IMG/VR virus record: IMGVR_UViG_3300010397_000003
Coordinates: 13,299-77,298 of that record
Direction: 5' to 3' (one strand)
DNA: 64,000 nucleotides
From: a virus
The notes beneath the pieces were generated by a model, which did no database searches, was not told the origin of the DNA, and saw nothing but the letters and a program-made list of their open reading frames with translations. The position numbers were made by a program, and so were the translations under genes. Shown here piece by piece: positions 1 to 64,000 of this stretch (positions are counted from its first letter, which is position 1; the number at the start of each line of letters is the position of its first letter).

Positions 1-125
1 TACGATTTCACTAAGGCGCGGATCGGTGGAATGTCAAAGGTGTTCGGAGAAGGCATCGCCCACACGCGACGCATCGGAATCGCCCGCTCAATCGAAACCA
101 ATTCTTCTTGAATTACTGCGCTCAT
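1..125 (-). CDS. N-terminal part of a putative phage adenine-specific DNA methylase (runs off the window)
   Basis: ATG at 125 after GAGGGTAA; translates MSAVIQEELVSIERAIPMRRVWAMPSPNTFDIPPIRALVKS. The RVWAMP..TF.I.PI motif resembles the N-terminus of a small phage methylase family. Not in the ORF track. Confidence 0.5.
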   Translation of the reverse strand, partial: MSAVIQEELVSIERAIPMRRVWAMPSPNTFDIPPIRALVKS

Positions 126-194
126 TTACCCTCGCGCGGAACGCGCTCACGATCTCCCAAAGCACCGAGCCTCTTAAATCACCCGTGGTTTCAA
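126..194 (-). repeat. Cassette L end (L0)
   Basis: TTGAAACCACGGGTGATTTAAGAGGCTCGGT, then hairpin GCGCG-TTC-CGCGC, then GAGGGTAA-ATG; matches the other L ends. Confidence 0.75.
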
Positions 195-772
195 TCTCTA
201 AATTCAACCTTCACGACGCCGAAGCTCTTGTACTCGCGAGCGAAGGCAGCGACGTTCTTTCCAAAGTAAGTGACGACGCTTCCCTTCGACACGCCTTTCT
301 TGATCGTTCCATCCGGTAAGCGATAGTTGGTTCGCGGAACCAGAGAACACTGAGGAAGCCTTGCGAGCGGCTGAAACCAAGCCTCGGATGTTGCCGCGTA
401 AGTGATATTGCAGGCTTCGACCGTGCGGCCTTCGTAATACTCGCGTACAAGTTTTGCGATCCACTTTGTATTGCCGTGGTAAGGGTAGGCGTGGTGGATA
501 TGCTCTTTAATGCACGATGCCCCACACGCTTCCTCCGCGCGACCGAATGGATGATTGAGCCAGATGCGCCCATGCCAAAGCCGGGCAAGTCCGTCATCTT
601 GCGCGGTGAAGATCCGCGTTGCCTTGACGATTCGATTCGCGTTCTCGCTACTCGCCGGATCAAGATCGATTCCGCCCATAACACGGCGCGCGGCCTCAAC
701 GATCTCGACGGGTGTGTAATATTCGACTTCGCCAGAGGTTTGATTAATAAGCTGATGTGCTGCTACTACCAT
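191..772 (-). CDS. Phage DNA N6-adenine methyltransferase (Dam-like)
   Basis: YYTP..IVEAAR..MGGIDLDPASS, DGL..WHG.IWLNHPF (NPPY-like motif) and T...WFQ.L motifs; likely start ATG at 772. Confidence 0.8.
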   Translation of the reverse strand: MVVAAHQLINQTSGEVEYYTPVEIVEAARRVMGGIDLDPASSENANRIVKATRIFTAQDDGLARLWHGRIWLNHPFGRAEEACGASCIKEHIHHAYPYHGNTKWIAKLVREYYEGRTVEACNITYAATSEAWFQPLARLPQCSLVPRTNYRLPDGTIKKGVSKGSVVTYFGKNVAAFAREYKSFGVVKVEFRD

Positions 773-818
773 TTCTGCTCTTTCCCATACTGCACAGTCT
801 CCATTAAGTCTTGAAGGG

Positions 819-1169
819 TTACTCACTGCTCGGCCACCAACGCAAATCTTCATTCCCGATCTGCGAGCTATACACACGATGAATCTTCCGCAAGTCTGCT
901 AATCGTTTCGCCAGCACGTACCGATCAAGAGTGCCGAGTCCCGCAAGTTCCTTACTCGTTTTCCCTGGATACTGTGTGACTAATTCCAACGTCATTTTCG
1001 TTTGTCCTCGCAGCGCTCCGCTTCGTCTGAGTTCTTGCTCGGCCCGGTGTGAACTTTTCGGGTCCGTGTTCCGGCTGAGTTGCGGTATGTACTCATCGTC
1101 TTTCAGTGGAGGCGCGGTTGCCGTTCCTCCAAAGAAGCGATCAAAGTCTAAAGATGATTGAGCGTTCAT
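819..1169 (-). CDS. Hypothetical winged-helix protein
   Basis: SR.TDP.SSH.A and PG.TSKELA...KRLADL pattern common in phage early regions. Confidence 0.55.
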   Translation of the reverse strand: MNAQSSLDFDRFFGGTATAPPLKDDEYIPQLSRNTDPKSSHRAEQELRRSGALRGQTKMTLELVTQYPGKTSKELAGLGTLDRYVLAKRLADLRKIHRVYSSQIGNEDLRWWPSSE

Positions 1170-1374
1170 GCTGCGACTGTCTTAACCCGCGTTATCACCC
1201 CTGAAGGCGCAGACCTTCTTGTGATCCGCTCTGTTCCGGTTGTCTTAAACCGTCCTTTAGAATCCAAATCATCCGAGGCGGAACGAGGCGCTAGTAATTT
1301 GTCTACACATCCATCGCATAGGCCGTCTATGCAATCCTGAGGATCGAATACTGGATGTGAACACTGAACACAGA

Positions 1375-1557
1375 TCATGCTGCGCGTCTCGTGTAAATCA
1401 TTTTCTTAGTGCAATCGCGGCAATACGCTGACGCCTTATTAGGCCGTGCGTTGCAGGCGTAAAACTGGCTAAGTGACAACCTGTTCCCGCATCCCTTTGG
1501 CGCAGGACATACCCTGCTTCGCTCTAGCCAGTGTGAATTTGAAGCGTTGAATTTCAT
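1375..1557 (-). CDS. Small Cys-rich (zinc-finger-like) protein
   Basis: C.....C..L.LSQFY....SAYCRDC; translationally coupled to its neighbours. Confidence 0.4.
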   Translation of the reverse strand: MKFNASNSHWLERSRVCPAPKGCGNRLSLSQFYACNARPNKASAYCRDCTKKMIYTRRAA

Positions 1558-2030
1558 CAGAACATCGACACATCGTCAGGGTCTTCAACCGGAACGTGAT
1601 CGCATCTTTGCGCCGGCAGTTTGTATCCTTGCGCGTCTTTTCCTTCCGGCACGTAGAGACCTGAGCCGAAACATTTCTTGCAGACATCACCGGACAGGAG
1701 ATTCGTGGTTTGCGCTAGCGCGTTTCGCTCGGAGGCGCAGAGCGAACGGAACCCCTGTATCAACTGCGGCGCGGTCAGGGTGTACGTGTTGTCGCTGTCC
1801 TGCATCGCTCTCACGTAGGCGTCAGCCAAACGATTCTCTGGTACGGCCCCTAATAGAATCTCTGACCACGTTGCGACGTGGATCATCAACTCTTCGTTTT
1901 CGAGCGGCGGCATTCCCGACGCCACGCGACTCTTAACGATTAGCTGCGCGACCGCCTGATCGTATGAACTCAAGGTTAGACCTGAGTTGATCAACTCGCT
2001 TTGCTGATGCTGAAGGTTTGCTGTTTCCAT
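1557..2030 (-). CDS. Hypothetical replication-associated protein with C-terminal CxxCxGxG
   Basis: Directly downstream of the initiator gene; CKKCFGSG motif. Confidence 0.5.
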   Translation of the reverse strand: METANLQHQQSELINSGLTLSSYDQAVAQLIVKSRVASGMPPLENEELMIHVATWSEILLGAVPENRLADAYVRAMQDSDNTYTLTAPQLIQGFRSLCASERNALAQTTNLLSGDVCKKCFGSGLYVPEGKDAQGYKLPAQRCDHVPVEDPDDVSMF

Positions 2031-2790
2031 TTCCGTTTGTTCCGTTTTCCAAGATCGCCATGAACTTCTCGACGCGCTCTCCGTCCCTGCAAATCAACTC
2101 CAAATCGTCATACTTCATCCCGGTATCGTTTTGGCCCTGGTGAAACGGTGACGCTCGGCATCCCCTTATCGCGGCTCGGATTTGCTCAGGCGAATAACCC
2201 TGCTGTAAGCGAGCAATAACGCGCCGCCTGCGCTTGTCCGTGAACACCGCCTGGCCGTGGCCGGTTTGTTCTCGCCAGTAATCGAAGATGGAAACCGCAA
2301 GCGCAGCGCGCGGCACGTTCTCGGTATCGTCCTCGTTAGTGTTCTCGGTATCGTTAGTGTTCTCGGGTGACACGTCGAAACCGGATAAATCTGGATTCAC
2401 CTGGATGCACCCGGATTCACTAAGGCTCGGAAATCGCTTAATACGCTTACCGTTTCGCCCTGCCGGTTGCGAATCCTCAAAGCCGACAATGTGTAGATAT
2501 GGCTCGCCTTTGGCTTCGTAGAATTCAATCAGGCCCGCCTCTTTCATCTCCCGAAGCCACCCAGAAACTTGTTTGGCACTGATTTTCGATAATCGTCGCC
2601 CTGCGGTTTTGGCGTGACAGAGGTCGGGATCGGCGTGGCCGTTGCCAAAATCGTCCACGGTGACAAGAATTCGCCAGAACCACGCCTCGGCTTGGAGTGA
2701 GAGGCGATTGATTCGTTGGCCGGTTGTGAAGCCGGAGTACAGACGGCGGTAGACGCCTCGGGTTAGGTCGGTTACGGCTTCGTCTTTCAT
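1933..2790 (-). CDS. Phage replication initiator / replisome organiser
   Basis: N-terminal LSL.A..F..IL...DDFG winged helix; low-complexity linker; C-terminal IFDYW...T.KRRR.I.ARL..GYS.EQI..AI.G....FH.G.ND....YDD.ELI.R domain. Confidence 0.75.
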   Translation of the reverse strand: MKDEAVTDLTRGVYRRLYSGFTTGQRINRLSLQAEAWFWRILVTVDDFGNGHADPDLCHAKTAGRRLSKISAKQVSGWLREMKEAGLIEFYEAKGEPYLHIVGFEDSQPAGRNGKRIKRFPSLSESGCIQVNPDLSGFDVSPENTNDTENTNEDDTENVPRAALAVSIFDYWREQTGHGQAVFTDKRRRRVIARLQQGYSPEQIRAAIRGCRASPFHQGQNDTGMKYDDLELICRDGERVEKFMAILENGTNGNGNSKPSASAKRVDQLRSNLEFIRSGGRAANR

Positions 2791-3506
2791 GCCGCTCTCC
2801 GTCCTGTCGCAAACCGCTGGCGGTCAAAATCCTTATTCTCTCGTCGCCGCACTCGGGCCATTTTCCGAGGCGGTTTGGTTCTGCGGCGAAGCTCTCGTTC
2901 TGCTATGTCCGTCGCTCGGGCGAGGTTGCGCTCCCATCGTTCCACTAGCGATTCGGCATAGAGTCTCGGCTGTGCAGTCTCCCAATAGTGAAATGTTTCA
3001 GGCGTCTCGCGGCTGATTTCCCCTGCGAGGATGGCGCGCGCCCGTTCCAGCTTGCGCTCACATTCGGCGATCCGCGGCCCTGAGTATCGACACAGAACGG
3101 TTTTGTTAAATTGCTCTTGTTGTTCGCGCTGATACTGAAGATGTTTCGAGTCGGGCCGTGTAGACACCTTGCGAATAGAAGCTATCGCCTCCCGCAGATC
3201 GCCCTCAGATGCGACCTCGTAAAACCGGATACCTCGCCGCTCGCAGACTGCTCGCTTCTGCTTGTCGGCCTCGATCTGGCGCTCAAAACCCTTGGCGTTT
3301 TTGTGGAAATGCGACGAGAATTGATAATGCTGAGGCCCCTGCACTTCGATTGCCGTACGAATGCTTGGAATGTAGATGTCGAGTTCCAAGCGTTGGCCCT
3401 CTGAATTCCTAAGCCAATCGGGGCGCACGTTTTCTTGAACCGCGTGACAGCCAAAGATTCGATCAACCTCTTTTACAGTTTGGGCCTGAAGGCGTGATGT
3501 ACCCAT
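2787..3506 (-). CDS. PD-(D/E)XK / DUF559-like endonuclease
   Basis: RPDWL.N..G.RLELDIYIP....AIEVQG.QHY and D..KR..C...GI motifs. Confidence 0.7.
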   Translation of the reverse strand: MGTSRLQAQTVKEVDRIFGCHAVQENVRPDWLRNSEGQRLELDIYIPSIRTAIEVQGPQHYQFSSHFHKNAKGFERQIEADKQKRAVCERRGIRFYEVASEGDLREAIASIRKVSTRPDSKHLQYQREQQEQFNKTVLCRYSGPRIAECERKLERARAILAGEISRETPETFHYWETAQPRLYAESLVERWERNLARATDIAERELRRRTKPPRKMARVRRRENKDFDRQRFATGRRAA

Positions 3507-3507
3507 A

Positions 3508-3622
3508 AACAAAAACCCCTTAGCGAGATGCCTGGCGCTTTGGGAAGCAATTCAAATCCGAAGACAAGAATCAGTAACCAGAGCACCCCGCTAAAGGGTC
3601 TTCAGTCACGGTTGCTTCCCAA
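3508..3622 (-). promoter_or_regulatory. Structured leader with two interleaved stems and a U-tract (attenuator or pseudoknot-like)
   Basis: Perfect 11-bp inverted repeat 3540-3550/3612-3622 crosses a 17-bp stem 3515-3531/3583-3599 (three G-U pairs on the - strand), followed by TTTTGTTT-ATG. Confidence 0.6.
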
Positions 3623-3674
3623 TTCAACCGGCCAAATTGTCAACTTCATTTCTTATTCTCCATAGATTTTCAAC

Positions 3675-3857
3675 TTACGTTTTCCGGTTACCATGCCCAA
3701 CGTGATACGGCCTTGCTCGGCATCGAAACTCTGCGCAGATGTAGACATGTAACTTCAAGGGATTCTTTCGATCTGGAATCATTTCTTGCCGGCGCAGTAG
3801 TGACCTGATATGCGCCTCTGCCTTTCCCCTGGATTCGTGTCCTACTTTTCTGCACAT
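3675..3857 (-). CDS. Hypothetical protein
   Basis: C.K..H.S...A..H....Y.C..C...YHVGH pattern; RBS AGGTGAG. Confidence 0.55.
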   Translation of the reverse strand: MCRKVGHESRGKAEAHIRSLLRRQEMIPDRKNPLKLHVYICAEFRCRARPYHVGHGNRKT

Positions 3858-3858
3858 C

Positions 3859-4284
3859 TCACCTGATTCCTTTTTGTGCGACCATAGGGCATTCCACGGC
3901 GTTCGTTACGTTATGGGTGCGTGGCTCGCTTTCCGCTCGCTCAGTCAGCGTTACGTAACCAAGTTTCTCTTCTTCTTTTTCGAGCCAGTCTGCAATATCG
4001 GCGCGCGACCAGCGGTGGCTATCGTTTAAGTGAATGATTACGTCAGTCATGTCCACGGCATCTTCGTCTTGGCATTGACTAACCGGACAAGTTGAAGGCT
4101 CTTTGAGGTAGGGGTATTCTAATTCAGGAACCGCAGCGCTAACGCCTTCCAGACCGCCTGTCATTGCTTCATAGCCCGCGCCTATCGCGCACGTGCTTCC
4201 ATCGCGGTACATCTGGCGAAAGGACTGCGGCCGGAGCTTCGCCCCTTCTCGAATAGCCTCACTGAACGATGCGAATAGTTTCAT
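3859..4284 (-). CDS. Hypothetical cassette cargo protein (CAIGA...LND...IADWL family)
   Basis: Start follows an L end; C-terminus reads through an R end; paralogous motifs in 13005-13337. Confidence 0.7.
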   Translation of the reverse strand: MKLFASFSEAIREGAKLRPQSFRQMYRDGSTCAIGAGYEAMTGGLEGVSAAVPELEYPYLKEPSTCPVSQCQDEDAVDMTDVIIHLNDSHRWSRADIADWLEKEEEKLGYVTLTERAESEPRTHNVTNAVECPMVAQKGIR

Positions 4285-4362
4285 TGCGCTTTACCTCTGG
4301 CCGGTTTACCGGCCCACGAATCGTTGACGTAACGAACGTCTTTAGTTGCCCTATGGCTTCAC
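3876..4362 (-). mobile_element. Putative single-gene cassette bounded by inverted repeats (R1 3876-3942, L1 4285-4362)
   Basis: Ends read inward: TGTGCGACCATAGGGCATTCCACGGCGTTCGTTACGT vs TGTGAAGCCATAGGGCAACTAAAGACGTTCGTTACGT. Confidence 0.7.
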
Positions 4363-4618
4363 ACTTCAAAAGTTCTGAGAACTCAAGAGCGAGTGTCGCC
4401 GCCTACACGACACGCTGGAGTTTCCCCGCAGTCGCCAGCGGCATGTAGCCACCGACTTCGACCGCTCTCTCGATACATTGGCCGCATCATGCCTTGGATC
4501 GACACGACAAACCGCTTAGATAGGCTTATCCACCACCTACCTGTCACCAATGAATCTCTTTCAAATATCCGTTGCGCGACGCGCCCTCAGTTGCCTTCTC
4601 ACGCCCCCCGCGCAAGCC

Positions 4619-4858
4619 TTAAACGACTTCTTCGCTTAACGATCCATCGTCTCGAAGCCAGGTAATGCCCCTGACCTCGATTGCTCCAGTCATTGACGGC
4701 CACGTCCTCCGGTCGTAAAACTGCGCCATCGCGTCGGGCCCGTCTTTGGCTGCGTCAATTTCACGCTCTCGCCAGTCTGGCCATTTCGCATTCGCTTTTA
4801 GTTCTTTGGTGCGATAGGTGATTAGGGCGCGTTGCGGTTTCTTGTCTTTGTCGTCCAT
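4619..4858 (-). CDS. Hypothetical protein
   Basis: ATG at 4858 preceded by AGGAG; co-directional with the arm. Confidence 0.45.
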   Translation of the reverse strand: MDDKDKKPQRALITYRTKELKANAKWPDWREREIDAAKDGPDAMAQFYDRRTWPSMTGAIEVRGITWLRDDGSLSEEVV

Positions 4859-4865
4859 GTTTCTC

Positions 4866-5729
4866 CTAGAAGGGCACGTCGTCATCCGATTGATCGTCGC
4901 CGACAGATTTATTCAGCCGGAAGTTGTCTAGCTTCTCGCTTAACGCTTGAATCAAATCTTCTGTCTGCTCGAAGGAGAGACCGGCAGCGCCCTTGGTCGT
5001 TTCAAACTTCTCGTTCACGTACTGGTCAAGTCTGGCTGGGCTGAATGGCGGCTCGTAGCCTTCATCGTTTAGCAGCTTGCACGCGCTCCGCACGCCCTTC
5101 ATCAGCGCTTCCTTGCGCTCGGCCATTAGATTGCCCTGCGGCGGCTCAGAGGCCGGAGAATCGCCCAGGATGACGTTGTGACGCTGCGCGTCAATGCAGA
5201 CCGTAGCGAAGCAGGCTTGCTTGGCCTGATCGTCCACAAGGTTCAAAGCAGTAATGAGTTCAATGGCAACATCGGCACAGCCCAGAAGGTGCGTCTTAAA
5301 ACTTTCGGCGTCGTATCTCTGTGGCGCCGAATACTCTACGCGGGTGTCAGGCTTGTGACCGTTCCCGTTCGATTTGGCCGGCGCAGTTGTTCCGTTTCCG
5401 TTCTGCCATTCCCACTTGGCCGAGCCCGTAACAACGATCTGATCGAAGGTCTTATCTCTGTATTGCTCATGCTGAACGCTAAGACCTGTCAGTCCGTGCT
5501 GCTTTGAATGGTTCGCTTTGAGTATGACCGTTTGCCCGGCCTTATCGTTTCCGACAGCATCGACATTCTTTAGTTTTAATCGCCCGCCACCGGCCAGTTG
5601 TAGTGTTTGAAACGACCACGGGCCATGTTCACCTTCGCCCGATTTTCGCTCGTAAACTTTGTCGATCTTTACTGTCACCTCTGGCGGCGTGAACCCGTCT
5701 GGCTGCTGTAAAATTTCTTGTAAATCCAT
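4866..5729 (-). CDS. Putative single-stranded DNA-binding / recombination protein
   Basis: OB-fold-like N-terminus, acidic DDDVPF tail typical of SSBs; next to the exonuclease gene. Confidence 0.55.
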   Translation of the reverse strand: MDLQEILQQPDGFTPPEVTVKIDKVYERKSGEGEHGPWSFQTLQLAGGGRLKLKNVDAVGNDKAGQTVILKANHSKQHGLTGLSVQHEQYRDKTFDQIVVTGSAKWEWQNGNGTTAPAKSNGNGHKPDTRVEYSAPQRYDAESFKTHLLGCADVAIELITALNLVDDQAKQACFATVCIDAQRHNVILGDSPASEPPQGNLMAERKEALMKGVRSACKLLNDEGYEPPFSPARLDQYVNEKFETTKGAAGLSFEQTEDLIQALSEKLDNFRLNKSVGDDQSDDDVPF

Positions 5730-5737
5730 AAGACTCC

Positions 5738-6415
5738 TTATGCGGCTCGCTTCTTGAGCCTTTTGTCGATGTCGTACGCTTCTCGAAAGAGAATAAACTG
5801 ACGCCAGCCATCATCAAGATTCTCGAAATAGTGATGACTAAAATCTGCTTCGTCGCGGCTGAATCGGCATAGATGGAATCCGCCCTCGATTGGCTGATCA
5901 GGGAAGTTTTCTTCCCAAAGAGCTTTGTACGCCGCTACCTGTACCAAGGCATCCCGATAGATAGCCGATGAAGTTTTCCAGTCTGCGAGGCTTCGTACGC
6001 CGTCAATTTCCACAACTGCGATTCCGTCAAACGTGCCGCCGAATTTATACTTCTCAGACACTAGGGCCATTTCCGTTTTGACCACCGAGAGTTTCGTGGT
6101 TCGTTCCCAATTCAAATAGTTTTCATAGGCGCGGTTCGCTCTTTCCAGAATCTCCGGCGAAACCTTTTCCGCTTCAATCATCGCCGTGATTTCCGCGTCA
6201 GACTTTCCGGTGATGTGATACTCGACTAGCGCGTGGGCGATGGTTCCAGCTTGCGCGGCGTCGTCCTTCGTCTCGCGGAAGTCGAACCCGTTGCGACCCT
6301 GATCCCAAGCCCAATAGATGATGCCGCCAGAGTCCTTAAAGCGTCCGATGATGGTCGTGACGCCAGGGACTTTTGTGCCGTCCGCGAGGTGATATCCGCC
6401 TTTAGGCCGCGACAT
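5738..6415 (-). CDS. PD-(D/E)XK phage exonuclease
   Basis: PGVTTII, AA..GT..H..VE, FGGTFD, DWKTS, Q.AAY motifs. Confidence 0.85.
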   Translation of the reverse strand: MSRPKGGYHLADGTKVPGVTTIIGRFKDSGGIIYWAWDQGRNGFDFRETKDDAAQAGTIAHALVEYHITGKSDAEITAMIEAEKVSPEILERANRAYENYLNWERTTKLSVVKTEMALVSEKYKFGGTFDGIAVVEIDGVRSLADWKTSSAIYRDALVQVAAYKALWEENFPDQPIEGGFHLCRFSRDEADFSHHYFENLDDGWRQFILFREAYDIDKRLKKRAA

Positions 6416-6529
6416 TTAACGCCTCCACTTGCTCCCGACGCTCCACTGAATCCGCCCAGACGCACATCTCGCATCTGCACGTCGCTGAATCGTGAATACC
6501 TGTCATGTTCGGCGCTTCATTCATCTCTC

Positions 6530-6919
6530 TCACACTCCACCAGGGACTATGCGACTCACAATTCCATACCTAAATGCTTCAATTCTCTCCGTCCGGTTCA
6601 GCCGCCAGCAGATCAACTTTTCGTTCATCCCCGGCCGATTCTGATTTCGCCGATCTATCGTGACGACTCCATTGATCGCTTCGTAGTGCGCCACGCGATC
6701 CGCTTCTTCTCTTTCTTCGTCCGTTAAGGGCTTAACTGGTATCCGAGGATCGGGCATTGCCGGAAGAATCTTGGCGATCTCTTTCTTGGCCCGCTCGGCA
6801 CCTAATCTCGTTTGGGCATAAGCGATTATTTTTTTGCCGTAGTACAAGTCCCATCGGTGACGCGGAAACGGGCCAGCAGGATTCGCGGGCAGGATGTGAA
6901 TCGACATGCTTCCGATCAT
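6530..6919 (-). CDS. Hypothetical protein
   Basis: RBS AAGGTAAAGC-AATG like the 3' part of L ends. Confidence 0.55.
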   Translation of the reverse strand: MIGSMSIHILPANPAGPFPRHRWDLYYGKKIIAYAQTRLGAERAKKEIAKILPAMPDPRIPVKPLTDEEREEADRVAHYEAINGVVTIDRRNQNRPGMNEKLICWRLNRTERIEAFRYGIVSRIVPGGV

Positions 6920-6933
6920 TGCTTTACCTTCCC

Positions 6934-7245
6934 TTAGAACGCCGTCGCAGCTTTGGGATTTGTGATATGCCCGATCCCGCTTTCCGGCTTGACTTCATCT
7001 GCGAATAGCGGCCTGAACCATGCTTGCGGGCACTCCGCGTCGATGTACTCAAGGCCGTGGCGTTTGACCGTCAACCAGAGAACGCCAAGCATTTGCGGCG
7101 GGTAGCCGTTCGCGTTATCGCTCCACTGCTGCGCCATTGATTCGTTCTCCGGCGCGGCCTTGACTCGCTCGACAACCGCATCAACTTGAGCCGGAAACAT
7201 GCCGCAGTTCGTTAGCCGTTCGCGCATTACCTGTTCAAAGGTCAT
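6934..7245 (-). CDS. Hypothetical cassette cargo protein
   Basis: ATG directly follows L2. Confidence 0.65.
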   Translation of the reverse strand: MTFEQVMRERLTNCGMFPAQVDAVVERVKAAPENESMAQQWSDNANGYPPQMLGVLWLTVKRHGLEYIDAECPQAWFRPLFADEVKPESGIGHITNPKAATAF

Positions 7246-7403
7246 CTGCTTTACTCTCGCGGTTTACCGCTTCGATTCGTTGACGTGTCGGACGCCTTGA
7301 GAACTACCTTGGGCCTCAATCCCTGAATCCTATTTGTCAAAGCCTCGGGCATTCATGGACGCCCGTTTCTATCTGGGTGCGTGGCTCACTTTTTCGCTCG
7401 CTC
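7246..7403 (-). repeat. Back-to-back R-L junction (R2 7337-7403, 17-bp spacer, L2 7246-7319)
   Basis: Two copies of the terminal repeat in inverted orientation separated by CAAATAGGATTCAGGGA. Confidence 0.75.
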
Positions 7404-8157
7404 AAGCCGCTTTCTTTTGCCTTGGAGCGAGGTCTAACCACTTACTTCCCGGCGTTTTGAATTTGATGCAGGCTTGGACGCAGATTTCAGCGGCGATATT
7501 CAGGATTTCATCGCGGGCTTTAGCTCGCGCATAAGCAGCAGCAGCATCAGCAGCATAAGCAGCAGCATCAGCAGCATAAGCAGCAGCATCAGCAGCATCA
7601 GCAGCAGCAGCATCAGCAGCATAAGCAGCAGCATCAGCAGCATAAGCAGCAGCAGCAGCATAAGCAGCATAAGCAGCACGGCACGCCTTACGGGCGTTTT
7701 CGGCGGCCTCTCGCGTGCCCTCGTTCTCGCAGCGGAGCGCGGCTTCGACAATGGCTCCAGCGTGAATTTTATCTTTGAATCTCAGCGCGGTAGCGCGAAG
7801 CGTGACGGGAAGAATCTGGCGAATCACTTGCTCCGCGAGGTGCATCACGAACTCTTTACGGAGTTGGCGATTCTCAGGCAGGTCAAGGAACTCGCTTCCA
7901 AGTTGAGCGATCGCCGCGCGTCTCATCCCTGCGGTTCGGGCCGCATTACTTGACCACGCTGCATCGTTGATTCGGATTTTGTATCGCCGGATGCAATTCG
8001 CTACGCACTCCGGCTGATCGCCGTGCGGTAATTCGAGCGCATAGCAGATGGCCGCTTCAACGCACATCTTTCCCGGCTTCGCGACGCCTAAGCCGGACAC
8101 AAGACCAGCATCCACGACCCCTAAAACCTTCCGCGCATGGTTTTTGGTTAGCTTCAC
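7402..8157 (-). CDS. Hypothetical cassette cargo protein with Ala-rich AAYAADAA tract
   Basis: GTG at 8157 after AAGGAG; CVEAA.....LPH.D.P.CV motif; lies between L8 and R2. Confidence 0.7.
   Translation of the reverse strand: MKLTKNHARKVLGVVDAGLVSGLGVAKPGKMCVEAAICYALELPHGDQPECVANCIRRYKIRINDAAWSSNAARTAGMRRAAIAQLGSEFLDLPENRQLRKEFVMHLAEQVIRQILPVTLRATALRFKDKIHAGAIVEAALRCENEGTREAAENARKACRAAYAAYAAAAAYAADAAAYAADAAAADAADAAAYAADAAAYAADAAAAYARAKARDEILNIAAEICVQACIKFKTPGSKWLDLAPRQKKAA
7528..7677 (-). repeat. Coding trinucleotide-like repeat (GCT/TAT/GAT codons)
   Basis: About 150 bp of agc/ata/atc units on the + strand. Confidence 0.9.
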
Positions 8158-8216
8158 CGTCTTTCTCCTTCGCCGCAAGGCGGCCCCACACTCTTTACTA
8201 AAACGGGCGTCTTGAT

Positions 8217-8441
8217 TCACCCTTTGGCTTCAGCCCTGCGGTTCGTGCGGTGTTTTAGGTATTCGCTAGCCCTGAACAGTCCCGCGATTCCTGACGCGAT
8301 CTGCTTCCGGTAATTCTTGAAAGAGAACGCCGGAGCCTGACCGGGTTTACGCTGTTTGTTGTCGCCGTACCTGTTACACCGAGTCCCGACAAACATTTCA
8401 GACTGGTTCCGCTTGATGTTTCTGATTGATGTTCCGTTCAT
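8217..8441 (-). CDS. Hypothetical basic protein
   Basis: Likely ATG at 8441 after AGAGGG; its stop lies inside L8. Confidence 0.45.
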   Translation of the reverse strand: MNGTSIRNIKRNQSEMFVGTRCNRYGDNKQRKPGQAPAFSFKNYRKQIASGIAGLFRASEYLKHRTNRRAEAKG

Positions 8442-8631
8442 GATTTTTCCCTCTATGTCCGTATCCGTACTGTCAATCTCACCTGACTTCCGCCGACATT
8501 TCACGTAACTTTGAATCTTGACGATTTTCTTGCTTTAGGCTTAACCTCAGTCCACTAAGGAAAACCCCTATTCCCCCATGCCCGCGTTTTCGGCTGCGAC
8601 TTTCAGGCAGCCTTAATTTGGAGCAAACGAG

Positions 8632-8814
8632 CTACGCAGCTGACACTTGCTTAATCGCGCCCTGAACATCTGGCGATTCATCGATCAGCTTCTTGATAAC
8701 TTTTGAAACGGATCGGTCGTCAGCTTTGGCTACGAGCTTGAGGGCTTCCGCCGTGACGGGCGTAACCATCGCTCCCACGAGCACTAAATCTGTTTTTTTC
8801 TTTTTCTTAGCCAT
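8632..8814 (-). CDS. Ribbon-helix-helix-like regulator (Cro/Arc-like role)
   Basis: LVGAMVTP...EALK.VA..DDRSVS.VI..LI; first gene of the leftward arm. Confidence 0.7.
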   Translation of the reverse strand: MAKKKKKTDLVLVGAMVTPVTAEALKLVAKADDRSVSKVIKKLIDESPDVQGAIKQVSAA

Positions 8815-8821
8815 CGGCCTA

Positions 8822-8851
8822 AGAATAACCTTAAAGGTTTTTGAAAGTCAA
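8822..8851 (-). promoter_or_regulatory. Sigma70-type leftward promoter with operator-like palindrome
   Basis: TTGACT-18-TATTCT, ATG 7 nt downstream; AACCTTAAAGGTT palindrome at 8827-8839. Confidence 0.65.
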
Positions 8852-8896
8852 TAGAAATTATTTAGGAAGATAAATCTAGCAGAGGAGTCTTAAGAG

Positions 8897-9124
8897 ATGG
8901 TAAAAAAGCGCGTGCCTAAGGAGAACCGCGATGCCAAAATGATCGGGTTTCTCGCTACGCCTACCCTTCGTGCGGAATTAGAGCGGATAGCCGAGTATGA
9001 AGAACGCTCCCTCAGCTATGTTTGCTTTGCATTGGTTCAAAAAGGACTGGACACATACCAGCAGGATCATGATCTGCGCAGCCCTCGCAACCTTCCCGCG
9101 CGTAAAAGTAAGAACAGTCCATAA
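8897..9124 (+). CDS. Ribbon-helix-helix-like repressor
   Basis: MIGFLATP.LRAELERIA..EERSLS.V...LV; divergent from 8632-8814; RBS GAGGAG. Confidence 0.7.
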   Translation: MVKKRVPKENRDAKMIGFLATPTLRAELERIAEYEERSLSYVCFALVQKGLDTYQQDHDLRSPRNLPARKSKNSP

Positions 9125-9178
9125 TTGTCCCCGTTTGACCGCCCCGGCATCCATCTAATTTTGGGAGGTTCCGCCAAA

Positions 9179-9385
9179 ATGGAACGCATTGATCTTATTG
9201 ACCGCCTTCTCCCCGCACCCTCGCACACCCTTGTCGTGGAAACCCCAAAAGGGGAACTGATCCTGGTATCCACAGAGCGAAAACCTAAGCGCGGAGATAC
9301 GGTCTTCGTGGATGAGGCTTTTAAGAAGTATCGCAGAGGAGCGGCCATCACTGGCGTTGCCTACTGCGTGATCTCCTTCCTCTAA
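9179..9385 (+). CDS. Truncated UmuD/LexA (peptidase S24)-like protein lacking the catalytic Ser segment
   Basis: IDL...L...PSHTLVV, GELILV......KRGD.V, F.K.Y, ITGV..CVI follow the UmuD pattern, but GDSM is absent; RBS GGAGG. Confidence 0.55.
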   Translation: MERIDLIDRLLPAPSHTLVVETPKGELILVSTERKPKRGDTVFVDEAFKKYRRGAAITGVAYCVISFL

Positions 9386-9422
9386 AAACCGCCTAGTTTT
9401 AGCCCCATTAAATTTAAGTGCG

Positions 9423-9459
9423 AAAAGTCTTGACTTTTGTCTTAAAGGTTCTTTAGAAT
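9423..9459 (+). promoter_or_regulatory. Sigma70-type rightward promoter
   Basis: TTGACT-18-TAGAAT; contains CTTAAAGGTT shared with the 8827-8839 palindrome and an AAAAGTC-TT-GACTTTT palindrome over the -35. Confidence 0.65.
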
Positions 9460-9471
9460 GCTTCAAAGCCC

Positions 9472-9972
9472 ATGAAGCACCTATACATCGGAATGCAAGA
9501 ACAGCGGCGGGTGAGGGACTTTTTGTTTCGCCACCTGCACCTGCTCGGACGCGACGAGCAAAACATTCTTGTTCTGAGGTATGGCGTGATCAAGGTGGGG
9601 CGTGTTGGCTGGGGCGAGGTGGCGGCGCTTTTGGGCATTCAGCCTGTTGAACGTGTCCATCAACACCACGCCGCCGCGCTTAAGAAAATCGTAAGACTTT
9701 CCCGCGAAGATATTCCGCCGTCGCTGCGTTGGGACTCAGAAAACGAATATGCGCAGCAAAAGCGTCGCGCCCGTAGACTGCTCATCGCTGCCATTAATAC
9801 AGGACGAGTAGAGCGAAAACCGTGTGAAAAGTGCGGCAATCCCAAGTCTGAGGGCCACCACCCTGACTATTCCAAAGCCTTAGAAGTTGTCTGGCTATGC
9901 CATGCCGATCACGCGGTCGAACACGCAAGGTTGCGGAATAAGTTAAAGCAGTCACAACTCAAAGCAGCCTAG
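9472..9972 (+). CDS. Sigma70 region-4-like HTH fused to an HNH-like zinc domain
   Basis: L...EQ.ILVLRYG.....EVA.LLGI...RV.Q....AL.K, then CEKCG....EGHHPDYSK.L.V.WLC...H. Confidence 0.6.
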   Translation: MKHLYIGMQEQRRVRDFLFRHLHLLGRDEQNILVLRYGVIKVGRVGWGEVAALLGIQPVERVHQHHAAALKKIVRLSREDIPPSLRWDSENEYAQQKRRARRLLIAAINTGRVERKPCEKCGNPKSEGHHPDYSKALEVVWLCHADHAVEHARLRNKLKQSQLKAA

Positions 9973-9983
9973 AGGGAACATTC

Positions 9984-10526
9984 ATGCCAAACACCGAAGC
10001 AGCCACCATAAGAGATCAAGACCAGCCAAAGCCGCTGACTGATATTGCTATAGGAGATCGGGTCTGGGTGAGCGATCGCTATTCACGCGGGCGCGGTGAT
10101 CTTCATACGGTTATTCATCTGACTCCGACTCAAGTTCACCTTGACGGCTACAAAAACAAGTTCAAGCGCGGCACTCCGTCGCGCTGGTCAAAAGAGCCTG
10201 ACTGGTCGGGTATTAGCTTTACTCGTGGGCGCATTCTTTCTATCGCGACAGCCGATGAAGCCGCTGCGTGGGACGCAGAAGTCGAGCGCAAGAAGGCCGA
10301 CATTGAGGCGCGCAAACAAGAGGCCGCGAACGTGCAATCGAAGCGCGAAGAATTGTCGGAACTGTTCGGCGCGAAGGAAGGCAACTTTGGAATTTACGTG
10401 ACTGGCGCGTCGTTCGGCGATTCCGAGTTTCGCAAAAACAGATACGACGTGACGTTTCATAGCCTTACAGAGAGCGAAGTGCGCGACATGGCGAAACGGT
10501 TTGCGGCGCAAGAGACACAGAAATGA
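9984..10526 (+). CDS. Hypothetical protein
   Basis: 180-aa ORF with RBS, co-directional. Confidence 0.6.
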   Translation: MPNTEAATIRDQDQPKPLTDIAIGDRVWVSDRYSRGRGDLHTVIHLTPTQVHLDGYKNKFKRGTPSRWSKEPDWSGISFTRGRILSIATADEAAAWDAEVERKKADIEARKQEAANVQSKREELSELFGAKEGNFGIYVTGASFGDSEFRKNRYDVTFHSLTESEVRDMAKRFAAQETQK

Positions 10527-10696
10527 ACGCCACCCAAACACAACCCGAACCAATCAAGACCTTTATCTGTGGATGTAGAGAAGATGAACCGTGCTTCGAT
10601 CATAAACTGAAAGATTCTGAGTGTGAGACCACAGGGAGTCTTGTGGGGTTCGTTTTAATGAAGATTAGAAGCACGTAAACGTGCGAGGGGGAAGCG

Positions 10697-11407
10697 ATGA
10701 TCGAAATCAAAAACAGGTACACGGGCGCAGTCATTGTCCGCGATGGTGAGGCTGAGACGCTACGAGATGCGGTGATTCGATTCGTCGCAAACGAGCGAGC
10801 AGCGGAGCGCTCTGCCGACTTGAGCTCTGCCGACTTGCGCTCTGCCGACTTGCGCTCTGCCAACTTGCGCTCTGCCAACTTGCGCTCTGCCAACTTGCGC
10901 TCTGCCAACTTGAGCTCTGCCAACTTGCGCTATGCCGACTTGCGCTCTGCCAACTTGCGCTCTGCCAACTTGCGCTATGCCGACTTGCGCTCTGCCAACT
11001 TGCGCTCTGCCAACTTGAGCTCTGCCGACTTGAGCTCTGCCGACTTGAGCTCTGCCGACTTGCGCTCTGCCAACTTGCCATCCCCAACCGCCGTTCTGCT
11101 GGCGACGTGGGGTGATTTATCGCCGCAACTTGTCGCTGATCTAATGGTGTTCGACGCGGCTAACCATCCCAACCCTGAAGCGTTCGACGCTTGGGCCAAA
11201 GGCGGTTCGTGTCCCTATAGCGGCGTTCGCGTTCAGAGGGCCGCAAATTTCACAGAAGACGCAAGGGAGTGGGGCAAAGGCGTATCGTGTCGCCCCTATG
11301 ATTTGATGGTGCGGGTACTGGCTGAGAAGTGTCCCGAATGGTCAGAAGAGAGGATCGCGGAATTCACCAAGAGGTTTGAAGCGAGCGATAGCTCGCCACG
11401 CAACTAA
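10697..11407 (+). CDS. Pentapeptide repeat protein
   Basis: MIEIKNR.TG.VI N-terminus and about 18 A(D/N)L(R/S)(S/Y) repeats. Confidence 0.9.
   Translation: MIEIKNRYTGAVIVRDGEAETLRDAVIRFVANERAAERSADLSSADLRSADLRSANLRSANLRSANLRSANLSSANLRYADLRSANLRSANLRYADLRSANLRSANLSSADLSSADLSSADLRSANLPSPTAVLLATWGDLSPQLVADLMVFDAANHPNPEAFDAWAKGGSCPYSGVRVQRAANFTEDAREWGKGVSCRPYDLMVRVLAEKCPEWSEERIAEFTKRFEASDSSPRN
10811..11077 (+). repeat. 15-bp tandem repeat encoding the pentapeptides
   Basis: T(C/A)TGCC(G/A)ACTTG(C/A)GC, about 18 units. Confidence 0.95.
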
Positions 11408-11472
11408 GCCAAACACGGACGCCTTGAGTCGCCCTATGGCTGCACATAAAGAAAAAGATTTAGGAGCAGAAA

Positions 11473-11841
11473 ATGAATCAGGTAAATGAAGCCAAGAACC
11501 TTTCTAGCGTAACGTCTGAATCCCCAAGTCCTGCGCTGTTACCGTGTCCTTTTTGCGGCGGTCAGGCGATCGACTCAAGCGAGGCCGATGAGGTGAGCGG
11601 AACGTGTTATTGGGTCGAATGCAACTCTGGCGTTTGCGGGGGCCGAACCGATCCCTTTTTCGCAATCGAGTCAGCAATCGAAGCGTGGAACACTCGCCCC
11701 CCTGCCTCCCCTTTAATTGCTGCTGCTCCCGCGTTACTCGAAGCTGCGAAGTTCGCGCTCATTAGATTATTACAAGATTCAGGGGATGCGGACTCAATCA
11801 ACAAATTGACCGCTGCTATTACCTCAGCAGAAGGAAAGTAA
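11473..11841 (+). CDS. Lar-family restriction alleviation-like protein
   Basis: LLPCPFCGG...V.C....C......AIEAWNTR; LIAAAP.LLEA module. Confidence 0.7.
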   Translation: MNQVNEAKNLSSVTSESPSPALLPCPFCGGQAIDSSEADEVSGTCYWVECNSGVCGGRTDPFFAIESAIEAWNTRPPASPLIAAAPALLEAAKFALIRLLQDSGDADSINKLTAAITSAEGK

Positions 11842-11843
11842 CC

Positions 11844-12113
11844 ATGAGACGAGAAATCATCGGCGTATCGCAAGCTGTTAGAGCGGGAGCGCGAGTAGTA
11901 AACATCGACTTCGGGATGGACGACGAAGATCGCTGCGAACTCCGCGAAGGCGAAGATCGATGTCCGAATCGGGCAACGCGGATCGTGAAAGAACCTTATA
12001 CGCCCGCAGGGTTTCAGCAATTCGTCTGCGATGAATGCGCGAAGTCTCAGATTGATTTTGGATACATCGACGGAGGATTGATTTGTGATTCGTTGAAAGG
12101 TGGCTGCAAATGA
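11844..12113 (+). CDS. Hypothetical Cys-containing protein
   Basis: Coupled ORF. Confidence 0.5.
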   Translation: MRREIIGVSQAVRAGARVVNIDFGMDDEDRCELREGEDRCPNRATRIVKEPYTPAGFQQFVCDECAKSQIDFGYIDGGLICDSLKGGCK

Positions 12114-12307
12114 CAATTACGATCAAGTTTACGGACTCTGAGGCGCGGGTGGCCCATGCATACCTAAAGGCTCGCTACAAGTCCAAAGCGTCATTTGAGA
12201 AGCTGGCGAAGCTGGCTATCCGTACCGAAGTTGCGGCACAAGCGCGAATTGAACTCGAAAAGATTGGGACGCGCCTCAACGCCCAAAAAGAGGAAGGTCA
12301 ATCGTGA
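12110..12307 (+). CDS. Hypothetical protein
   Basis: ATGA-coupled ORF. Confidence 0.5.
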   Translation: MTITIKFTDSEARVAHAYLKARYKSKASFEKLAKLAIRTEVAAQARIELEKIGTRLNAQKEEGQS

Positions 12308-12522
12308 TAGCCGAGATAGCAGTCAGCGAAGTGAATCTAGATGTTGACTGGATTCCCTGTGAGAAGTGTCACCGCACTGGATGGCTTGACTATGAGGTTG
12401 ACTACTTTGGTCGTAAGACAGAACCAGGAAGATGTAATGCGCTAGGGTGCGAGGCGGGAATGGTGGCTCAAAGCCAAGGGCATTCAGCGACGACCGTTAA
12501 TCACAGAATGTTGGGCGCGTGA
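12304..12522 (+). CDS. Hypothetical CxxC protein; C-terminus reads into L7
   Basis: GTGA-coupled; CEKC..G...C....C. Confidence 0.5.
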   Translation: MIAEIAVSEVNLDVDWIPCEKCHRTGWLDYEVDYFGRKTEPGRCNALGCEAGMVAQSQGHSATTVNHRMLGA

Positions 12523-12942
12523 ACGCGCTAGGCAAAGAAAAGGGAAAGCATGAGCCGATACGTGTCTCCTAACAATCTCAAGCCGTCACCATTGTCTTGT
12601 GCGGCGACTTAGAAGCGATTTGGGATTGGCGTTATCAGAAAGCGACGAGAACTATGCGCTCTATGGTTGCGCAGCGGGTCGTAATCAGAAATCGGCGGGA
12701 GCGTGGGCTTGGGAGTTGTATGTGCGACAGCGCGGCGAGTGGCGACCAATGGGGATCGGTTCGTGCGACCCTGCGAGTTCGATGCGCAAGCAAAGCACTC
12801 TAACGAGTTTTACCAATCACGGGGATTGCGAGGTTTGTATCGAACAACCGCGAACAGGGAAGAAGGCAACACGAACCTAGACCGCGTAAGCGGCAACAAC
12901 CGTGACCTGTGGGGTTGAGTTTTGTTGCAGCATTAACAGAAA
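12468..12942 (+). mobile_element. Putative cassette, subfamily 2 (L7 12468-12549, variant R end 12866-12942)
   Basis: TCAAAGCCAAGGGCATTCAGCGACGACCGTTA, hairpin GCGCG-TGAA-CGCGC; R end similar to 20772-20847. Confidence 0.6.
12550..12880 (+). pseudogene. Cassette cargo, probably frameshifted near its 5' end
   Basis: The ATG at 12550 placed by L7 stops after 20 codons; the long frame (12599-12880) is offset by one base. Confidence 0.4.
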
Positions 12943-13004
12943 GATTTTCGTGTTTGTAGACAGAAAGATTTTGTTTGAGGGTTGAAGTAAGAGAGGCGGC
13001 TTAG

Positions 13005-13337
13005 ATGAAAAAGCGAATCAAGAAACTTTGGGTTGATGCGTTGCGGAGCGGTGAGTTTCAACAGTGCGAAAGGACGCTGCGTAAAGGCGGCGGTAAAAAT
13101 GTTGAGTATTGCTGTCTCGGCGTGCTTGAACAGATTCGTGTTCAAGAAACAGGCGACCGCTTTACTCGCGGTAAGGGCTCCTATGCCGGATTGCTTTCTG
13201 AGAAAACTCAAGCGTGGGCCGGATTATCGACATCCGATCCGGTGTTAATGCCGTTGCGGAAAAAGACCGCCTCGGATCTTAACGATGACGGCAAGACCTT
13301 CGCAGAAATCGCAGATCGAATCGAGAAGTATCTGTAA
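13005..13337 (+). CDS. Hypothetical phage protein (W..ALRSG...CCLGV...LND..TF.EIAD.I family)
   Basis: Motif pattern; paralogue of 3859-4284. Confidence 0.7.
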   Translation: MKKRIKKLWVDALRSGEFQQCERTLRKGGGKNVEYCCLGVLEQIRVQETGDRFTRGKGSYAGLLSEKTQAWAGLSTSDPVLMPLRKKTASDLNDDGKTFAEIADRIEKYL

Positions 13338-13533
13338 GAAACGGAGAACCAATCATGCCGCTAACACTTGATGAAGTAATCGACGCCTTAACGCTCGCTC
13401 GCGATGCGGTCAATGGCGTTGACGGACTTACGCCCGTCGATGTTTGGATGGGCGATGATGTCGCAACGATTCGAGAGATTGCTTCCGACATGAATGGCGT
13501 CTCGATTTATCTGGATGCCGATTAGGAGAACCT

Positions 13534-13779
13534 ATGAGTACGCCAGTCAAAACACTTCCATTCCCGCAACGCCAGATCGTCCCTATCGCCCCGGGGGAAT
13601 TTTCAATTCAACAACTGACCATGATCCGTGAAGCAATCCTCTGTGTCGTTGACGAAGGAAACCGAGACGGCTTGGTCTGGATGCTGGATACCGAGGACGA
13701 AGATCGAGCGAACCAGGATCGTCTCGACTTTTGTGACGCGGTGCAATCGTATTTAGTGGATCGAACGGTGAAGTTGTGA
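13534..13779 (+). CDS. Hypothetical protein
   Basis: RBS AGGAG. Confidence 0.55.
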   Translation: MSTPVKTLPFPQRQIVPIAPGEFSIQQLTMIREAILCVVDEGNRDGLVWMLDTEDEDRANQDRLDFCDAVQSYLVDRTVKL

Positions 13780-13926
13780 TCGTGGAGTGGAAGTAGACAG
13801 ATGTACGAATGCGCAACCATTGGATGCACTAATCGCGTGTCGCACCCCGACCAGTTATGCGTGACGTGTTCTGATGACGATCAGCCTTGGGACGATGACT
13901 ACGATCCTGATGATGAAGGTTGGTAG

Positions 13927-14500
13927 ATGAAGCCCAACGGAGGATCGCGGCGTTCGTTAATTCAATGATCGTGAGCCGCCTTGCGGCAAAAGGAAAAGCA
14001 AAATGAGCGAGAAATGTGAAATCGGCGCGCACTACGTTGTTGGATTCATGTTCAGCGCAGACCTTCGGTTTGTTCTATTAGTGCTAAAGAATCGTCCTGA
14101 CTGGCAGCGCGGAAAGCTTAACGGCGTTGGCGGTAAGGTTGAAGAAAACGAGTCACCGGATCAAGCGATGAGCCGTGAGTTCTTAGAAGAGGCCGCGATT
14201 GACACCGAGGACTGGCTGCGCTTCGCAACGCTTGGTGATGATCGTGGATGGATCATTCATTTCTATTACGCGAAGGGCGACATCAACAAGGCAAAAACCG
14301 TGACCGACGAATCACTGATGATGTTTCCGCTCTGGAAGGTGTCGAGTGATACGACGCTAATTCCCAACCTTACGTGGCTGATTCCAATGGCTCTAAGTAT
14401 GCAGAAAGAGCGCTGCGATTACTTTCAAATTACCGAGCAGCAAATATTTGAGCCACGAACGCAGGATTAACTGACGCCGCCGAATGCCCTTTGGTTGCAG
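13927..14500 (+). mobile_element. Putative cassette (L5 13927-14002, R4 14449-14500)
   Basis: ATGAAGCCCAACGGAGGATCGCGGCGTTCGTTA, hairpin GCCGC-CTT-GCGGC; TGAGCCACGAAC...CTGACGCCGCCGAATGCCCTTTGGTTGCAG. Confidence 0.7.
14003..14470 (+). CDS. NUDIX hydrolase
   Basis: GGKVEENESPDQAMSREFLEEA Nudix box. Confidence 0.9.
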   Translation: MSEKCEIGAHYVVGFMFSADLRFVLLVLKNRPDWQRGKLNGVGGKVEENESPDQAMSREFLEEAAIDTEDWLRFATLGDDRGWIIHFYYAKGDINKAKTVTDESLMMFPLWKVSSDTTLIPNLTWLIPMALSMQKERCDYFQITEQQIFEPRTQD

Positions 14501-14509
14501 AAAAAGAAA

Positions 14510-14860
14510 ATGCCGAAACGAATTCAACGGAGCCGCAAGAAGGGATCGCGATTGCCCTACGGGACAGTTTGCCTAACGCGGCCCGGCCCCTATGGAAATC
14601 CTTTCAGAGTTGGGATGTGGTTTCGCAAGATCACCTCGGACTGGAAAGTGTGGACAAGGGGTAACAGTCCTGCGTTTGGCAATCAGCAAGTTCGCGATTT
14701 AGAGCATTCGCTGGAATTGTTTGACGAGTACGCAGAATGTCGTATCAAGTGGCAGCCTGATTGGCTCAACCCGATTCTCGACAAAGACTTCTGGGCGTGC
14801 TGGTGCCCGCTCACTTCCAAGTGCCACGTTGACACTTACCTCAGACTGGCGAACCAATGA
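14510..14860 (+). CDS. DUF4326-like protein
   Basis: MPKRIQR.R.KG, V...RP..YGNPF, ACWCP....CH.D motifs. Confidence 0.8.
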   Translation: MPKRIQRSRKKGSRLPYGTVCLTRPGPYGNPFRVGMWFRKITSDWKVWTRGNSPAFGNQQVRDLEHSLELFDEYAECRIKWQPDWLNPILDKDFWACWCPLTSKCHVDTYLRLANQ

Positions 14861-15420
14861 AACGATCACCCATAGGCCCAAAGACGTTTGCAGAAGCCCT
14901 AGAGAAGCGTCTAGCGCAGCCTCAGAAGCCGCGTAAGCGTGGTTATGAATGGAAACGTCCGCGCAAAGCTCTGGACTTCAAGGGAAGAAAGCGTCTCACG
15001 TCACGCCGGCCGAACAAGGGCAAGACTGTAGATGGCGATTCGCCTAGGGCGATCAAGGACGAATGCGATCAACTTGTGCGGGACATTATCGCGTTGCGTG
15101 ATTGTTCCTGTGTCACATGCAACCGAGGGGATCGAGTACTTCATGTGGGCCACTTGTTCAGGCGCGGCCTTGAATCTGTCCGCTGGAATCTCTTGAACTG
15201 TAACGCGCAGTGCGACCCATGCAACGTGATTCATGAAACAGAACCGCTTCACTATCAAATGTGGTTCAGATTCGTTTACGGCAACGTAGCTTATGACGTG
15301 TTGGAAATCGCAAGCCGAAGCAAGCACAAATTCAAGTACATCGAACTAGGCGAGATCCGCGACGGGTTGCGAGCGGAACTGAAGCGATACGAAGCAGCGC
15401 AGAAAGCGAGAGCAGCATAG
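14857..15420 (+). CDS. ninG: NinG/Rap-family recombination endonuclease
   Basis: I.LRD..CVTC....H.GH..RR....RW...NC.AQC..CN. Confidence 0.8.
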   Translation: MKRSPIGPKTFAEALEKRLAQPQKPRKRGYEWKRPRKALDFKGRKRLTSRRPNKGKTVDGDSPRAIKDECDQLVRDIIALRDCSCVTCNRGDRVLHVGHLFRRGLESVRWNLLNCNAQCDPCNVIHETEPLHYQMWFRFVYGNVAYDVLEIASRSKHKFKYIELGEIRDGLRAELKRYEAAQKARAA

Positions 15421-15780
15421 ATGGATAGAGATATCGTCAACACACACGATCAGTTGCGCGCGGCCGGTGGCGGGGTTGCTATCGTCCCGACATATACAGG
15501 CACTCGAACTCAATATCCCTACGGTTGGGGTATCTATCGAATGGGTGCCGACGGAAAACAGATCGTCACTGATTCAAAAGCGCATTGGGCTGATTACGGC
15601 AAGAAGATATTCTCGCACAACAGGCACAAAGGGACGCCCGCCGAATGTAAGCGGCTATCGCTTGAAGAAGCAAAGCGGTGGGTTGCCGAGCAGGGATGGT
15701 ATGACGGCGAATGGAAACGCAACCGAATGCGCGACTATGTTCCGGCTGAAATTAACAAGAGGTTTCCACTTTCCAAATGA
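15421..15780 (+). CDS. Hypothetical protein
   Basis: Abuts the ninG stop. Confidence 0.55.
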   Translation: MDRDIVNTHDQLRAAGGGVAIVPTYTGTRTQYPYGWGIYRMGADGKQIVTDSKAHWADYGKKIFSHNRHKGTPAECKRLSLEEAKRWVAEQGWYDGEWKRNRMRDYVPAEINKRFPLSK

Positions 15781-15846
15781 CGGCAGTTTGCAGCGCGTGT
15801 TACCGGCGGAACTCGCTGTTTCGAGTCCCAACCGAAAAGAAACGAA

Positions 15847-15909
15847 GCGAACGGAAGTGAGCCGGACAAGTGAGATCGACTGACGCCCGTGAATGCCCTT
15901 GGGTTTCAA
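15847..15909 (+). repeat. Cassette R end (R5), followed by a partial L end at 15940-15968
   Basis: GCGAACGGAAGTGAGCC...CTGACGCCCGTGAATGCCCTTGGGTTTCAA. Confidence 0.7.
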
Positions 15910-16068
15910 AACAGAAAATGATTTGCGCAGATTTGAATGTTGAAGCCACGGAAGACTTAGGGGATGAAATGAAAAACTTAGACTTTGCGATTTTCTTTGT
16001 TGGTTCGATTTGGGCGATCGCTTGGGCTATTGTCCGCGTCGTTCAGACTCGAAGCAAGATGTAGGGGA

Positions 16069-16570
16069 TCGAAACCAAAGGGAGTCTAACGACGCCCGTA
16101 TCTTGAAAGTTTGTGGGCCGCTCTGCGGCGAGGGGAGAAGATGGCGCTAGATTGCAAAACTGTTTATTACGACGGCGGCAGCATGGTCGTTGGCTGTGGT
16201 TCGCAGCCTTGCAAATGCGGACATCTAGCCGCGTTGTTTGAAGAGGATCATGAGGCGATCTTCGCCGAACTGGAAGCGGAACTAGCGAAGCCGTTACCCG
16301 CTGATTACGTGCCAAGTGGCCAAGAGTGGTGGGACTGAATGGCGACCAAAACACCCAAACATCTCAAGCTATCGAAAACAATGCTGGCGCAGATTGCCGC
16401 CTATGCTCAGGACTGCGAAGAGGCCGGATGGTACTACGGAAATAGGGCCGAGTTCTGGAAACGCCACAAGGCGATTAAGGCGTGGCTCAAGCAGGAAATC
16501 TCCGCGCGAGCGAAAAGCTCGCCACGAATCCACGCTAAAACGGACGCCGTGATCGGCCCTATGGCTTCGA
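16069..16570 (+). mobile_element. Putative two-gene cassette (L6 16069-16140, R6 16506-16570)
   Basis: GATCGAAACCAAAGGGAGTCTAACGACGCCCGT vs GATCGAAGCCATAGGGCCGATCACGGCGTCCGT; hairpin GCCGC-TCT-GCGGC. Confidence 0.7.
16141..16338 (+). CDS. Hypothetical cassette cargo protein
   Basis: ATG directly after the L6 RBS. Confidence 0.55.
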   Translation: MALDCKTVYYDGGSMVVGCGSQPCKCGHLAALFEEDHEAIFAELEAELAKPLPADYVPSGQEWWD

Positions 16571-16581
16571 TCAAAGAATGA
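16339..16581 (+). CDS. Hypothetical cassette cargo protein; reads through R6
   Basis: Abuts the previous stop; tail encoded by the R end. Confidence 0.55.
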   Translation: MATKTPKHLKLSKTMLAQIAAYAQDCEEAGWYYGNRAEFWKRHKAIKAWLKQEISARAKSSPRIHAKTDAVIGPMASIKE

Positions 16582-16614
16582 TTTGAGGAATGATTTGAGA
16601 GGAGAGCTAAGAGA

Positions 16615-16842
16615 ATGGCTGAGATTCAACTTACAGTGACGGAACATGATGCCATTCGGCAACTTCAAGCCCTAGCGCAAGCGTGGCCGTCATCACTGTG
16701 GCTATTCTCCGCAAGCGGCTCGCTTCATGTTATGCGCAAAGTGAACGGCAAGCGAATGATGAACAAGCATGATGGCGGGATCGACGCCGATTACGTGGTT
16801 GAGACAATCAAAGGCATCGACAACGACGGAGGTGACTGGTAG
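16615..16842 (+). CDS. Hypothetical phage protein ending DGGDW
   Basis: WP.SLWLFSASG.L.VM...I.NDGGDW. Confidence 0.65.
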   Translation: MAEIQLTVTEHDAIRQLQALAQAWPSSLWLFSASGSLHVMRKVNGKRMMNKHDGGIDADYVVETIKGIDNDGGDW

Positions 16843-16844
16843 CA

Positions 16845-17192
16845 ATGCCTGACAAATCCACCACAGATAAAGACCGCAAACGAGCCGAGACGCAAATACG
16901 TGTAGCAGCCGCAGAAATGTACGACTTGTTGCCGCTTGGTGTCTACGAACGTGTAATCAAGCGCATGGCTGAGGCCGCCACTACCTTTGCATCTGAAGTA
17001 CGAGCAGAACAAAAGATTCCGTCGTGCGCAATCTGCGGCGGCGGTCGCGTGTCGATTCGTGGTCGATTCCCACGCGATCCACAACGCGAGGTCTGCCCGA
17101 CCTGCGTCACTGAGAGGCTTGAGCAGATTCACGAAATCGCAAGCATGGAATATGGTGCTGCCGCTGCGATTCGTAACGAGGTAGAACCATGA
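16845..17192 (+). CDS. Hypothetical zinc-finger protein
   Basis: CAIC...CPTC. Confidence 0.55.
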   Translation: MPDKSTTDKDRKRAETQIRVAAAEMYDLLPLGVYERVIKRMAEAATTFASEVRAEQKIPSCAICGGGRVSIRGRFPRDPQREVCPTCVTERLEQIHEIASMEYGAAAAIRNEVEP

Positions 17193-17665
17193 CAGTAAAA
17201 CAAGTTCCAGCGAAGTACCAAGCATCGGACGGCGTAGAGTTCGACAACGAAGAGGAAGCCAAACTTCATGACGAACTGATTACGGCGCGGAAAGAATACG
17301 ATGAGGCCCGAGGCAAGTTCAGCCGCGCCGTGGCTGCAACTCAAAAGACGGCGGACGGGGAGCTGTTCGATTTTAGAGGTGGCGAGTTTTGGTACGTCAC
17401 CGACTATTACAATCAAGAGCCGCGGTTGAAGCGCGTTTACTTTCTCGGTTGGAATTTTGAGGTAACCGAGTACGGCGACCGCGTTGAAATTAGCCAGGAC
17501 GAAACGGACGGTAACAACCGTCAACAGCGTCACTCCTACCCGATAAACAAACTCTACACAACTAAACGACGAGCATCTGAGGCGCTTGTTGGCGCTCTTG
17601 AATCGTGGGCAAACGAAGTGCGTCGGACTGTTACCGAAACACAGGACGAATTGAGACGATCATGA
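17189..17665 (+). CDS. Hypothetical protein
   Basis: Y.ASDG.EF....EA..H N-terminus; ATGA coupling. Confidence 0.6.
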   Translation: MTVKQVPAKYQASDGVEFDNEEEAKLHDELITARKEYDEARGKFSRAVAATQKTADGELFDFRGGEFWYVTDYYNQEPRLKRVYFLGWNFEVTEYGDRVEISQDETDGNNRQQRHSYPINKLYTTKRRASEALVGALESWANEVRRTVTETQDELRRS

Positions 17666-17910
17666 CTGACAGCAAAGCTAAATCAAAATCAGAAGTAGCA
17701 CGTAACATTGCCCGTACTTATTCTGAGGCCGCGCTGATCCCATTGTGTGCCAGTCAAATTGAACTAGCGATTGCTAATGCAGAGTCTCAACTGGCTGAAG
17801 AGGTGCTGAGAGAGATTGCCAGTTTAGAGGAACGAACTGCTTATGCTGTTTATGTTGGCAAACGGCTGCGCGAGTTATTCGCCAAGTTGAATGTGAAGGT
17901 GGAGGGGTAG
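17662..17910 (+). CDS. Hypothetical protein
   Basis: ATGA coupling at 17662. Confidence 0.5.
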   Translation: MTDSKAKSKSEVARNIARTYSEAALIPLCASQIELAIANAESQLAEEVLREIASLEERTAYAVYVGKRLRELFAKLNVKVEG

Positions 17911-17913
17911 AAG

Positions 17914-18204
17914 ATGATCGTTGAAACAACGCAGAAGGTTGATCCAGAAGTCGCCAGCGACATGCTAAATGGGCTGGCGCGGCTTGATGGGTTTATTTGC
18001 GGCTACGTCCGAATAGATGCCAAGCAGTTCACGTTGGTCACTCTCATTCAATGCAAAGACGGCGACGTGGGGCGCGGGCAGCGTGAAGTGCGATACGTCG
18101 AAGGCCGCGAAGGCGCAAACGACTACCGCAACGCCAAACGGTTTCAGGATGAAGTCAACGAACCGCCCGCACCGTGGCAAGGCAACTTTATCGAGGTTTT
18201 GTGA
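17914..18204 (+). CDS. Hypothetical protein
   Basis: RBS GGAGG. Confidence 0.5.
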   Translation: MIVETTQKVDPEVASDMLNGLARLDGFICGYVRIDAKQFTLVTLIQCKDGDVGRGQREVRYVEGREGANDYRNAKRFQDEVNEPPAPWQGNFIEVL

Positions 18205-18267
18205 GCGCAACATATTTACTTCTGTATGACCATTATGAGCCAGAACCTTCTAAAAAACTCTAAGCAA

Positions 18268-18289
18268 GGGAGTCAAGTATATAATTCCC
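18268..18289. repeat. Orphan IS1595-type terminal inverted repeat
   Basis: GGGAGTCAAGTATATAATTCCC shares GTCAAGTATATAATT with the reverse complement of the 22953-22977 TIR. Confidence 0.65.
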
Positions 18290-18601
18290 TTATTTTAAGT
18301 AATCCACGCCAAGAGATACGCCTTTTCAGGAAGCCGGATTGGGCATTCAAAGGCGATATATCGACCTTCAAGACTAACCGTTGGGCAGAAATGATCACAG
18401 GTAGCAAACACTACCGCCGCCATTGGGACGATGATGATTTTGATGCACTGATAGCTCTGTCATTCACAGATAACGGGCGGTTCTTGTGTGAGTGCGGCAG
18501 ATTCTTTGACGAGCCGTTTGGCGCTTCAAATCACGGTATTTGGCAAATGCACTGCCCGCACTGCGGAGGTAGAAGTTATAAAGAACCCGAGGGAGTTAAA
18601 G

Positions 18602-19435
18602 ATGCGCGAACAGACTAGTGAGCCAGCCAAGAGATCGTGCCGAGAGTGTGGGGAGCGAAGCTGGCATTTAGTCGAATGCCCACTGAATACGGAAGGCGCG
18701 AGTCGTCTCTATGTCTCAGACTCTGAGCGCGTCCCTGAACCAGTACCCAACCGGCACGCTTTCCAAGAGCCGGGAGGCGGCCTTGTTGGTTGTTTCAAAG
18801 CTCACCGTGGTCAACCAAAGGATGCAACGGTTCACGCTGCACCACAGAAAGACGAAGCCGAGAGTTTAGGAGTTGAGGCGCAGAAGGTTTACACACAACC
18901 TTTTTTGCGGGCTGCTACACGAATTGTGAAAATATTTCTTTCGCCTCCCGCAGACGAGCGGGCGATTAAGAGCGTCGCGGCCATAATGGAGCAGGAATGG
19001 AACCGAGCAGCGCCCACCTCAGCCCAGAAGTTAGGTTGTGCCGCTCACGGATTCAAGTTTCGAGAAGGCTGCGATGCTTGTGAATCAACTGCCTCAGCCC
19101 CAGCAGGGCCGGAACTCAAGCAAGTGGTTCAGAAGTTTTTAGATGATGAATGGTGCGGTGTATTGAATGAATATCAGCGCCGCCACATCGCTAAGGAAAT
19201 CGAATTCCAATGGGAGTTAGCTAAACTTCGTGCCACCCATGCACCAACAGAGCCAAGTGTAGAGCCAACGATTCGAGTCAGAGCGCAGTGGTTCATTGAC
19301 CACGAGAAGGATCAACACCTTGACCATGCCTGCTTTGAGTGTACAGGCGACGAAGCTACGAAGCGTCACGGATTCACTTGCTACTTTCATCAGGCGGTGG
19401 CTGCTGTCCGTGAGCATTTCCAAAAAGGAGAATAA
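18602..19435 (+). CDS. Mosaic hypothetical protein with several small Cys/His modules
   Basis: Likely ATG at 18602 after GGGAG. Confidence 0.5.
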   Translation: MREQTSEPAKRSCRECGERSWHLVECPLNTEGASRLYVSDSERVPEPVPNRHAFQEPGGGLVGCFKAHRGQPKDATVHAAPQKDEAESLGVEAQKVYTQPFLRAATRIVKIFLSPPADERAIKSVAAIMEQEWNRAAPTSAQKLGCAAHGFKFREGCDACESTASAPAGPELKQVVQKFLDDEWCGVLNEYQRRHIAKEIEFQWELAKLRATHAPTEPSVEPTIRVRAQWFIDHEKDQHLDHACFECTGDEATKRHGFTCYFHQAVAAVREHFQKGE

Positions 19436-19736
19436 GTAAATGTCAGGACTGTGGAGAAACGATTCAGAGACGCCAGAAGGCAAGTATCCGATTGTGCCGC
19501 GGCGGGACGGGAGGAGTCACAACTATGAATGAGTCACCCACACCGCCAGAGCGAATCACGTCGCCCGTACCTGATGAACTGTGCCCGCACGTGGAATTAG
19601 GAGAAGAGATGGCTGGCGGTTTTGTCTTTGATGCCGAGAGTCCAAAAGTAAGCGTTGGCATGTGCGAGGTTTGTTTGGCGATCTGCCGCGCTGAATTCAT
19701 TACCGCTGAACCGTTCAGCCTGTACAGGAGAGAGCA

Positions 19737-20111
19737 ATGAGCGAGGACTTTGACAAACTAAAAGCGCGTAAAGACATGCTAGTTCAACGCGAACGAGAAA
19801 CCGTCCGCTCCGTCTCTCCTGATGCTGACACGTTAGCCTATTGTGGCTGTGGTGATGGGTTTACGACTACAAATCCAGGTACGTGTGTTAACTGTCTCGC
19901 ATCGCTTACCGCTCCTGATGCTGGAGAGGTAGCGCGGAGAGCGGCAGAGAAGATTTGGGAGAAGTTTCGAGTTTACGATCCCGGTGCAGCAATTAACGAG
20001 ATGCAGATCGACATCTTTGCGGGCATCATTCAATCCGAACTCGCCAACGTCGGTACTCCCGATGCAGATGAGCCGCAGGATTCAGGAACCGCAACCAAAG
20101 GTCATTCGTAG
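19737..20111 (+). CDS. Hypothetical protein; C-terminus reads into L4
   Basis: RBS AGGAG; ATGA coupling. Confidence 0.5.
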   Translation: MSEDFDKLKARKDMLVQRERETVRSVSPDADTLAYCGCGDGFTTTNPGTCVNCLASLTAPDAGEVARRAAEKIWEKFRVYDPGAAINEMQIDIFAGIIQSELANVGTPDADEPQDSGTATKGHS

Positions 20112-20847
20112 ACGACCGTTCAATTACCACGACCGCTCACTAGCGTTCGCAAAGAAAAGAGGGGAGTAGCAATGGAAAGCGCAATCAGGCAGGCCGGGTT
20201 GGTGGAGTTTCCGCCGTTCATGGGTGAAAGAATTTACATGCGAGAGTTTACGAAGCGCGACGGATTGCCGTCCGATCTCTTGCGCTGGCAGTTTACGATT
20301 GATGCGATGCTTGCCGAGATCGAAACGGATGGGCCAATCTATCTGATGGTTGATCAGGGATTCGTTAACGCTGGGAATGTACATCGAAGAGGAGGCCCGC
20401 ATGTGGACGGTGCTTGGCATCCCGGCATCTCCGCGCACGGTAATCCTCGCCCGCATCACAACCCCATGCCTGAACCTCGACCCTACCCAAGACACAGCCT
20501 AAAACTCGGCGGACACGGGCATCGCTTTGACGGCTCGTCGGAGTTGATAGTTTTCGCGTCTGACGTGCTGGGGTGTCAAGCTTACGTCGGAAGCTACGAC
20601 GGCACGCCAGCAGAAGACGGAGATTGTTCGCGCCTCGACCTTAGCCGCATGACCGTTATCAACATGGAGCCGGGGCGTGTGTGGACGGGAGACGCCTTCA
20701 CGACGATCCACGAATCCGTCCCAGTACAGCACGATTGCCTGCGGACAATGGTGCGCCTAAATGCGCCGAACGCAACACGAACCTAGACCGTGCAAGCGTC
20801 GCTAACTCAGACCGTGGAATTGAGTTTTGCGACCACGTATTAACAGA
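20089..20847 (+). mobile_element. Putative cassette, subfamily 2 (L4 20089-20171, variant R end 20772-20847)
   Basis: CCGCAACCAAAGGTCATTCGTAGACGACCGTT, hairpin CGCT-CACT-AGCG; R end similar to 12866-12942. Confidence 0.6.
20172..20786 (+). CDS. Putative 2OG-Fe(II) dioxygenase-fold protein
   Basis: HRRGGPHVDG (HxD), distal IHES, R..VRL. Confidence 0.6.
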   Translation: MESAIRQAGLVEFPPFMGERIYMREFTKRDGLPSDLLRWQFTIDAMLAEIETDGPIYLMVDQGFVNAGNVHRRGGPHVDGAWHPGISAHGNPRPHHNPMPEPRPYPRHSLKLGGHGHRFDGSSELIVFASDVLGCQAYVGSYDGTPAEDGDCSRLDLSRMTVINMEPGRVWTGDAFTTIHESVPVQHDCLRTMVRLNAPNATRT

Positions 20848-20883
20848 CCAATTCCCCGTTAATGCAGATGATAAGGAGAAACG

Positions 20884-21153
20884 ATGAAAATAGAAATGAC
20901 CTTTGACGGCGTTCGTGTTGACGGAACTTTGGACGGCAAAACCTTTGCTGTTGTGCGACGCGGCGCAGAAACAAGCCTCGAAGGAATCACGGGTGATGAC
21001 ACGTTCGGCGGGATGGTCGGTTCTGCGATTCTTGACTTCGCCGGACATGTGCTTGACGGAGCCGTGATTATCATGGAAGCAACTGACGATTTGAAAGTCT
21101 GGGACAAATTGGACGACGATCTTGCGAACGAAGTTTACGACGCGATGATCTGA
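20884..21153 (+). CDS. Hypothetical acidic protein
   Basis: RBS AAGGAG. Confidence 0.55.
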   Translation: MKIEMTFDGVRVDGTLDGKTFAVVRRGAETSLEGITGDDTFGGMVGSAILDFAGHVLDGAVIIMEATDDLKVWDKLDDDLANEVYDAMI

Positions 21154-21162
21154 GGAGCAACC

Positions 21163-21471
21163 ATGACTATGACTAAACCTAATGCAGATGATGAAGCGCG
21201 GGAGATTGTTGGTGCTTTTACTTTGGAGTTAGGCCCAACACGCCGACCGCCAAAAGCAACCGAGGAAATGTTAATGCAAGTTATTGCCGCCGCTCTCACT
21301 CGCTCCCGTCAGCGAGTAGTTGAAGTCGTAAAGGCGAAGCGGGATGAATGGCAACGGCAAGCCGATATCTATGAAGCAGCCGAACATGATTCAGTGTTCG
21401 CGTTTATTAAGTTTGTCGCCGCAGCAAATGAAATTCTCGCTGAGCTAGAGAGGGGGATGGGTAATGGCTGA
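21163..21471 (+). CDS. Hypothetical protein
   Basis: RBS GAGGAG. Confidence 0.55.
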   Translation: MTMTKPNADDEAREIVGAFTLELGPTRRPPKATEEMLMQVIAAALTRSRQRVVEVVKAKRDEWQRQADIYEAAEHDSVFAFIKFVAAANEILAELERGMGNG

Positions 21472-22078
21472 AGAAGACGGAGAGTGGGGCGATATGTATG
21501 CCGACGATGGGCCACGGGATAATCAACCACAAGAACTGCTACCGTGTCCGTTTTGCGGAGAGCGGCCAGTATTGGACGACGCTGGTGACGTGCTGTGCAA
21601 AAAGACTAAATGTCTGGTTCATCCTTTTGTAATTCAAAGCGTGCGAGACGGGAAGCCGCTCAACGATCCAGTGATGGCTTGGAACGCCCGCGCTGCCTGT
21701 CCTGATGAAGTAGAAGCGCCCGACGATGAGATAGTTAAGATTCGTCATGCTTATGGCGGAACAAAGCCAGCATGGTTCAGCGAGCCTCACGCATTTGCTC
21801 AGGTCGCAACCGACATGGATCGTGTCACGTCTACGGTTGCGGCGTTGCGAGAGAGGATCGTCGCACTACAAGAAGAACGCGAGAAAGAAATGTTGGAGGA
21901 CGACGCCTCTAATCAGCCCACCGCCGCCGAAGTTGCAGCGTTACGTGCTGAGAATGAGCGGCAAGATTCGGATCATCTGATGACGGTTGAGCAATATGAA
22001 GATGAAATTACGTCGCTACGTGCTGAGAACGAAGAACTGAAACAGCGGGGCTGCGGTGAGGGAATGAGGAATGGTTAA
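21464..22078 (+). CDS. Lar-like zinc domain plus coiled-coil protein
   Basis: LLPCPFCGE...AWNAR; repeated LRAENE. Confidence 0.6.
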   Translation: MAEEDGEWGDMYADDGPRDNQPQELLPCPFCGERPVLDDAGDVLCKKTKCLVHPFVIQSVRDGKPLNDPVMAWNARAACPDEVEAPDDEIVKIRHAYGGTKPAWFSEPHAFAQVATDMDRVTSTVAALRERIVALQEEREKEMLEDDASNQPTAAEVAALRAENERQDSDHLMTVEQYEDEITSLRAENEELKQRGCGEGMRNG

Positions 22079-22283
22079 GCTAACAGACCTGTCATTGGTT
22101 CAAATCAAGCCCTTCGTTGACACGGACGGTAATCCGCGCCGTGTTTTAGAATTGGTTTTTGAGTGCGGGCAGAGAGTTAAAGTCTCACCCGAATCGTTAA
22201 TTGCCTTCGCGGAACGCGCGATTCGGCAAGCCGAAGCTGCTAAAGATAACGAGCCGTCCCGTGAACACGCCGCCGAGCGATAG
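22071..22283 (+). CDS. Hypothetical protein
   Basis: Overlap-coupled; stop lies within R7. Confidence 0.5.
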   Translation: MVKLTDLSLVQIKPFVDTDGNPRRVLELVFECGQRVKVSPESLIAFAERAIRQAEAAKDNEPSREHAAER

Positions 22284-22335
22284 CGAGTGGTCGCCTTGAG
22301 GCTTACCGAGTTACTGTGAATGCCCTGGGCTTTGA
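22273..22335 (+). repeat. Cassette R end (R7, degenerate)
   Basis: CCGAGCGATAGCGAG...GTGAATGCCCTGGGCTTTGA. Confidence 0.55.
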
Positions 22336-22367
22336 AACCGATAATTCTTTTTCTGAAACCGATCTAT

Positions 22368-22839
22368 TCAAGCAAGAGGATCGCGTAGCCCTCGATCCCT
22401 CAACGGCTTGGTTGATAAGAGATCCGCTTCGGTGTTTTGTTCGCGCGGAATCCACTGGTAAACGACGTTCGGTAATTGGTTCGCCAAGGCCCGCGCCTCA
22501 TCGTATTTCGGCAAGTAAATCGGGTCGCGCTTGCGCTTCACTTTCATCCGGCCCGAAATCTGGCTGATGATCATATCCGCATCACCAAAGACTTTCGCCT
22601 CGGTAATGCCATGCTCGATCAGGTATCGGAGAACCAGGCAGAGCCCGCCGTACTCGGCCAGATTGTTTGACGTGCGGCCGTCTCCTAAATACTCCGACAG
22701 TTCCGCGATCGTCGCACCGTTGCGTTTGATTACCGCTCCACAGGCAGGAAGGACCGCCAGGGTTCGGCCACGTCGCGCCATCAAACCAACATTCGACTTC
22801 ATATTGCTTGTTTGGATCGATCTGTTCTTGAAATAACAT
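22368..22839 (-). pseudogene. Ribonuclease HI-like gene with a frameshift
   Basis: FDGA..PNPG in one frame; SNN.AEY, GD..MII.Q and WIPREQN..AD.L in another; joined by removing one AGGA of AGGAAGGA at 22746-22753. Confidence 0.8.
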
Positions 22840-22965
22840 TCTGATCTCCTTCAGGTAAAAACAGACTGAGGGATTCCCTTCGGCATGCATGCTGTCTTAT
22901 GCTCTGGGTATTGCCTTACTCGTTAGCGAAGAGAATTAACCATTAATTTCAGCGCAATTATATAC

Positions 22966-22994
22966 TTGACATACCCAGACTGGTTTGGTAGCAT
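22966..22994 (+). promoter_or_regulatory. Transposase promoter with -35 inside the left TIR
   Basis: TTGACA-17-TAGCAT. Confidence 0.6.
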
Positions 22995-23022
22995 GGTTTC
23001 GTTAAGGAAAGGCGCGAAACCG

Positions 23023-24048
23023 ATGAACCTAGCAGACCTAATGGAGCGATTCGCAACGGTAGAAGCTGCGAGAGAATATCTTGAGAAAGAGCGTTGGCCA
23101 GAAGGCCCGGAATGCCCGCACTGTGGGCTTGTGGGTGAAGCCTACAAGATAACTCCAAAGCCGCGCCACATACCGGACGAATACCAGACGAAGCGCGAAG
23201 TAGCTGCGCAAGCCAAACGAGTACGCAAACCGCGTCAAGGTCTCTGGAAGTGTAAAGACTGCCGTAAGCCGTTCACTGTTACCGTTGGCACTATCTTTGA
23301 AGATTCACATATCCCGCTTAACAAGTGGGTGATCGCTGTTCATCTCATGTGCGCCAGCAAAAAAGGAATGAGTGCGCATCAGATTCACCGGATGCTCGGA
23401 GTGACTTACAAAACGGCGTGGTTTATGTGTCACCGCATCCGCTACGGAATGTCTCAAGAACCTCTGGCCTCGCAGCTTACGGGCGTTGTAGAGGCCGATG
23501 AAACCTACGTTGGCGGTCGTCTGCGACATAAACAATCTACTCAGGTCAAACAAGGCGTGCGTGCACAGGATCGCGTTTCACCGTTTGACAATAAAGCCGC
23601 CGTCTTTTCAATCCTGCAACGTGACGGCCGCGTGCGCTCTACGCATATGGATCGCGTCACTGGCGAGAACCTGAAAGCCGCAATCAAGCAAGTCTGCGCG
23701 CCGGACGCGCATATCATCACGGACAATTATCCGGGCTACAAACGTCTCAAGAGTGAATTCAAACACTCTAGCGTCAATCACTCTGCCGGAGAATACGCAC
23801 GCTGGGAAGATGGCGTCTGCATCACGACGAATTCAATCGAGGGTTTCTTTTCAATTCTCAAGCGCGGCATTAATGGAACGTATCATCACGTTTCCAAACA
23901 ACATCTTCACCGCTATCTCTCAGAGTTTGATTTCAGATACAACGCCCGCAAGATGACTGATAGTGATCGCCGTGAAGCCGCGCTCAAGGGTTTCTCAGGC
24001 AAGCGGCTCATGCTTCACGATCCTATTGGCAAGACTGGCGAAAACTAA
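23023..24048 (+). CDS. IS1595-family (ISXO2-like) transposase
   Basis: CPHC/CKDC zinc ribbon, FTVTVGTIFE, EADETYVGG, ITD, TNSIEGFFS.LKR, HL.RYL.EFDFRYN. Confidence 0.95.
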   Translation: MNLADLMERFATVEAAREYLEKERWPEGPECPHCGLVGEAYKITPKPRHIPDEYQTKREVAAQAKRVRKPRQGLWKCKDCRKPFTVTVGTIFEDSHIPLNKWVIAVHLMCASKKGMSAHQIHRMLGVTYKTAWFMCHRIRYGMSQEPLASQLTGVVEADETYVGGRLRHKQSTQVKQGVRAQDRVSPFDNKAAVFSILQRDGRVRSTHMDRVTGENLKAAIKQVCAPDAHIITDNYPGYKRLKSEFKHSSVNHSAGEYARWEDGVCITTNSIEGFFSILKRGINGTYHHVSKQHLHRYLSEFDFRYNARKMTDSDRREAALKGFSGKRLMLHDPIGKTGEN

Positions 24049-24068
24049 ACCAATCGACTAGGCTATAG

Positions 24069-24155
24069 TGGTGGGGACGACGGGATTTGAACCCGCATGG
24101 TCGTGAGACCGAAAGTTTCCTAGGCTTGCGCGTTTACCAATTTCGCCACGTCCCC
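24069..24155 (-). tRNA. tRNA-Leu-like type II tRNA with aberrant anticodon arm (positional anticodon AGG); possibly a pseudo-tRNA
   Basis: GGGGACG/CGTCCCC acceptor stem, A discriminator, CCA, D-loop AAATTGGTAAA, V-stem GGTC/GACC, T-arm GCGGG-TTCAAAT-CCCGT; anticodon stem only 3 of 5 pairs. Confidence 0.75.
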
Positions 24156-24814
24156 ACTATCTCAAAAGAACTGCTACCGGCCCGGTCTTGAGTCTTTGCG
24201 GGAATTAGACCGGGCCTTAGTGTTTGTTACGGCCCTTCGCGTTTGAGCAGCAAAGCAATTTGAACGCGAGAGGCTATGTATCTAACTTCATAACACCACC
24301 TCGCACCTCGCACCTCGCATTATGTTTAGGCGAGTCTGCCAATTCCGTCAAAATGGAAAGAAAAGTTTTTTAATCTTCCAGTGGAAACTATTGGAGAATA
24401 AATTACAGTGGAAAGAATTAGGTGGATACTTTACAGGGGGGGGGGCGTAACTTATTCGATCTTTTCCTTCCATCCCGGTTTTCCGATTCGATCCCACGTG
24501 AAATCATAACCAAAGGTTTTCATAAGCCTTACTGCGCGATTTATCTGTTGTCTAAATTGTTCTCTACACTTCTCTGTGTGACGTTTTTTCTGACCTAGAC
24601 CGCACGGGCAGAAAACGTCCGTAGCTTGCCTGAGAGTGACGGCGGGATACGCATATTTTCCGTCAAGCGCAGCAAGTGCTAAATGTCGTTTTGAAGGTGG
24701 TTGCCCGCCCTGAAGCGTTCAGGAAATCGCAACTTGTCCCCTATCTGGCCGGACAGGGTTAAGGCGCGGCGAAAGTTGTTAGCGAGAGTTTACATCAATG
24801 GTAGAATGCGGGAA

Positions 24815-24973
24815 ATGAAAGCAGAACGAAACACGAATCCTGCCGGACGTGAGGGAAGACCTATTAGCCTTCATCCGCTGAAACCACGCGATGCGATCCG
24901 TGGTCTTCTAGCTGTGAAGCCACCACCGAAAGACACTCACAAAGCAGAGAAGAAAACTAAGCGCAAAAAGTAG
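24815..24973 (+). CDS. Small basic IS passenger protein
   Basis: ISLHPL....AI.GLL.VKPP; leaderless-type TGnTAGAAT 7 nt upstream. Confidence 0.5.
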   Translation: MKAERNTNPAGREGRPISLHPLKPRDAIRGLLAVKPPPKDTHKAEKKTKRKK

Positions 24974-25243
24974 AACCTATGACAGGTACAATACTTAGAG
25001 GCGACGCCCTAGTGATCGAAAATATTGACTAAAGAGTTGGTCGGGCGATTTTACAGCGCCACAAGCAACTCTCTTCGAGCCGGGGGAGTATTGCGATTTA
25101 CAGTTGGTAGATGGTCGCGGGGGAGGCTTTTTCATTTCCAACATCCGCTTCCGAAGCGGCAGACCTATTTCGGTTGAATTTGTCGGTTCTGGTGACTTGA
25201 AGTAAGTGGATTCGGGTGGCGTATAGGTGATATAAGCCGCCTT

Positions 25244-25537
25244 ATGGCGAATTACTTTATTTCTTTCGACCTGTCACCCACCGTCAACGAGAAAGAGCGA
25301 CCGCCAATGGCAAAGGTCATCGCGGAAACGTTCCCGCTCAGAAGCTTCCAGTTCCTCAGCAATGGCTGGTTTATTCAAACGGATTGGCCTGCCGAAGATA
25401 TTCGGCTATGGCTCTTAGGTGAGATCAGTCCTAGCTGGCGTGGCGTTGTTATTCGCATAACCGATCCGATGTTTGGGCAACCCCGCGATCCGGCTGACCT
25501 GCCCGAGTGGCTCTTGATCGAAAACAAGGATTCCTGA
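25244..25537 (+). CDS. Small ferredoxin-like-fold passenger protein
   Basis: YFISFDL.....W.IQT....E.I...L pattern. Confidence 0.5.
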   Translation: MANYFISFDLSPTVNEKERPPMAKVIAETFPLRSFQFLSNGWFIQTDWPAEDIRLWLLGEISPSWRGVVIRITDPMFGQPRDPADLPEWLLIENKDS

Positions 25538-25766
25538 TCCGCCTTGAGGCTTGGTGAGCCTTTCGTATTCCTCAAAACCCACACGCGCCATATAAGCGTT
25601 AACCACTCGCGTGTCATCTAATAGACGACAAGGCTCACCGTTGAAAGAAACCACCGTCCCTTTCGGGATAATAGCTATCTTATCGACATCGTTTCCATCC
25701 ACTTGCCACCTTTACTTTCATTCAGGATTTATCGACCTGTCACGCCCTCTGATTGTAGTGGGTATG

Positions 25767-26084
25767 TCATGTATATAATCCCGCCGCTGACTGTTGAGCT
25801 TGCCGTCTGCGAGCTTGAGCGCCGCCTAAGCGTAGACAGGAAACCCGCCAAGAAATAAGCGTTGCGTGAAGTGGGCTTTCCCGCGGAGCGTCTAACGTAC
25901 CGCCTGCCCAGCCAATCCAATACATTACCACTACCACAAGAATCGTGATCAGCGCTGGAATAATGACGTACCTGAGAGACTCGGCTATTCCTTTCCGTCT
26001 CAGTAATCTATTCAAACACCAGAGAAGAGTTCCGCCAATCACCAGAAATAGAAGAGCCGAAAGGGCGAGTGCTGGAAATGACAT
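25767..26084 (-). CDS. Two-TM membrane protein; 3' end formed by the IS TIR
   Basis: Two hydrophobic helices; last codons and stop lie inside 25759-25783. Confidence 0.45.
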   Translation of the reverse strand: MSFPALALSALLFLVIGGTLLWCLNRLLRRKGIAESLRYVIIPALITILVVVVMYWIGWAGGTLDAPRESPLHATLISWRVSCLRLGGAQARRRQAQQSAAGLYT

Positions 26085-26134
26085 GTCCGCATTATCTCAG
26101 ACATCCAACACGAGCGCACGCCGATTTCGTGATT

Positions 26135-27742
26135 TTATTTCTTCTCAGGGTTTGCCTTCGCCGCCACTCTATAACGCGCATGTCTGCGTAGCCTGTCAAT
26201 TCTCTTTTGCTGAACCTCTATTTGAGATTGCATCTTCCTAATCTGCTCTTGCTGTTCCTGCACAGCCTTCACCAACACGGCAGTTAGCTGTTGATACCGA
26301 ACGGCGTGTGGCGAGCCGTCTGACTCCGTGCTGACTAGACGACTATCAACTTTCGCAACGTCCTCAGCCATCAACCCAAGCTGTTCTCCTAAGCCGGTAG
26401 GGTTGTATTTAGGCTTCAGAAAATAGGAGACAGGCTGCAACTTCAATATCGTACTCAGACCAGAAGAGAGCGGACGTTCCTGTTGTTTGAACTTCCGAGA
26501 CGAAAGAAGGCAAGTGGTCGTGGTGTCTACGTTGATGATTCCAGTTCCCGTAGTCCAGCATACCGTTCCAGTGGTGGGTGCCGATGAGGTTCCCAAGCCT
26601 GGGAGTGAAACACTGGCCCCGCTAATTACAGGCTGGTTGATCGTGGGAAAGGTATCGTAGACCAGCTTTCCACCGCCGGTTGCGCCTGTACTTGTATTGC
26701 CCTCGAAAGTAGTGTGGCCAGTCGCGCTTAACGTAGTGAACGATCCCGCTAACGGCGTAGTCGTTCCAATGATGATGTTATTGAGTTGATTGCCGCCGCC
26801 TGAGATTGTGCCGCCGAGAGTAAAGGCCGGAAGCGTACCTGCCGATGAAGGTGAACCTAACGCACCGCCATTAGCTACAAACGCTCCTGCCGTGCCTACG
26901 TTGACCGCTAAAGCAGTTGCCACGCCAGTACCTAGCCCTGTAATGCCTCCTACGGGCACAGCAGCGGCGGTAATCGAGGTGTTACAACCAAACCCCGTGT
27001 TCGTTGTCCAGATCAACGCGCTGCCTGCCGTGCTGCACGTGCCTACTGTCAACGCCGTAGGAACGGCCGTACCTGACGTGGCGTTGCCTAGGACGGTGTT
27101 TGTAGCTTGCGTCGCCATCTTCGCAAGGGTGACGGCGTTGTTAGCGATTGCGAGAGCAAGTGACCCCGCGCTGTTAGTCACATCTCCCGTGTGAGCAGGT
27201 TCTTGTGCGGCTTGGAGGGTGCCGGTCAATCCCGTCGTCGGCAATCCAGAGCCGTTGGTGAGAGTAATCGAGGATGGGGTGCCACCTGCCCCGTTGAATA
27301 GAACTGGAGCGCCGGCAGATCCGATGTTGACACCCAACGCCGTGAGAATGCCCGTTCCGGTCGTTGTGGTAGAACTGGCTTGAGAGCCACCACCGATCAT
27401 CAAATTGTTAGAGGTGAGGCTTGCCGCGCTGGTAACACACGTCGCGCAGGCAATCGTGCCCGTGGACGTAATCGTTCCGCCTGTGATTGGCGATGTAGTG
27501 GCGATGGACGTGACCGTGCCGGGGCCTATCCCAAAATCACTCCAAGTGTTAGCCGTGAGACACTGGCGATCTTTATGAGTTGTTAAGTTGTGATAGACAT
27601 CGCCGGGAGCGCAGCTTGTTGGTTCAGAAGTAAGACGGCGAAAGCGAGACGCGGTTTGACTAACCGGGCCTGGCCCCGGCTGCGCCGATACGCTCACAGC
27701 TAAAGCCAACAAAAAAAGAGTAATGAGAATTAGACGTTTCAT
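26135..27742 (-). CDS. Tail fibre-like protein with C-terminal peptidase S74 chaperone and N-terminal signal-peptide-like sequence
   Basis: Gly/Thr-rich repeats; SSRKFK...L..I.KLQPVSY...GL.AEDV...L..VLVKAVQEQQ; MKRLILITLFLLALAVSVSA-Q. Confidence 0.8.
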   Translation of the reverse strand: MKRLILITLFLLALAVSVSAQPGPGPVSQTASRFRRLTSEPTSCAPGDVYHNLTTHKDRQCLTANTWSDFGIGPGTVTSIATTSPITGGTITSTGTIACATCVTSAASLTSNNLMIGGGSQASSTTTTGTGILTALGVNIGSAGAPVLFNGAGGTPSSITLTNGSGLPTTGLTGTLQAAQEPAHTGDVTNSAGSLALAIANNAVTLAKMATQATNTVLGNATSGTAVPTALTVGTCSTAGSALIWTTNTGFGCNTSITAAAVPVGGITGLGTGVATALAVNVGTAGAFVANGGALGSPSSAGTLPAFTLGGTISGGGNQLNNIIIGTTTPLAGSFTTLSATGHTTFEGNTSTGATGGGKLVYDTFPTINQPVISGASVSLPGLGTSSAPTTGTVCWTTGTGIINVDTTTTCLLSSRKFKQQERPLSSGLSTILKLQPVSYFLKPKYNPTGLGEQLGLMAEDVAKVDSRLVSTESDGSPHAVRYQQLTAVLVKAVQEQQEQIRKMQSQIEVQQKRIDRLRRHARYRVAAKANPEKK

Positions 27743-27755
27743 TTATGGTTCACCT

Positions 27756-30314
27756 CTATTGTGCCGCGGGCTGGATCATCTGAAAGTTCGTGCCATCGTA
27801 AACAGCCACCACTACACTACCCGCTTTAATGAAGTTATCAGGAGGATCAGTCGCAACGCCGCGCTTCAAAGCCTTTGCGCCAAGTCCGTTGATATTGACT
27901 GAGCAAGCTCCAGTGTTTGCTGTATTGGCCGTGAAAACAATAGTCATGCCCGTTACGTACGCAGTTACCGAGGAAAGCGTGATTGCGTAGGCGTCAGTTG
28001 AACCTGCATCTGCCCCGAAGTTTACCGCGCCGCTGTAGGTGACGTTTCCTCCTGTCGCAATCCGCATCCGCTCGATGTTGGCTGTCTGGAAGGTCAATGG
28101 CGCGGCGGCCACTTGGTTGATGACCAAAGCTACATTGTTCTGAGCTTGCCACTGAACTACCTGCCCCGCCGCGATTGATTGCGTTATGAAATCACTAGTG
28201 GCCGCGTCAGACACTAACTGTAGTCGAGTTTCGGCGCTCGCTCCCGCGTTGGGATTCTGAACGCGTAGTTGTCCCGACCCGTCAGTGTTTTTGTAAACAT
28301 GTAGAGCGGTAGACGGGGACGTGTTACCCGGTATGCCAATGCCATAAGGAATTGATTTTGCGCTATAAGTTGCGCTGCTTGGCCCGGCGTAATTTGCGGT
28401 ATCAAACTCGCCAGCGACCATAATGTACTGGCTCATGTCAAAAGTAGAACCATGCTGCCAGAAGCAATTAGTCATCGTAACGATGTCTGCTTGTGCCCCA
28501 CCTACAGGTGTCATGCGTATGCAAACATCACTTCCTGCCGTGGCGGATTGAGCAGCAACTATTGATGTGTAATTGACTTGGTAAACACCCCGAACATCAT
28601 AGCCGTTGCTGTCCGAGCCAACTTCGCAATTCTTAAAGCTAACATCAATACCGCCTGTTTGGATGATTGAGAACCCGAACCCTGTACTTGGTTGCGTAAG
28701 CCCCGCATCCGCGTTCGCGCTTTGCTCATAGCGGACGTTTTCAAATGACAATCCCTGGGAGGGTACGTTGGGCGATACTCGCGTATCGTTCATTCGGAAA
28801 CCGCCCACGCCCGCTGCCCAAGATTGGTAGCCTGTAAAAGAAACATTATCCAGTCCGATACCGTCGTCTACGTGGACGCAGTAATTCTTCCATCCAATTA
28901 GATATAGATCGTTGAAGTTCACCTGATCGAGGTCTTCGTTATCAGTTCGCGCAGTATTAGGATTGGCTGAAACAACAACGGGGCGATCCGCCCAAGACCG
29001 AATGTTGTCGAAAGCGGTCAGGTCGCGACCGCGAGTGTGAATTCCGATACTCGTACCGTTTACGTCGTGCCACATTGGAGCAGTAGCGCCGCCCCCCGTC
29101 ACCGTAATGTTAGGGCCGGTGATTACTACGTCGTCAAAGATGCACCCGTTAGTTAGGTCGGAATAATCTATTGCCGTTTTTGTAAAAGTCGAGTCATTAG
29201 AGGTGAGCGTAATCCCCTTCAAAGTAAACTGAGGAACTTGAGAAGCGCCTGCGGATATGCGTAGGCACGTAGAGTTACCTGTGGGCGCAAACCGAATAGA
29301 CGTTTTACCGGAACCCGCGCCTAGAAGCGCGATATATCCACGACTAACCAACACTTCACTTATGGTCTTGTACGTGCCAACGCCAAATAAAACCCTACCA
29401 CCAGTCAAGGGAACGGTAGCTACAGCCTGCTTAATTGGATTTGTACTATCGGCTGCCCCTGTACGATCAGCACCAAACCATCCTGCCGGAATATCGCCAT
29501 TCTGAGTTAGTGCGACAGTTCCCGTACCCGCAGCATCAAATAATTGCTGGTAAGGATCGGCCTCGATCAGCCCATTGAAGGTGAGCGTATTAGTCCCTCG
29601 CGTGATCACTCCATTAAGAAACATCACCCGTGCTGCGTTTAGCGTAGTGTTGCCTGAAAGCGTGAAGTTCTTATCAATTACCAGCGTCCCGCTCACCGCC
29701 GCCGCGTCAGCTAAAGCCAATGACGAATACTGAGACGCATAGAAGAGTCCAGTAGTCGAGGCTGGTACGCGAGGATCGTTGTCTCCTAACGCAATCGGAT
29801 CGACTACGTTGGCCGCCGGCACACTGAGTCTTACCCATCCTGCAATTACTGAAGTTGCAAACCTTAGAACCCCGATGACCGTGTTGATGTATTGCTGTAT
29901 CCACTGGTCGAGTCTGGTAATTGCATCGCTTTCAAAAAGCGTCTGTCCGGCATTGAGAAGTTTTAATGCCCCAAAGGTGATCGTTGGATTTGCAGACGGA
30001 ATGAACCCTTCAAAGATCACATTACGCGGACTCCCAGACTGATCCCAGAGTTGCCACGTCTCTCTGACGTTTGAACCTGTTTGGGGATTGTCAGTTGGAG
30101 TTGCGGGGAAGCTAGGGACGGTGACCGTGTTTCCTGATAGCGTGCAGGCTATTTCATCAAAGAAACTCGTTGAACTATTTTGGCTTCCTTCTGCATGAAA
30201 CACACCATCTACGTCAGTCCAATCCTGATCGTAGTATCGGCGGAGCTTGCAAGTGGTTCCAAGGAAATTACAATCCGGCAATTGGAACTCGGAGATTGTA
30301 ATGGTCGTCGGCAT
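27756..30314 (-). CDS. Tailspike with pectate-lyase-like beta-helix
   Basis: WFGA..TG..DST..I..AV......V.F..GTY entry motif; fibre-like C-terminus. Confidence 0.75.
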   Translation of the reverse strand: MPTTITISEFQLPDCNFLGTTCKLRRYYDQDWTDVDGVFHAEGSQNSSTSFFDEIACTLSGNTVTVPSFPATPTDNPQTGSNVRETWQLWDQSGSPRNVIFEGFIPSANPTITFGALKLLNAGQTLFESDAITRLDQWIQQYINTVIGVLRFATSVIAGWVRLSVPAANVVDPIALGDNDPRVPASTTGLFYASQYSSLALADAAAVSGTLVIDKNFTLSGNTTLNAARVMFLNGVITRGTNTLTFNGLIEADPYQQLFDAAGTGTVALTQNGDIPAGWFGADRTGAADSTNPIKQAVATVPLTGGRVLFGVGTYKTISEVLVSRGYIALLGAGSGKTSIRFAPTGNSTCLRISAGASQVPQFTLKGITLTSNDSTFTKTAIDYSDLTNGCIFDDVVITGPNITVTGGGATAPMWHDVNGTSIGIHTRGRDLTAFDNIRSWADRPVVVSANPNTARTDNEDLDQVNFNDLYLIGWKNYCVHVDDGIGLDNVSFTGYQSWAAGVGGFRMNDTRVSPNVPSQGLSFENVRYEQSANADAGLTQPSTGFGFSIIQTGGIDVSFKNCEVGSDSNGYDVRGVYQVNYTSIVAAQSATAGSDVCIRMTPVGGAQADIVTMTNCFWQHGSTFDMSQYIMVAGEFDTANYAGPSSATYSAKSIPYGIGIPGNTSPSTALHVYKNTDGSGQLRVQNPNAGASAETRLQLVSDAATSDFITQSIAAGQVVQWQAQNNVALVINQVAAAPLTFQTANIERMRIATGGNVTYSGAVNFGADAGSTDAYAITLSSVTAYVTGMTIVFTANTANTGACSVNINGLGAKALKRGVATDPPDNFIKAGSVVVAVYDGTNFQMIQPAAQ

Positions 30315-30704
30315 TTAGATTCCAAGGGTGATGATTTCAATGTCCTGACCCGCAGCGCTATAGATGTACACCGTGTTGTCGTCTACGGGGCCACGGAAGT
30401 AGTCAGCGAGACTATATGGCTGCTCCGCGACAGCTTTAGAGCCGCGATACAGCACTGGAGGTCCGGCAGCCGATGCGCTGCTCACAAACGCGTCGTGACC
30501 TACATAAACATCATCGGTTTGAGGGATCAAGCTTCCGCTAGACGACATGAATGAGTCGGCAGACTGTTGCGTGGTCGCCACGTTATTGCTGTCCATAACG
30601 AAGCCCCAGCCGAGTAGCCGCTTGAGCGCAGCAAGGGTCACGGCCCCGCCGGGATGTGCAACAGTAGCCGAAAAGAAATTACGTTTTTGGATCGTAGCTC
30701 CCAT
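30315..30704 (-). CDS. Small virion protein
   Basis: RBS GGAGG; position in the late operon. Confidence 0.55.
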   Translation of the reverse strand: MGATIQKRNFFSATVAHPGGAVTLAALKRLLGWGFVMDSNNVATTQQSADSFMSSSGSLIPQTDDVYVGHDAFVSSASAAGPPVLYRGSKAVAEQPYSLADYFRGPVDDNTVYIYSAAGQDIEIITLGI

Positions 30705-30714
30705 AACCCACCTC

Positions 30715-30756
30715 CAGAAAAGAAGGGGCAGCGCCCTATGGCTGAGACGCCACCCC
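30715..30756 (-). terminator. Rho-independent terminator-like hairpin
   Basis: GGGGTGGCGTC...GGCGCTGCCCC followed by TTCTTTTCT. Confidence 0.5.
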
Positions 30757-30765
30757 GCAGGAAAC

Positions 30766-31281
30766 TTAAACTGGCAAAAGATGTGACTCCATCAACTCGC
30801 TACGCATTGGCTCGGCATAAACGTCAAAATTCATCGCTGACCGTAATCGCGCCGGTTCACCTCTGACAACTGCGCCATCAGGAACATCTTTTGTAACAAC
30901 CGATCCGGCTCCAATCATTGCAGCCTTTCCAATAGTTACGCCTGGCAGAATGACGCTTCCCGCGCCAATGGAACATCCGTCCATCAATCGAGGTGGCTGC
31001 GCAAGGTACTCACTATTGCCCGCCCAAGGCCGCTTATCGTCGCAAAACATCACATGGGGAGCGATGAATACGCGCCTTCCGACTTGCGAGTTTGGAGGCA
31101 AAAACACAAATGCCCCTATTCGCGATCCATCGCCAATCACTGTTCCTTGCCCGACTTCAGCGTGAGAGCCTATCGAGCAGTTTTTGCCGACCTTGACGTT
31201 TTGGAGGACAACCGCGAAGTGCCAGACTTGCGCGCCTTCGCCGATTTCCGCGGTCTCGTCAATAAAGTTGGTTGGTTGCAT
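30766..31281 (-). CDS. Hexapeptide-repeat (LbH) sugar N/O-acetyltransferase, WbpD/WxcM-like
   Basis: IGEGAQVWHF, IAPHVMF.DD, IGAGSVILPGVTIG..AMIGAGSVVTKDVP....V.G.PAR. Confidence 0.9.
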   Translation of the reverse strand: MQPTNFIDETAEIGEGAQVWHFAVVLQNVKVGKNCSIGSHAEVGQGTVIGDGSRIGAFVFLPPNSQVGRRVFIAPHVMFCDDKRPWAGNSEYLAQPPRLMDGCSIGAGSVILPGVTIGKAAMIGAGSVVTKDVPDGAVVRGEPARLRSAMNFDVYAEPMRSELMESHLLPV

Positions 31282-32249
31282 ATTCCCTCGTAGATATTGC
31301 GCATCGCCAGCGCGGTTTCCGAAATATCAGGAACCTCTTGCTTGTCCTTTCGCGGCCCCACCTGTCCTTTCAAAACCGCAATCAGATCGGCGGCGGTCTG
31401 CCGTTGATCCCCTTCCGTTACCCAGAAGTCCGCATAGGGATTACCTGGATAGGAAATAACCCTGCATCCAGATGCGGAGGCTTCTAAGCACAGTCGATTA
31501 AAATCCCCGTAACGCACGTGAGAAAACTGGTAGTCAACTGACTTAAAGACGTTTCGGAGTTCAACGTGTGGAAACGTGAAGGATGAAATGTGAGCACCAA
31601 AACTCGCCCCGTTTCGGTTCACTAATGGAAAGAACCACCGATGCTTATCGTTGGGAAGATAGTTCACGTGGAGACTGGCGCTGGGGATTTCCTTATAGAC
31701 CCACGGCCACATGAGAAGTAAATCCAAGGGCCATTTGATCTGATGGCAATTCTCGGCGGAAAGCACCGAAGGATTCCCGGCCCACTTTCCGGCACTCTGA
31801 CCCTCCGCCCAGAACTTGCGATTGATCCCAAGGGGAACCAAGTGGACTTTCGTGCCTTTGTCTACCATTGTTTCCATGATTGCTTGATGCCGTGGCCAGA
31901 ACGTAACCCTGGCGTCAGCATTTTGCATCCAGTATTGAAAAAGCATCCACCCATCGCCATGCCCGTATCCGGTCTTTATCGACTCGACTGCCGAGTAGAA
32001 AATGTGCTCTGGCGTTCCGTGACACGGGAAAACGAGCTTTAGCGGCCGCGTTAATCGCGCCCTCATCTCGTTCGGGAAATGCGTGTGGGCCACATGCACG
32101 TCCGCGTCTGCCCACTCGTCCCACTCAACTGACCCTTGGATGTCAACTAAATGCGAGTCGAGTCCGATGGCCTGCTCCGCCGCCGAAATAGACCCCGCTA
32201 CGTTGTACATCCCCGAATTGGGGTACGCGACCCAATGACAGATTTTCAT
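31170..32249 (-). CDS. GT-B fold glycosyltransferase (GT4-like)
   Basis: MKI.H, H.H, HG, VPLGI, K...L, F....LEA.ASGC.VI motifs. Confidence 0.75.
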   Translation of the reverse strand: MKICHWVAYPNSGMYNVAGSISAAEQAIGLDSHLVDIQGSVEWDEWADADVHVAHTHFPNEMRARLTRPLKLVFPCHGTPEHIFYSAVESIKTGYGHGDGWMLFQYWMQNADARVTFWPRHQAIMETMVDKGTKVHLVPLGINRKFWAEGQSAGKWAGNPSVLSAENCHQIKWPLDLLLMWPWVYKEIPSASLHVNYLPNDKHRWFFPLVNRNGASFGAHISSFTFPHVELRNVFKSVDYQFSHVRYGDFNRLCLEASASGCRVISYPGNPYADFWVTEGDQRQTAADLIAVLKGQVGPRKDKQEVPDISETALAMRNIYEGICNQPTLLTRPRKSAKARKSGTSRLSSKTSRSAKTAR

Positions 32250-32713
32250 TAGGCCGAAATTGCGGCGCTTGTCGCGAACGACAGCAACGTACTCTGCGAT
32301 GTGTTCTGGCTGTCCGCTGTGGACTTGTTTTTTGAAGCCACGGTAACAGCCGACTCGCCCTTGCTGTCAGCAACAGACGTAGCCGTGGTGCCAGTGCCGC
32401 TATCGACAACTGCCGACACGATCGTCCATTTGTTATTGAACGCTCGCGCTTCAGCCATCTGTCCCGGCAGCATCACGGTTAGTCCTTCGATGCTGTCAGC
32501 GGAGTTGGCCGCGTAAGTGGCGTTTCCCGCCGAGCTGCTACTGTTGCCGATGATCTTGCGTCGATGATCAGCATCCAGAGTGGAAATGGCCGGAAAAGTT
32601 ATAGTCTTCCCTGTCGCAATCAGCGGAATGATCAGGTCGTCATTCTTGTCAATCGTGTAAGTGTTTGTCGGCCGTGCTTCCTGTTGGTAGTCGGTCCCAA
32701 TGCGCGTTCCCAT
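32249..32713 (-). CDS. Small virion/fibre protein
   Basis: ATG at 32713 after AAGGAG; TIT.PA and W.IVS fibre-like beta motifs. Confidence 0.55.
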   Translation of the reverse strand: MGTRIGTDYQQEARPTNTYTIDKNDDLIIPLIATGKTITFPAISTLDADHRRKIIGNSSSSAGNATYAANSADSIEGLTVMLPGQMAEARAFNNKWTIVSAVVDSGTGTTATSVADSKGESAVTVASKNKSTADSQNTSQSTLLSFATSAAISA

Positions 32714-32733
32714 AGTTTGTTTTCTCCTTCGCG

Positions 32734-33207
32734 TTATGCGCTCATCGGCGCAGCCCCAGCGGCAGCAGATAAGACCTGTGGCCCCCAAGGCTGAGTTTGT
32801 GTAATTGTTCCTGAACTTGTCCCGGTAGTCGTTCCGCCTGTTTGGGTCAACTGTGGCTGAGACATTCCGGCCACTGTTACATCGCGGGAATAGCCAAGCC
32901 TGTTGGCGTCATACTGTCCGCCTCGATAGGCTTCAGCTTCCTGTTGTCCTAATCGTTCCTCACCTGAGCGAATAATTGCGTCTCTTACTTCGGGGCTGTA
33001 ATTTGCTCCCAGAGGGTTGTTGAACCCGGATTTGAGTTGACTGCGAAGTTGTCCATATTGAGCGTGAAGCCCCGGATCGACCTCAAACTTAGCGCCCGAC
33101 AGCTTTGCTAATGCAGGAGTAGTCGGCGGCGTCTGATAGCCATAAGTCGCCGTGGTCGCTCCCGATTGGGTTGACTCTTGTTTCTGTTTCGAGCTGGAAA
33201 TTCCCGT
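32734..33207 (-). CDS. Putative DNA ejection/pilot protein with ACG start
   Basis: 158-codon open frame (M)GISSSKQKQESTQSG...AAAGAAPMSA; AGGTG 7 nt before ACG; missed by the ORF track. Confidence 0.6.
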   Translation of the reverse strand, partial: TGISSSKQKQESTQSGATTATYGYQTPPTTPALAKLSGAKFEVDPGLHAQYGQLRSQLKSGFNNPLGANYSPEVRDAIIRSGEERLGQQEAEAYRGGQYDANRLGYSRDVTVAGMSQPQLTQTGGTTTGTSSGTITQTQPWGPQVLSAAAGAAPMSA

Positions 33208-33276
33208 GGCTGTTCACCTGCAAGACAGAATGACTACCTCGCAGAGCAGGGTACTGGATATGCAGGGTTTAAGTTT

Positions 33277-33735
33277 TCAGGCCACGTAGCGAAGCCACGT
33301 ATGGGGGGAGTTATTGAAGGTAAGTTCTTTGTCGAGGGTATAGCCACAGTCTTCAAGAAACGCCTTTAGCGCTCTGTTTCGCGCCACGATGATAGCTGAG
33401 ACCTCAACGGCCCCATTCTGAATTAACCAAGTCGTCAGTTGGACTCCTCCCGCAACAAGATATTCTCGCGGAGCCTCACGTTTAGCCGTGAAGTGCATGT
33501 CGTAATAGTGAGGGGCATATTCTTTAACCATGTACGCTGCTAAAAACTCTCCATTGAATAATCCCATGACAACCCGATCTGGATTCGGCTCAACAAATTC
33601 TTCAAAGGGCATCTGCCCTCCACTAGCACGTTTAGAACGCATCGTGCGCCAGTTGTGGGCTTCGCGGAATAGATCAAAGTCTTGATCGGGACTGAGATGT
33701 CGGAGTTCGAGCTTGCTCATCCGATCTGTAACCAA
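33277..33735 (-). CDS. GNAT-like acetyltransferase of the virion module
   Basis: V...N.A...FLE.CGY motif; position usual for podovirus GNAT-like genes. Confidence 0.6.
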   Translation of the reverse strand: MVTDRMSKLELRHLSPDQDFDLFREAHNWRTMRSKRASGGQMPFEEFVEPNPDRVVMGLFNGEFLAAYMVKEYAPHYYDMHFTAKREAPREYLVAGGVQLTTWLIQNGAVEVSAIIVARNRALKAFLEDCGYTLDKELTFNNSPHTWLRYVA

Positions 33736-34133
33736 ACCGCAGCGCCAACAGCCACAGATACGGCCATCCAGTACGATGGAGTGACAGTGTTAAGCCAAAC
33801 TGATCCTGTCGCGTATCCCTGAGAACTATCATCACCTACCGCCGGATCGACTACCGCCGTGAGGTTGCTTTTCTTAGTGGATATCGGGTCAATCCCAGAA
33901 AGGTTGAATGAGATCGTTCCCGCTCCCTGGGTAAATGTCACCGTGACGCCGGCGGGCACAGTGCCCGATTGCAACGTAACCGGCCCTCCAAGTCCGTTCA
34001 GCGAGGCAACAAAGGCAGTAGACGGTAATTCCCCTGATCCCGGACTGGTGGATGGCCCAACCTGCCTTGCTTGGATGATCGCAATGTCAGGGTTTATTTC
34101 TGGCGGCCCATCGCCGCCCAGCTCGTTGTTCAT
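33717..34133 (-). CDS. Virion protein
   Basis: P.VGDDSSQGY..GS.W.N....W......GAAVW module. Confidence 0.6.
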   Translation of the reverse strand: MNNELGGDGPPEINPDIAIIQARQVGPSTSPGSGELPSTAFVASLNGLGGPVTLQSGTVPAGVTVTFTQGAGTISFNLSGIDPISTKKSNLTAVVDPAVGDDSSQGYATGSVWLNTVTPSYWMAVSVAVGAAVWLQIG

Positions 34134-36742
34134 TTACGGTTTCCCATTGGTTGAAATTCAAGATACAACTCATCTAACCTGTCTGGCTCTCCACTGCCCG
34201 CGTATGTGCCACTAATTCGCGGCGCAAATATTCCTAACTCGGGCCAGTTCCCCTCTTGCAGATACAATTGCTGCACATCGGTCTGAGTACCAAGAGAGAG
34301 ATTACCTGTTACGGAATTCGCGCCGTTCTCAACATCGGTCATATTTATGTTTGTCGCAGAATCAAATCCGTGCAACTGCAAAACTCCAGCAGTAAACTTT
34401 CCGGTTGGTCGCATGATCTTGACGGACTTGTTTTGTGTTTCCGATCCGCCATCGCTGAATTGGGGAACCGCGTAATAATCAACGGCGACTCCTGCCACGG
34501 TGTTCCAACGATACGTGTCAACTTGGAAACCCGCATCTTTACGTCCACCAGCGAGAAACTCAAGATGCTCGCCAACTTTCGCCACGGAACACACGATGAA
34601 ATCTCGCGTTGTACTTGAGAGTAGGACATCCCCAATCCACGCTGATTGTCGAAGTCCCCATAGCAGGACTCGCGTGGTCCAAAATCCCTGGGTGTTCAGC
34701 GAATGAGCTGGATGGAAGAAACATACCGCATCAACATTGGGATCAGGATCGTGTTCAACCAAGACGTGAGCACTTACAAAAGTCCGCCAAATCTCAGCAA
34801 CATAATCTCCGAAGTATTGCTCCTTAACACTCTCCGCGTCGCTTACCGATCCGGTCGGACCACTATGCGGTGCTCCGATTAACTGGTTGGCGACGCAGAT
34901 AAGTTGCTGGTGATTGGCAAATCCGACATTCCAATACGATCGTTGTGTTATTGGCGGAATTAACGGATTTCCAGTGTCTCCAAACACACCTGTCTGGAGA
35001 GTGGCTGCGGTCGGAAAATATAATCGTGCTTGTGAGCTAACCACTCCAAGGAGATCATTGCCATCTGATGAACTCACACGCCACCCCGCCGGCGACGCTT
35101 CAATGTTTTGGGGTTTGAAGGGCGCGATTGATGGTCCCGGGCTACCCCCGTATTTCCCGTCACAGCTAACTCCGACCACGGCACTGGAAATCACACCAAT
35201 GTACCCGCTCGCGGGAGGTGGATCGTTGTCGAAGTCAACTTCGCCTTGACGGTTTATTTCCGTGCCCAAATAATCGATCGGAAACACGTTACCTTCCGCC
35301 TCCGATACGGTGCGAACGAAATCCCACGGCCCTTGATTTGAATCGGAGCGTGGCTGAGTGGGAGGTTGTGTTGCGTAAATATCTCTCCCGTCTTGTCCGC
35401 TCGCGGCGTCTATTGTCGAAAGCGTTGCGTCTACTTGGGCATAGTCGCCATCATTGACCAGGTTGAAATTTGCTCGCGGGCCAGGATTGCTATACCCATT
35501 GGTCGCGCTGCGCGAACGAACCTCGCGCAAAGAATAGTCACCCGCGATCATGCCGTGCGTTCCGCCCGCAACTCCTGTCACTGTTGGGGCAACTGTTGGT
35601 GCCGATAATCCCAGCGGATAGATTGCGTATTTGTTGATTGTCGGCTTGTAGATCGCAATTTTAGGAGAGCCACTGAGTACCATTGAACTTCCCGCTGTCG
35701 TCACGTAATAGACCGTCAGGAACATATAATCAACTTCTAAGGTTGCGCTCTCGCCGCCTGGGTCATTTGTGACAGCCGAAATCACGGCTCCAACGTCAGC
35801 GTCAGCAAAGTCCGCCGGAACCCACGTCTCGCCCCACAGGTCGTTTTGACCACCGTAAATTGAGTAAGCAAAGTTCGTATTCGGCCACAGCGCCGGGCTG
35901 GATCTATCTGTCGTTCCGATGGCCCCGCTGGGTTTGACGATTCGCACTCTGCTATCTCTGACCGTTTCCAGCGTTGCGCCCGTGACTCGCTTACTGATCG
36001 TCACGGCGATCCCGGTAATGGTTGCTCCGGCGGGGATGGCTGCAAAACCGCAATTAGTTCCCTTGAGGTAGTGGGTCGTGCTTGCCGCTCCCACAGGAGC
36101 GCAATGGGCGACGGCTCCGCCACTCCCCGTGATACCGCCCGGAGTTGTCCACGCTACCGTGCCGACCGCCGCGTCGTCTGCGCCTGTCCCGACGCCTTTG
36201 GCTTCGTTGACCGGCACAACAGACGGTAGTTCGGCTCCGTTGCGTCGTAGCGTGCCAAAGCCCGTTGCTATGATTGTCCCTTTGGGAAACTCTGCCGCGT
36301 TCCCTCTCTGGGTCAGCGTTCCGCGCTTGCGTTTAAGATCGAACAGCGTGGGAAGGAATTTAGCGGTAGAACCTGTCAAGGCGGTTACGGTCGGTCCGCG
36401 GTAGACCGTTAGGTGGGTGTCGTCAATAATCTCATCCACCATGAAATGATCGGCAACAGAAAAGAACCGCTGCCCTGATTGCAATTCAGATGTGAATAGT
36501 GTTCCTGATCCAACTATGGTCTTTACGCCCAACCCTGCCGTAAGAGTGCCGGTCAAGGAATCAAGCGGGATTGTTTCACTTAGATCAAGACTGCCTTTGT
36601 AGCAGAGGTAGTACAACAGCGGCGCGAGTCCGGTGAGGATGAAGTTCTTCAGCCTGAGCCAAGTGCCGGTGATGTCTCCGCTTCTCGGCGAGGTAGGCTG
36701 ATATTCCGCCGCTCTGTAGGTTATATCCTTGAAGGTTTCCAT
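34130..36742 (-). CDS. Tail tubular / nozzle-like structural protein
   Basis: 870 aa, beta-rich, after the adaptor genes; internal YGG..DLWG.TW insert. Confidence 0.55.
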   Translation of the reverse strand: METFKDITYRAAEYQPTSPRSGDITGTWLRLKNFILTGLAPLLYYLCYKGSLDLSETIPLDSLTGTLTAGLGVKTIVGSGTLFTSELQSGQRFFSVADHFMVDEIIDDTHLTVYRGPTVTALTGSTAKFLPTLFDLKRKRGTLTQRGNAAEFPKGTIIATGFGTLRRNGAELPSVVPVNEAKGVGTGADDAAVGTVAWTTPGGITGSGGAVAHCAPVGAASTTHYLKGTNCGFAAIPAGATITGIAVTISKRVTGATLETVRDSRVRIVKPSGAIGTTDRSSPALWPNTNFAYSIYGGQNDLWGETWVPADFADADVGAVISAVTNDPGGESATLEVDYMFLTVYYVTTAGSSMVLSGSPKIAIYKPTINKYAIYPLGLSAPTVAPTVTGVAGGTHGMIAGDYSLREVRSRSATNGYSNPGPRANFNLVNDGDYAQVDATLSTIDAASGQDGRDIYATQPPTQPRSDSNQGPWDFVRTVSEAEGNVFPIDYLGTEINRQGEVDFDNDPPPASGYIGVISSAVVGVSCDGKYGGSPGPSIAPFKPQNIEASPAGWRVSSSDGNDLLGVVSSQARLYFPTAATLQTGVFGDTGNPLIPPITQRSYWNVGFANHQQLICVANQLIGAPHSGPTGSVSDAESVKEQYFGDYVAEIWRTFVSAHVLVEHDPDPNVDAVCFFHPAHSLNTQGFWTTRVLLWGLRQSAWIGDVLLSSTTRDFIVCSVAKVGEHLEFLAGGRKDAGFQVDTYRWNTVAGVAVDYYAVPQFSDGGSETQNKSVKIMRPTGKFTAGVLQLHGFDSATNINMTDVENGANSVTGNLSLGTQTDVQQLYLQEGNWPELGIFAPRISGTYAGSGEPDRLDELYLEFQPMGNRK

Positions 36743-36745
36743 GCA

Positions 36746-37285
36746 CTATTTCTCTTCCGGCTGTCCCAGAAGGTACTCAATGAAGACAGATGCGAACATC
36801 GTTAAAAACTCTTCAGGAGCAACGAATGGATCGGTCGCGAGGGTGGGTATGTCCGGCGATTTAATACAAGTCAAAGTCGCGGCCCCGGCATAAGCACCGC
36901 CACCATTCATCGCTGAACTCTTTGCGCTGATTAACAGGTTAGAGTAAGACCACCAGGCTAATCTGCCGTCTCGTGTTCTGAGGTAGTCGGCATAAGGCTC
37001 TACCAGCGAAGCGACTTCGCCCGTAGACAGTACCAACGTGGCGTCTTTCAGATAATCTTTGAGAACGCCTGCGGGAATACCAATCGAGCCGCCAACGAAA
37101 GTTAGGGATTCGTCTTTACGAATCAATGCGCGCTGATCTTCATTCGCCGCAAACCTATTTGAGACTTCATCGTTAATACGCGGGAACGCCGCATCAATCT
37201 GCATGAGCAGACGAGCGCGCGAAGCGTCAGGCTTGGCCCGCAGGACACCTTGGATTATTCGCTCAGTTATTTCAGCGTACGTCAC
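36746..37285 (-). CDS. Head-tail adaptor-like protein
   Basis: MTY.EI..R N-terminus, PEEF C-terminus, synteny. Confidence 0.5.
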   Translation of the reverse strand: MTYAEITERIIQGVLRAKPDASRARLLMQIDAAFPRINDEVSNRFAANEDQRALIRKDESLTFVGGSIGIPAGVLKDYLKDATLVLSTGEVASLVEPYADYLRTRDGRLAWWSYSNLLISAKSSAMNGGGAYAGAATLTCIKSPDIPTLATDPFVAPEEFLTMFASVFIEYLLGQPEEK

Positions 37286-37992
37286 GCTTGCCCCTCACTC
37301 AGCTTTGTCTGCCCTGAGCCTATCGCCGCAATCCACGCTTGATAGCGCGGCGCATACATTTTGGAAAGTTCGGTTAGTAAGGCGTCCGTGTTCATCAACA
37401 GCGACATTAGCCCTGAGAAGTAACAGTCCTGGGCTTCTGTAAATAACAATTCCCCGTCCGCAAATATTGCCGCCTTACGAACGTCGTAATCGTAAACAGA
37501 AACGTCGATGATCGCGTTCGTTCGCGTGTGGTATAGCCGTTCTCGCTCTCGCGCGAACGAGTAAATATCCGACTTAAACATTGCGGCTGGGTTCAAAGAT
37601 AACTCTCGAATGTCAGCTACGGTCAGGTCGTTTGTAAGTGGCCGGAAAGGCGAAGCCGCATCGCGCACCTCATGGTACTTGCCGATAATCTTTGCGGTCG
37701 CAGTGCTGATTCCCACGCTTGGTATTCGCGCTCCGCTGGTGATCGAAGCTGTCACGTCATGGATTATGTTTTGCCAAGGGTGCTCATCTTGGCCGCCAAC
37801 AACTCCAGCGATCTCCTGCTCTATGCCAACCAATCCATCAAGCAACACGCTCTTTGTAAAGGATGCAGACTTGGCGTTCGTTGATGGGTCAGTCAGAAGA
37901 TACGATGCTTCAATCGCCGCCGCTTGCCCTTGGTAGGCGCCGATACGGATGAAACACTGCCGAAGTATGATCGAGGGAAGTAGACCCGCCAT
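37282..37992 (-). CDS. Virion structural protein
   Basis: Coupled in the late operon. Confidence 0.5.
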   Translation of the reverse strand: MAGLLPSIILRQCFIRIGAYQGQAAAIEASYLLTDPSTNAKSASFTKSVLLDGLVGIEQEIAGVVGGQDEHPWQNIIHDVTASITSGARIPSVGISTATAKIIGKYHEVRDAASPFRPLTNDLTVADIRELSLNPAAMFKSDIYSFARERERLYHTRTNAIIDVSVYDYDVRKAAIFADGELLFTEAQDCYFSGLMSLLMNTDALLTELSKMYAPRYQAWIAAIGSGQTKLSEGQA

Positions 37993-38729
37993 TAATAGTC
38001 ATCCTCCGGCGACCACAACTGGCCCATCGTTGAACCTGTGTGAATTAGGGCGTCATCAGTGAATTGCTTATCAAACAACTTTTCTTCCCAATCAAGCGTA
38101 GTCCCTAATTCTTTCCGGCGTTCGGTGTTTAGCGCCCTGTCGTCAAAATAATCAGCGAACGGCAACATGCTGATTGCGGCTCTAATCTCAGATAGCGTAT
38201 CGCCAATCTCCCCCATTGCCAGCGGATCGCTTAGAGCCATTACGTCAACGCTGTCACCTACAACAAACAGGCAAAGGTAATCCGCAGCGGCTTGAGGCAT
38301 TGGTTGGAATTCCAAGTAGGGAGTTCCTGACGATCGGTAATAAGCTACCCGTTCCGCACTGTGCGCGCTGCCATCCCAACTCCCCATTGACGTGCCAATG
38401 TCGTTAGGAAGTCCCCAATTCCAAGCAAGGTTTTGGGGTGCATACCACGGAATGACTCGTTGGAAGTGTTGAGGATTGGAATCGTCTACGGTGACAACGG
38501 CAAGCGGAGTTCCGAACCTGGCATCGCCTATTTGATACTTAGCCTTGCCGGACTGAACCTTAATCCGCTTGGTTGAGTAGTCCCACGGATTGCCTGTGTT
38601 CTTTCGCTTCGCGCGTAAGAGCTTTATGTGGTCGCAGAGTGAGCGGAGTACGTCACCATCGCTAGGCCGATTAGCTCTGGGATGTTTCAGCCTATCCCGG
38701 ACATTGCCGATCCTGTCGTAAAGGTTCAC
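37992..38729 (-). CDS. Head-tail adaptor-like protein
   Basis: W.Y....I.V..G...Y and L.F.P.P...Y motifs. Confidence 0.55.
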   Translation of the reverse strand: MNLYDRIGNVRDRLKHPRANRPSDGDVLRSLCDHIKLLRAKRKNTGNPWDYSTKRIKVQSGKAKYQIGDARFGTPLAVVTVDDSNPQHFQRVIPWYAPQNLAWNWGLPNDIGTSMGSWDGSAHSAERVAYYRSSGTPYLEFQPMPQAAADYLCLFVVGDSVDVMALSDPLAMGEIGDTLSEIRAAISMLPFADYFDDRALNTERRKELGTTLDWEEKLFDKQFTDDALIHTGSTMGQLWSPEDDY

Positions 38730-38731
38730 GG

Positions 38732-40009
38732 TTACTCACTGGCTTGTTCTGGGACTGATTGCGCGTCGCGTTGCATCTTCTCCCACGTCTTGTGATGGAC
38801 GTGCGCGGGGCACGGCCCGGACAAGTCGAAATGGAGCGCGTTCAGTACGTCGCCAGTCTTGGGGTCTTTGATTATCGGAGGAACAAAGCCTTCGCCATAC
38901 TCGCCCGCCTTCATGCGTTCAAGCGTGCCCTCCGCCCCGACGTGAAGGATGTCGCGTTCGTATCGCGCAGATAGCGCGGCTTGAATTTCTTCGGGCGTAA
39001 GTATAGAAGCGGGCGCAGTAATCGGCGCTGCGGCCATCGTGTTCTGATCGGGCTGTACTCGCGCCACTGCTTGCTCGGCTCTCCACTCGGCGATGATCTC
39101 GTTCTTCATCGAAACGTACTCTTCGTGAGTGAGCGCTCTGGGCTGTTGCTGCGCGTTGGCTGTCGCTGACTGCTGCGCCGTGCGCTTGTAATGTTCATCC
39201 TGCCGCTCTATGCCTAACTGCGGTAAGAGCACCAAATCAACCTCATCATAAGGGAAGAGATAGCCTTGCGAGGCGGCTTGCCCCATGCGCTGATGAACCT
39301 CTTCGACGTGCCGAACGAGCCACGATTCACCCTGTTGACAAATCGCCAGCCAGTCTTGTGCAACATCGCGAATGTCTCCCGTATTGGAGTCGAAGGCGAT
39401 TTGAATTTGTCGCCTGAAGTCACTCAACAACACGGGTACTTGGGGATAGTTCGGAAACAACGCCAACTGAATTTTCCACAAGTCAGGATCGCTCAGGAAT
39501 CCACCCATATCTTTGAGCGTGTACTTGTGTCCTTTGAGCGTGGAAATCTCCCCAGCGAGGCGCTGAGTTCCGCCGATCACTGAACCCTCAAGAATGTGAT
39601 TGATCTGCTGGCCAGGGTAAGCCGGATAGCCAACATAACCACCTTCCGTAGTTAATGGGCCATCACCTCGGAAGGTCATGTCGCCGCCGGCAGGGATTTC
39701 AAAGTAAGCCGAATTCTCCGTGTTGACTTCTTCCACGGGTACAGGCGTGTGAGTATTCGTCAGCAACGGGACAATGCGGCCTTTCTTTACGAAGTGCCCC
39801 GTATGCCGCAAGCAGTGATTGAAGATGTTCAGTCCTCCGTCCTTCATGTGCGGATTGTCCCGCACTAAAGCCGGAGTGATCATATTGATCGCAGTGCCCA
39901 GATAGCGATCCCGCTTAACATCTTCGTTGACCTTTGGGAGTTCAAACAACCCGCCAACATCTTCACCGCCAAGCGGTAGGCCGCCATTCACCTTCACCTC
40001 ATCCAACAT
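38732..40009 (-). CDS. Hypothetical late protein
   Basis: 425-aa ORF, RBS AGGAG. Confidence 0.6.
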   Translation of the reverse strand: MLDEVKVNGGLPLGGEDVGGLFELPKVNEDVKRDRYLGTAINMITPALVRDNPHMKDGGLNIFNHCLRHTGHFVKKGRIVPLLTNTHTPVPVEEVNTENSAYFEIPAGGDMTFRGDGPLTTEGGYVGYPAYPGQQINHILEGSVIGGTQRLAGEISTLKGHKYTLKDMGGFLSDPDLWKIQLALFPNYPQVPVLLSDFRRQIQIAFDSNTGDIRDVAQDWLAICQQGESWLVRHVEEVHQRMGQAASQGYLFPYDEVDLVLLPQLGIERQDEHYKRTAQQSATANAQQQPRALTHEEYVSMKNEIIAEWRAEQAVARVQPDQNTMAAAPITAPASILTPEEIQAALSARYERDILHVGAEGTLERMKAGEYGEGFVPPIIKDPKTGDVLNALHFDLSGPCPAHVHHKTWEKMQRDAQSVPEQASE

Positions 40010-40011
40010 TC

Positions 40012-40791
40012 TTATTCTCCTACGGCGTATAAGCCGGAACCAGGTCTGCGAACAAATCCCTTAAAAATGCGCGGAACTACAGGAAGCGGATTATGTACCA
40101 TCTCTCTTTCCAGTTTTGCTTTCACAATCCGATCTAGTGTTGGGTTGCTCAAATGGGCCACGGGCCTTGTAGGGTCGATGTACTTATCTTCCCGCGCCTT
40201 CATTGCCCTCATGCCGATGTACTCTAAGAGTTCAGCATTAGGTTCGATGTAATAGCCCCAACAGTCATCTTCGTTTCCCGCGCGTAAACAACATGAATCA
40301 CTGTGTCGAATATGCCGATGCCAGCGCGTGTACATTCCGCCCTCTGGCGGTGGCCCCTTAGCATCGTGCCATCTTCCTTCGACTCTGACGTATCGAGTAT
40401 CTTCCCATCCCGGTAAGTACTGCTCTGGCTCCATCCGCTCCATCAAACCCCACCGCGGCGGAGCAATGATGTTTCCATCTCGATCCTTTATTCCTGGAGT
40501 CCATGATGGGAATGTGTAACCAGGAGGATTAGAACCAACCGGGTGCGGAGTCCACTCAAACACCTCTGGCATCCAGGCCAATTTGATAATCGGCTGATCA
40601 CGGAATGTTCCCGTGATTCGATTGATCGCTGTCTGAAAACGATCAATCTCTACTTGCCCGAAACCGAGGGGACGCCGCATGTTGGGACGCCAGCACTTCG
40701 GATCGTTGAGCGGATCGCCTAAGTAGTCTTCAGCGAAGAAGATGTTACTTGGCGTAACCGATGATTCTTGCTGCAATAACATTCGCGTCAT
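40012..40791 (-). CDS. Hypothetical late protein
   Basis: 259-aa ORF in the operon; start uncertain. Confidence 0.55.
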   Translation of the reverse strand: MTRMLLQQESSVTPSNIFFAEDYLGDPLNDPKCWRPNMRRPLGFGQVEIDRFQTAINRITGTFRDQPIIKLAWMPEVFEWTPHPVGSNPPGYTFPSWTPGIKDRDGNIIAPPRWGLMERMEPEQYLPGWEDTRYVRVEGRWHDAKGPPPEGGMYTRWHRHIRHSDSCCLRAGNEDDCWGYYIEPNAELLEYIGMRAMKAREDKYIDPTRPVAHLSNPTLDRIVKAKLEREMVHNPLPVVPRIFKGFVRRPGSGLYAVGE

Positions 40792-41020
40792 CTATCGCTG
40801 CCGTAGCCTTGAACGTGACTACCTGGCCAGAGATCGAATACTCTAAATTGCCGCCTACAATCACGCGATCAGGTTTTACGAACTGCGCGGTGTAGGTTCC
40901 GGTGTCGGCATCGACAGTCGAAGACGGCGCAATCGTAATTTCTTCCGCGACCATTCCGTTGGTATCAGGAACGGGGCCAGTAAAACCCGACGCCAAAGTG
41001 CAAGTAAGGGTAACTGCCAT
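40745..41020 (-). CDS. Small capsid decoration-like protein
   Basis: ATG at 41020 after AGGAG; beta-rich; follows the capsid gene. Confidence 0.5.
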   Translation of the reverse strand: MAVTLTCTLASGFTGPVPDTNGMVAEEITIAPSSTVDADTGTYTAQFVKPDRVIVGGNLEYSISGQVVTFKATAAIDDANVIAARIIGYAK

Positions 41021-41109
41021 TTTGATTCTCCTGTTATAATGAAGGGGTAAGGATCGGCGGGTTGCACCACCGATCCCCACGCTCAAAATCTATCAAGGAG
41101 ATTCTGAAC

Positions 41110-41871
41110 ATGCCCGAATTTGATCCTAGTGTTCACTGTTATCTTCGTCAACCAACTTTCCCTAGGCCGAAGACGATCATTGGTCGCAAATTTAACCGCC
41201 TAACGCCGCTCGGGTTTCTCGGAATGGTTAATAACCGTTCTCATTGGCTGCTCCGCTGCAAGTGCGGTGCCTTTTGGGTTGCGGACATAGGAGCACTTCA
41301 AAGGGGCTATACGCAATCATGTGGTTGCTTGAATCGCGAGTTAGTCCTGACTCGCAGCACAACACACGGTCAAGCTAGTCGCGGCCCAATCCGCAGCCAA
41401 ACCTACGTTACATGGTGCGCAATCATTAGCCGATGCCATAACCCTAAGAACGGAGCCTACCGTTACTATGGCGGACGAGGAATCGTCGTCTGTGATAGAT
41501 GGCGCCATTCGTTTGAAAATTTCTTTGCGGATATGGGACATCCACCCACCGCCAAGCACTCCATCGAACGGCAAGACAACTCTCTCGGTTATTCGCCAGA
41601 GAACTGCATCTGGGCCACACAAGACGCGCAAGCGCAAAACAAGCGAAGCAATAGACGTATCACCGCGAACGGTGAAACACGCATTCTCATGGAATGGTCG
41701 CGGCTGCGAAACATCCCACGAGAGCGCATCGCAAATAGATTGCTGCGCGGGTGGAGCCCAGAAGAAGCTCTTGAGTTAGTTCAAAGAACAGATAGGCGAT
41801 TACGCGCCTATCGCGAAAGCGTCAGACCCCGGTTACCGTCTGCACGACAGCGGGCTGGGTACAGCGCTTGA
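41110..41871 (+). CDS. HNH homing endonuclease, antisense to the late operon
   Basis: G.KF.RLT, C.CG, T.SCGC, W..I..RC.NP....Y..YGGRGI.VC.RW..FENF..DMG, SIER.DN..GYSPENC.WAT...Q..N. Confidence 0.9.
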   Translation: MPEFDPSVHCYLRQPTFPRPKTIIGRKFNRLTPLGFLGMVNNRSHWLLRCKCGAFWVADIGALQRGYTQSCGCLNRELVLTRSTTHGQASRGPIRSQTYVTWCAIISRCHNPKNGAYRYYGGRGIVVCDRWRHSFENFFADMGHPPTAKHSIERQDNSLGYSPENCIWATQDAQAQNKRSNRRITANGETRILMEWSRLRNIPRERIANRLLRGWSPEEALELVQRTDRRLRAYRESVRPRLPSARQRAGYSA

Positions 41872-43096
41872 TCAAGATACCAGCGCGAGTACTCTTAATC
41901 GCCAACGTCCAAGCGCAACCCCAACTCCGCGCGCTAAGAAGGCTGCCAGTCTCGTTCGCCCCCGGTAACATCCGCCACGGCCCGCCTGAATCATCCAACG
42001 GCCCCCACTCGATCTCCGTCAGCTTCTTGAGTTGATCGCGCTTGAAGCCAAAGTGCAGGTCTTCATCGCTATTTGCCGCTTCGATGATCGTTGAACCGTC
42101 CGCGTCTTTGTAAGACTTCGGCGAATCCGTTGCAGCTTCGGCCATGTCTTTGCGACCAAAGCCGTATTGCTGTTGGCGAAGATCGCTCATCAAGCCCGGA
42201 GTCGTTACCCAAACCAGATTCTCTCTGGAACCGGAGTCCACGTTGTAGGTCACGAGGATCGTTTTTGCAGTGTCACGATCGGGAATGGTCAGCCGAGTAT
42301 TCGCTTTATCCAGGGTCGGACAGTTCATTACGTCATCGACTGAAGTGTCTCGGCCCTGAAGGATGCGAGGGTTGTTATTCAAGCACTGCGGAAGTCCGCG
42401 GGGTGCTTTGTTGAAGCCTCCGACGTGGCAAATCGGGTCGCCAGAGCTAACGGAACCGGAAATCACCGTCACCACACAAGAGGTTTTACCCTGCGTTGTG
42501 ACCTTGATCGTTCCGCGCGCATTGCCAGTCGTCTCATTGAAGGCTTGGTAGAACTGATTTTTGCGCAGTCTCACCGCACCTTTGGTGTGGCCCGGATCGG
42601 CGGCGGCGGCAGTGCTGCAATTCATCGTCTGCCCAGCGCCCACCGCGAGAGTTGAGCTTGAGAATGCCAAAGCCCCACGTCCGTCACCAAGAGCAAAGAA
42701 TTCCTGTTGCTGTGCGCCAACTTCGGTAATGCCCTTGAGGTAGCGTTCCATCTTCATGCGCTGGCCCGGCTTGTTGCGCATGATGTCCTGCATGAAGCGA
42801 TATTCAATCGCGGTCGGCAGCACATACATCATTGCTCGCGCGTACATGCTGTCGGACTGGCCTTGTTTGGCCCGATTGAAGTCAGGTGAACTCTTGGTCG
42901 GCAGGGTGTGGCCACCAGCCTCTTCCTTGTCGAAGTAAAACCGCTTACCGATTAAGCTCACTTCGTCGCCCTCGGTGAAACTATCGAGAGCGGTCAGAAA
43001 TGGTGTTTTGAGATTAAACCAGGCAGGTGCTTCTTCTACGACCTGCGTAGACCAATCAACGTAATTGCTCAGTTGAGCAGCATCTAACGGGTCCAT
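41822..43096 (-). CDS. Major capsid protein (putative)
   Basis: 424 aa, strong RBS AAGGAG, directly after the scaffold-like gene. Confidence 0.65.
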   Translation of the reverse strand: MDPLDAAQLSNYVDWSTQVVEEAPAWFNLKTPFLTALDSFTEGDEVSLIGKRFYFDKEEAGGHTLPTKSSPDFNRAKQGQSDSMYARAMMYVLPTAIEYRFMQDIMRNKPGQRMKMERYLKGITEVGAQQQEFFALGDGRGALAFSSSTLAVGAGQTMNCSTAAAADPGHTKGAVRLRKNQFYQAFNETTGNARGTIKVTTQGKTSCVVTVISGSVSSGDPICHVGGFNKAPRGLPQCLNNNPRILQGRDTSVDDVMNCPTLDKANTRLTIPDRDTAKTILVTYNVDSGSRENLVWVTTPGLMSDLRQQQYGFGRKDMAEAATDSPKSYKDADGSTIIEAANSDEDLHFGFKRDQLKKLTEIEWGPLDDSGGPWRMLPGANETGSLLSARSWGCAWTLAIKSTRAGILIKRCTQPAVVQTVTGV

Positions 43097-43132
43097 AATT
43101 GCTCTCCTTAAAAAGTGAAGGCGAGAGAAGGA

Positions 43133-44563
43133 TTAGCCATCCAAATCGGCCCAACGATGTCGGCCGTTTGGACTCCCCGCACCGGCCGCAACTCCGGCCC
43201 CTACAGGGATTCTTGCTCTCTCCGTCTGATCCAATTTATCGTTATGAGACTGAGCGCGTGTCTTGAAATACTCGTTGCGGCCGGCGATGAGCAACGTGCC
43301 GAGGTCTTTCGCCTTGGCAAGTAGCTTTTGCTGAACCCGTGACGGATCTCCGTTTGTGCGCTGCTTTTTGTGGGACAAATAACCAAACTCTCTTCCTGAT
43401 TGTGCGTAAGCCTCACGAGCGGCATTGAATTCATCCAAGGCTTTCTGGTCGATGCCCATTTCCTTGAATGCAGATTCAGCCGCAAAGCGAGTGTCGGGAT
43501 GCGACAGTGCCGCAACAGCCACGGCTACCAGTGCTCCTTCACGCTTATTTACTTCAGGATTGTCAGTTGGTTTCCACGTCTCATAAATATGATTCGCGAA
43601 ATTTGTGAACGTACTCTTGAATCCCTGCTCGACGTACTGCTCCCCAGCGTCGTTAGCTTCTTGCTCCACGCGCTGCGCTGCTTCCACTTCAGCCCGTTGT
43701 TCCGCTGCTACTCGCCGCTCTTCATTGGCTTGCAGTAGTTCGTTTTGCTGAAGTGTTCGCAGGGTGTTTTTGACAAATTCAGGAGTTCGATCCAAAAGCT
43801 CCAGACGATCTTCGTAAGGAAGTTTTCGGTATCTGTCCTGTAAAGCCCGCTCTTCAGCGGTCACTTTGTCGGGATCATTTACGAGTCGATCCAGTTCATC
43901 TTGAGATGGCGTCCACGTAGGCGCAGGAACCGCGGATGGCTCAACCCCTCCAAGCATTTGCAAGGCGCGCGACCGTAATTGCGGGTCGTTCGCCATCACT
44001 TGAAGAACGAGTTCTGCTCGCGTTACAGGCTGTCCAGTGGCCGGATGCTTTGTCTGGCCCCAAACCAAGGCAGACGTTAAATAATCTGCTCGTTCAGGGT
44101 CGTCAGTGCTTATCTGCTGCGCAAACCCTGTAGGGTCAGGCCGCAACGCACCCGTGTCATCAGGACTGTACTTGTTCAGCGATTCATTCAGCGTGACGAG
44201 CTTCTGCGCCTCATCGGGCGTCTGAAACCGCTCTAAAACGGGTTCAAATGATTCGACTCGCGCTTTGAGTTCTTTGTGTTCCGCTGAAAGTGGTTCAAGC
44301 GTCGAACGCATCTGAAGGAGCCCCGCCGCGAGGTCGATCCCTTTCTCTTTCATCGCCGTCAGTTCTTCAACAGACGGGATGCCAGCAAAGACATCTTGCT
44401 CTGGCGGTTTTTCAGCTTGCGTTGATTGATCAGACGGTTGTTTTACGTCGGTTGACGAGACTCCTTCTGGAGCAACCGTACCCGTTGCGACTGACGAAGC
44501 CGCCGCATCTGGCGATGCGCTCAAATCTGGGCTTGATTGAGATACGTCTAGTTCATCTGCCAT
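43133..44563 (-). CDS. Scaffolding protein (putative)
   Basis: Acidic low-complexity N-terminus, helical, immediately upstream of the capsid gene. Confidence 0.55.
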   Translation of the reverse strand: MADELDVSQSSPDLSASPDAAASSVATGTVAPEGVSSTDVKQPSDQSTQAEKPPEQDVFAGIPSVEELTAMKEKGIDLAAGLLQMRSTLEPLSAEHKELKARVESFEPVLERFQTPDEAQKLVTLNESLNKYSPDDTGALRPDPTGFAQQISTDDPERADYLTSALVWGQTKHPATGQPVTRAELVLQVMANDPQLRSRALQMLGGVEPSAVPAPTWTPSQDELDRLVNDPDKVTAEERALQDRYRKLPYEDRLELLDRTPEFVKNTLRTLQQNELLQANEERRVAAEQRAEVEAAQRVEQEANDAGEQYVEQGFKSTFTNFANHIYETWKPTDNPEVNKREGALVAVAVAALSHPDTRFAAESAFKEMGIDQKALDEFNAAREAYAQSGREFGYLSHKKQRTNGDPSRVQQKLLAKAKDLGTLLIAGRNEYFKTRAQSHNDKLDQTERARIPVGAGVAAGAGSPNGRHRWADLDG

Positions 44564-44606
44564 ACAAGGCAGATAAGACCATAAAGTTTGCTTTTACGTT
44601 TTGGGG

Positions 44607-44897
44607 TTAATATCCGTGCCCGAACGGGCCGACGCCACCACCCGCGCCCGCGTGGCCTATTGAGCCGCCAAGATGAGGGGTTTCTGCCGTGTCTGGACGC
44701 TTGAATCGCTTGAGCAGGGAAGCCATTCCCGCGCCAGCAGCTTGCGCGTCTTGTGTCTGTCCGTCGCCCATTGGCATCCACTGTGCTTGTTCAGGCCCGG
44801 AGTAGAGAGGTAGGTTAGCCACAGGAGCAGGCTGCTGAAATTGCGGAGCGTCTGGCTGTAAGCGGCGGCGCATCTCTTCTTCGTATGGATTTAACAT
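44607..44897 (-). CDS. Small Gly/Pro-rich protein
   Basis: ATG at 44897 after AGGAG. Confidence 0.45.
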   Translation of the reverse strand: MLNPYEEEMRRRLQPDAPQFQQPAPVANLPLYSGPEQAQWMPMGDGQTQDAQAAGAGMASLLKRFKRPDTAETPHLGGSIGHAGAGGGVGPFGHGY

Positions 44898-44904
44898 GTC
44901 TCTC

Positions 44905-47900
44905 CTATGTTCGGAACGCTTCACTTCCAGCCTTGAACGGATTGCGCGGCGGTAGCCAGGGTTTCAATAACGATTGTGACGCACCGGACGGAACTGGAAA
45001 TGTTTGTTTCTGCTTCTTAAACTTTTGCGGACGAGGGGTTGCATCGTAAGCCGCCTGCCCTTCTTTTTCCGCCGCAGTCTTTACCTGTTTCAGTCTTTCA
45101 ATCTTATTTTCATCCGAGTCTTTCTGGTATTCAGGGTTTGCTACTTCTTTTTCAAGTGCGCGGCGGATATAGCCATTAACGAGCGGTTGGCGCTCGGCAA
45201 ATTCTTTCCGTGTTTCATCGGGATGCCTTTGCGCGCCCCGAAGCGGCATGCCAAGTCGTTCAATTTCCTTGCGAGAGCCGGGTCTGTCCGAGCCGTAGAT
45301 ATCCGACGCCGGGCCTGACGGGAAATCCTCACGCACGCGAATGCCTGTTGCTGCGACCGCGCCAATGGGAACTGACTTCGCGAGCGCCCCGGCGTTGCTG
45401 GCACCCTTCTCGCGCTCCGCATAATACGTTCGAGCGGCCTCCGCTAAAGGAATGGGCGTTTGGGTGCTCCAAACATATTCCGGCCAAGTGTATCGAGGAG
45501 ACTTGATCGTGCCTTCCTCTTTAGAAAACGGTAGTGGGCGTCCGCCATAGTCCGACTGCAACCAAATGTCCGCACCAGTCCCAAACAGAGGTGATAATTT
45601 AGAGCGGCCGTACTTAAATGTAGTCGTTGCCGCATCACCGATCTTCTCGCGCGGCTTTTTACTTTCCAATCCGATGTTCACTAAGTTGCCTACAAACCTC
45701 ACGGCGGTAAGCAGTCCACCCGCCGGGCTGATGACGTGTCCAGCAACCTTGAAAGCCAAGAAGTCCGACTTGGTAGGATCGGTTACATTGATCTTATCGT
45801 CACTGCCCGATGCTGTCAGCAGTCCTTGATTCGCAGCCAAGAGCGCACCGTAAGTCGCGACTAATTGCGCGTTGCGGCTCGCTACTCGCTTTGCCATGTA
45901 ACGCTCTTCAGGTTTGGCGTTCTTCCAATTAGAAAATGCCTTGATCGCGCGATAATTGTCCCGCACAAGAAAATCCCACCGTGAGGCTTCCAATGGCGCG
46001 GCGAACATCGCCTTTCCGACAAATCGACTTGGCCAATCTTGACCGCTAAGAGCTTTCGACGATCCCGTGGAAGCATTGATTTCTTGCGCCAGAGCTCTTG
46101 CGGTTTCAGGGCTCTTCAGATCGCTGGTCATCTTATTCCATGCGCTATCGAACATATCCTGTCGCATGGTCTTGAGTGAATCGAAAGCGCGATTACCAGA
46201 AACGCCTATCTTACCAAGCACCTTAGCCATCCACGGACTTTGATATTCGTCATATCCTCGTTTCGGATCGTTCGCCAGTCCGGCGCGTTGGGCCGTGATG
46301 TAGTTCGAGGAAGTTTCAAGATCAGACATTGCTCGTTCATGTCCACCCTTGCTGACCATGAACTGATAGGTACGTCCAAAGTTACGCCAAAAGTCCGCCC
46401 ACCTCGCGGGAATGAAAGCATTCGCCGGAGCGTGAGTAAATGGAGCAACCGCACCGTGACCCATCGTGGCTTTGATGAACCATAAACGACGAGCGTCCTC
46501 AAACGCCTTAACCGCCAAAGGCGCATCGGCCTGTTTTATCCAACTCTCGGCATTAGAGCGAAGACGACGACGATCACTCATCTTCGCCCAGATTTCGTTG
46601 CTGAGTTGCTTCGCGGCTTTCGTGTTGGCCAAGGATCGCGTAACCACGTCAGGCGCAATCCCGAGGTCGCTTGCTACTTTTGCCCTGATCTCTGCGAAGT
46701 TATTATTTCCCTTATCAACGTAATTCTCCCTTGCGTACCTCCATACCGCGCTGGCGTCTTCAGAAGAAATTGGCCCACGTTGTAGCCGCTTGCCTAGTTC
46801 TCGCTGCGCGGCTTCCGCATCCACGGCTTTTAATGTTGCCGCAACGCCCTTTTTCGTTTTTGCCCACTCGCTCTCAACTTTCTGCCCTTTGGGTGCGCCT
46901 TGACCAAGAATCGCCTCAGCAACTTCTCGCTTGGTAACATCCGCGAAATCCTTAATTGCTCCGTGCACGTCATCAATGAGTTGGGCCGCGTCCGTTATGC
47001 CCGCCTTCGCGCGGTTCTTAGCGAGAGCGATGACCTGTTTAGTGATCTCACCTTCAGGGTCGATGCGCGCAAGTCCTGACGGCTGAATACCCGATCGGTC
47101 GCGCACCTTTTGAAAAGCCGCCGCAAGGTTCTGCTTGATAACTACGGCCTCATCATCAAGGCTCTTTCGCGTCTGCTGCCTTCCCGCGCGTCTGGACTCG
47201 CGGGCTTGATCGATGAAGCGAGATAGCGACTTCTGGACTTCATCAGGCAGGTCTTTAATTCCCGCTGCGCGATCCAGCTCCGCCGCTAATTGACTGCTGA
47301 GATTCTTAACCTGTGAATCAACCGAAGCGTTACGATCCGCAAAGCGGTTCATTACTACCACTTCTCGCGGCGATGGTTCACGTCCTTTAGAGTCTTTGAA
47401 CGCTCGATACATTCCATAGAATGTTCCTGTGTCAATGTCCGTCTCGCCCTGCTGCGCACGGCCAGTGTTGCTCCAAGCGGTCTGCATTGGCTTAACGGCA
47501 TTGTCATAAAAGTCTTGCCGGACTTTCTCTGCGGCGCGGAATTCAGGACTGTCAAGTTTCCGCCTGCCGACATCAAATGCACGATTGGCCGCTTGAGCAA
47601 GTTCTTCGTGACGAGCGCGCACTAAAGCCATCGCATCGGCAGAAATCGCCCCTGATTTATCAAAGGCATCTATTGTGTCCTTTAGGTTGCCTTCGCGAAG
47701 TAGTTGACGGCCTCGCTCAACAGATTCTTGCGCACCGATAGCCTGACCACGCGACGGCTCTTCGCCTCTTGCGGCGGTTTCTACGCGATGCGCGATACCT
47801 GTCGTCTCGGCCGGAGATTGTTCCATGCCGGGGATATCAGTTTGGCGTTTAGCTGTTTGCTCACCGCCGGATATTTGCGCCCAAACCTTTCCTAAATGCT

Positions 47901-50900
47901 CATCTGCCTTCGGCCCAAACTCTTCTCTGAGTTTCCGCGACCATTCTTCAAATGTAGGCTTAATCTTTTGATCGTAGAGTTCCCATCCACGAACAATTAG
48001 TGAGTCAATAAACTCGTAAGGGTCGGCTCCGGCATGTCGGTATTCAATGCCTTGCTGTTTTTCCGCGAGCCGATTGGCGGCACGCTCTCTGGCCGCACGA
48101 ACGACGGATGGTTCCGCTTGTGCTGTCTCAGTAGTTGGCGGATTTTCTGCACGTGAACCGGATTCGGATTGAACCCCTTCACCCGAAAATAAGTCAGGTT
48201 GTTTCTTGGCATCGTCTAACGTCTCCCTTAATGCTGCATCGAAAAATGATTCTTTAGTCGGATTCTCTCTGCCGAAGAAGGCTTGTTGCTTTGGACTGCC
48301 GGCGGCTTCAACAGCCTTCGCGTAATTGTCGAGCACGGAACTGATCGCTCTACCGCTTCGCTTGAAGCCCTCAAAGGTCTTAAGAATCTGTTTCTGAAGC
48401 GGCGTGAGATCGTCGCCAAACAGTCCGCGTTGGTTCAGATAGTCAGCGACCGCCTGCCCTTGTTCACGCAATGACGACATTTTCGCAAGCGACTTTGTTA
48501 GGTCGCTGGTGATGTCTACAGGATAGCGCTCACCTTTTTCGATTCCGTCTTTGAGAGAAGCAAACTGTCCCGCACGCTGCAACAGTGCCGTTGAAATCGC
48601 ACGGACGTTATTGTCAGGTGACTCAGCAATCTTCTCCAAGGCACGCAACCCTTCAGGTGAGTCACCGTAGGCGCGAGCAAAGATCGCGTTCCGAATTCGG
48701 GTCAGTCCATCTTGCGATATTTCACCGTCTGATGAAACGTATCGACCAAGATCGTTTGGGCCGACCACGTCTCTCATGAACGCACGAACAAACGGAGTGT
48801 TTGCTGTTGTGTTGATCTCGCCAGACTCCGAAGGCTTAAAAATAGCCAGATGCTCACTCGTTAATTGTCTGGCATCGCTCTTAGCTTGCTCTGGCGCAGA
48901 CATCGCAGCCAACGAAGACTCATTGGCTTCGCGAGCAAACTGTTCTCGATTCACATCCGAGGTTCGTAATCGAACCAAGACAGGCTCTTTGGCCGCTTCA
49001 ATGGATTTCGGATCGATCCCAAAGTTTTCCGCGTTGTCCAAAAGGTATTGTCGATAGTTGTCCGCATTGTCTTTTGCGTAAGCTCGGCGTAGTCCAATAG
49101 TGCGAGCGTTGCCCGACTCGACAATCCCATCCGGCCCGACGATTGGCGCACCATCGCTTGCTTTGGGTGATTGGGACAGGAGTTCGCCGCGAGGGTTCTT
49201 TTCAATCTTTTGAATTTGAACTTCGCCGGCTTGTCGGCTGCGATCCCTCGGCTGTAGTTCTTCTGGAAAGACAGGGTTGCGATTCAAAAGATCGTCGTGA
49301 GAAGTAATCAAGTCCTTCGCATCAACAATCGCGAGCTTCGTATCCACTTCCGTGCCACGCTCGGTGATTGCTTTAGATGTCGCGCCTTCTGATAGCGTGC
49401 GAATTGGTGTCAAGGGTTCACGAACTAGCGCGGGACGCGCAGACGAACCTTTGGGTTCAGGGCTACTTGGAACACCCGCGGCTTCAGCAATAGGAGTTGT
49501 AGATGCTTTAGTCTCTGGTTGAGGGGAGCGAGACTGTCTTACGATATTGGCTCTAATTTGATCTGTTAAGTCCGCCTGCTCAGTCTCAACCTGTCGCTGA
49601 ATAGCTGGATCGAAATGGCGTAGACCCTCATCTGTGATTTCTACATCACCAATGCGCCCGTAGCCCAAAGCTTTAAGTTTAGAGGCAGACTGCGAGATAA
49701 CTTGATCACTCAACCCCATATCAGCCAGCAGATCAACTACGTCCTGTCCCGTGGGATTTTCGGGGAGTTCGCCGTAGATGTCTGGGCCAACTGTTTGATT
49801 GAAGGTGCGATTGATGGCGCGTAAGGCGTCAGTTGGAATTGGTCTATCTAAATCAATCGACTTACCTTGCACGGCGAGCGCTTGAGACGGCTTCCCTTCA
49901 CCTACAGATACTCCACCCTCAACTTTGGGGGTCTCTGGCTGAGGGGAGACTTGAATCGTCAACGCAGGGTTCTGGGGATCGCGCCACGTGGTCGGATGCC
50001 GCGTGAACTCGGAATCATCAATAAAGATTCGCCCGTCACGCCCTCGTCCTGTTTTTGGTTTCCATGAATAAGCCAATCCCGACGCGGCCTGATAAATTTC
50101 TGCTTCACCCCTTGGTGTAACAATCGTATCGCCAGCTTTGAATCCGTTCTTTTTGAGGTGTGACTTCAGCGACTCATCTGAAATGGATTGCGCTTTGAAA
50201 GTGCGCACGTCAGATGGATCGCGCTGCGTGTAGCCTAAGTCCGTTGCCTCTTGACGAGAAACGGGCTGTTTCCCTTCAGGTACAGGTACTCCACCCTCAG
50301 AAGGTGCGGCGGGAGTCGATTGTTCTGCGGGTACTGGCGGGTTTACTTGCGCGAGTCTTTCTTCTCTCTGAGCGCGAGTTTCAGATTTGAATTGACCTTT
50401 GCCGTCTCCGCGCTGACGACGTGGTTGAAGATCTACATGGCGCGGAATATCGGCTCGAACGTTGCCGAGTTGTGCTTCTGGCTGTAGCGCACCAACTTGA
50501 ACCCGAGAAACGTCAGCCGTGGCCTCGGGAACGGATCGCGGCTCCGCGCTCTCAGGTTGCGCTGTGATATTCGGCTGCGTTTCAGTTTGTGTCGCATCTC
50601 TTGCTCCTAATTCGGTTAGACCTTCCGACTTTGCGCCACCGCCAAGAATTGCTCCTAATCCGCCTTGAACGGCAGCATCCAATAAGGCGTCAAGCATTGC
50701 CTCTTTTTGCTTTTCCGGTGGTGCGTTTAATGCTGCTTGCGTGCCTCGTACTCCGGCTGGTACGGCGAAGATTGCAGAGGACATTGCGCGATTCAAATGC
50801 CCATCGAGAATCCGGCCCATTGCATAGGCTTGCGCTACATCAATCCCGCGTTTAGGTAGAGACTCGTCAGTATTCTTTAGCGCGGCTTCCAAGGCCATTA

Positions 50901-52362
50901 CTTGACCCGTAGAGAGTCCCGTAGCTCGCTTCATTGCGATGATGTCGAATACTCCCAGACCTAAATCACCTAACGCTGTGCCAACTTTCTCAGGAACACT
51001 TCGCTGAATTTGTTCGCCCTTCGGAGTCAGCGGAGGTAATGATGATCCCAACTCCATAATCTTTCCGCGAGTGTTTAGATAATTACTGAGACTATTCGGA
51101 GCGATACCGAAACCGGAGACAAGTCCGCCTAATTGCTGAATCTTCCCTGCGCCATAACGGATAACAGGCGATTCAATCGCTCGCGTTGCGCCTGAATATG
51201 TTCCGAGGCCAGTTCTTGCTGCTTGCACTTCGGCAATGTCGGGCGCGGCTTGTTGCTGCGCGGTAGTTACCGCTCCGCGCCGTTCTCCGGCGATTCTTGC
51301 GCCCTCTGCTTTGGCCGCGTTGATATCTCCGCCTGACTTCACGTAAGCGTTCAGAACGTCCACAGCGGCGCGCGTAGGCTTAACGTAGGCTGAACCATCA
51401 GGATCACGGTCTACATCTCCCGCTTGAAGTGAAAGAATGTTTCGTCCGGTTTCCTGTTTGTACTTCTCCCCATACTTAAGGTACTCAGGGCCAAGCGCGT
51501 TGAGATAGCCTTTGACCAGATCATCCTCACTCGGATTCAGGTGAGGCGAAAATGGAATCTTCACCGCCTGGGCCAATTCCGTAGACGGCGGGGTTTTGTA
51601 TCGACCTTCGACTAACTGTTCTTCTGCCGATCCCTTTGGCGCTTCATCAAAAGGCTGCATCATTAATTCAGTCGGGCCAGCCTTGCGAGGCGTAGCATTG
51701 CCTTGCGTGAACGCAATCGGCTTTGCGGCGGGAAGCGGCTGCTCTACTGGTAATTCTGTTTTTGTATCTGCCTCTCTTACTGATGAAGTAACTTGCTCTT
51801 TGGGTTGAGGAATCCCCTGCACGCCAGCTTGCGCGACATCTAGCGACTTTTGCGGTTCTTGCGTGACGTACTTGTCAAAGTCATCATCAGGCGTAGCCTG
51901 TGACGCCGAAACGTATTTATCGAAGTCGTCCTCTGTAGGTTTTATCTTTCCGCTTCCGCCTTCGGATTGATAGATGCCGTTGATGATATCGTTCTGATGA
52001 TCAATCGGAAGTTTTGCAAAATCATCGCTGGATCGCACTCCGTACTTCGGCAGAATGGTTTTGCCTGTCGTGCCGCGATACCATTTCAGAGCGTTGCTGT
52101 TAGACAGGATTGCTCGCGCGCCTTCAATCGGATCGCCTTTTATTCTGATTGTGGAAAGTTTGGGATTATTCGGAAACGGATCACCATGCTCCCAAGGAAT
52201 CTCTGCTTGATCTAACGCGTCCGTAAATTGGTTTCTGCCTCCCGTCGTGACGGCGGCGGCGATGGGGTTGTTATTGCGATCTGTGCGGAATTCTCTCTGC
52301 TTGCGGGTTTTCGCAGGCGTGACGTACTTATCGAAATCGTCCTTAGTGAGATCGTCAATCAT
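44905..52362 (-). CDS. Giant polyvalent virion (ejection) protein with ddrB-like ParB domain
   Basis: 2485 aa; SHD....NP.FP.ELQPRDRSR, GAPIV..DG.VESGN.R motifs; N-terminal RNNNP motif; DDFDKYV repeated three times. Confidence 0.75.
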   Translation of the reverse strand: MIDDLTKDDFDKYVTPAKTRKQREFRTDRNNNPIAAAVTTGGRNQFTDALDQAEIPWEHGDPFPNNPKLSTIRIKGDPIEGARAILSNSNALKWYRGTTGKTILPKYGVRSSDDFAKLPIDHQNDIINGIYQSEGGSGKIKPTEDDFDKYVSASQATPDDDFDKYVTQEPQKSLDVAQAGVQGIPQPKEQVTSSVREADTKTELPVEQPLPAAKPIAFTQGNATPRKAGPTELMMQPFDEAPKGSAEEQLVEGRYKTPPSTELAQAVKIPFSPHLNPSEDDLVKGYLNALGPEYLKYGEKYKQETGRNILSLQAGDVDRDPDGSAYVKPTRAAVDVLNAYVKSGGDINAAKAEGARIAGERRGAVTTAQQQAAPDIAEVQAARTGLGTYSGATRAIESPVIRYGAGKIQQLGGLVSGFGIAPNSLSNYLNTRGKIMELGSSLPPLTPKGEQIQRSVPEKVGTALGDLGLGVFDIIAMKRATGLSTGQVMALEAALKNTDESLPKRGIDVAQAYAMGRILDGHLNRAMSSAIFAVPAGVRGTQAALNAPPEKQKEAMLDALLDAAVQGGLGAILGGGAKSEGLTELGARDATQTETQPNITAQPESAEPRSVPEATADVSRVQVGALQPEAQLGNVRADIPRHVDLQPRRQRGDGKGQFKSETRAQREERLAQVNPPVPAEQSTPAAPSEGGVPVPEGKQPVSRQEATDLGYTQRDPSDVRTFKAQSISDESLKSHLKKNGFKAGDTIVTPRGEAEIYQAASGLAYSWKPKTGRGRDGRIFIDDSEFTRHPTTWRDPQNPALTIQVSPQPETPKVEGGVSVGEGKPSQALAVQGKSIDLDRPIPTDALRAINRTFNQTVGPDIYGELPENPTGQDVVDLLADMGLSDQVISQSASKLKALGYGRIGDVEITDEGLRHFDPAIQRQVETEQADLTDQIRANIVRQSRSPQPETKASTTPIAEAAGVPSSPEPKGSSARPALVREPLTPIRTLSEGATSKAITERGTEVDTKLAIVDAKDLITSHDDLLNRNPVFPEELQPRDRSRQAGEVQIQKIEKNPRGELLSQSPKASDGAPIVGPDGIVESGNARTIGLRRAYAKDNADNYRQYLLDNAENFGIDPKSIEAAKEPVLVRLRTSDVNREQFAREANESSLAAMSAPEQAKSDARQLTSEHLAIFKPSESGEINTTANTPFVRAFMRDVVGPNDLGRYVSSDGEISQDGLTRIRNAIFARAYGDSPEGLRALEKIAESPDNNVRAISTALLQRAGQFASLKDGIEKGERYPVDITSDLTKSLAKMSSLREQGQAVADYLNQRGLFGDDLTPLQKQILKTFEGFKRSGRAISSVLDNYAKAVEAAGSPKQQAFFGRENPTKESFFDAALRETLDDAKKQPDLFSGEGVQSESGSRAENPPTTETAQAEPSVVRAARERAANRLAEKQQGIEYRHAGADPYEFIDSLIVRGWELYDQKIKPTFEEWSRKLREEFGPKADEHLGKVWAQISGGEQTAKRQTDIPGMEQSPAETTGIAHRVETAARGEEPSRGQAIGAQESVERGRQLLREGNLKDTIDAFDKSGAISADAMALVRARHEELAQAANRAFDVGRRKLDSPEFRAAEKVRQDFYDNAVKPMQTAWSNTGRAQQGETDIDTGTFYGMYRAFKDSKGREPSPREVVVMNRFADRNASVDSQVKNLSSQLAAELDRAAGIKDLPDEVQKSLSRFIDQARESRRAGRQQTRKSLDDEAVVIKQNLAAAFQKVRDRSGIQPSGLARIDPEGEITKQVIALAKNRAKAGITDAAQLIDDVHGAIKDFADVTKREVAEAILGQGAPKGQKVESEWAKTKKGVAATLKAVDAEAAQRELGKRLQRGPISSEDASAVWRYARENYVDKGNNNFAEIRAKVASDLGIAPDVVTRSLANTKAAKQLSNEIWAKMSDRRRLRSNAESWIKQADAPLAVKAFEDARRLWFIKATMGHGAVAPFTHAPANAFIPARWADFWRNFGRTYQFMVSKGGHERAMSDLETSSNYITAQRAGLANDPKRGYDEYQSPWMAKVLGKIGVSGNRAFDSLKTMRQDMFDSAWNKMTSDLKSPETARALAQEINASTGSSKALSGQDWPSRFVGKAMFAAPLEASRWDFLVRDNYRAIKAFSNWKNAKPEERYMAKRVASRNAQLVATYGALLAANQGLLTASGSDDKINVTDPTKSDFLAFKVAGHVISPAGGLLTAVRFVGNLVNIGLESKKPREKIGDAATTTFKYGRSKLSPLFGTGADIWLQSDYGGRPLPFSKEEGTIKSPRYTWPEYVWSTQTPIPLAEAARTYYAEREKGASNAGALAKSVPIGAVAATGIRVREDFPSGPASDIYGSDRPGSRKEIERLGMPLRGAQRHPDETRKEFAERQPLVNGYIRRALEKEVANPEYQKDSDENKIERLKQVKTAAEKEGQAAYDATPRPQKFKKQKQTFPVPSGASQSLLKPWLPPRNPFKAGSEAFRT

Positions 52363-53846
52363 TCCACGATTGCCAGTTTACGCGCTTTAGCCTTCGCACG
52401 TTGCGCTTGAATTTGATCGGGCGTTGCGTTCGGATGGTCAGCTTTCCACGCGCCAAGATTAAACGAACCTTGTTCGGGTGACTGTTTGTTCGTGGTCGCC
52501 CCTCCGCGAGTCTTGAGATTACCCTGCGCCGATTCTATCTTGCCTAACTTTTCTCGTTCATCGCGGCGTTCTCTCTCAAGGGTATTCTTTCGCTGTCTCA
52601 GTTGGTTCAAAGTGGCGGGATCGGTCGGTAGAAATCCTTGGCTCTTCTGGCGTTCAATAATACCGTCCATCTCCTTGTCCACGCCATCCATGTCTTCATC
52701 AATCTCAGCCATGTTCCTTTTGTGAACATCGGGATCGCCCATGCGCGCCACGACTCCGCCAGCCATGATGGTCGCATTGCGTTCTGATTGAGCATTCCGC
52801 GCCTTAGCCCGCCTGTCCAGATTGTCTTGCAAGGTCTTGAATTGGGCCGCGTGCTGTTCTCGGTTTAATTGCTGGTCGGACTTTGAGGGCAAATTGCCGC
52901 CCGTAACCGCCGTGGCCGTGCCGGTATCTTTTTGAATGACGTTGTAGGTCGCGTTGCCATTCGCATCAGTGCCCTTATCCAGAACATACAGAGAGCCAGA
53001 AGTTCTTTTCAACGGCGGAGTGCCAAATTCCTCGGTGTAGCGTTTCACATAATCAGCATTGGCGGGATCGGCGGGATCGAAGTCTCGCACGCCATTCATT
53101 TCTTTTAAGAGGTTTCCCTTGCGACGATCTTCGACCGTGTTACCAATTTGAGTAGCACGTAATTGTGTATTGGCCGCCGTGCGACGTGGAGCCGTGCCGA
53201 CAATCTTCCCGTCCGCATCGTAGATAGGAACCATCTGGGCCATCTGCTGCGCAGTCTGCTCTCTTTGGATCGCAATGTCCTGCCCCAGCATCCCTCGCGC
53301 TTTTAATTCTTCTCGCTCACGTCTTGTTGGAGTGAAGACATTCGGATTGCTACCGAGAGCCTGATTCACCCCTCGCAGCGCGTCAATCCCTTTATCTTTC
53401 CAAGTGCGGGGTTTGGTTTCGAGATCGCGAAGATATTGAGAATCGTCAGCGACATAATCACGCGGTTCTGCGCGGCGATCTCGCGACATGCTCACTGGTG
53501 GAAGTTGTTCTCCCTGCTTCGGAACCCGAAAATCTACAACGCCTTCTGAGTTGCGCGGCGGTGCAAACACGCTTTGCGGACGGGTCGGATAGTTCACCTC
53601 ATCCGACGATCTGGCATTCGGGGAAGCGGGAACGGTCGTATTGTAATCAGCAGGCTTACGTTGTTGTTGCGGCGGAGCAAAGACATTACTACTACGCACT
53701 CCTGACATGCGATCAGGTGACTGCCCTTCGCGATCTAATTGCTCTTGTAGATTTCCACCTGCAAAGCCCGGAATATCTTCTGCGGTAGTACGTGGACGCT
53801 GAAAGCGGCGTAGGATTTCTTGTTGGATGCGCTGCAAATCTGACAT
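52359..53846 (-). CDS. Internal virion / ejection-like protein
   Basis: Hydrophilic, coiled-coil, coupled to the giant ORF. Confidence 0.5.
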   Translation of the reverse strand: MSDLQRIQQEILRRFQRPRTTAEDIPGFAGGNLQEQLDREGQSPDRMSGVRSSNVFAPPQQQRKPADYNTTVPASPNARSSDEVNYPTRPQSVFAPPRNSEGVVDFRVPKQGEQLPPVSMSRDRRAEPRDYVADDSQYLRDLETKPRTWKDKGIDALRGVNQALGSNPNVFTPTRREREELKARGMLGQDIAIQREQTAQQMAQMVPIYDADGKIVGTAPRRTAANTQLRATQIGNTVEDRRKGNLLKEMNGVRDFDPADPANADYVKRYTEEFGTPPLKRTSGSLYVLDKGTDANGNATYNVIQKDTGTATAVTGGNLPSKSDQQLNREQHAAQFKTLQDNLDRRAKARNAQSERNATIMAGGVVARMGDPDVHKRNMAEIDEDMDGVDKEMDGIIERQKSQGFLPTDPATLNQLRQRKNTLERERRDEREKLGKIESAQGNLKTRGGATTNKQSPEQGSFNLGAWKADHPNATPDQIQAQRAKAKARKLAIVE

Positions 53847-53847
53847 C

Positions 53848-56454
53848 TTATTTTCCTTTCGCCTTCGCTTTCTGTGCGCCTGAATTTATCTTGACGACTC
53901 TCTCTGCCGACTTCAACTCAGCTTCTTTGTGCGCATCTTTCATCGTTAGTTCGGCAGCGGTACGACGATCTTCGGCGGCGATCTCTGCGGCTTTTATATC
54001 CCGCTCATTTTTAAGTTGAATCGCCTGCGTTGCCGCTTCGTGGTGGTGTTCATCTTCTTGACGCGCACGCTCGGCTTCCAGTTCTGCTGGATCAGCGCCT
54101 CCCTGTTGCTGCCCACCTTCCAGCATCTTCTGGCCAATAGCCGCGGGCGCCATCGCCGCTGCTTGTCCTGCACCTTGAACCAGCCCAGCATTCGTTGCCA
54201 GTGCTGCGCCTTTCTTGGACTCGAAGTTTTCATGGAGCCAGTACATCGCTTCGGCTGCCTGTCTCAATGGTAATGGAGCCTCTAGCCCTTCGGGTAAGTC
54301 TAACCATGCACTCCACCAATCGCGTTTCTCTTTTTGCTTTGGCTCTACCGCACTCGGCTGAGGTTTAATTGACGCAACTAATTCTTGCGGATCGACTACG
54401 CCTACTTTCAACTTCTCTTCCATCTGCTCCAGACGTTGTAAGCAAATGGTCGAAACAGTGTCCGCATCCTCTGCTTCTAGTTTTACGTTCGCCACCTTCG
54501 CGAACTCGCGCATGACATTCGGAATGGTGGACAGGCCGTTTGCGATTTCTGTTATACCCCCCATCGAGGTAACAAACGAACCTAAATCCTGCCGGCGAGT
54601 GTATGGAGTCGTTGGTATGATCGAATCTTCTACTAACTCAAAGATCAAGCTCCCTTCCAGGTCTTTCCCTGAAACTGTTCGACCCCGTGAACCGTTCTTG
54701 CCGGGATAGAACCTGCCAACCGGATCGTATCGCTTGACGAGCTTGTAAATCTTCTCTGCAATCGAAACCCGCTCTTCACCGATAATCTGTCCCACCGGGC
54801 CATACAACGAGTTTGCTAAATTAGAGGCTAGTTGTGAACCGCCTAGTGTCCGCGGATCGACATTCATCAAATTGTCAGAAAATTCCAGATTGAATGTTTG
54901 GAGCTGAAACATGTCCATCAAATGTCTCTGACCGTACTCAATGGCCTGGTTGTTGATCGAACCCGGCTGAAACACGTATAGAGCTTTGCTCAAATTGAAA
55001 TCCGGCGGCATCTGGGTGAGATTCAGTTTGACTGTGGTGCCCGGCTTAAAAACATGTCCTGACTGATCATCGTCAAGCAGTCTCTTGTCAATTCCCACAC
55101 CCGGAGTTGCAGTTGCTGCCAACCCCTGATCGATATGCCCATCCCATCGGCTGTAGCGTCTTTGCGTTGCGGTGGCGTCTTGAATCCCTCGGCCTGCCCC
55201 TGAATCGGCTTCTACTTGCCACTGACCCGTTACAAGTTGTTCTCTGCCAGTATGCTCATGATACGTCCCGATAATCAGCGACATATCATTCAGGCCAACA
55301 AAGCAAACTGGCTTGCTCCCATAGACTTTATCGAGACGGCCCGGAGGAAGGTCTTCGCCGTCTAATGTCTTACCGCCTTCGGTTTCCAGTTCTGCGAGGT
55401 TGTTTGGTGATACCCAGAACTCGCACACGGTTGGAGACTTGTCATAGACCCGTTTCGCTCCTTCGACTGCGTTGCCCGGATAAGCGAGATTGTGCAACTG
55501 CTGTAAGCCTCGGAGATCCGAACTTTCAGTGTCGGGCAGAATGGCATCGCCTAACAGTATCTTAATGTCACCCGGTGTAATGCGATGTCGAATGATTCCC
55601 CAATCAGATTCTTCAAAGTCTTTAGTTAAATCCCATCGACAACCTTCCAATGGAATTAAGCTGATTTCTGGTGCCCCAAAATTCTCCACGCCTGCCATGC
55701 CGATCTTGGCCATCGGAGCCTTAGCCGGGGGCGATACATCTACTGCGTTACTTCCACACTTCGGACACTGACCACCATATTCAAGATCGGGATTCTGAAA
55801 CTCCGCTGCTTCACCTTGACGATCACAGTCAAGACACTCACCATGCCCACCGCCAAGCTGAAAATCGTCGCCATCTTCAATGCTGTATCGCGGCGCAGCT
55901 GGTCCCTGAGCCAACGGATTCCAACGTACTCGCGTAATGGAGATTCCTGCGTTCAACTTATGGAGTCCCGACCTTTGGCTGTATCTCGCTTTGTAGAATT
56001 GCGATTCCCAGTAATCGATCACTGGGCGAGCGTTCTGGGCCGAAGCAATTGAACGAGGATCGTCATCGCCCGGGCCTATCCTCACGTTCGGCTGGGTCGA
56101 GGTAATCTTCGACAGGCACATGTGCCGATAGGTGTTAATTAGATTGGCGGATTTTTGCCGATTTGCAGCATCAGCTACGGGGCGAACGTAGTAGCCCGGA
56201 GTGCGAGGGTTCTTCTGAAGGATGTAATCACCGCGGCAGTAGTGGATGATTAAACTCTTCCACGAAATCCACGCATCCCAAGTCGCTTGTTCTTCTTTTA
56301 GCTTGGCAAGGTAGAGTTTCCGAACGGCCTCATGGATTTTGGATTGCTGTTTTTTCTGCCCATCGCGAAGGTCTAAAATGGGCTTGGCTAATGCGAGATT
56401 GGCCCCGGCGCGAGCAAGGAGTGGTGAAAGGGAATTGAGATTTGTTTCTGCCAC
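53848..56454 (-). CDS. Portal protein (putative)
   Basis: 868 aa after the terminase; N.I......SKI...P...D..SA..A...I.Y pattern, Q/A-rich coiled-coil tail, CxxC/CxxC insert. Confidence 0.75.
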   Translation of the reverse strand: MAETNLNSLSPLLARAGANLALAKPILDLRDGQKKQQSKIHEAVRKLYLAKLKEEQATWDAWISWKSLIIHYCRGDYILQKNPRTPGYYVRPVADAANRQKSANLINTYRHMCLSKITSTQPNVRIGPGDDDPRSIASAQNARPVIDYWESQFYKARYSQRSGLHKLNAGISITRVRWNPLAQGPAAPRYSIEDGDDFQLGGGHGECLDCDRQGEAAEFQNPDLEYGGQCPKCGSNAVDVSPPAKAPMAKIGMAGVENFGAPEISLIPLEGCRWDLTKDFEESDWGIIRHRITPGDIKILLGDAILPDTESSDLRGLQQLHNLAYPGNAVEGAKRVYDKSPTVCEFWVSPNNLAELETEGGKTLDGEDLPPGRLDKVYGSKPVCFVGLNDMSLIIGTYHEHTGREQLVTGQWQVEADSGAGRGIQDATATQRRYSRWDGHIDQGLAATATPGVGIDKRLLDDDQSGHVFKPGTTVKLNLTQMPPDFNLSKALYVFQPGSINNQAIEYGQRHLMDMFQLQTFNLEFSDNLMNVDPRTLGGSQLASNLANSLYGPVGQIIGEERVSIAEKIYKLVKRYDPVGRFYPGKNGSRGRTVSGKDLEGSLIFELVEDSIIPTTPYTRRQDLGSFVTSMGGITEIANGLSTIPNVMREFAKVANVKLEAEDADTVSTICLQRLEQMEEKLKVGVVDPQELVASIKPQPSAVEPKQKEKRDWWSAWLDLPEGLEAPLPLRQAAEAMYWLHENFESKKGAALATNAGLVQGAGQAAAMAPAAIGQKMLEGGQQQGGADPAELEAERARQEDEHHHEAATQAIQLKNERDIKAAEIAAEDRRTAAELTMKDAHKEAELKSAERVVKINSGAQKAKAKGK

Positions 56455-56474
56455 ATTCGGGACTCTAACACGGA

Positions 56475-56894
56475 CTACATTACGTCAATGCCTTCTTCGC
56501 GGCGGCGCATTTCAATCATTTGCAGGAACTCACGCCTTACGGTGGAAACATTTGTGCCGCTTGGATCGGCATCGGCTAAATACGTCTGGAACTCGGCACG
56601 TTCTTCTTCGGTCAGCAGTGACCACGGATCAGCAGGTGATAGCCGCTGCCCTATCTTTCTTCGTGGTGGGACTATCGGTTGCGCTCGACCATCTCTTACG
56701 CGCGGCCCAAAGACTCCGAGCACGTGCGGAACGATGTTGGTCAGCGTATCTTCACGCTCTTGGTTTCGCGCCTTCTCACCTTCGAGTTGGGCTTCGAGCG
56801 CGAGCGCGTACTTACGCTCCGCTTGAAGTTCTTTCCGCGCTTTGTTACGAGCACGGCGCATGGCGTTTAGCCGAACAAGAAACCAGCGGTTCAT
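56475..56894 (-). CDS. Hypothetical protein
   Basis: Coupled ORF. Confidence 0.5.
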   Translation of the reverse strand: MNRWFLVRLNAMRRARNKARKELQAERKYALALEAQLEGEKARNQEREDTLTNIVPHVLGVFGPRVRDGRAQPIVPPRRKIGQRLSPADPWSLLTEEERAEFQTYLADADPSGTNVSTVRREFLQMIEMRRREEGIDVM

Positions 56895-57424
56895 TCGTTC
56901 AGCGCCTCTTCGATCTTCTTTGCCAGTGCTGGCCCGATACCGTCCACGCCCTCCAGTCCTTCCTCGGAGTCACGCTGTTTGATCAGTTGGCCGTAGGTAT
57001 TGATTCCCGCATCGTGAAGTAAGTCGTGAGAAGGAAAGTCGGCGGGAAGTTTACCCTTTGGCGACTCGGCTTCCTCGATGTCGCTCTTCAGCGGATCAAC
57101 ATCTTCAGGGTTAGGCGATGGAATCTGAGTGTCTTCGTGTTCGATTCCGGTCTGAACCTTTCCCTCACCTGCGGAAACCAATTCTGGCGCACTTCCATCA
57201 CCAGCACCGACTACGAAGAATTCCTGCCGCGAAGCCAACTCCACGCACTTCTCTGCAAATCCTTCCGGTGGATAATCACCTTCAGCGACTTTTGCCCCGT
57301 TGCGATATTTTCCCGCGAGGTCAGTCAGTTTTGCCTTGATGCCCATTGGCAAAGCGATCCATACGGCATCGTCAGATTTACGCACGGCGCTCCATGCCGC
57401 GATAGCAAGATCAAGATTCGTCAT
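56891..57424 (-). CDS. Protein with C-terminal helix-hairpin-helix domain
   Basis: L.DAGI.T...L.GVDGIGPALAKKI. Confidence 0.65.
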   Translation of the reverse strand: MTNLDLAIAAWSAVRKSDDAVWIALPMGIKAKLTDLAGKYRNGAKVAEGDYPPEGFAEKCVELASRQEFFVVGAGDGSAPELVSAGEGKVQTGIEHEDTQIPSPNPEDVDPLKSDIEEAESPKGKLPADFPSHDLLHDAGINTYGQLIKQRDSEEGLEGVDGIGPALAKKIEEALNE

Positions 57425-57433
57425 ATTGCCTCC

Positions 57434-57784
57434 TTAGAAAAGTTGCGGGCCGTGATGAGCCAGGTCGGTTTCCGATGCTGCCTCGGTCTTCTCGGCCAAA
57501 TCCTCATATCCGGTTGCTGCCGCAACTCTCGTGTCGCTGAAATCGCCCAGCGCATCACCAAACTTTAAGGCCCGATCAGTGTTAAACTGCTCGACTTCGT
57601 ACTCGCTGTGGATCGTCCCCGGCAAGCCCGCCTCAACAATCACCTCAAGGTCTTCGGCCGACGTTGCGGCCACAACCTGCGCATCTGTGATAATACCAAT
57701 CACGCCAGCGCGTCGAACGCCGTAACCGTTCATCGCGGACTGTTCCTCATACTCGGCGTGTAGAACTGCTCCCTGACTTGCCAT
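57434..57784 (-). CDS. Acidic hypothetical protein with internal duplication
   Basis: H.EYE....N and D..V.AAT..EDL each occur twice. Confidence 0.55.
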   Translation of the reverse strand: MASQGAVLHAEYEEQSAMNGYGVRRAGVIGIITDAQVVAATSAEDLEVIVEAGLPGTIHSEYEVEQFNTDRALKFGDALGDFSDTRVAAATGYEDLAEKTEAASETDLAHHGPQLF

Positions 57785-57786
57785 AA

Positions 57787-57990
57787 TTATTTACCTCTCT
57801 TCGGTGGTTTGAATCGTTTCAATAGTGAATGCGGAGCCTTCTCTGGTGGTCCGCCTTCCTTCGTTGCCGCAAAGTCGTGTAATTGAGAATGCGACATCTT
57901 TAACATCCCGCGATTACGCGCGTAGAGCTTGCCGGGCGCGTGCTCGGCTATGCTCATTGCAATTCTTTGGTCTCGGCTCTTTGCGGGCAC
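57787..57990 (-). CDS. Small basic phage protein (DUF3008-like)
   Basis: MPAKS..Q...M.IA....M...QL.DFA.T. Confidence 0.6.
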   Translation of the reverse strand: MPAKSRDQRIAMSIAEHAPGKLYARNRGMLKMSHSQLHDFAATKEGGPPEKAPHSLLKRFKPPKRGK

Positions 57991-58186
57991 GGCTGAATAT
58001 ATTAATACCTATCCCGTAGTTAAGTTTCGGACTATCCCCACCAGCCCAGCCGCCAGAGCAGGGTGAAGAACGCAGTGCGGATTTTGTGATACCAGCGTTC
58101 GCGGTAAACACGACATGAGCCGTCCTTCCGATAGTCGAAAACTACCGTACCGCCTTTGTAGATTCTCATTGGATTTAACCTTTTAG

Positions 58187-58696
58187 TTAAGCGGATCGTC
58201 CGCCTCTTGGCTTCCGCTTCCCCGCGAGAGCGTCTGCCGTTTCATCGCTAAGGAACACCGTGCGCGTGGCGTAGAGTCCGCTACCTATAAAAACGCAATC
58301 TAACTCAACCGCAAAATCCAAATGTTCAGAGTGTTCTTCTTCCGTGTGAACCCCGAGATGGTGAGTGAACACCATCGAGTCGAGGCTGAGACGACTATCA
58401 ATCACTAGGCGCATCCTCGTCTCGGACGGTTCGCGCACGAGCCCTTCGTGTGGCGGCATGTACCATTGAGCATCCCACGCTATCGGGCCGTTCAGAGTTT
58501 TCGCAACGTGCTGGCCTGAATGCTTTCGCGAGCGTGCGCAAGTAAAGCTCGGCAACGCATTCTTCCACGGTATCGCTCGACAGCCTAAGCCCAGCCATCG
58601 GCGCGCGCTGCGACAGGCACGAACTAGCCGCCAATCAGGTGCGTGCATCCAGCGGTCAAGTGCGATTTCCTCTTTCGTCGGTTCAAATCCTGGCAT
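58187..58696 (-). CDS. Hypothetical protein
   Basis: RBS AAGGG; co-directional. Confidence 0.45.
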   Translation of the reverse strand: MPGFEPTKEEIALDRWMHAPDWRLVRACRSARRWLGLGCRAIPWKNALPSFTCARSRKHSGQHVAKTLNGPIAWDAQWYMPPHEGLVREPSETRMRLVIDSRLSLDSMVFTHHLGVHTEEEHSEHLDFAVELDCVFIGSGLYATRTVFLSDETADALAGKRKPRGGRSA

Positions 58697-58705
58697 GTTT
58701 CCCTT

Positions 58706-60856
58706 TCAGTTAAGAGGCTGTCCATAGTCGTCCGTAGCGACCTCTTTTGGTTTCAATTGCTTTCTGATCTCCCGCTCCACCCACCATTGAGTCATCGCCT
58801 TTTGCATTGAGTCCATGTCGGTACGTTGAGCGAGTTCTTCTTTCCGATACCCTGGCGGCACCATTGCATCCATACGCTCTTCACCAGTCAACGGGACAGC
58901 CTGCACGCATCCGTCATAGAACAGCATCATCAGGCCATTCCCGTGATCGTCGTTCATCTTCAGAAGGTCGCCCTCGATCTCGCCCTTCGAGGTCATGTAC
59001 GGATCGCGCAACCGCCAATTACGACATTGATACCTGAACAAGTCCGCATCGTGAAGTTCATCGGGGCTTAACGTCTCTCGATACGGCATTGGCTCATAAA
59101 CAATCTTCCCGTCGCCATAGGTCACGGGCTGCATATCGATCACGCATGGACGGGTAATATCATCTTCGACCACTAAAAAGAACCGTGTGTACCCTTTCTT
59201 CCCCGGAATAATCGGATGGGCCAAAGAATAATCTACTCGTTGTAAAAGATTCAGCGTGTCTACGCCGCCATCTGATCCGGGGTTTATGCCTTGGACGGGA
59301 AGGCCAAAGACATTGCGCATTACTTTCTGCACATCTGTACGTTCATGGGAACAACGGAACACTTGATAGTTCTGCGCTCTGATTACCGGGGCGACGAATT
59401 TAGGGATTACATCTGCCAGCAAGACCCGGCGTTGCTCAATTAATCTGGTCGTGTCGGTCACGTACCGTTCAAGGTGCTTTCGATCCAGCGTGCTCTTAAC
59501 CACTTCATCCCACGAGTGTCCCGTGAGAGTTAAGGGCGAGATGGTTTTCAAAAGTCGGAGGGCAACATCTTCCGGCGAGGTTCCGGCATTAAAACTCATC
59601 GGATTGAATACAAAAACGCACCCTGGCAGTCGAGTATTCTGAGGGCTAACCGTGACCGTCCCACAGACGTTTGCGTGATACTTCGTTTTTGTTCTGGCCC
59701 AATCGTTATAAACGTACTTTGTCCAGTAGCGCGGAAGATCACGAGTCCCAAACATTCGCTCAAACTGGCTTCGTGAAATTACGTGAACATCGTCATCCCA
59801 GAACTGTAAGACCAAGCCTTCGCGAGATTGCTCTACCTCGTGTTGGCATTCTGAGAGAAAGGCCGGAAGGCCCATCGCGTTGATTTCGTCTTGAATTCGA
59901 TCTCGATTCCATCCGCGCCAAGTGCTTCTTCCGGCCACCACAACATCACGAATGAAGCCATCTATCGTTCGAGGTTCCGTCATTAAGCCTCTTACGGCCG
60001 GAACTCTGACGGCGGGTTTTCGGTTGGTCAGCACGCGGACTTGCTGGGTTTCTATTCTGTAGCGAGCGGTGTAGCGCGAGATGAGGTTCTGCGCCCAGAA
60101 AGTCAGCGTGTTAGCCTGGCGCATCGGAAGAATCTCGGTGGTCAACGCCCGGAGAATATTGTCGCTTTCGACCGGAGAATCAGCACGACTATCCACGTCA
60201 TCGGGAAGTTGAAAGGTTGGCCTTGTCTCCCCGGCCCTTGCGCCGGCCTGAGCAGATTCGATCGTTCCGCCCTTGATCACGTAATCCGCCGCGGTATAGA
60301 CGTAAGTTCCCGTCCACTGTTTTTTCTGATTAGTTATTTCATTGCGCTTGACCGTGCTCAGAGAGGGGAACATGCGCCGCACCGGAGGACTCGATAACAA
60401 GAACTCAATGTTGCTAACTGATTCTTGGATCTTTGTTTTCTCACGGCCAATGTAAAGGGCAAATCCAGGTTGTTTGAAAGCTACTGATAAGCCAGCGTCA
60501 GTAACCACCATCCGCTCTGCCACGGTACTTTTCATGTGACCACGAGCCCATGTAGGGAAGTAAGCAAACCAATCGTTCGGCGGGCGCCCGCCACGTAACA
60601 AAGCCAGCCTTGCTTCCCAGTGCCACTCAATCGCCTCAGAATGGTGCTTATCATCCGTCTCCGCTGAATCCAACACATCAACAAAGGACTGCCCAAACAA
60701 ATGCGCATACCATGCACGCCAGCCTTGCTTGATTAGATCGTGGATTTCTTCGGGACGGACTTGTGGGGCATTCGCCCACATCTTGAGATAAACATCCCTG
60801 GCGACCTTCGGCCACTTACGCCAGTCTGGACCTAATTCAAGAACAGGTTTTGCCAC
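58706..60856 (-). CDS. terL: Terminase large subunit
   Basis: Walker A-like ARGHMKST, RPTF.L.DDVD Walker B, F.SE.Q, YNDW and DDH nuclease motifs. Confidence 0.8.
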   Translation of the reverse strand: MAKPVLELGPDWRKWPKVARDVYLKMWANAPQVRPEEIHDLIKQGWRAWYAHLFGQSFVDVLDSAETDDKHHSEAIEWHWEARLALLRGGRPPNDWFAYFPTWARGHMKSTVAERMVVTDAGLSVAFKQPGFALYIGREKTKIQESVSNIEFLLSSPPVRRMFPSLSTVKRNEITNQKKQWTGTYVYTAADYVIKGGTIESAQAGARAGETRPTFQLPDDVDSRADSPVESDNILRALTTEILPMRQANTLTFWAQNLISRYTARYRIETQQVRVLTNRKPAVRVPAVRGLMTEPRTIDGFIRDVVVAGRSTWRGWNRDRIQDEINAMGLPAFLSECQHEVEQSREGLVLQFWDDDVHVISRSQFERMFGTRDLPRYWTKYVYNDWARTKTKYHANVCGTVTVSPQNTRLPGCVFVFNPMSFNAGTSPEDVALRLLKTISPLTLTGHSWDEVVKSTLDRKHLERYVTDTTRLIEQRRVLLADVIPKFVAPVIRAQNYQVFRCSHERTDVQKVMRNVFGLPVQGINPGSDGGVDTLNLLQRVDYSLAHPIIPGKKGYTRFFLVVEDDITRPCVIDMQPVTYGDGKIVYEPMPYRETLSPDELHDADLFRYQCRNWRLRDPYMTSKGEIEGDLLKMNDDHGNGLMMLFYDGCVQAVPLTGEERMDAMVPPGYRKEELAQRTDMDSMQKAMTQWWVEREIRKQLKPKEVATDDYGQPLN

Positions 60857-61041
60857 GAGAGGGATATTACATTAACTGGTGGGTTGCTGTGACGCCTCTT
60901 TGATTGGCTCGCTCAGAATCTTATTAATGCGATCTTTGATTGCTTCTCTGGTTGACTCAACAACCTCGGAATCAAAGATACCCATAGACTCCAATTCCAG
61001 AAAGAGGTCGCATATCTGATCGGCTTTTGAGTTCGCCATGT

Positions 61042-61410
61042 TCACTTCTTCCTCTCTGACGGCTTCAGCAATGGCTTACGACCTGTGCGCCAAGTCTCCA
61101 CCGTCGCCTTTCCACGATTCTCCGAAACCGCATCCAAGTCCGTTATGACCCCAGGCTCAAGCGGCGGCCTCTCGCCCAGCACGGCCGCATCCCACGCCTT
61201 GCGCGAGTCCAGACTCTTACTCGGCTTGGCCACCGGAATCTCAATCGCACTCACTTCCTCCCCAAACACCAACAACGCAATCGCCCGATCTACAATCTCA
61301 CCCTGAGACTCCTTCGTCCCATTTTGCAAACCCGTGATCGCTTCCTTCGTCACTGGCGAAATCAGACAGTTCAACGGCACTCGTAACTTATCCGCAGGCT
61401 TCTTCGGCAC
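61042..61410 (-). CDS. Putative RHH-like DNA-binding protein
   Basis: GTG at 61410; PKKPA...RVPLNC.ISP.T...I......SQGEIVD.AI. Confidence 0.55.
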   Translation of the reverse strand: MPKKPADKLRVPLNCLISPVTKEAITGLQNGTKESQGEIVDRAIALLVFGEEVSAIEIPVAKPSKSLDSRKAWDAAVLGERPPLEPGVITDLDAVSENRGKATVETWRTGRKPLLKPSERKK

Positions 61411-61416
61411 TAACCC

Positions 61417-61461
61417 ACTATACCCGAAACCTCTACAGGTTACAACCAACCTCTACAGGTT
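61417..61461 (-). promoter_or_regulatory. Leaderless promoter overlapped by a 14-bp direct repeat
   Basis: TTGTAA-17-TATAGT-6-GTG; AACCTCTACAGGTT at 61428-61441 and 61448-61461. Confidence 0.55.
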
Positions 61462-61873
61462 TACGGGCGTATGGGATATCTCTCGCTCGGGGAGATGGAG
61501 TACCCCGCACCGTCCGGTAAGAGATACCCGGCCCGGCCTCGTTGATCGCATACCCCTGGGGGTGCCGGGGGTCGTCTCTGTGTGTGAATGGCTGAGAAAA
61601 AGAGGGGGGGCTATGCCTGTGAGTACCGCGTAACGCTGCGCACACTGACACCAAAGGCCTTGGCTATCTCTGGTGGTTTACTACCCTTTGCGGCCAGCTC
61701 TCGCGCTCGCTCTGGGCTTGCCTTGCGTGCACATCGACCGCTACATCTTGCGGTTTTAACATAATCGACATTTCGCAGATTAATGCTCGTGCGATAAGTG
61801 CGCCAGTATCAACGACTTAAGGTTTTAACGTGCGTCTGATAATCGCATTTATGACCAGAATTCGCGGTCGTGG

Positions 61874-62359
61874 CTAACTTGCTGGCGGTTCTTCATCACT
61901 CGCGCCGAAGGTTGGCGGAAGTGGAACGTGATCCGGAAACTGTGACGACGCGCGAGCAATCATCGCGGTCAATTCCTCGTTTGACAACTCGATCTTATTC
62001 GGGAATTCACCCAAAATACGGCCCATCAGCTCGGTTGCGCGGATTCGATCTGCATCTTTTTCTGCAGACCGCGCCAGCAGAGACAAATTAGAGCGGACTT
62101 CCGCCGCATCCATGTGAATATCTGTGATTTTACTGCACAATTCCTTTTCAGCTTCAGCTTTCAGCTTGTCAATCGCGTCAGATACGTAATGTTTGGCAAG
62201 GTTCTCCGATGCCATTTGTTTAAGCGTGTCGTCGTTGCCGCTATAGCCGGCAATTCTAGCGGCCTGAGTAGCATTTCCGTTAGCTTCTCCGACATAAGCC
62301 AGGCAGAACTTGCGCTGCTTGAGGGTCAATCCGAATTCGTCAAGAGGGCCACCGTTCAT
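61874..62359 (-). CDS. terS: Terminase small subunit
   Basis: LT.KQ..FC..Y....GNATQAA..AGYS....A.ENL; D.I.A.EL.GR. Confidence 0.9.
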   Translation of the reverse strand: MNGGPLDEFGLTLKQRKFCLAYVGEANGNATQAARIAGYSGNDDTLKQMASENLAKHYVSDAIDKLKAEAEKELCSKITDIHMDAAEVRSNLSLLARSAEKDADRIRATELMGRILGEFPNKIELSNEELTAMIARASSQFPDHVPLPPTFGASDEEPPAS

Positions 62360-62423
62360 AACCTGAAGATTACCACCTTAAGAGTTGTTAAGTCACATTG
62401 ACAGAAGTTTATTTGATTTGCCC

Positions 62424-62452
62424 TTGACTTCCTTCTCCCGCCGGAGTAGGAT
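62424..62452 (+). promoter_or_regulatory. Sigma70-type promoter divergent from terS
   Basis: TTGACT-17-TAGGAT. Confidence 0.6.
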
Positions 62453-62480
62453 GCGCTAGTAGAAGAAAGGCACAGAACAA

Positions 62481-62744
62481 ATGAGATTCAGATTTCCAAG
62501 CGACCCTCTAGATTCAGCCGAAGCCAAGCAGGCCATCCAGCGCGCTAACGTCCCCGGGTTTTACCTTGACCGCGTTATGGAAGCGGTGCGTTGGGTTTGC
62601 ACGTCGAACACGGCTCGCTCTGCTTACGCTAAGTGTTCAGTGTCGGCCGAGTTCCCACGCAGGGGCGCTTTTACGTTCTATCGCGTTGAGGACTCGCGCA
62701 AGTTCCGATTGCGACTCAAAAGTGGCCGATGGATTTGCGATTAG
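62481..62744 (+). CDS. Hypothetical protein
   Basis: First ORF after the promoter; RBS AAGG. Confidence 0.45.
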   Translation: MRFRFPSDPLDSAEAKQAIQRANVPGFYLDRVMEAVRWVCTSNTARSAYAKCSVSAEFPRRGAFTFYRVEDSRKFRLRLKSGRWICD

Positions 62745-62877
62745 GATTCAACGATCCCGGTCCGGCTGTCAGTCCGAGAGATTGATAGCCGCGCTTGGAT
62801 TCAATCTGAAGCGATAGCCAATTACGGCTAACCGATTCTCAGCGGTATCTGAGAAGGGAAACATAGGAGACGAAATC

Positions 62878-63435
62878 ATGTCAGCACAAATCAAAGAGAG
62901 AGACGAAAGCCACAGTGAACAGCAAGCAAAGGCTCAGTTTGAATCAATCATCGAAATGGTTGCAGCGTTGACCCGCGAAGGTGCGGCCGACATCTACGTT
63001 AAAGATTTGACCCGCGAAGAGTGCGTTAAATTGCTCACCGACAACGAGCTTGATTACGACCAAGAAAACGACTCAGACGAAGACTTGCGCGAAGCAGTCG
63101 CTGAGTTCATTACGGACGAAACGATTGATCCTGACGACTTCGAGTTTGACGAAGACGGCGCACGCCAAACCATTCAGGAAGACCCGCTGTCCGTTCAGGT
63201 GCGCGGCGACTGGGGCGATCCTGGTTCTGATGACTTGGCCACGCCCGTCGAGTTCGAGATATTGCTATGCACTGGCGGGCCAGCCGTGCGAATCATAGGC
63301 GATCTAGATCGCGGATCGCCGTCACGCCCGCGCATTCAACATCAGGACTGGGGTACGCCGTGGACTGAATACTTCCCTGCCAACGGTAGCGAAGCTCTAC
63401 AGACCTATTGTGAGCAGTTCTATTACGGCGACTAA
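62878..63435 (+). CDS. Acidic hypothetical phage early protein
   Basis: RBS AGGAG; EDPLSV.VR..W...EF.ILL.TGGPAVRI.G...QDWGTPWT. Confidence 0.7.
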   Translation: MSAQIKERDESHSEQQAKAQFESIIEMVAALTREGAADIYVKDLTREECVKLLTDNELDYDQENDSDEDLREAVAEFITDETIDPDDFEFDEDGARQTIQEDPLSVQVRGDWGDPGSDDLATPVEFEILLCTGGPAVRIIGDLDRGSPSRPRIQHQDWGTPWTEYFPANGSEALQTYCEQFYYGD

Positions 63436-64000
63436 CGACTTCTGGCCGCTTCCGTCTCCGGCGCTAAGGCGTGAGCGTAATAGCTCAGAGCGGCCACCCT
63501 TTTCAACTTTTAGATTGTCAAAGAACAGGAGCAACCCAAATGCTAAACACGTCCCTACTAGCAAGGCCGTGGAGTTCAGATCGACCAAGAGTAGAAGGCT
63601 ATCGGCCAATCATTTCAAGTCAAATTACGCGCATCAGCCGTACTCGGCGGCGCAACTCGTGGCGAGCGGAAACGCTGGTAGACGATTGCGCGATGACGAC
63701 CAGTCACCATGACACCAAAGCTGCCGCTGAGAGTTCGTGCGCCGGAATGATGAAAGCCTACGCAGAAGTCCATTACATTCAAGTTTAACGACGGAGCAAA
63801 GACCACTTGGTAAGTGAATCTTTGAGGGCTGACTGCGGTTAGCCCTGAACGACTTTCAACTATCAAAGAACCATGCAAACACTAAAGAAGATTAACGCCT
63901 GGGCTTGCGTCTGCGATCGCTGTGGGTATTCATGGACTTCCCTCATCAAAGATCCAAAACGGTGCGGATCGCGTACCTGTAAATCTCAATACTGGAACAC

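Follow-up and report, generated by a model that had tools for sequence, protein, structure and literature searches.

Polar repeat units at the boundaries of early accessory genes in an uncultured temperate soil phage

Repeat units at the ends of early accessory genes

The window analyzed here, a 64,000-nucleotide stretch to which coordinates refer unless the genome is named, comes from an uncultured temperate soil phage with a genome of 77,298 bp (~77 kb). Many of its early accessory genes, which include two Lar-like restriction-alleviation genes, Dam-type methylases, NUDIX and a pentapeptide-repeat protein, start and end in copies of one 60–80-base repeat, which runs forward before the gene and backward after it and is present in about 19 copies. 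The 31-nt motif TGAARCCAWAGGG-N8-GRCGYYCGTT gave 10 matches at three or fewer mismatches compared to 0.01 expected from shuffles, and an nhmmer profile run over the whole genome recovered 15 strong copies (E 5e-9 to 2e-5) and 4 weak ones. All profile copies fell within genome positions 7,430–35,640 (window −5,860 to 22,340), that is, in two divergent early arms, with zero copies in the late region. The claim of a preliminary description that the repeat is confined to the early arms was borne out by the profile, and the family was found to continue to the left of the window, where three of the copies lie (genome 7434, 12462 and 12509). The nine upstream (L) and seven downstream (R) ends listed earlier were correct within a few bases, and the orientation rule held in both arms, L being sense and R antisense relative to transcription. 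The copies are ~60–75% alike, no near-identical or high-identity pair was found among them, and Rfam contains no such family. The repeat is genuine and has not been described before, and its family has no name.

Each unit is polar, with a sequence-conserved head followed by one of two tails. The head consists of Box1 (TGAARCCAWAGGG), a variable N8, Box2 (GRCGYYCGTT), about 13 nt and CGTG, and its three boxes are spaced at intervals of about two helical turns. In 22 copies from three phages, Box1 and Box2 hardly change while N8 and the flanks vary; across copies and phages the head is conserved in sequence, not just in pairing potential. Tail A is a 4–6-bp GC hairpin with a covarying stem that directly abuts a Shine–Dalgarno sequence (SD). 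This hairpin folds at the same place in 12 of 12 units from the three phages, with seven different stem sequences and always in the sense direction, and the distance from Box1 to the start codon is 68–82 nt in all nine L units of the window. L is thus expression-ready, as first described, with a fixed spacing of hairpin, SD and start codon, and the tail-A unit is a portable 5′ leader. Tail B (GCGAGCG-RAAAG-CGAGCC) stands antisense behind genes, and in three cases a reversed copy serves as a leader in front. L and R are inverted copies over ~50 nt, as terminal inverted repeats are, and their outer ends mostly read TG...CA.

The left arm lies on the − strand. Its last unit in the window, L0 (126..204, tail A), has Box1 starting at 193, a GCGCG/CGCGC hairpin and an SD, and the next gene has its start codon at 125. 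Within Box1, TGA also acts as the stop codon of an upstream Dam ORF (191–772); the methylase reported beside L0 is present and of Dam type, but it precedes L0 instead of following it. The C1 gene (3859..4284, 141 aa, without a Pfam family) is led by a tail-A unit (4285..4372; hairpin GGCCGG-TAAA-CCGGCC, 77 nt from Box1 to ATG). Its R (3877..3942, tail B) lies entirely within the ORF, the final ~28 codons are encoded by R and spacer, and the stop overlaps the following start (TGAGATG). At 7246..7403 an R (7337–7403) and an L (7246–7319) meet head to head across an 18-nt spacer with GGATTCAGG, forming an imperfect palindrome of ~80 nt. The C2 gene (7402..8157), which encodes an Ala-rich tandem-repeat protein, is preceded by a tail-A unit (8158..8232; hairpin GCCGC/GCGGC, 75 nt from Box1 to GTG). 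The region between the arms (8822..9459) holds divergent promoter sites.

In the right arm, on the + strand, the L of C3 (10624..10696, tail A; hairpin GCACG/CGTGC, 73 nt from Box1 to ATG) leads a pentapeptide-repeat gene (10697..11407), whose ORF stops 37 nt short of the end of its R (11381..11444, tail B in the palindromic form GCGAGC-GATA-GCTCGC); 3′ of this R come an A-rich run, GATTTAGGAG and the next start codon. An upstream Zn-finger ORF (12304–12522) terminates inside the hairpin of the L of C4 (12468..12549, tail A), and the reading frame that starts at 12550 has only 20 codons. C5 comprises a tail-A leader (13928..14002, 75 nt from Box1 to ATG), a NUDIX-domain gene (14003..14470) whose ORF stops 29 nt short of the R end, and an R (14449..14499) with a truncated tail B that starts at GAGCCACG. 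A lone R (15847..15908, tail B) lies behind a three-gene block (14495–15780). C6 has an L of tail-A type (16070..16140, 71 nt from Box1 to ATG) and an R (16506..16569) with a palindromic tail B and a GAAA loop, located within ORF 16339–16581. The C7 gene (20172–20786, without a Pfam family) does have a copy in front of it (20090..20171, 82 nt from Box1 to ATG), but what was listed as an L is an R-type, tail-B unit used in reverse. The arm ends at 22273..22364 with an R, an 18-nt spacer and an L head cut off after ~11 nt; this R (22273–22335) is the weakest of the listed ends, with a degenerate Box2. Two supposed variant R ends (12862..12907, and a second copy at 20768–20813) belong to a distinct 46-nt repeat, 78% alike and without Box1 or Box2.

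Among the cargo types first named, the pentapeptide-repeat and NUDIX proteins (Pfam) and the Ala-rich tandem repeat stood, and a 2OG-Fe oxygenase was not confirmed. The proposal that inverted L and R enclose unrelated single genes was supported, although the two ends are not strictly paired: lone ends and L–L tandems occur, and another phage (G001) has the order L-gene-L-gene-gene-R. Similarly, R does lie behind genes but often not past the stop codon. Cargo ORFs enter R at varying points and in more than one frame: two of them (3859–4284 and 16339–16581) extend across the entire R and two across a part, and the inner junctions are variable.

Transcription and RNA folding

As proposed, the units are promoterless, with no sigma-70-like site in any of them. 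The only such sites placed to drive the two arms form a divergent pair (8851–8822 on the − strand and 9430–9459 on the + strand; 9–10 of 12 matches). No intrinsic terminator was found in the units, in which hairpins occur without a U tract, and a terminator scan picked up only two L heads, both weakly. As read from these motif scans, each arm is a long transcription unit without promoters or terminators in its interior, and one putative divergent promoter region serves both.

In MFE and partition-function folds, L paired with R in five of five single-gene cassettes (10–38 expected pairs), and the C1 cassette folded better than its shuffles (z −2.6). The R–spacer–L junction is predicted to fold as a long interrupted hairpin, which was not more stable than shuffles (z +0.56). 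A duplex of the RNase III type, ~20 bp or more within one transcript, is thus present in silico only. Cognate L and R were no more alike than L and R of different cassettes (permutation p 0.28), and L:R mismatches showed no bias of G-U over A-C (26 vs 31) and hence no evolutionary signature of L:R pairing; by both measures, compensatory change that keeps the pairing was not found.

The family in other phages

Two further uncultured phages carry the family beside unrelated genes. A leader in G002 is ~75% identical to the window L at 4285–4361, while proteins of these phages are 25–45% identical; all three phages have in common only an IS1595-type N-terminal domain, two small ORFs and parts of structural proteins. 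A Dam orthologue has an R–spacer–L junction in G001 that is absent in G000, with homology ending about the start codon (codon 4). No cassette shared among G000, G001 and G002 was found, nor the same cassette at different loci or an empty site opposite a cassette at orthologous loci, the last two being signs of movement that the preliminary description had proposed to look for. Matches in bacterial genomes occurred at chance rate (11 found vs ~13 expected by our own estimate from the information content of the pattern). The family is so far confined to three uncultured soil phages, and the finding rests on few sequences.

Interpretation

We tentatively favor, at less than even confidence, a reading of the units as REP/MITE-like polar gene-boundary modules, placed by recombination, that provide portable 5′ and 3′ ends and whose heads form RNA duplexes, probably RNase III-type sites. 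The complementary heads of any L...R pair, across 0.4–0.9 kb, could form an interrupted RNA duplex of at least 30 bp, as could those of any R–spacer–L junction. Host RNase III or a similar enzyme would cut these duplexes and free individual accessory-gene messages, each keeping the insulating hairpin and SD at its 5′ end. The units would have been placed in the DNA by insertion or by illegitimate or homologous recombination and not by a precise site-specific reaction, since their overlaps with ORF ends fall in different frames and orthologous genes may either have or lack a unit beside them. Such modules would make early genes exchangeable without a dedicated recombinase, a role that PeSLs have in T4-type phages.

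Known RNase III processing signals include the hairpins between T7 early genes and the leader–trailer helices around 16S and 23S rRNA. The phage units resemble them in belonging to long polycistronic transcripts without internal promoters, in their ~30-bp interrupted duplexes with an internal loop, here predicted, which are either local (R–spacer–L) or gene-spanning (L...R), and in the 5′ hairpin that would remain before the SD. They differ in lacking compensatory covariation and in having some R within translated ORFs; ribosomes translating the cargo into R would disturb the L:R duplex. The T7 sites, for their part, are local hairpins and not one repeated family.

In the promoter-early stem-loop (PeSL) cassettes of T4-type phages, direct repeats combine a terminator stem-loop with a strong promoter of the sigma-70-like kind, and PCR has demonstrated mini-circles of these cassettes (Arbiol et al. 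2010, PMC2839356; Comeau et al. 2014, PMC4122927). Like PeSLs, the units described here are short, conserved, regulatory repeats that mark gene boundaries in plastic early or accessory phage regions; both flank small accessory genes without assigned function and are thought to make them exchangeable. The present units, however, have neither promoter nor terminator and are inverted around genes. The SAS/ESAS of Cluster K mycobacteriophages, reportedly described by Pope et al. in 2011, are likewise conserved multi-copy elements directly upstream of some phage start codons and adjoin an inverted repeat, but they differ in sequence and host group and are not known to have an inverted partner behind genes.

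It is unlikely that L-gene-R cassettes are moved by a recombinase or transposase encoded elsewhere, with the heads as enzyme sites and the crossover in a GAWTC/GAWTYAGG spacer. The ~50-nt terminal inverted repeats with mostly TG...CA outer ends, the conservation of the head, which suggests a protein site, the cutting of units into ORFs and the association with unrelated cargo in three phages would all fit. So would the GAWTC held in the 18–26-nt spacers of four head-to-head junctions, with a similar GAWTYAGG box outside both lone L and lone R units; yet this box also provides the SD for the gene that follows and may be conserved for that reason, and the spacers are far longer than the 6–8 bp within which tyrosine recombinases cross over. 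An integrase, a TnpB and a DDE transposase are encoded in the genome, but no enzyme matching the ends was found, in contrast to the dedicated recombinase or transposase envisaged at first. The integrase (genome 10095–11186) is an ordinary 363-aa phage enzyme adjoined by an excisionase-like ORF and belongs to a lysogeny module inside the left arm. The IS1595-type transposon (~22947–25789) has its own 25-bp inverted repeats, confirmed to be unrelated to the heads (a Mesorhizobium relative has the same type of repeat and an 8-bp duplication), the TnpB elements are without terminal inverted repeats, and no Y1 (RAYT-type) transposase was present among roughly 60 proteins scanned. Also against cassette movement are the lone ends and L–L tandems, the variable inner junctions, the low likeness of the copies and the lack of cassette-specific flank or target duplication (cognate sum 31 vs permutation mean 31.2).

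Integron cassettes and mobile insertion cassettes share with the units promoterless single genes, conserved structured or inverted ends and an outside promoter. Here, however, the ends are split into L and R of one polar unit, with no single attC palindrome, as previously stated, and no core/inverse-core pair; there is no platform, the units being spread over two divergent arms and the only integrase lying beside an excisionase-like ORF; and neither precise cassette boundaries nor a cassette at different loci was observed. Compared to MITEs and mobile insertion cassettes, the terminal inverted repeats are present, but target-site duplications and a transposase with matching ends are not. More doubtful still is a new phage-borne cassette system in which a phage or host enzyme recognizes the heads and crosses over in the GAWTC spacer, so that unrelated soil phages would share an exchangeable pool of anti-defence genes ready for expression.

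We also consider it improbable that the heads are dsDNA to which a protein of the phage or its host binds (for example a regulator or, as with REP/BIME, a nucleoid or topology factor), with orientation merely following the tails. The near invariance of Box1 and Box2 beside a variable N8, their helical spacing, the restriction of copies to the early arms and the working of tail-B units in either orientation are in agreement with such a site, and sequence-level conservation of the head suggests protein recognition rather than a plain duplex. No candidate binder, however, was found among the proteins common to all three phages, and a simple operator leaves the fixed start distance, the covarying hairpin and the head-outward rule unexplained.

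Bacterial REP/BIME/REPIN elements and transcribed MITEs such as Correia/NEMIS and ERIC are known to influence mRNA stability or to be cut by RNase III. Like the phage units, they are short repeats between operon genes that alternate head-to-head and tail-to-tail, are co-transcribed and sometimes overlap ORF ends. The phage head differs from REP/BIME/REPIN in not itself being a conserved hairpin, only some heads folding locally, and from REP/BIME/MITE elements in that no RAYT or matching transposase and no target duplication were found and genes sit between the tails. Selfish, functionless MITE-like insertions in non-essential early arms, perhaps shared with the host and with the start distance reflecting tolerated insertions, have little probability in our view: phage–host shared MITEs are documented (PMC11602168), and overlap with ORF ends in several frames, truncated copies and tail B in both orientations would suit them, but target duplications and high-identity copies are lacking, bacterial matches are at chance rate, the family is conserved across phages with such divergent proteins, and the 12 of 12 sense tail-A units with hairpin and SD kept point to selection for function.

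Phages keep fast-evolving counter-defence genes in their early accessory regions. In the boundary-module reading that we favor, a gene receives from a standard module a leader hairpin, a ribosome-binding site and in some cases a start codon at one end and a complementary sequence at the other. If the module functions in this way, newly acquired genes would be expressed immediately as part of one long transcript, and unrelated phages could swap accessory genes. Were the recombinase reading true, a virus would carry an integron-like system. Were the RNA reading true, the units would be a natural counterpart of the synthetic-biology insulator (processing site, hairpin and ribosome-binding site) and a second example, beside rRNA operons, of genes within long-range processing stems.

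Repeat family and unit anatomy

Both the repeat family and the way in which it brackets genes are real, and no earlier description of them could be found. The motif TGAARCCAWAGGG-N8-GRCGYYCGTT has 10 matches at up to three mismatches, against 0.01 expected, and a profile made from the copies recovered 15 strong and four weak ones in the whole phage record (77,298 bp, with a 123-bp terminal repeat). Every copy falls between genome positions 7,430 and 35,640. The family is therefore confined to the two early arms, as the preliminary description had it, and reaches ~6 kb to the left of the window, where further copies lie. The L and R coordinates in that description were correct on re-examination. 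The arms diverge from a region containing the only good sigma-70-like sites (8851–8822 (−) and 9430–9459 (+)), and the sign switch of the GC skew coincides with the divergence point. In keeping with the promoterless modules envisaged earlier, no promoter-like site was found in any unit. Terminator-like sites were absent from the units except for two weak hairpin calls, and Rfam holds no family matching the repeat.

Every unit reads, from outer to inner end, Box1, eight variable nucleotides, Box2, ~13 nt and CGTG; this head leads into one of two inner ends, tail A or tail B. As previously proposed, the L units before genes and the R units behind them are inverted, with head copies inverted over ~50 nt. 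Tail A is a GC hairpin of 4–6 bp with a loop of 3–4 nt and a Shine–Dalgarno sequence directly 3′, and occurs in the sense orientation in every case. Folding placed the hairpin at the same position in 12 of 12 tail-A units from three phages (the window's own and two other uncultured IMG/VR phages, G001 and G002). The stem covaries, as seven different sequences (GGCCGG, GCGG, GCCGC, GCACG, GCGCG, GGCGC and GCCGG) occupy this one position; individual hairpins give weak z-scores, the segments being short and rich in GC. For each of the nine L units in the window, 68–82 nt separate Box1 from a start codon that opens an ORF. The start codon itself seems part of some units, since ATGAGC continues four of 13 leaders. 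The start codon of the L at 12468 opens an ORF of only 20 codons (from 12550), and a 93-aa ORF in another frame (12599–12880) comes after it; a frameshift in the cargo gene, an error of sequencing or a leader peptide could account for this.

Tail B has the sequence GCGAGCG-RAAAG-CGAGCC, with a palindromic form, GCGAGC-GAAA/GATA-GCTCGC, in three copies. It is found in all eight R ends and, reversed, in three L ends (genome 7434, genome 12462 and window 20090). Outside the head of a lone R, an A-rich run is followed by GAWTYAGG, which acts as ribosome-binding site for the gene that follows, and a similar GAWTC box precedes L. Four head-to-head junctions of R and L occur, with a spacing of 18–26 nt. 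Single genes are bracketed by L and R at 3859–4372, 7337–8232, 10624–11444, 13928–14499 and 16070–16569, and the remaining units enclose several genes or occur singly. The supposed variant R ends (12862 and 20768) turned out to be a different, 46-nt repeat. After the first of these (12862–12907), at 12930–12985, ACAGAAAGATTTT occurs twice in tandem; it consists of the A-rich tail and GATTT box normally found after an R.

Cargo and neighboring genes

Pfam confirmed a pentapeptide-repeat protein (10697–11407) and a NUDIX protein (14003–14470) among the cargo genes named earlier, and found no 2OG-Fe oxygenase. It also identified a Dam-type methylase (191–772), two Lar-like restriction-alleviation proteins (11473–11841 and 21464–22078) and a NinG-like protein. 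The right early arm looks like a counter-defence island, having two Lar-like domains beside Dam-type methylases and NUDIX and pentapeptide-repeat proteins. An RNase H-like protein is encoded at 22368–22802, and a TnpB without TnpA at genome 5402–6253. The phage is probably temperate; a 363-aa tyrosine integrase and an adjoining 153-aa ORF with an excisionase/MerR-like C-terminal part are encoded at genome 10095–11652. Most structural proteins had no match in the family search. Within the virion gene block lies a 2,485-aa protein (44905–52362, −) with a ddrB-like ParB domain (residues 1002–1133); part of the protein also occurs in G002 (44% identity over ~380 aa).

Distribution of the family

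Megablast searches of INPHARED phages with 14 kb and 20 kb from the window gave no match; judged by sequence comparison, the phage is without a close relative in that collection. Pattern scans of viral contigs returned G001 and G002 as the only true relatives, and the tail-B pattern gave 119 chance matches and no true ones. The metagenome scan yielded G001 again, a soil family of REP-like hairpins that is unrelated, and chance matches, and bacterial genome contigs yielded 11 matches, about the chance rate. Protein-led searches, with an early 180-aa protein and a small Cys-rich protein (11844–12113) common to all three phages as queries, recovered G001 once more and one provirus lacking the motif; a 65%-identical homologue (P0002) is encoded on a 24.5-kb contig.

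G001 (62 kb, about eight family copies) has a few early genes but no structural genes in common with the window's phage. G002 (51.6 kb, two or three copies) shares structural genes at 25–45% identity. The leader at 5196–5231 of G002 retains the CAACGATTCGTG-GCCGGTAAACCGGC of the window's L at 4285–4361, and the gene behind it is unrelated. L and R are not obligate partners, because G001 contains the arrangement L-gene-L-gene-gene-R.

Further resemblances were observed. A non-coding stretch at 3540–3675 (−), 3′ of a 60-aa gene (3675–3857), is ~80–85% identical to G001 55520–55693 in otherwise unrelated phages; it terminates in a GC hairpin and T run, so either a small RNA or a terminator region that is conserved may lie here. 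The high-copy soil palindrome (core GCCATAGGGCGTC-GAAA-GACGCCC; metagenome loci L027–L062 and the metagenome-assembled genome (MAG) G006) fits the phage motif pattern and occurs 37 times or more in one alphaproteobacterial MAG, and its flanks faintly resemble the R spacer. An alphaproteobacterial MAG site (L188 70–170; contig C81, ~32,078) shows the full L anatomy with no mismatch to the 31-nt consensus, namely a stop codon in TGTGA, Box1, N8, Box2, a TTCG-looped GC hairpin, a Shine–Dalgarno sequence and a GTG start; the site occurs only once in its genome, and one such match is within chance expectation. Homology of the head to either the soil family or this site was considered and set aside, the likeness being probably coincidental given the expected number of chance matches.

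Tests of DNA mobility

The units cut into ORFs, which we count for mobility. The Dam stop codon is the TGA in Box1 of L0, the unit at 126–204 (−). A Zn-finger ORF (12304–12522) ends inside an L hairpin, and its only homologue, in G002, keeps both CxxC pairs, ends 13 residues later and has a different tail. Cargo ORFs end inside R, and one R tail is truncated. In the comparison of orthologous loci suggested at the outset, a complete R-spacer-L junction lies upstream of the Dam orthologue in G001 and no unit lies upstream of the window's Dam gene, a presence/absence difference that again counts for mobility; similarity between the two genes begins only at codon 4.

Movement by a dedicated recombinase or transposase, the mechanism originally proposed for these cassettes, appears unlikely. 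Lone ends occur, inner junctions are variable and no two copies are nearly identical, all of which speaks against such a mechanism; nor are flanks duplicated in a cassette-specific way, and a search for the enzyme supposed to be encoded elsewhere found none that matched. Logan contigs of X1, the probable source sample (~70×), and of the low-depth sample X2 contained no joints at unit ends or rearranged forms, although such contigs drop rare variants and are silent on circles and deletions.

An IS1595-type transposase seemed a promising enzyme for the cassettes, since all three phages have homologues (G001 the N-terminal DNA-binding part only), as do only five of 50,697 INPHARED records. In the window it belongs to an IS1595-family transposon of ~2.8 kb (22947–25789) that carries the transposase (22966–24048) with its own promoter (TTGACA...TAGCAT), a tRNA (24072–24155, −) and several small ORFs. 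Its 25-bp inverted repeats (~22947–22971 and 25765–25789) are of the type found in a Mesorhizobium plasmid element of 3.8 kb, which makes an 8-bp target duplication. The transposon's repeats do not resemble the heads, as the preliminary description had noted, and the candidate was rejected. That the gene is present is probably a consequence of the phages having an alphaproteobacterial host group in common.

That the heads are DNA-binding sites, a reading which the near invariance of Box1 and Box2 across 22 copies in three phages would favor, is quite improbable. Inspection of the units, by eye only, gave no convincing sigma-54 promoter, nut-like boxA/boxB or IHF site. A purely selfish MITE is just as improbable, and the units include no near-identical copies.

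Tests of an RNA role

Read locally, the arrangement of the units resembles T7 early RNase III sites; read across the gene, it resembles rRNA leader–trailer helices. In each of the five single-gene cassettes, thermodynamic folding paired L and R over the length of the gene (10–38 expected pairs), and cassette C1 folded better than its shuffles (z = −2.6). For the junction at 7236–7413 a long interrupted hairpin was predicted, yet it was no better than shuffles. Three findings argue against the heads working simply as a duplex: L and R from one cassette resemble each other no more than non-cognate pairs do (p = 0.28), L:R mismatches show no preference for G-U (26 versus 31), and ORFs read through the entire R (3859–4284 and 16339–16581) or enter it partly, in different frames (10697–11407 and 14003–14470).

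Among known elements, PeSLs, REP/BIME and transcribed MITEs, and RNase III processing sites come nearest; defining properties of integron cassettes, of MICs and of PeSLs themselves are missing from the family. Tentatively, and at somewhat less than even chances, we favor a model in which the complementary heads would act as RNA processing or stability signals while recombination at the repeats would render the genes exchangeable. What can be said most securely about function is that tail-A units are portable leaders for translation initiation, and that the family as a whole marks where genes begin and end within the two long early operons.

Follow-up and report, generated by a model that had tools for sequence, protein, structure and literature searches.

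What is the sequence at positions 7246–7403, in which two repeat ends stand back to back around a short spacer on the minus strand of a phage genome? It had been proposed to resemble an att site or the junction of an excised circle, with a conserved core in the spacer as the point of crossover. The window analyzed here is a 64,000-nt stretch of DNA, bases 13299–77298 of a 77,298-bp virus record, and positions refer to this window unless genome coordinates are given. The record encodes a tyrosine integrase, two Dam-type methylases, a replication initiator, an exonuclease, NinG-like and Lar-like proteins, HNH nucleases and tail proteins. Because integrase, methylases, replication and tail proteins occur together, the virus is a temperate tailed phage. 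It is present in two soil metagenome runs (DNA), and among the runs listed no RNA run contains it. A megablast search with 24 kb against 50,697 records of cultured phages gave no match.

The early genes run leftward from ~8815 and rightward from ~9465. Canonical promoters at 8851–8822 and 9430–9459 drive these two long early operons, and an operator-like palindrome is common to both. The rightward promoter (TTGACT-18-TAGAAT) lies directly before ORF 9472–9972 and carries the operator-like repeat CTTAAAGGTT, which is also found at 8822–8851. This ORF (plus strand) opens the rightward operon and fuses a helix-turn-helix resembling that of sigma-70 region 4 to an HNH nuclease motif.

The junction at 7246–7403

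The original prediction of a back-to-back R-L junction with a 17-bp spacer was exact in both its minus-strand strings and its coordinates. On the minus strand the R arm ends in TTTGA at 7337, the 17-nt spacer CAAATAGGATTCAGGGA occupies 7336–7320, and the L arm starts with TTGAGGCC at 7319. The R arm (7337–7403, named R2 in the original prediction) begins with an inner box, GAGCGAGCG-AAAAA-GTGAGCC, followed by CACGCAC, ACGGGCGTC, GAATGCCC and the outer end GGCTTTGA. Within the spacer (7320–7336) is a single core shared by the two arms, GGATTCAGGG (7330–7321), an architecture that is kept in three junctions. In the L arm (7246–7319, named L2), which is the most divergent copy, the outer TTGAGGCC is followed by the motif, a hairpin (GCGG-TAAA-CCGC, 7270–7259) and a ribosome site, and the ATG of the next gene lies at 7245. 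An nhmmer model built without either junction copy still finds both in the 64-kb window, the R arm at 7392–7328 on the minus strand (E 6.6e-10) and the L arm at 7270–7327 on the plus strand (E 8e-5). Since both halves are detected by this leave-out profile, the site consists of two family members placed back to back in inverted orientation.

The two arms had additionally been described as an imperfect palindrome of about 80 bp. This is correct at the level of the family but not for these two halves, between which any complementary seed is shorter than 6 nt. Folding of the junction is no better than that of shuffled sequences (z −0.02 as RNA and −0.89 as DNA), and the R2 × L2 duplex, at −31.3 kcal/mol, is weaker than all others in its column when L and R arms are tabulated against each other. 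Because the halves are poorly complementary and fold no better than shuffles, the site is a pair of adjoining ends and not a hairpin. The absence of a hairpin agrees better with two ends bound by protein than with a nucleic acid fold.

The R arm closes a cassette whose own L arm (L8177; 8158–8232, minus strand) was found by nhmmer (E 8e-9) and by alignment. On the minus strand this L arm has the outer end TGAAGCC, the motif, a GC hairpin (~8171–8184) and a ribosome site before a GTG start codon at 8157. The single gene of the cassette in the ORF list (7402–8157, minus strand) encodes a low-complexity protein of Ala/Tyr/Asp repeats, specified by a GCA-rich array of 9-, 12- and 15-nt units at 7508–7705, and gave no match in Pfam and PHROG searches. 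Its stop codon, TGA (7404–7402), falls within the inner box of R2. On the other side, the first gene behind L2 in the ORF list (6934–7245, minus strand) is followed downstream by the exonuclease (5738–6415; PHROG 298, E 6e-28) and a possible OB-fold ssDNA-binding protein (4866–5729). The site at 7246–7403 is the boundary of two neighbouring cassettes and comprises a right arm, one shared core and a left arm. Its layout is the one that the joint of an excised circular cassette would have, but it is not a special intact att site, only the place where neighbour cassettes abut.

Arms and cores in the early region

Repeat finding and an nhmmer profile run over the whole genome identified 18 strong copies and one weak copy of the arm, each 50–70 nt long. 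All 19 are located in the early region, at genome 7.4–35.7 kb; the other 49 kb is free of them. Going outward from its inner end, an arm is made up of a GC hairpin or a GAGCGAGCG...GAGCC box, CCACGAA, about nine variable bases, ACGRNCGYC, three or four bases, GAATGCCCT and TGGYTNCA. The GAATGCCCT block is well preserved in R arms and looser in L arms. Judged by their sequence, the conserved blocks CCACGAA, ACGRNCGYC, GAATGCCCT and TGGYTNCA look like protein-recognition sites. The copies are only 55–75% alike with hardly any long exact stretch, and so are not recent copies of one another. They are not self-complementary, RNAalifold predicts no consensus pairs, and a gathering-threshold Rfam scan of the window found tRNA only, with no family matching the arms. 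A promoter and terminator scan likewise gave no enrichment and no site at the arms.

The arms fall into two classes. Read along transcription, the L arms present the outer motif first and then the hairpin, a Shine-Dalgarno sequence and the start codon, an order found in 15 of 15 L arms from two phages. The R arms have the inverted orientation and are placed after the last gene of a cassette. Pairs of L and R arms are properly nested and enclose either one gene (NUDIX, pentapeptide-repeat, low-complexity or of no assigned function) or a few genes, and all cassettes are co-oriented with their operon. Several arms have no recognizable partner.

On the minus strand, a small cassette at 3868–4370 consists of an L arm (4303–4370), one gene (~3940–4284) and an R arm (3868–3933), with the core GGAATCAGG beyond it; both arms are matched by nhmmer at E ~1e-12, and their inverted repeat, I1, is 72% identical over 50 nt. 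The divergent L arm L0 (126–194, minus strand) is a weak nhmmer match. The Dam methylase gene uses the terminal TGA of this arm as its stop codon, and the core, GAATTTAGAGA, falls within the last Dam codons. On the plus strand, the cassette at 10615–11453 carries the pentapeptide-repeat gene (10697–11407) between an L arm (10615–10683) and an R arm (11385–11453) and is flanked by the cores AAAGATTCTGAG and AAAGATTTAGGAG. The gene contains 18 tandem 15-nt units (10747–11136), and this array and that at 7508–7705 both interrupt the assemblies of the source run. An L arm at 12463–12528 (plus strand) was recognized by nhmmer. The NUDIX cassette at 13926–14508 (plus strand, nhmmer) has its gene at 14003–14470 between an L arm (13926–13976) and an R arm (14443–14508).

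Further along the plus strand, the segment 15854–16578 comprises an R arm (15854–15917), a 31-codon hydrophobic ORF and a small cassette (L arm 16065–16124, R arm 16513–16578). The 31-codon ORF (15968–16063, plus strand) lies between the R arm and the next L arm, with its stop codon inside the core that precedes this L arm. The last cassette, at 20081–22344 (plus strand), begins with an L arm (20081–20142) preceded by the core GGATTCAGGA and holds five genes, including that of the Lar-like protein, before its R arm (22277–22344). Directly after this R arm is an ORF on the minus strand (22368–22802) with an RVT_3 (RNase H-like) domain (E 2e-13). Away from the arms, 156 nt at 17003–17160 are missing from one low-depth contig of the second soil run, a population variant.

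Sequences like the spacer of the junction had been reported after R1, R3 and R6 and before L0, L3 and L4, and all of them are present. The suggestion that a core is enriched next to the arms also held, as GAWTC occurs within 14 nt outside 10 of the 26 arms, where random early-region windows would give 1.0 and shuffled flanks 0.4, and not one of 5000 trials reached 10. The wider motif is GGAWTCAGG-like and asymmetric. Its position is fixed at 2–3 nt outside L arms, while outside R arms it lies at 6–20 nt, beyond an A-rich stretch. By contrast, only 6–9% of ordinary 40-nt gene upstream regions contain the core, so it is not a general feature of ribosome sites.

Orientation of the core was compared at lone arms only, junction arms being excluded since one core there serves both. 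Relative to the arm, the core is reversed at five and forward at none of the lone L arms (n = 12), and it is forward at six and reversed at none of the lone R arms (n = 8; Fisher p ~0.002). The core therefore flanks a cassette as a direct repeat and does not extend the inverted repeat, as would be expected for an att core or a target duplication. Back-to-back junctions occur three times, at 7246–7403, at genome 12434–12566 and once in phage G001. All three align as an R arm, an A-rich stretch, GGAWTCAGRG, 2–3 nt and a TGARGCC-L arm, with one core each. The two cores that flank one cassette are similar, not identical, and reading of the flanks revealed neither an identical duplication directly abutting the arm termini nor short inverted sites hugging the core. 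Taken together, core and L terminus resemble a tandem pair of GATTSA units spaced by about one helical turn, which would suit a bound protein as well as a crossover site.

Arms in other phages and candidate enzymes

Phage G001, a complete genome of 62,106 bp, has seven arms but has in common with the phage studied here only the Dam gene, a 30%-identical integrase and a few small ORFs. A third phage, G006, has one arm. Other phages that have the exonuclease, Dam or NUDIX gene in common with ours carry no arms. Directly outside the R arm at 3868–3933, a 350-nt stretch (3507–3857) is 79% identical in nucleotides to G001 positions 55344–55693; in G001 it is preceded by a 320-nt non-coding, hairpin-rich region 3′ of an SSB gene. 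A degenerate R arm considered in G001 upstream of this common segment is not a family member by BLAST or HMM.

Sequence comparisons place breakpoints at the edges of arms. The NUDIX gene is 83% identical in the armless phage G010, and nucleotide homology is confined to window 13983–14447, from the hairpin before the ribosome site to the start of the R motif. Because this homology is limited to the interval between the arm motifs, the outer motifs form a module separate from the gene and its leader. The closest homologues of the NUDIX protein, P0003 and P0004, are encoded on contigs of 73 kb and 57 kb, one of which is probably G010. Homology of the Dam gene to the armless phage G005 stops inside the core, 2–3 nt before L0, and the Dam gene of G005 ends in GAATTCAAATGA, itself core-like. 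Additionally, one low-depth contig from the second soil run tracks the window across the L arm at 12463–12528 and departs at 12542, 14 nt inside the arm at the ribosome site, beyond which it carries a different ribosome site and start codon.

Searches with an exact arm pattern returned, from viral contigs, G001 and chance matches only. Against 185,579 species genomes the pattern, which covers about one-third of R arms, gave 12 chance matches, none of which fits the arm model; the host is possibly unrepresented in this set. In metagenome contigs, an unrelated abundant palindromic repeat dominates among the matches listed. This repeat of ~75 nt (...GCCATAGCCCGTC-GAAAG-ACGGGCGTC-TTTC-GACGCCCTATGGC...) is very abundant in contigs from soil and peat metagenomes (loci L048–L127), with at most four copies per contig and no Rfam match, and resembles the arms only within the search pattern.

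A search for excised circles had been suggested as a check, and no such joint was seen at any arm in the assembled contigs of the two soil runs containing the phage, contigs being a form of data that drops rare forms. Neither did these contigs contain a deletion, an inversion or an empty site at the arms, and searches for empty sites with backbone or cassette proteins as queries returned distant relatives or nothing. Thus, of the proposal that the core is the crossover point, the core itself stands, being real, position-fixed, present once per junction and directly repeated, but the circular and empty-site forms that should accompany it were not found in these contigs and searches.

No dedicated recombinase tied to the arms was found. 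The two arm-bearing phages, the studied one and G001, have only one enzyme candidate in common, a tyrosine integrase of generic type with 30% identity between the two. That of our phage scores 35.9 bits against the TIGR02249 model (cut-off 265) and has generic Xer-like proteins as its best matches. In G001 (L018), the 3′ half of a tRNA (T arm and acceptor stem, ~1283–1320) adjoins the integrase gene, away from the junction, and is probably the real attP. Proteins of 315, 287 and 327 amino acids, with no assigned function, were considered as hidden recombinases and gave nothing in PDB sequence searches or in a protein atlas.

Two further mobile-element genes were considered. An IS1595-family transposase ORF (22966–24048) lies within 26-nt inverted repeats (22952–22977 and 25759–25784, 88% identical), which are unrelated to the arms. 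The same pair of repeats, spanning 22952–25784, also encloses a tRNA and several small ORFs. Promoter-like hexamers occur in the repeats, which may therefore function as operators instead of IS ends. The enclosed tRNA (24069–24155, minus strand, 87 nt) is assigned by ARAGORN to Pro with anticodon AGG, and its length suggests a long variable arm, unusual for tRNA-Pro. Outside the window, at genome 5402–6454 (locus L022), is a TnpB/Cas12f-like ORF with OrfB_IS605 and TNB domains. TnpB elements do not have arm-like ends, and G001 has neither the IS1595 transposase nor TnpB. A sigma-factor reading was also discarded: L-oriented arms resemble an ECF-type promoter (TGMAAC-N17-CGTC) and ORF 9472–9972 is a weak match to sigma-70 region 4, but the product of this ORF is an HTH-HNH endonuclease and R arms have the wrong orientation for promoters.

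Proposed cassette recombination, its alternatives and known systems

The layout of arms and cores suggests a phage cassette-recombination system of a kind so far undescribed, although it is not proof of one. We tentatively favor, at not quite an even chance, the view that the cassettes are mobile or recombine and that the core is their crossover or target. This reading draws on the inverted arms with directly repeated cores, the single core per junction, the arms in unrelated phages, the gene found with and without arms, and the breakpoints at arm edges. The anatomy and statistics given above are observed here, as are arms common to unrelated phages and one gene that occurs both with and without them. 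From these we infer mobility, the position of the crossover and the existence of an enzyme. Accessory early genes of the temperate phage would be organized as cassettes, each between a left arm and an inverted right arm, and a sequence-specific recombinase or transposase would bind the arms and cut in or beside the core. Integration of a cassette at a core-like target would then yield core-L...R-core, and tandem integration would yield R-core-L. Counting against recombination are the failure to see circle joints, deletions or inversions at arms in the contigs, the missing link to a recombinase, the partnerless arms, the 55–75% likeness of the copies, the non-identical cores, the 6–20 nt spread of spacing on the R side and the alignment of all cassettes with transcription.

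A serious if unlikely competitor is that the arms and core are cis-regulatory punctuation, that is, signals read along transcription as protein-binding sites or mRNA elements, which set the expression, stability or insulation of accessory genes and were spread by ordinary recombination without being mobile themselves. The arms do lie inside two long operons with canonical promoters (8851–8822 and 9430–9459), and every L arm supplies a start codon together with its ribosome site and a hairpin. Block-wise conservation in 26 diverged copies suggests continuing selection on each, and the start-codon repeats of Cluster K mycobacteriophages provide a precedent (PMC3203893). The direct orientation of the core does not separate the two readings, as core orientation tracks transcription and a transcript-oriented RNA or protein-binding signal would give the same result. 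However, R arms are inverted and follow genes, a place where a 5′ leader signal makes no sense. In G010, moreover, hairpin and ribosome site accompany the gene in the absence of the arm motif, so the outer motif is a separate module. The same arms in phages that have almost no genes in common, the lack of promoter or terminator enrichment at arms and the absence of an Rfam family also count against regulation.

We regard it as improbable that the arms are linkers for homologous recombination, similar to PeSLs, in which dispersed homologies would be used by the exonuclease and annealing system of the phage to shuffle modules between co-infecting phages with no site-specific enzyme. The exonuclease (PHROG 298, E 6e-28) encoded beside a possible OB-fold ssDNA-binding protein, and the breakpoints observed at the inner edges of arms, are what such linkers would call for, and PeSLs mediate shuffling of this kind and yield mini-circles (PMC2839356). 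Recombination between the inverted arms of a cassette, however, inverts rather than excises it, copies 55–75% alike with hardly any long exact stretch are a poor substrate for homologous exchange, and an asymmetric core at fixed spacing is left unexplained. Least probable, and in our view very doubtful, are long-range RNA stems, in which the L and R arms of a cassette would pair within the polycistronic mRNA and an RNase III-like cut would free a monocistronic message, which the inner hairpins flanking the genes would protect: partners are somewhat better complements (ranks 1, 1, 3, 6, 3, 1 and 1 among 8 R arms), but some non-partners pair best (e.g. −64 and −63 kcal/mol), the adjacent R2 and L2 do not pair, the direct rather than inverted cores would end the stem at the arm ends, and a duplex needs no sequence common to all cassettes and to unrelated phages, which would cause mispairing.

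The cassette-recombination reading can be set against systems already described. Integron gene cassettes and attC sites are reported in phage genomes too (PMC9892861). Similar to an integron array, the phage has promoterless, co-oriented accessory genes with their own ribosome sites, and the site between neighbours is imperfectly symmetric, with variable sequence and short conserved boxes. Integron cassettes, however, have one attC each, at the 3′ end, whereas the phage cassettes have two arms each, and L or R ends also stand alone. The crossover is presumed to lie in the middle of R-core-L here, as against the R′ box in attC, and the phage site has neither an IntI-type integrase nor hairpin-forming potential. 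Reading of the arm alignment located no attC boxes (RYYYAAC/GTTRRRY) at a fixed place.

MICs and MITEs (IS231/MIC231) are non-autonomous elements with terminal inverted repeats. The phage cassettes are like them in having inverted terminal repeats around passenger genes with no transposase inside, and in the nesting and abutting of elements. They differ in that no parent IS carrying these ends was found, in the divergence of the phage copies, and in their direct repeats, which are similar cores slightly offset from the ends instead of exact duplications abutting them. In the circle junctions and tandem dimers of IS3, IS30 and IS21, right and left ends are abutted, and the order of right end, short spacer and left end is that of our junction. 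Those elements, in contrast, have a spacer of a few bp, near-identical inverted repeats and an internal transposase gene. In the att sites of tyrosine recombinases, the same core is present in both partners and at both junctions, between inverted core-type sites; here a direct core lies on both sides of a cassette and one core in each junction, with cores that are similar rather than identical and no short inverted sites around them.

Two kinds of phage repeat also invite comparison. PeSLs of T4-type phages are short intergenic modules around non-essential ORFs in plastic regions, for which module exchange and mini-circles have been proposed (PMC2839356). The arms resemble them as short conserved modules bracketing accessory ORFs, but PeSLs are direct repeats with a strong sigma-70 promoter and a terminator stem-loop, while the arms are inverted and have neither signal. 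SAS/ESAS of Cluster K mycobacteriophages are start-codon repeats of unknown function at unrelated gene families, some with inverted 17-bp halves (PMC3203893). These too are phage-specific repeats adjoining start codons; unlike the arms, SAS are 13-bp motifs over the ribosome site in one orientation, with no 3′ partners and no flanking core. REP, BIME and REPIN sequences are short palindromes abundant in the host chromosome together with a RAYT gene, whereas the arms are not self-complementary and their exact pattern has only chance matches in species genomes. In its working the arm system comes closest to integron arrays and to non-autonomous inverted-repeat cassettes, yet it lacks defining features of both, and it belongs to none of integrons, MIC/MITE, PeSL, REP or SAS/ESAS.

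The gain and exchange of small accessory genes by phages is mostly attributed to recombination, whether illegitimate or homologous. Bacteria have dedicated machinery for cassettes in the form of integrons, but such machinery is to our knowledge hardly known in phages. A more specific and more speculative version of the cassette reading, which we consider possible but doubtful, is a phage-borne platform that is integron-like but differently built: units with inverted arms of ~65 nt would excise as R-core-L circles and insert at GGAWTCAGG-like cores, the cassettes would be common to unrelated soil phages, and the catalyst would not yet have been recognized. This catalyst would be the phage Int acting on secondary sites, a small phage protein with no assigned function, or a host enzyme. 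The accessory genes on such cassettes would possibly be counter-defence genes. With a recognizable signature of arm and core, viromes could be screened for mobile accessory genes, candidate anti-defence genes among them, and the signature would offer a testable recombination site and possibly a new recombinase-site pair. If the arms are regulatory instead, they still constitute an unusually elaborate, phage-specific punctuation common to unrelated phages.

Lastly, a second and rarer repeat family is present at 12855–12960 and 20761–20866, in each case 3′ of the first gene behind an L arm, and consists of AACACGAACCTAGACCG, a hairpin and TTGAGTTTTG. A partial copy lies in G001 at ~3251–3279. 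This second family may serve as an alternative right end.
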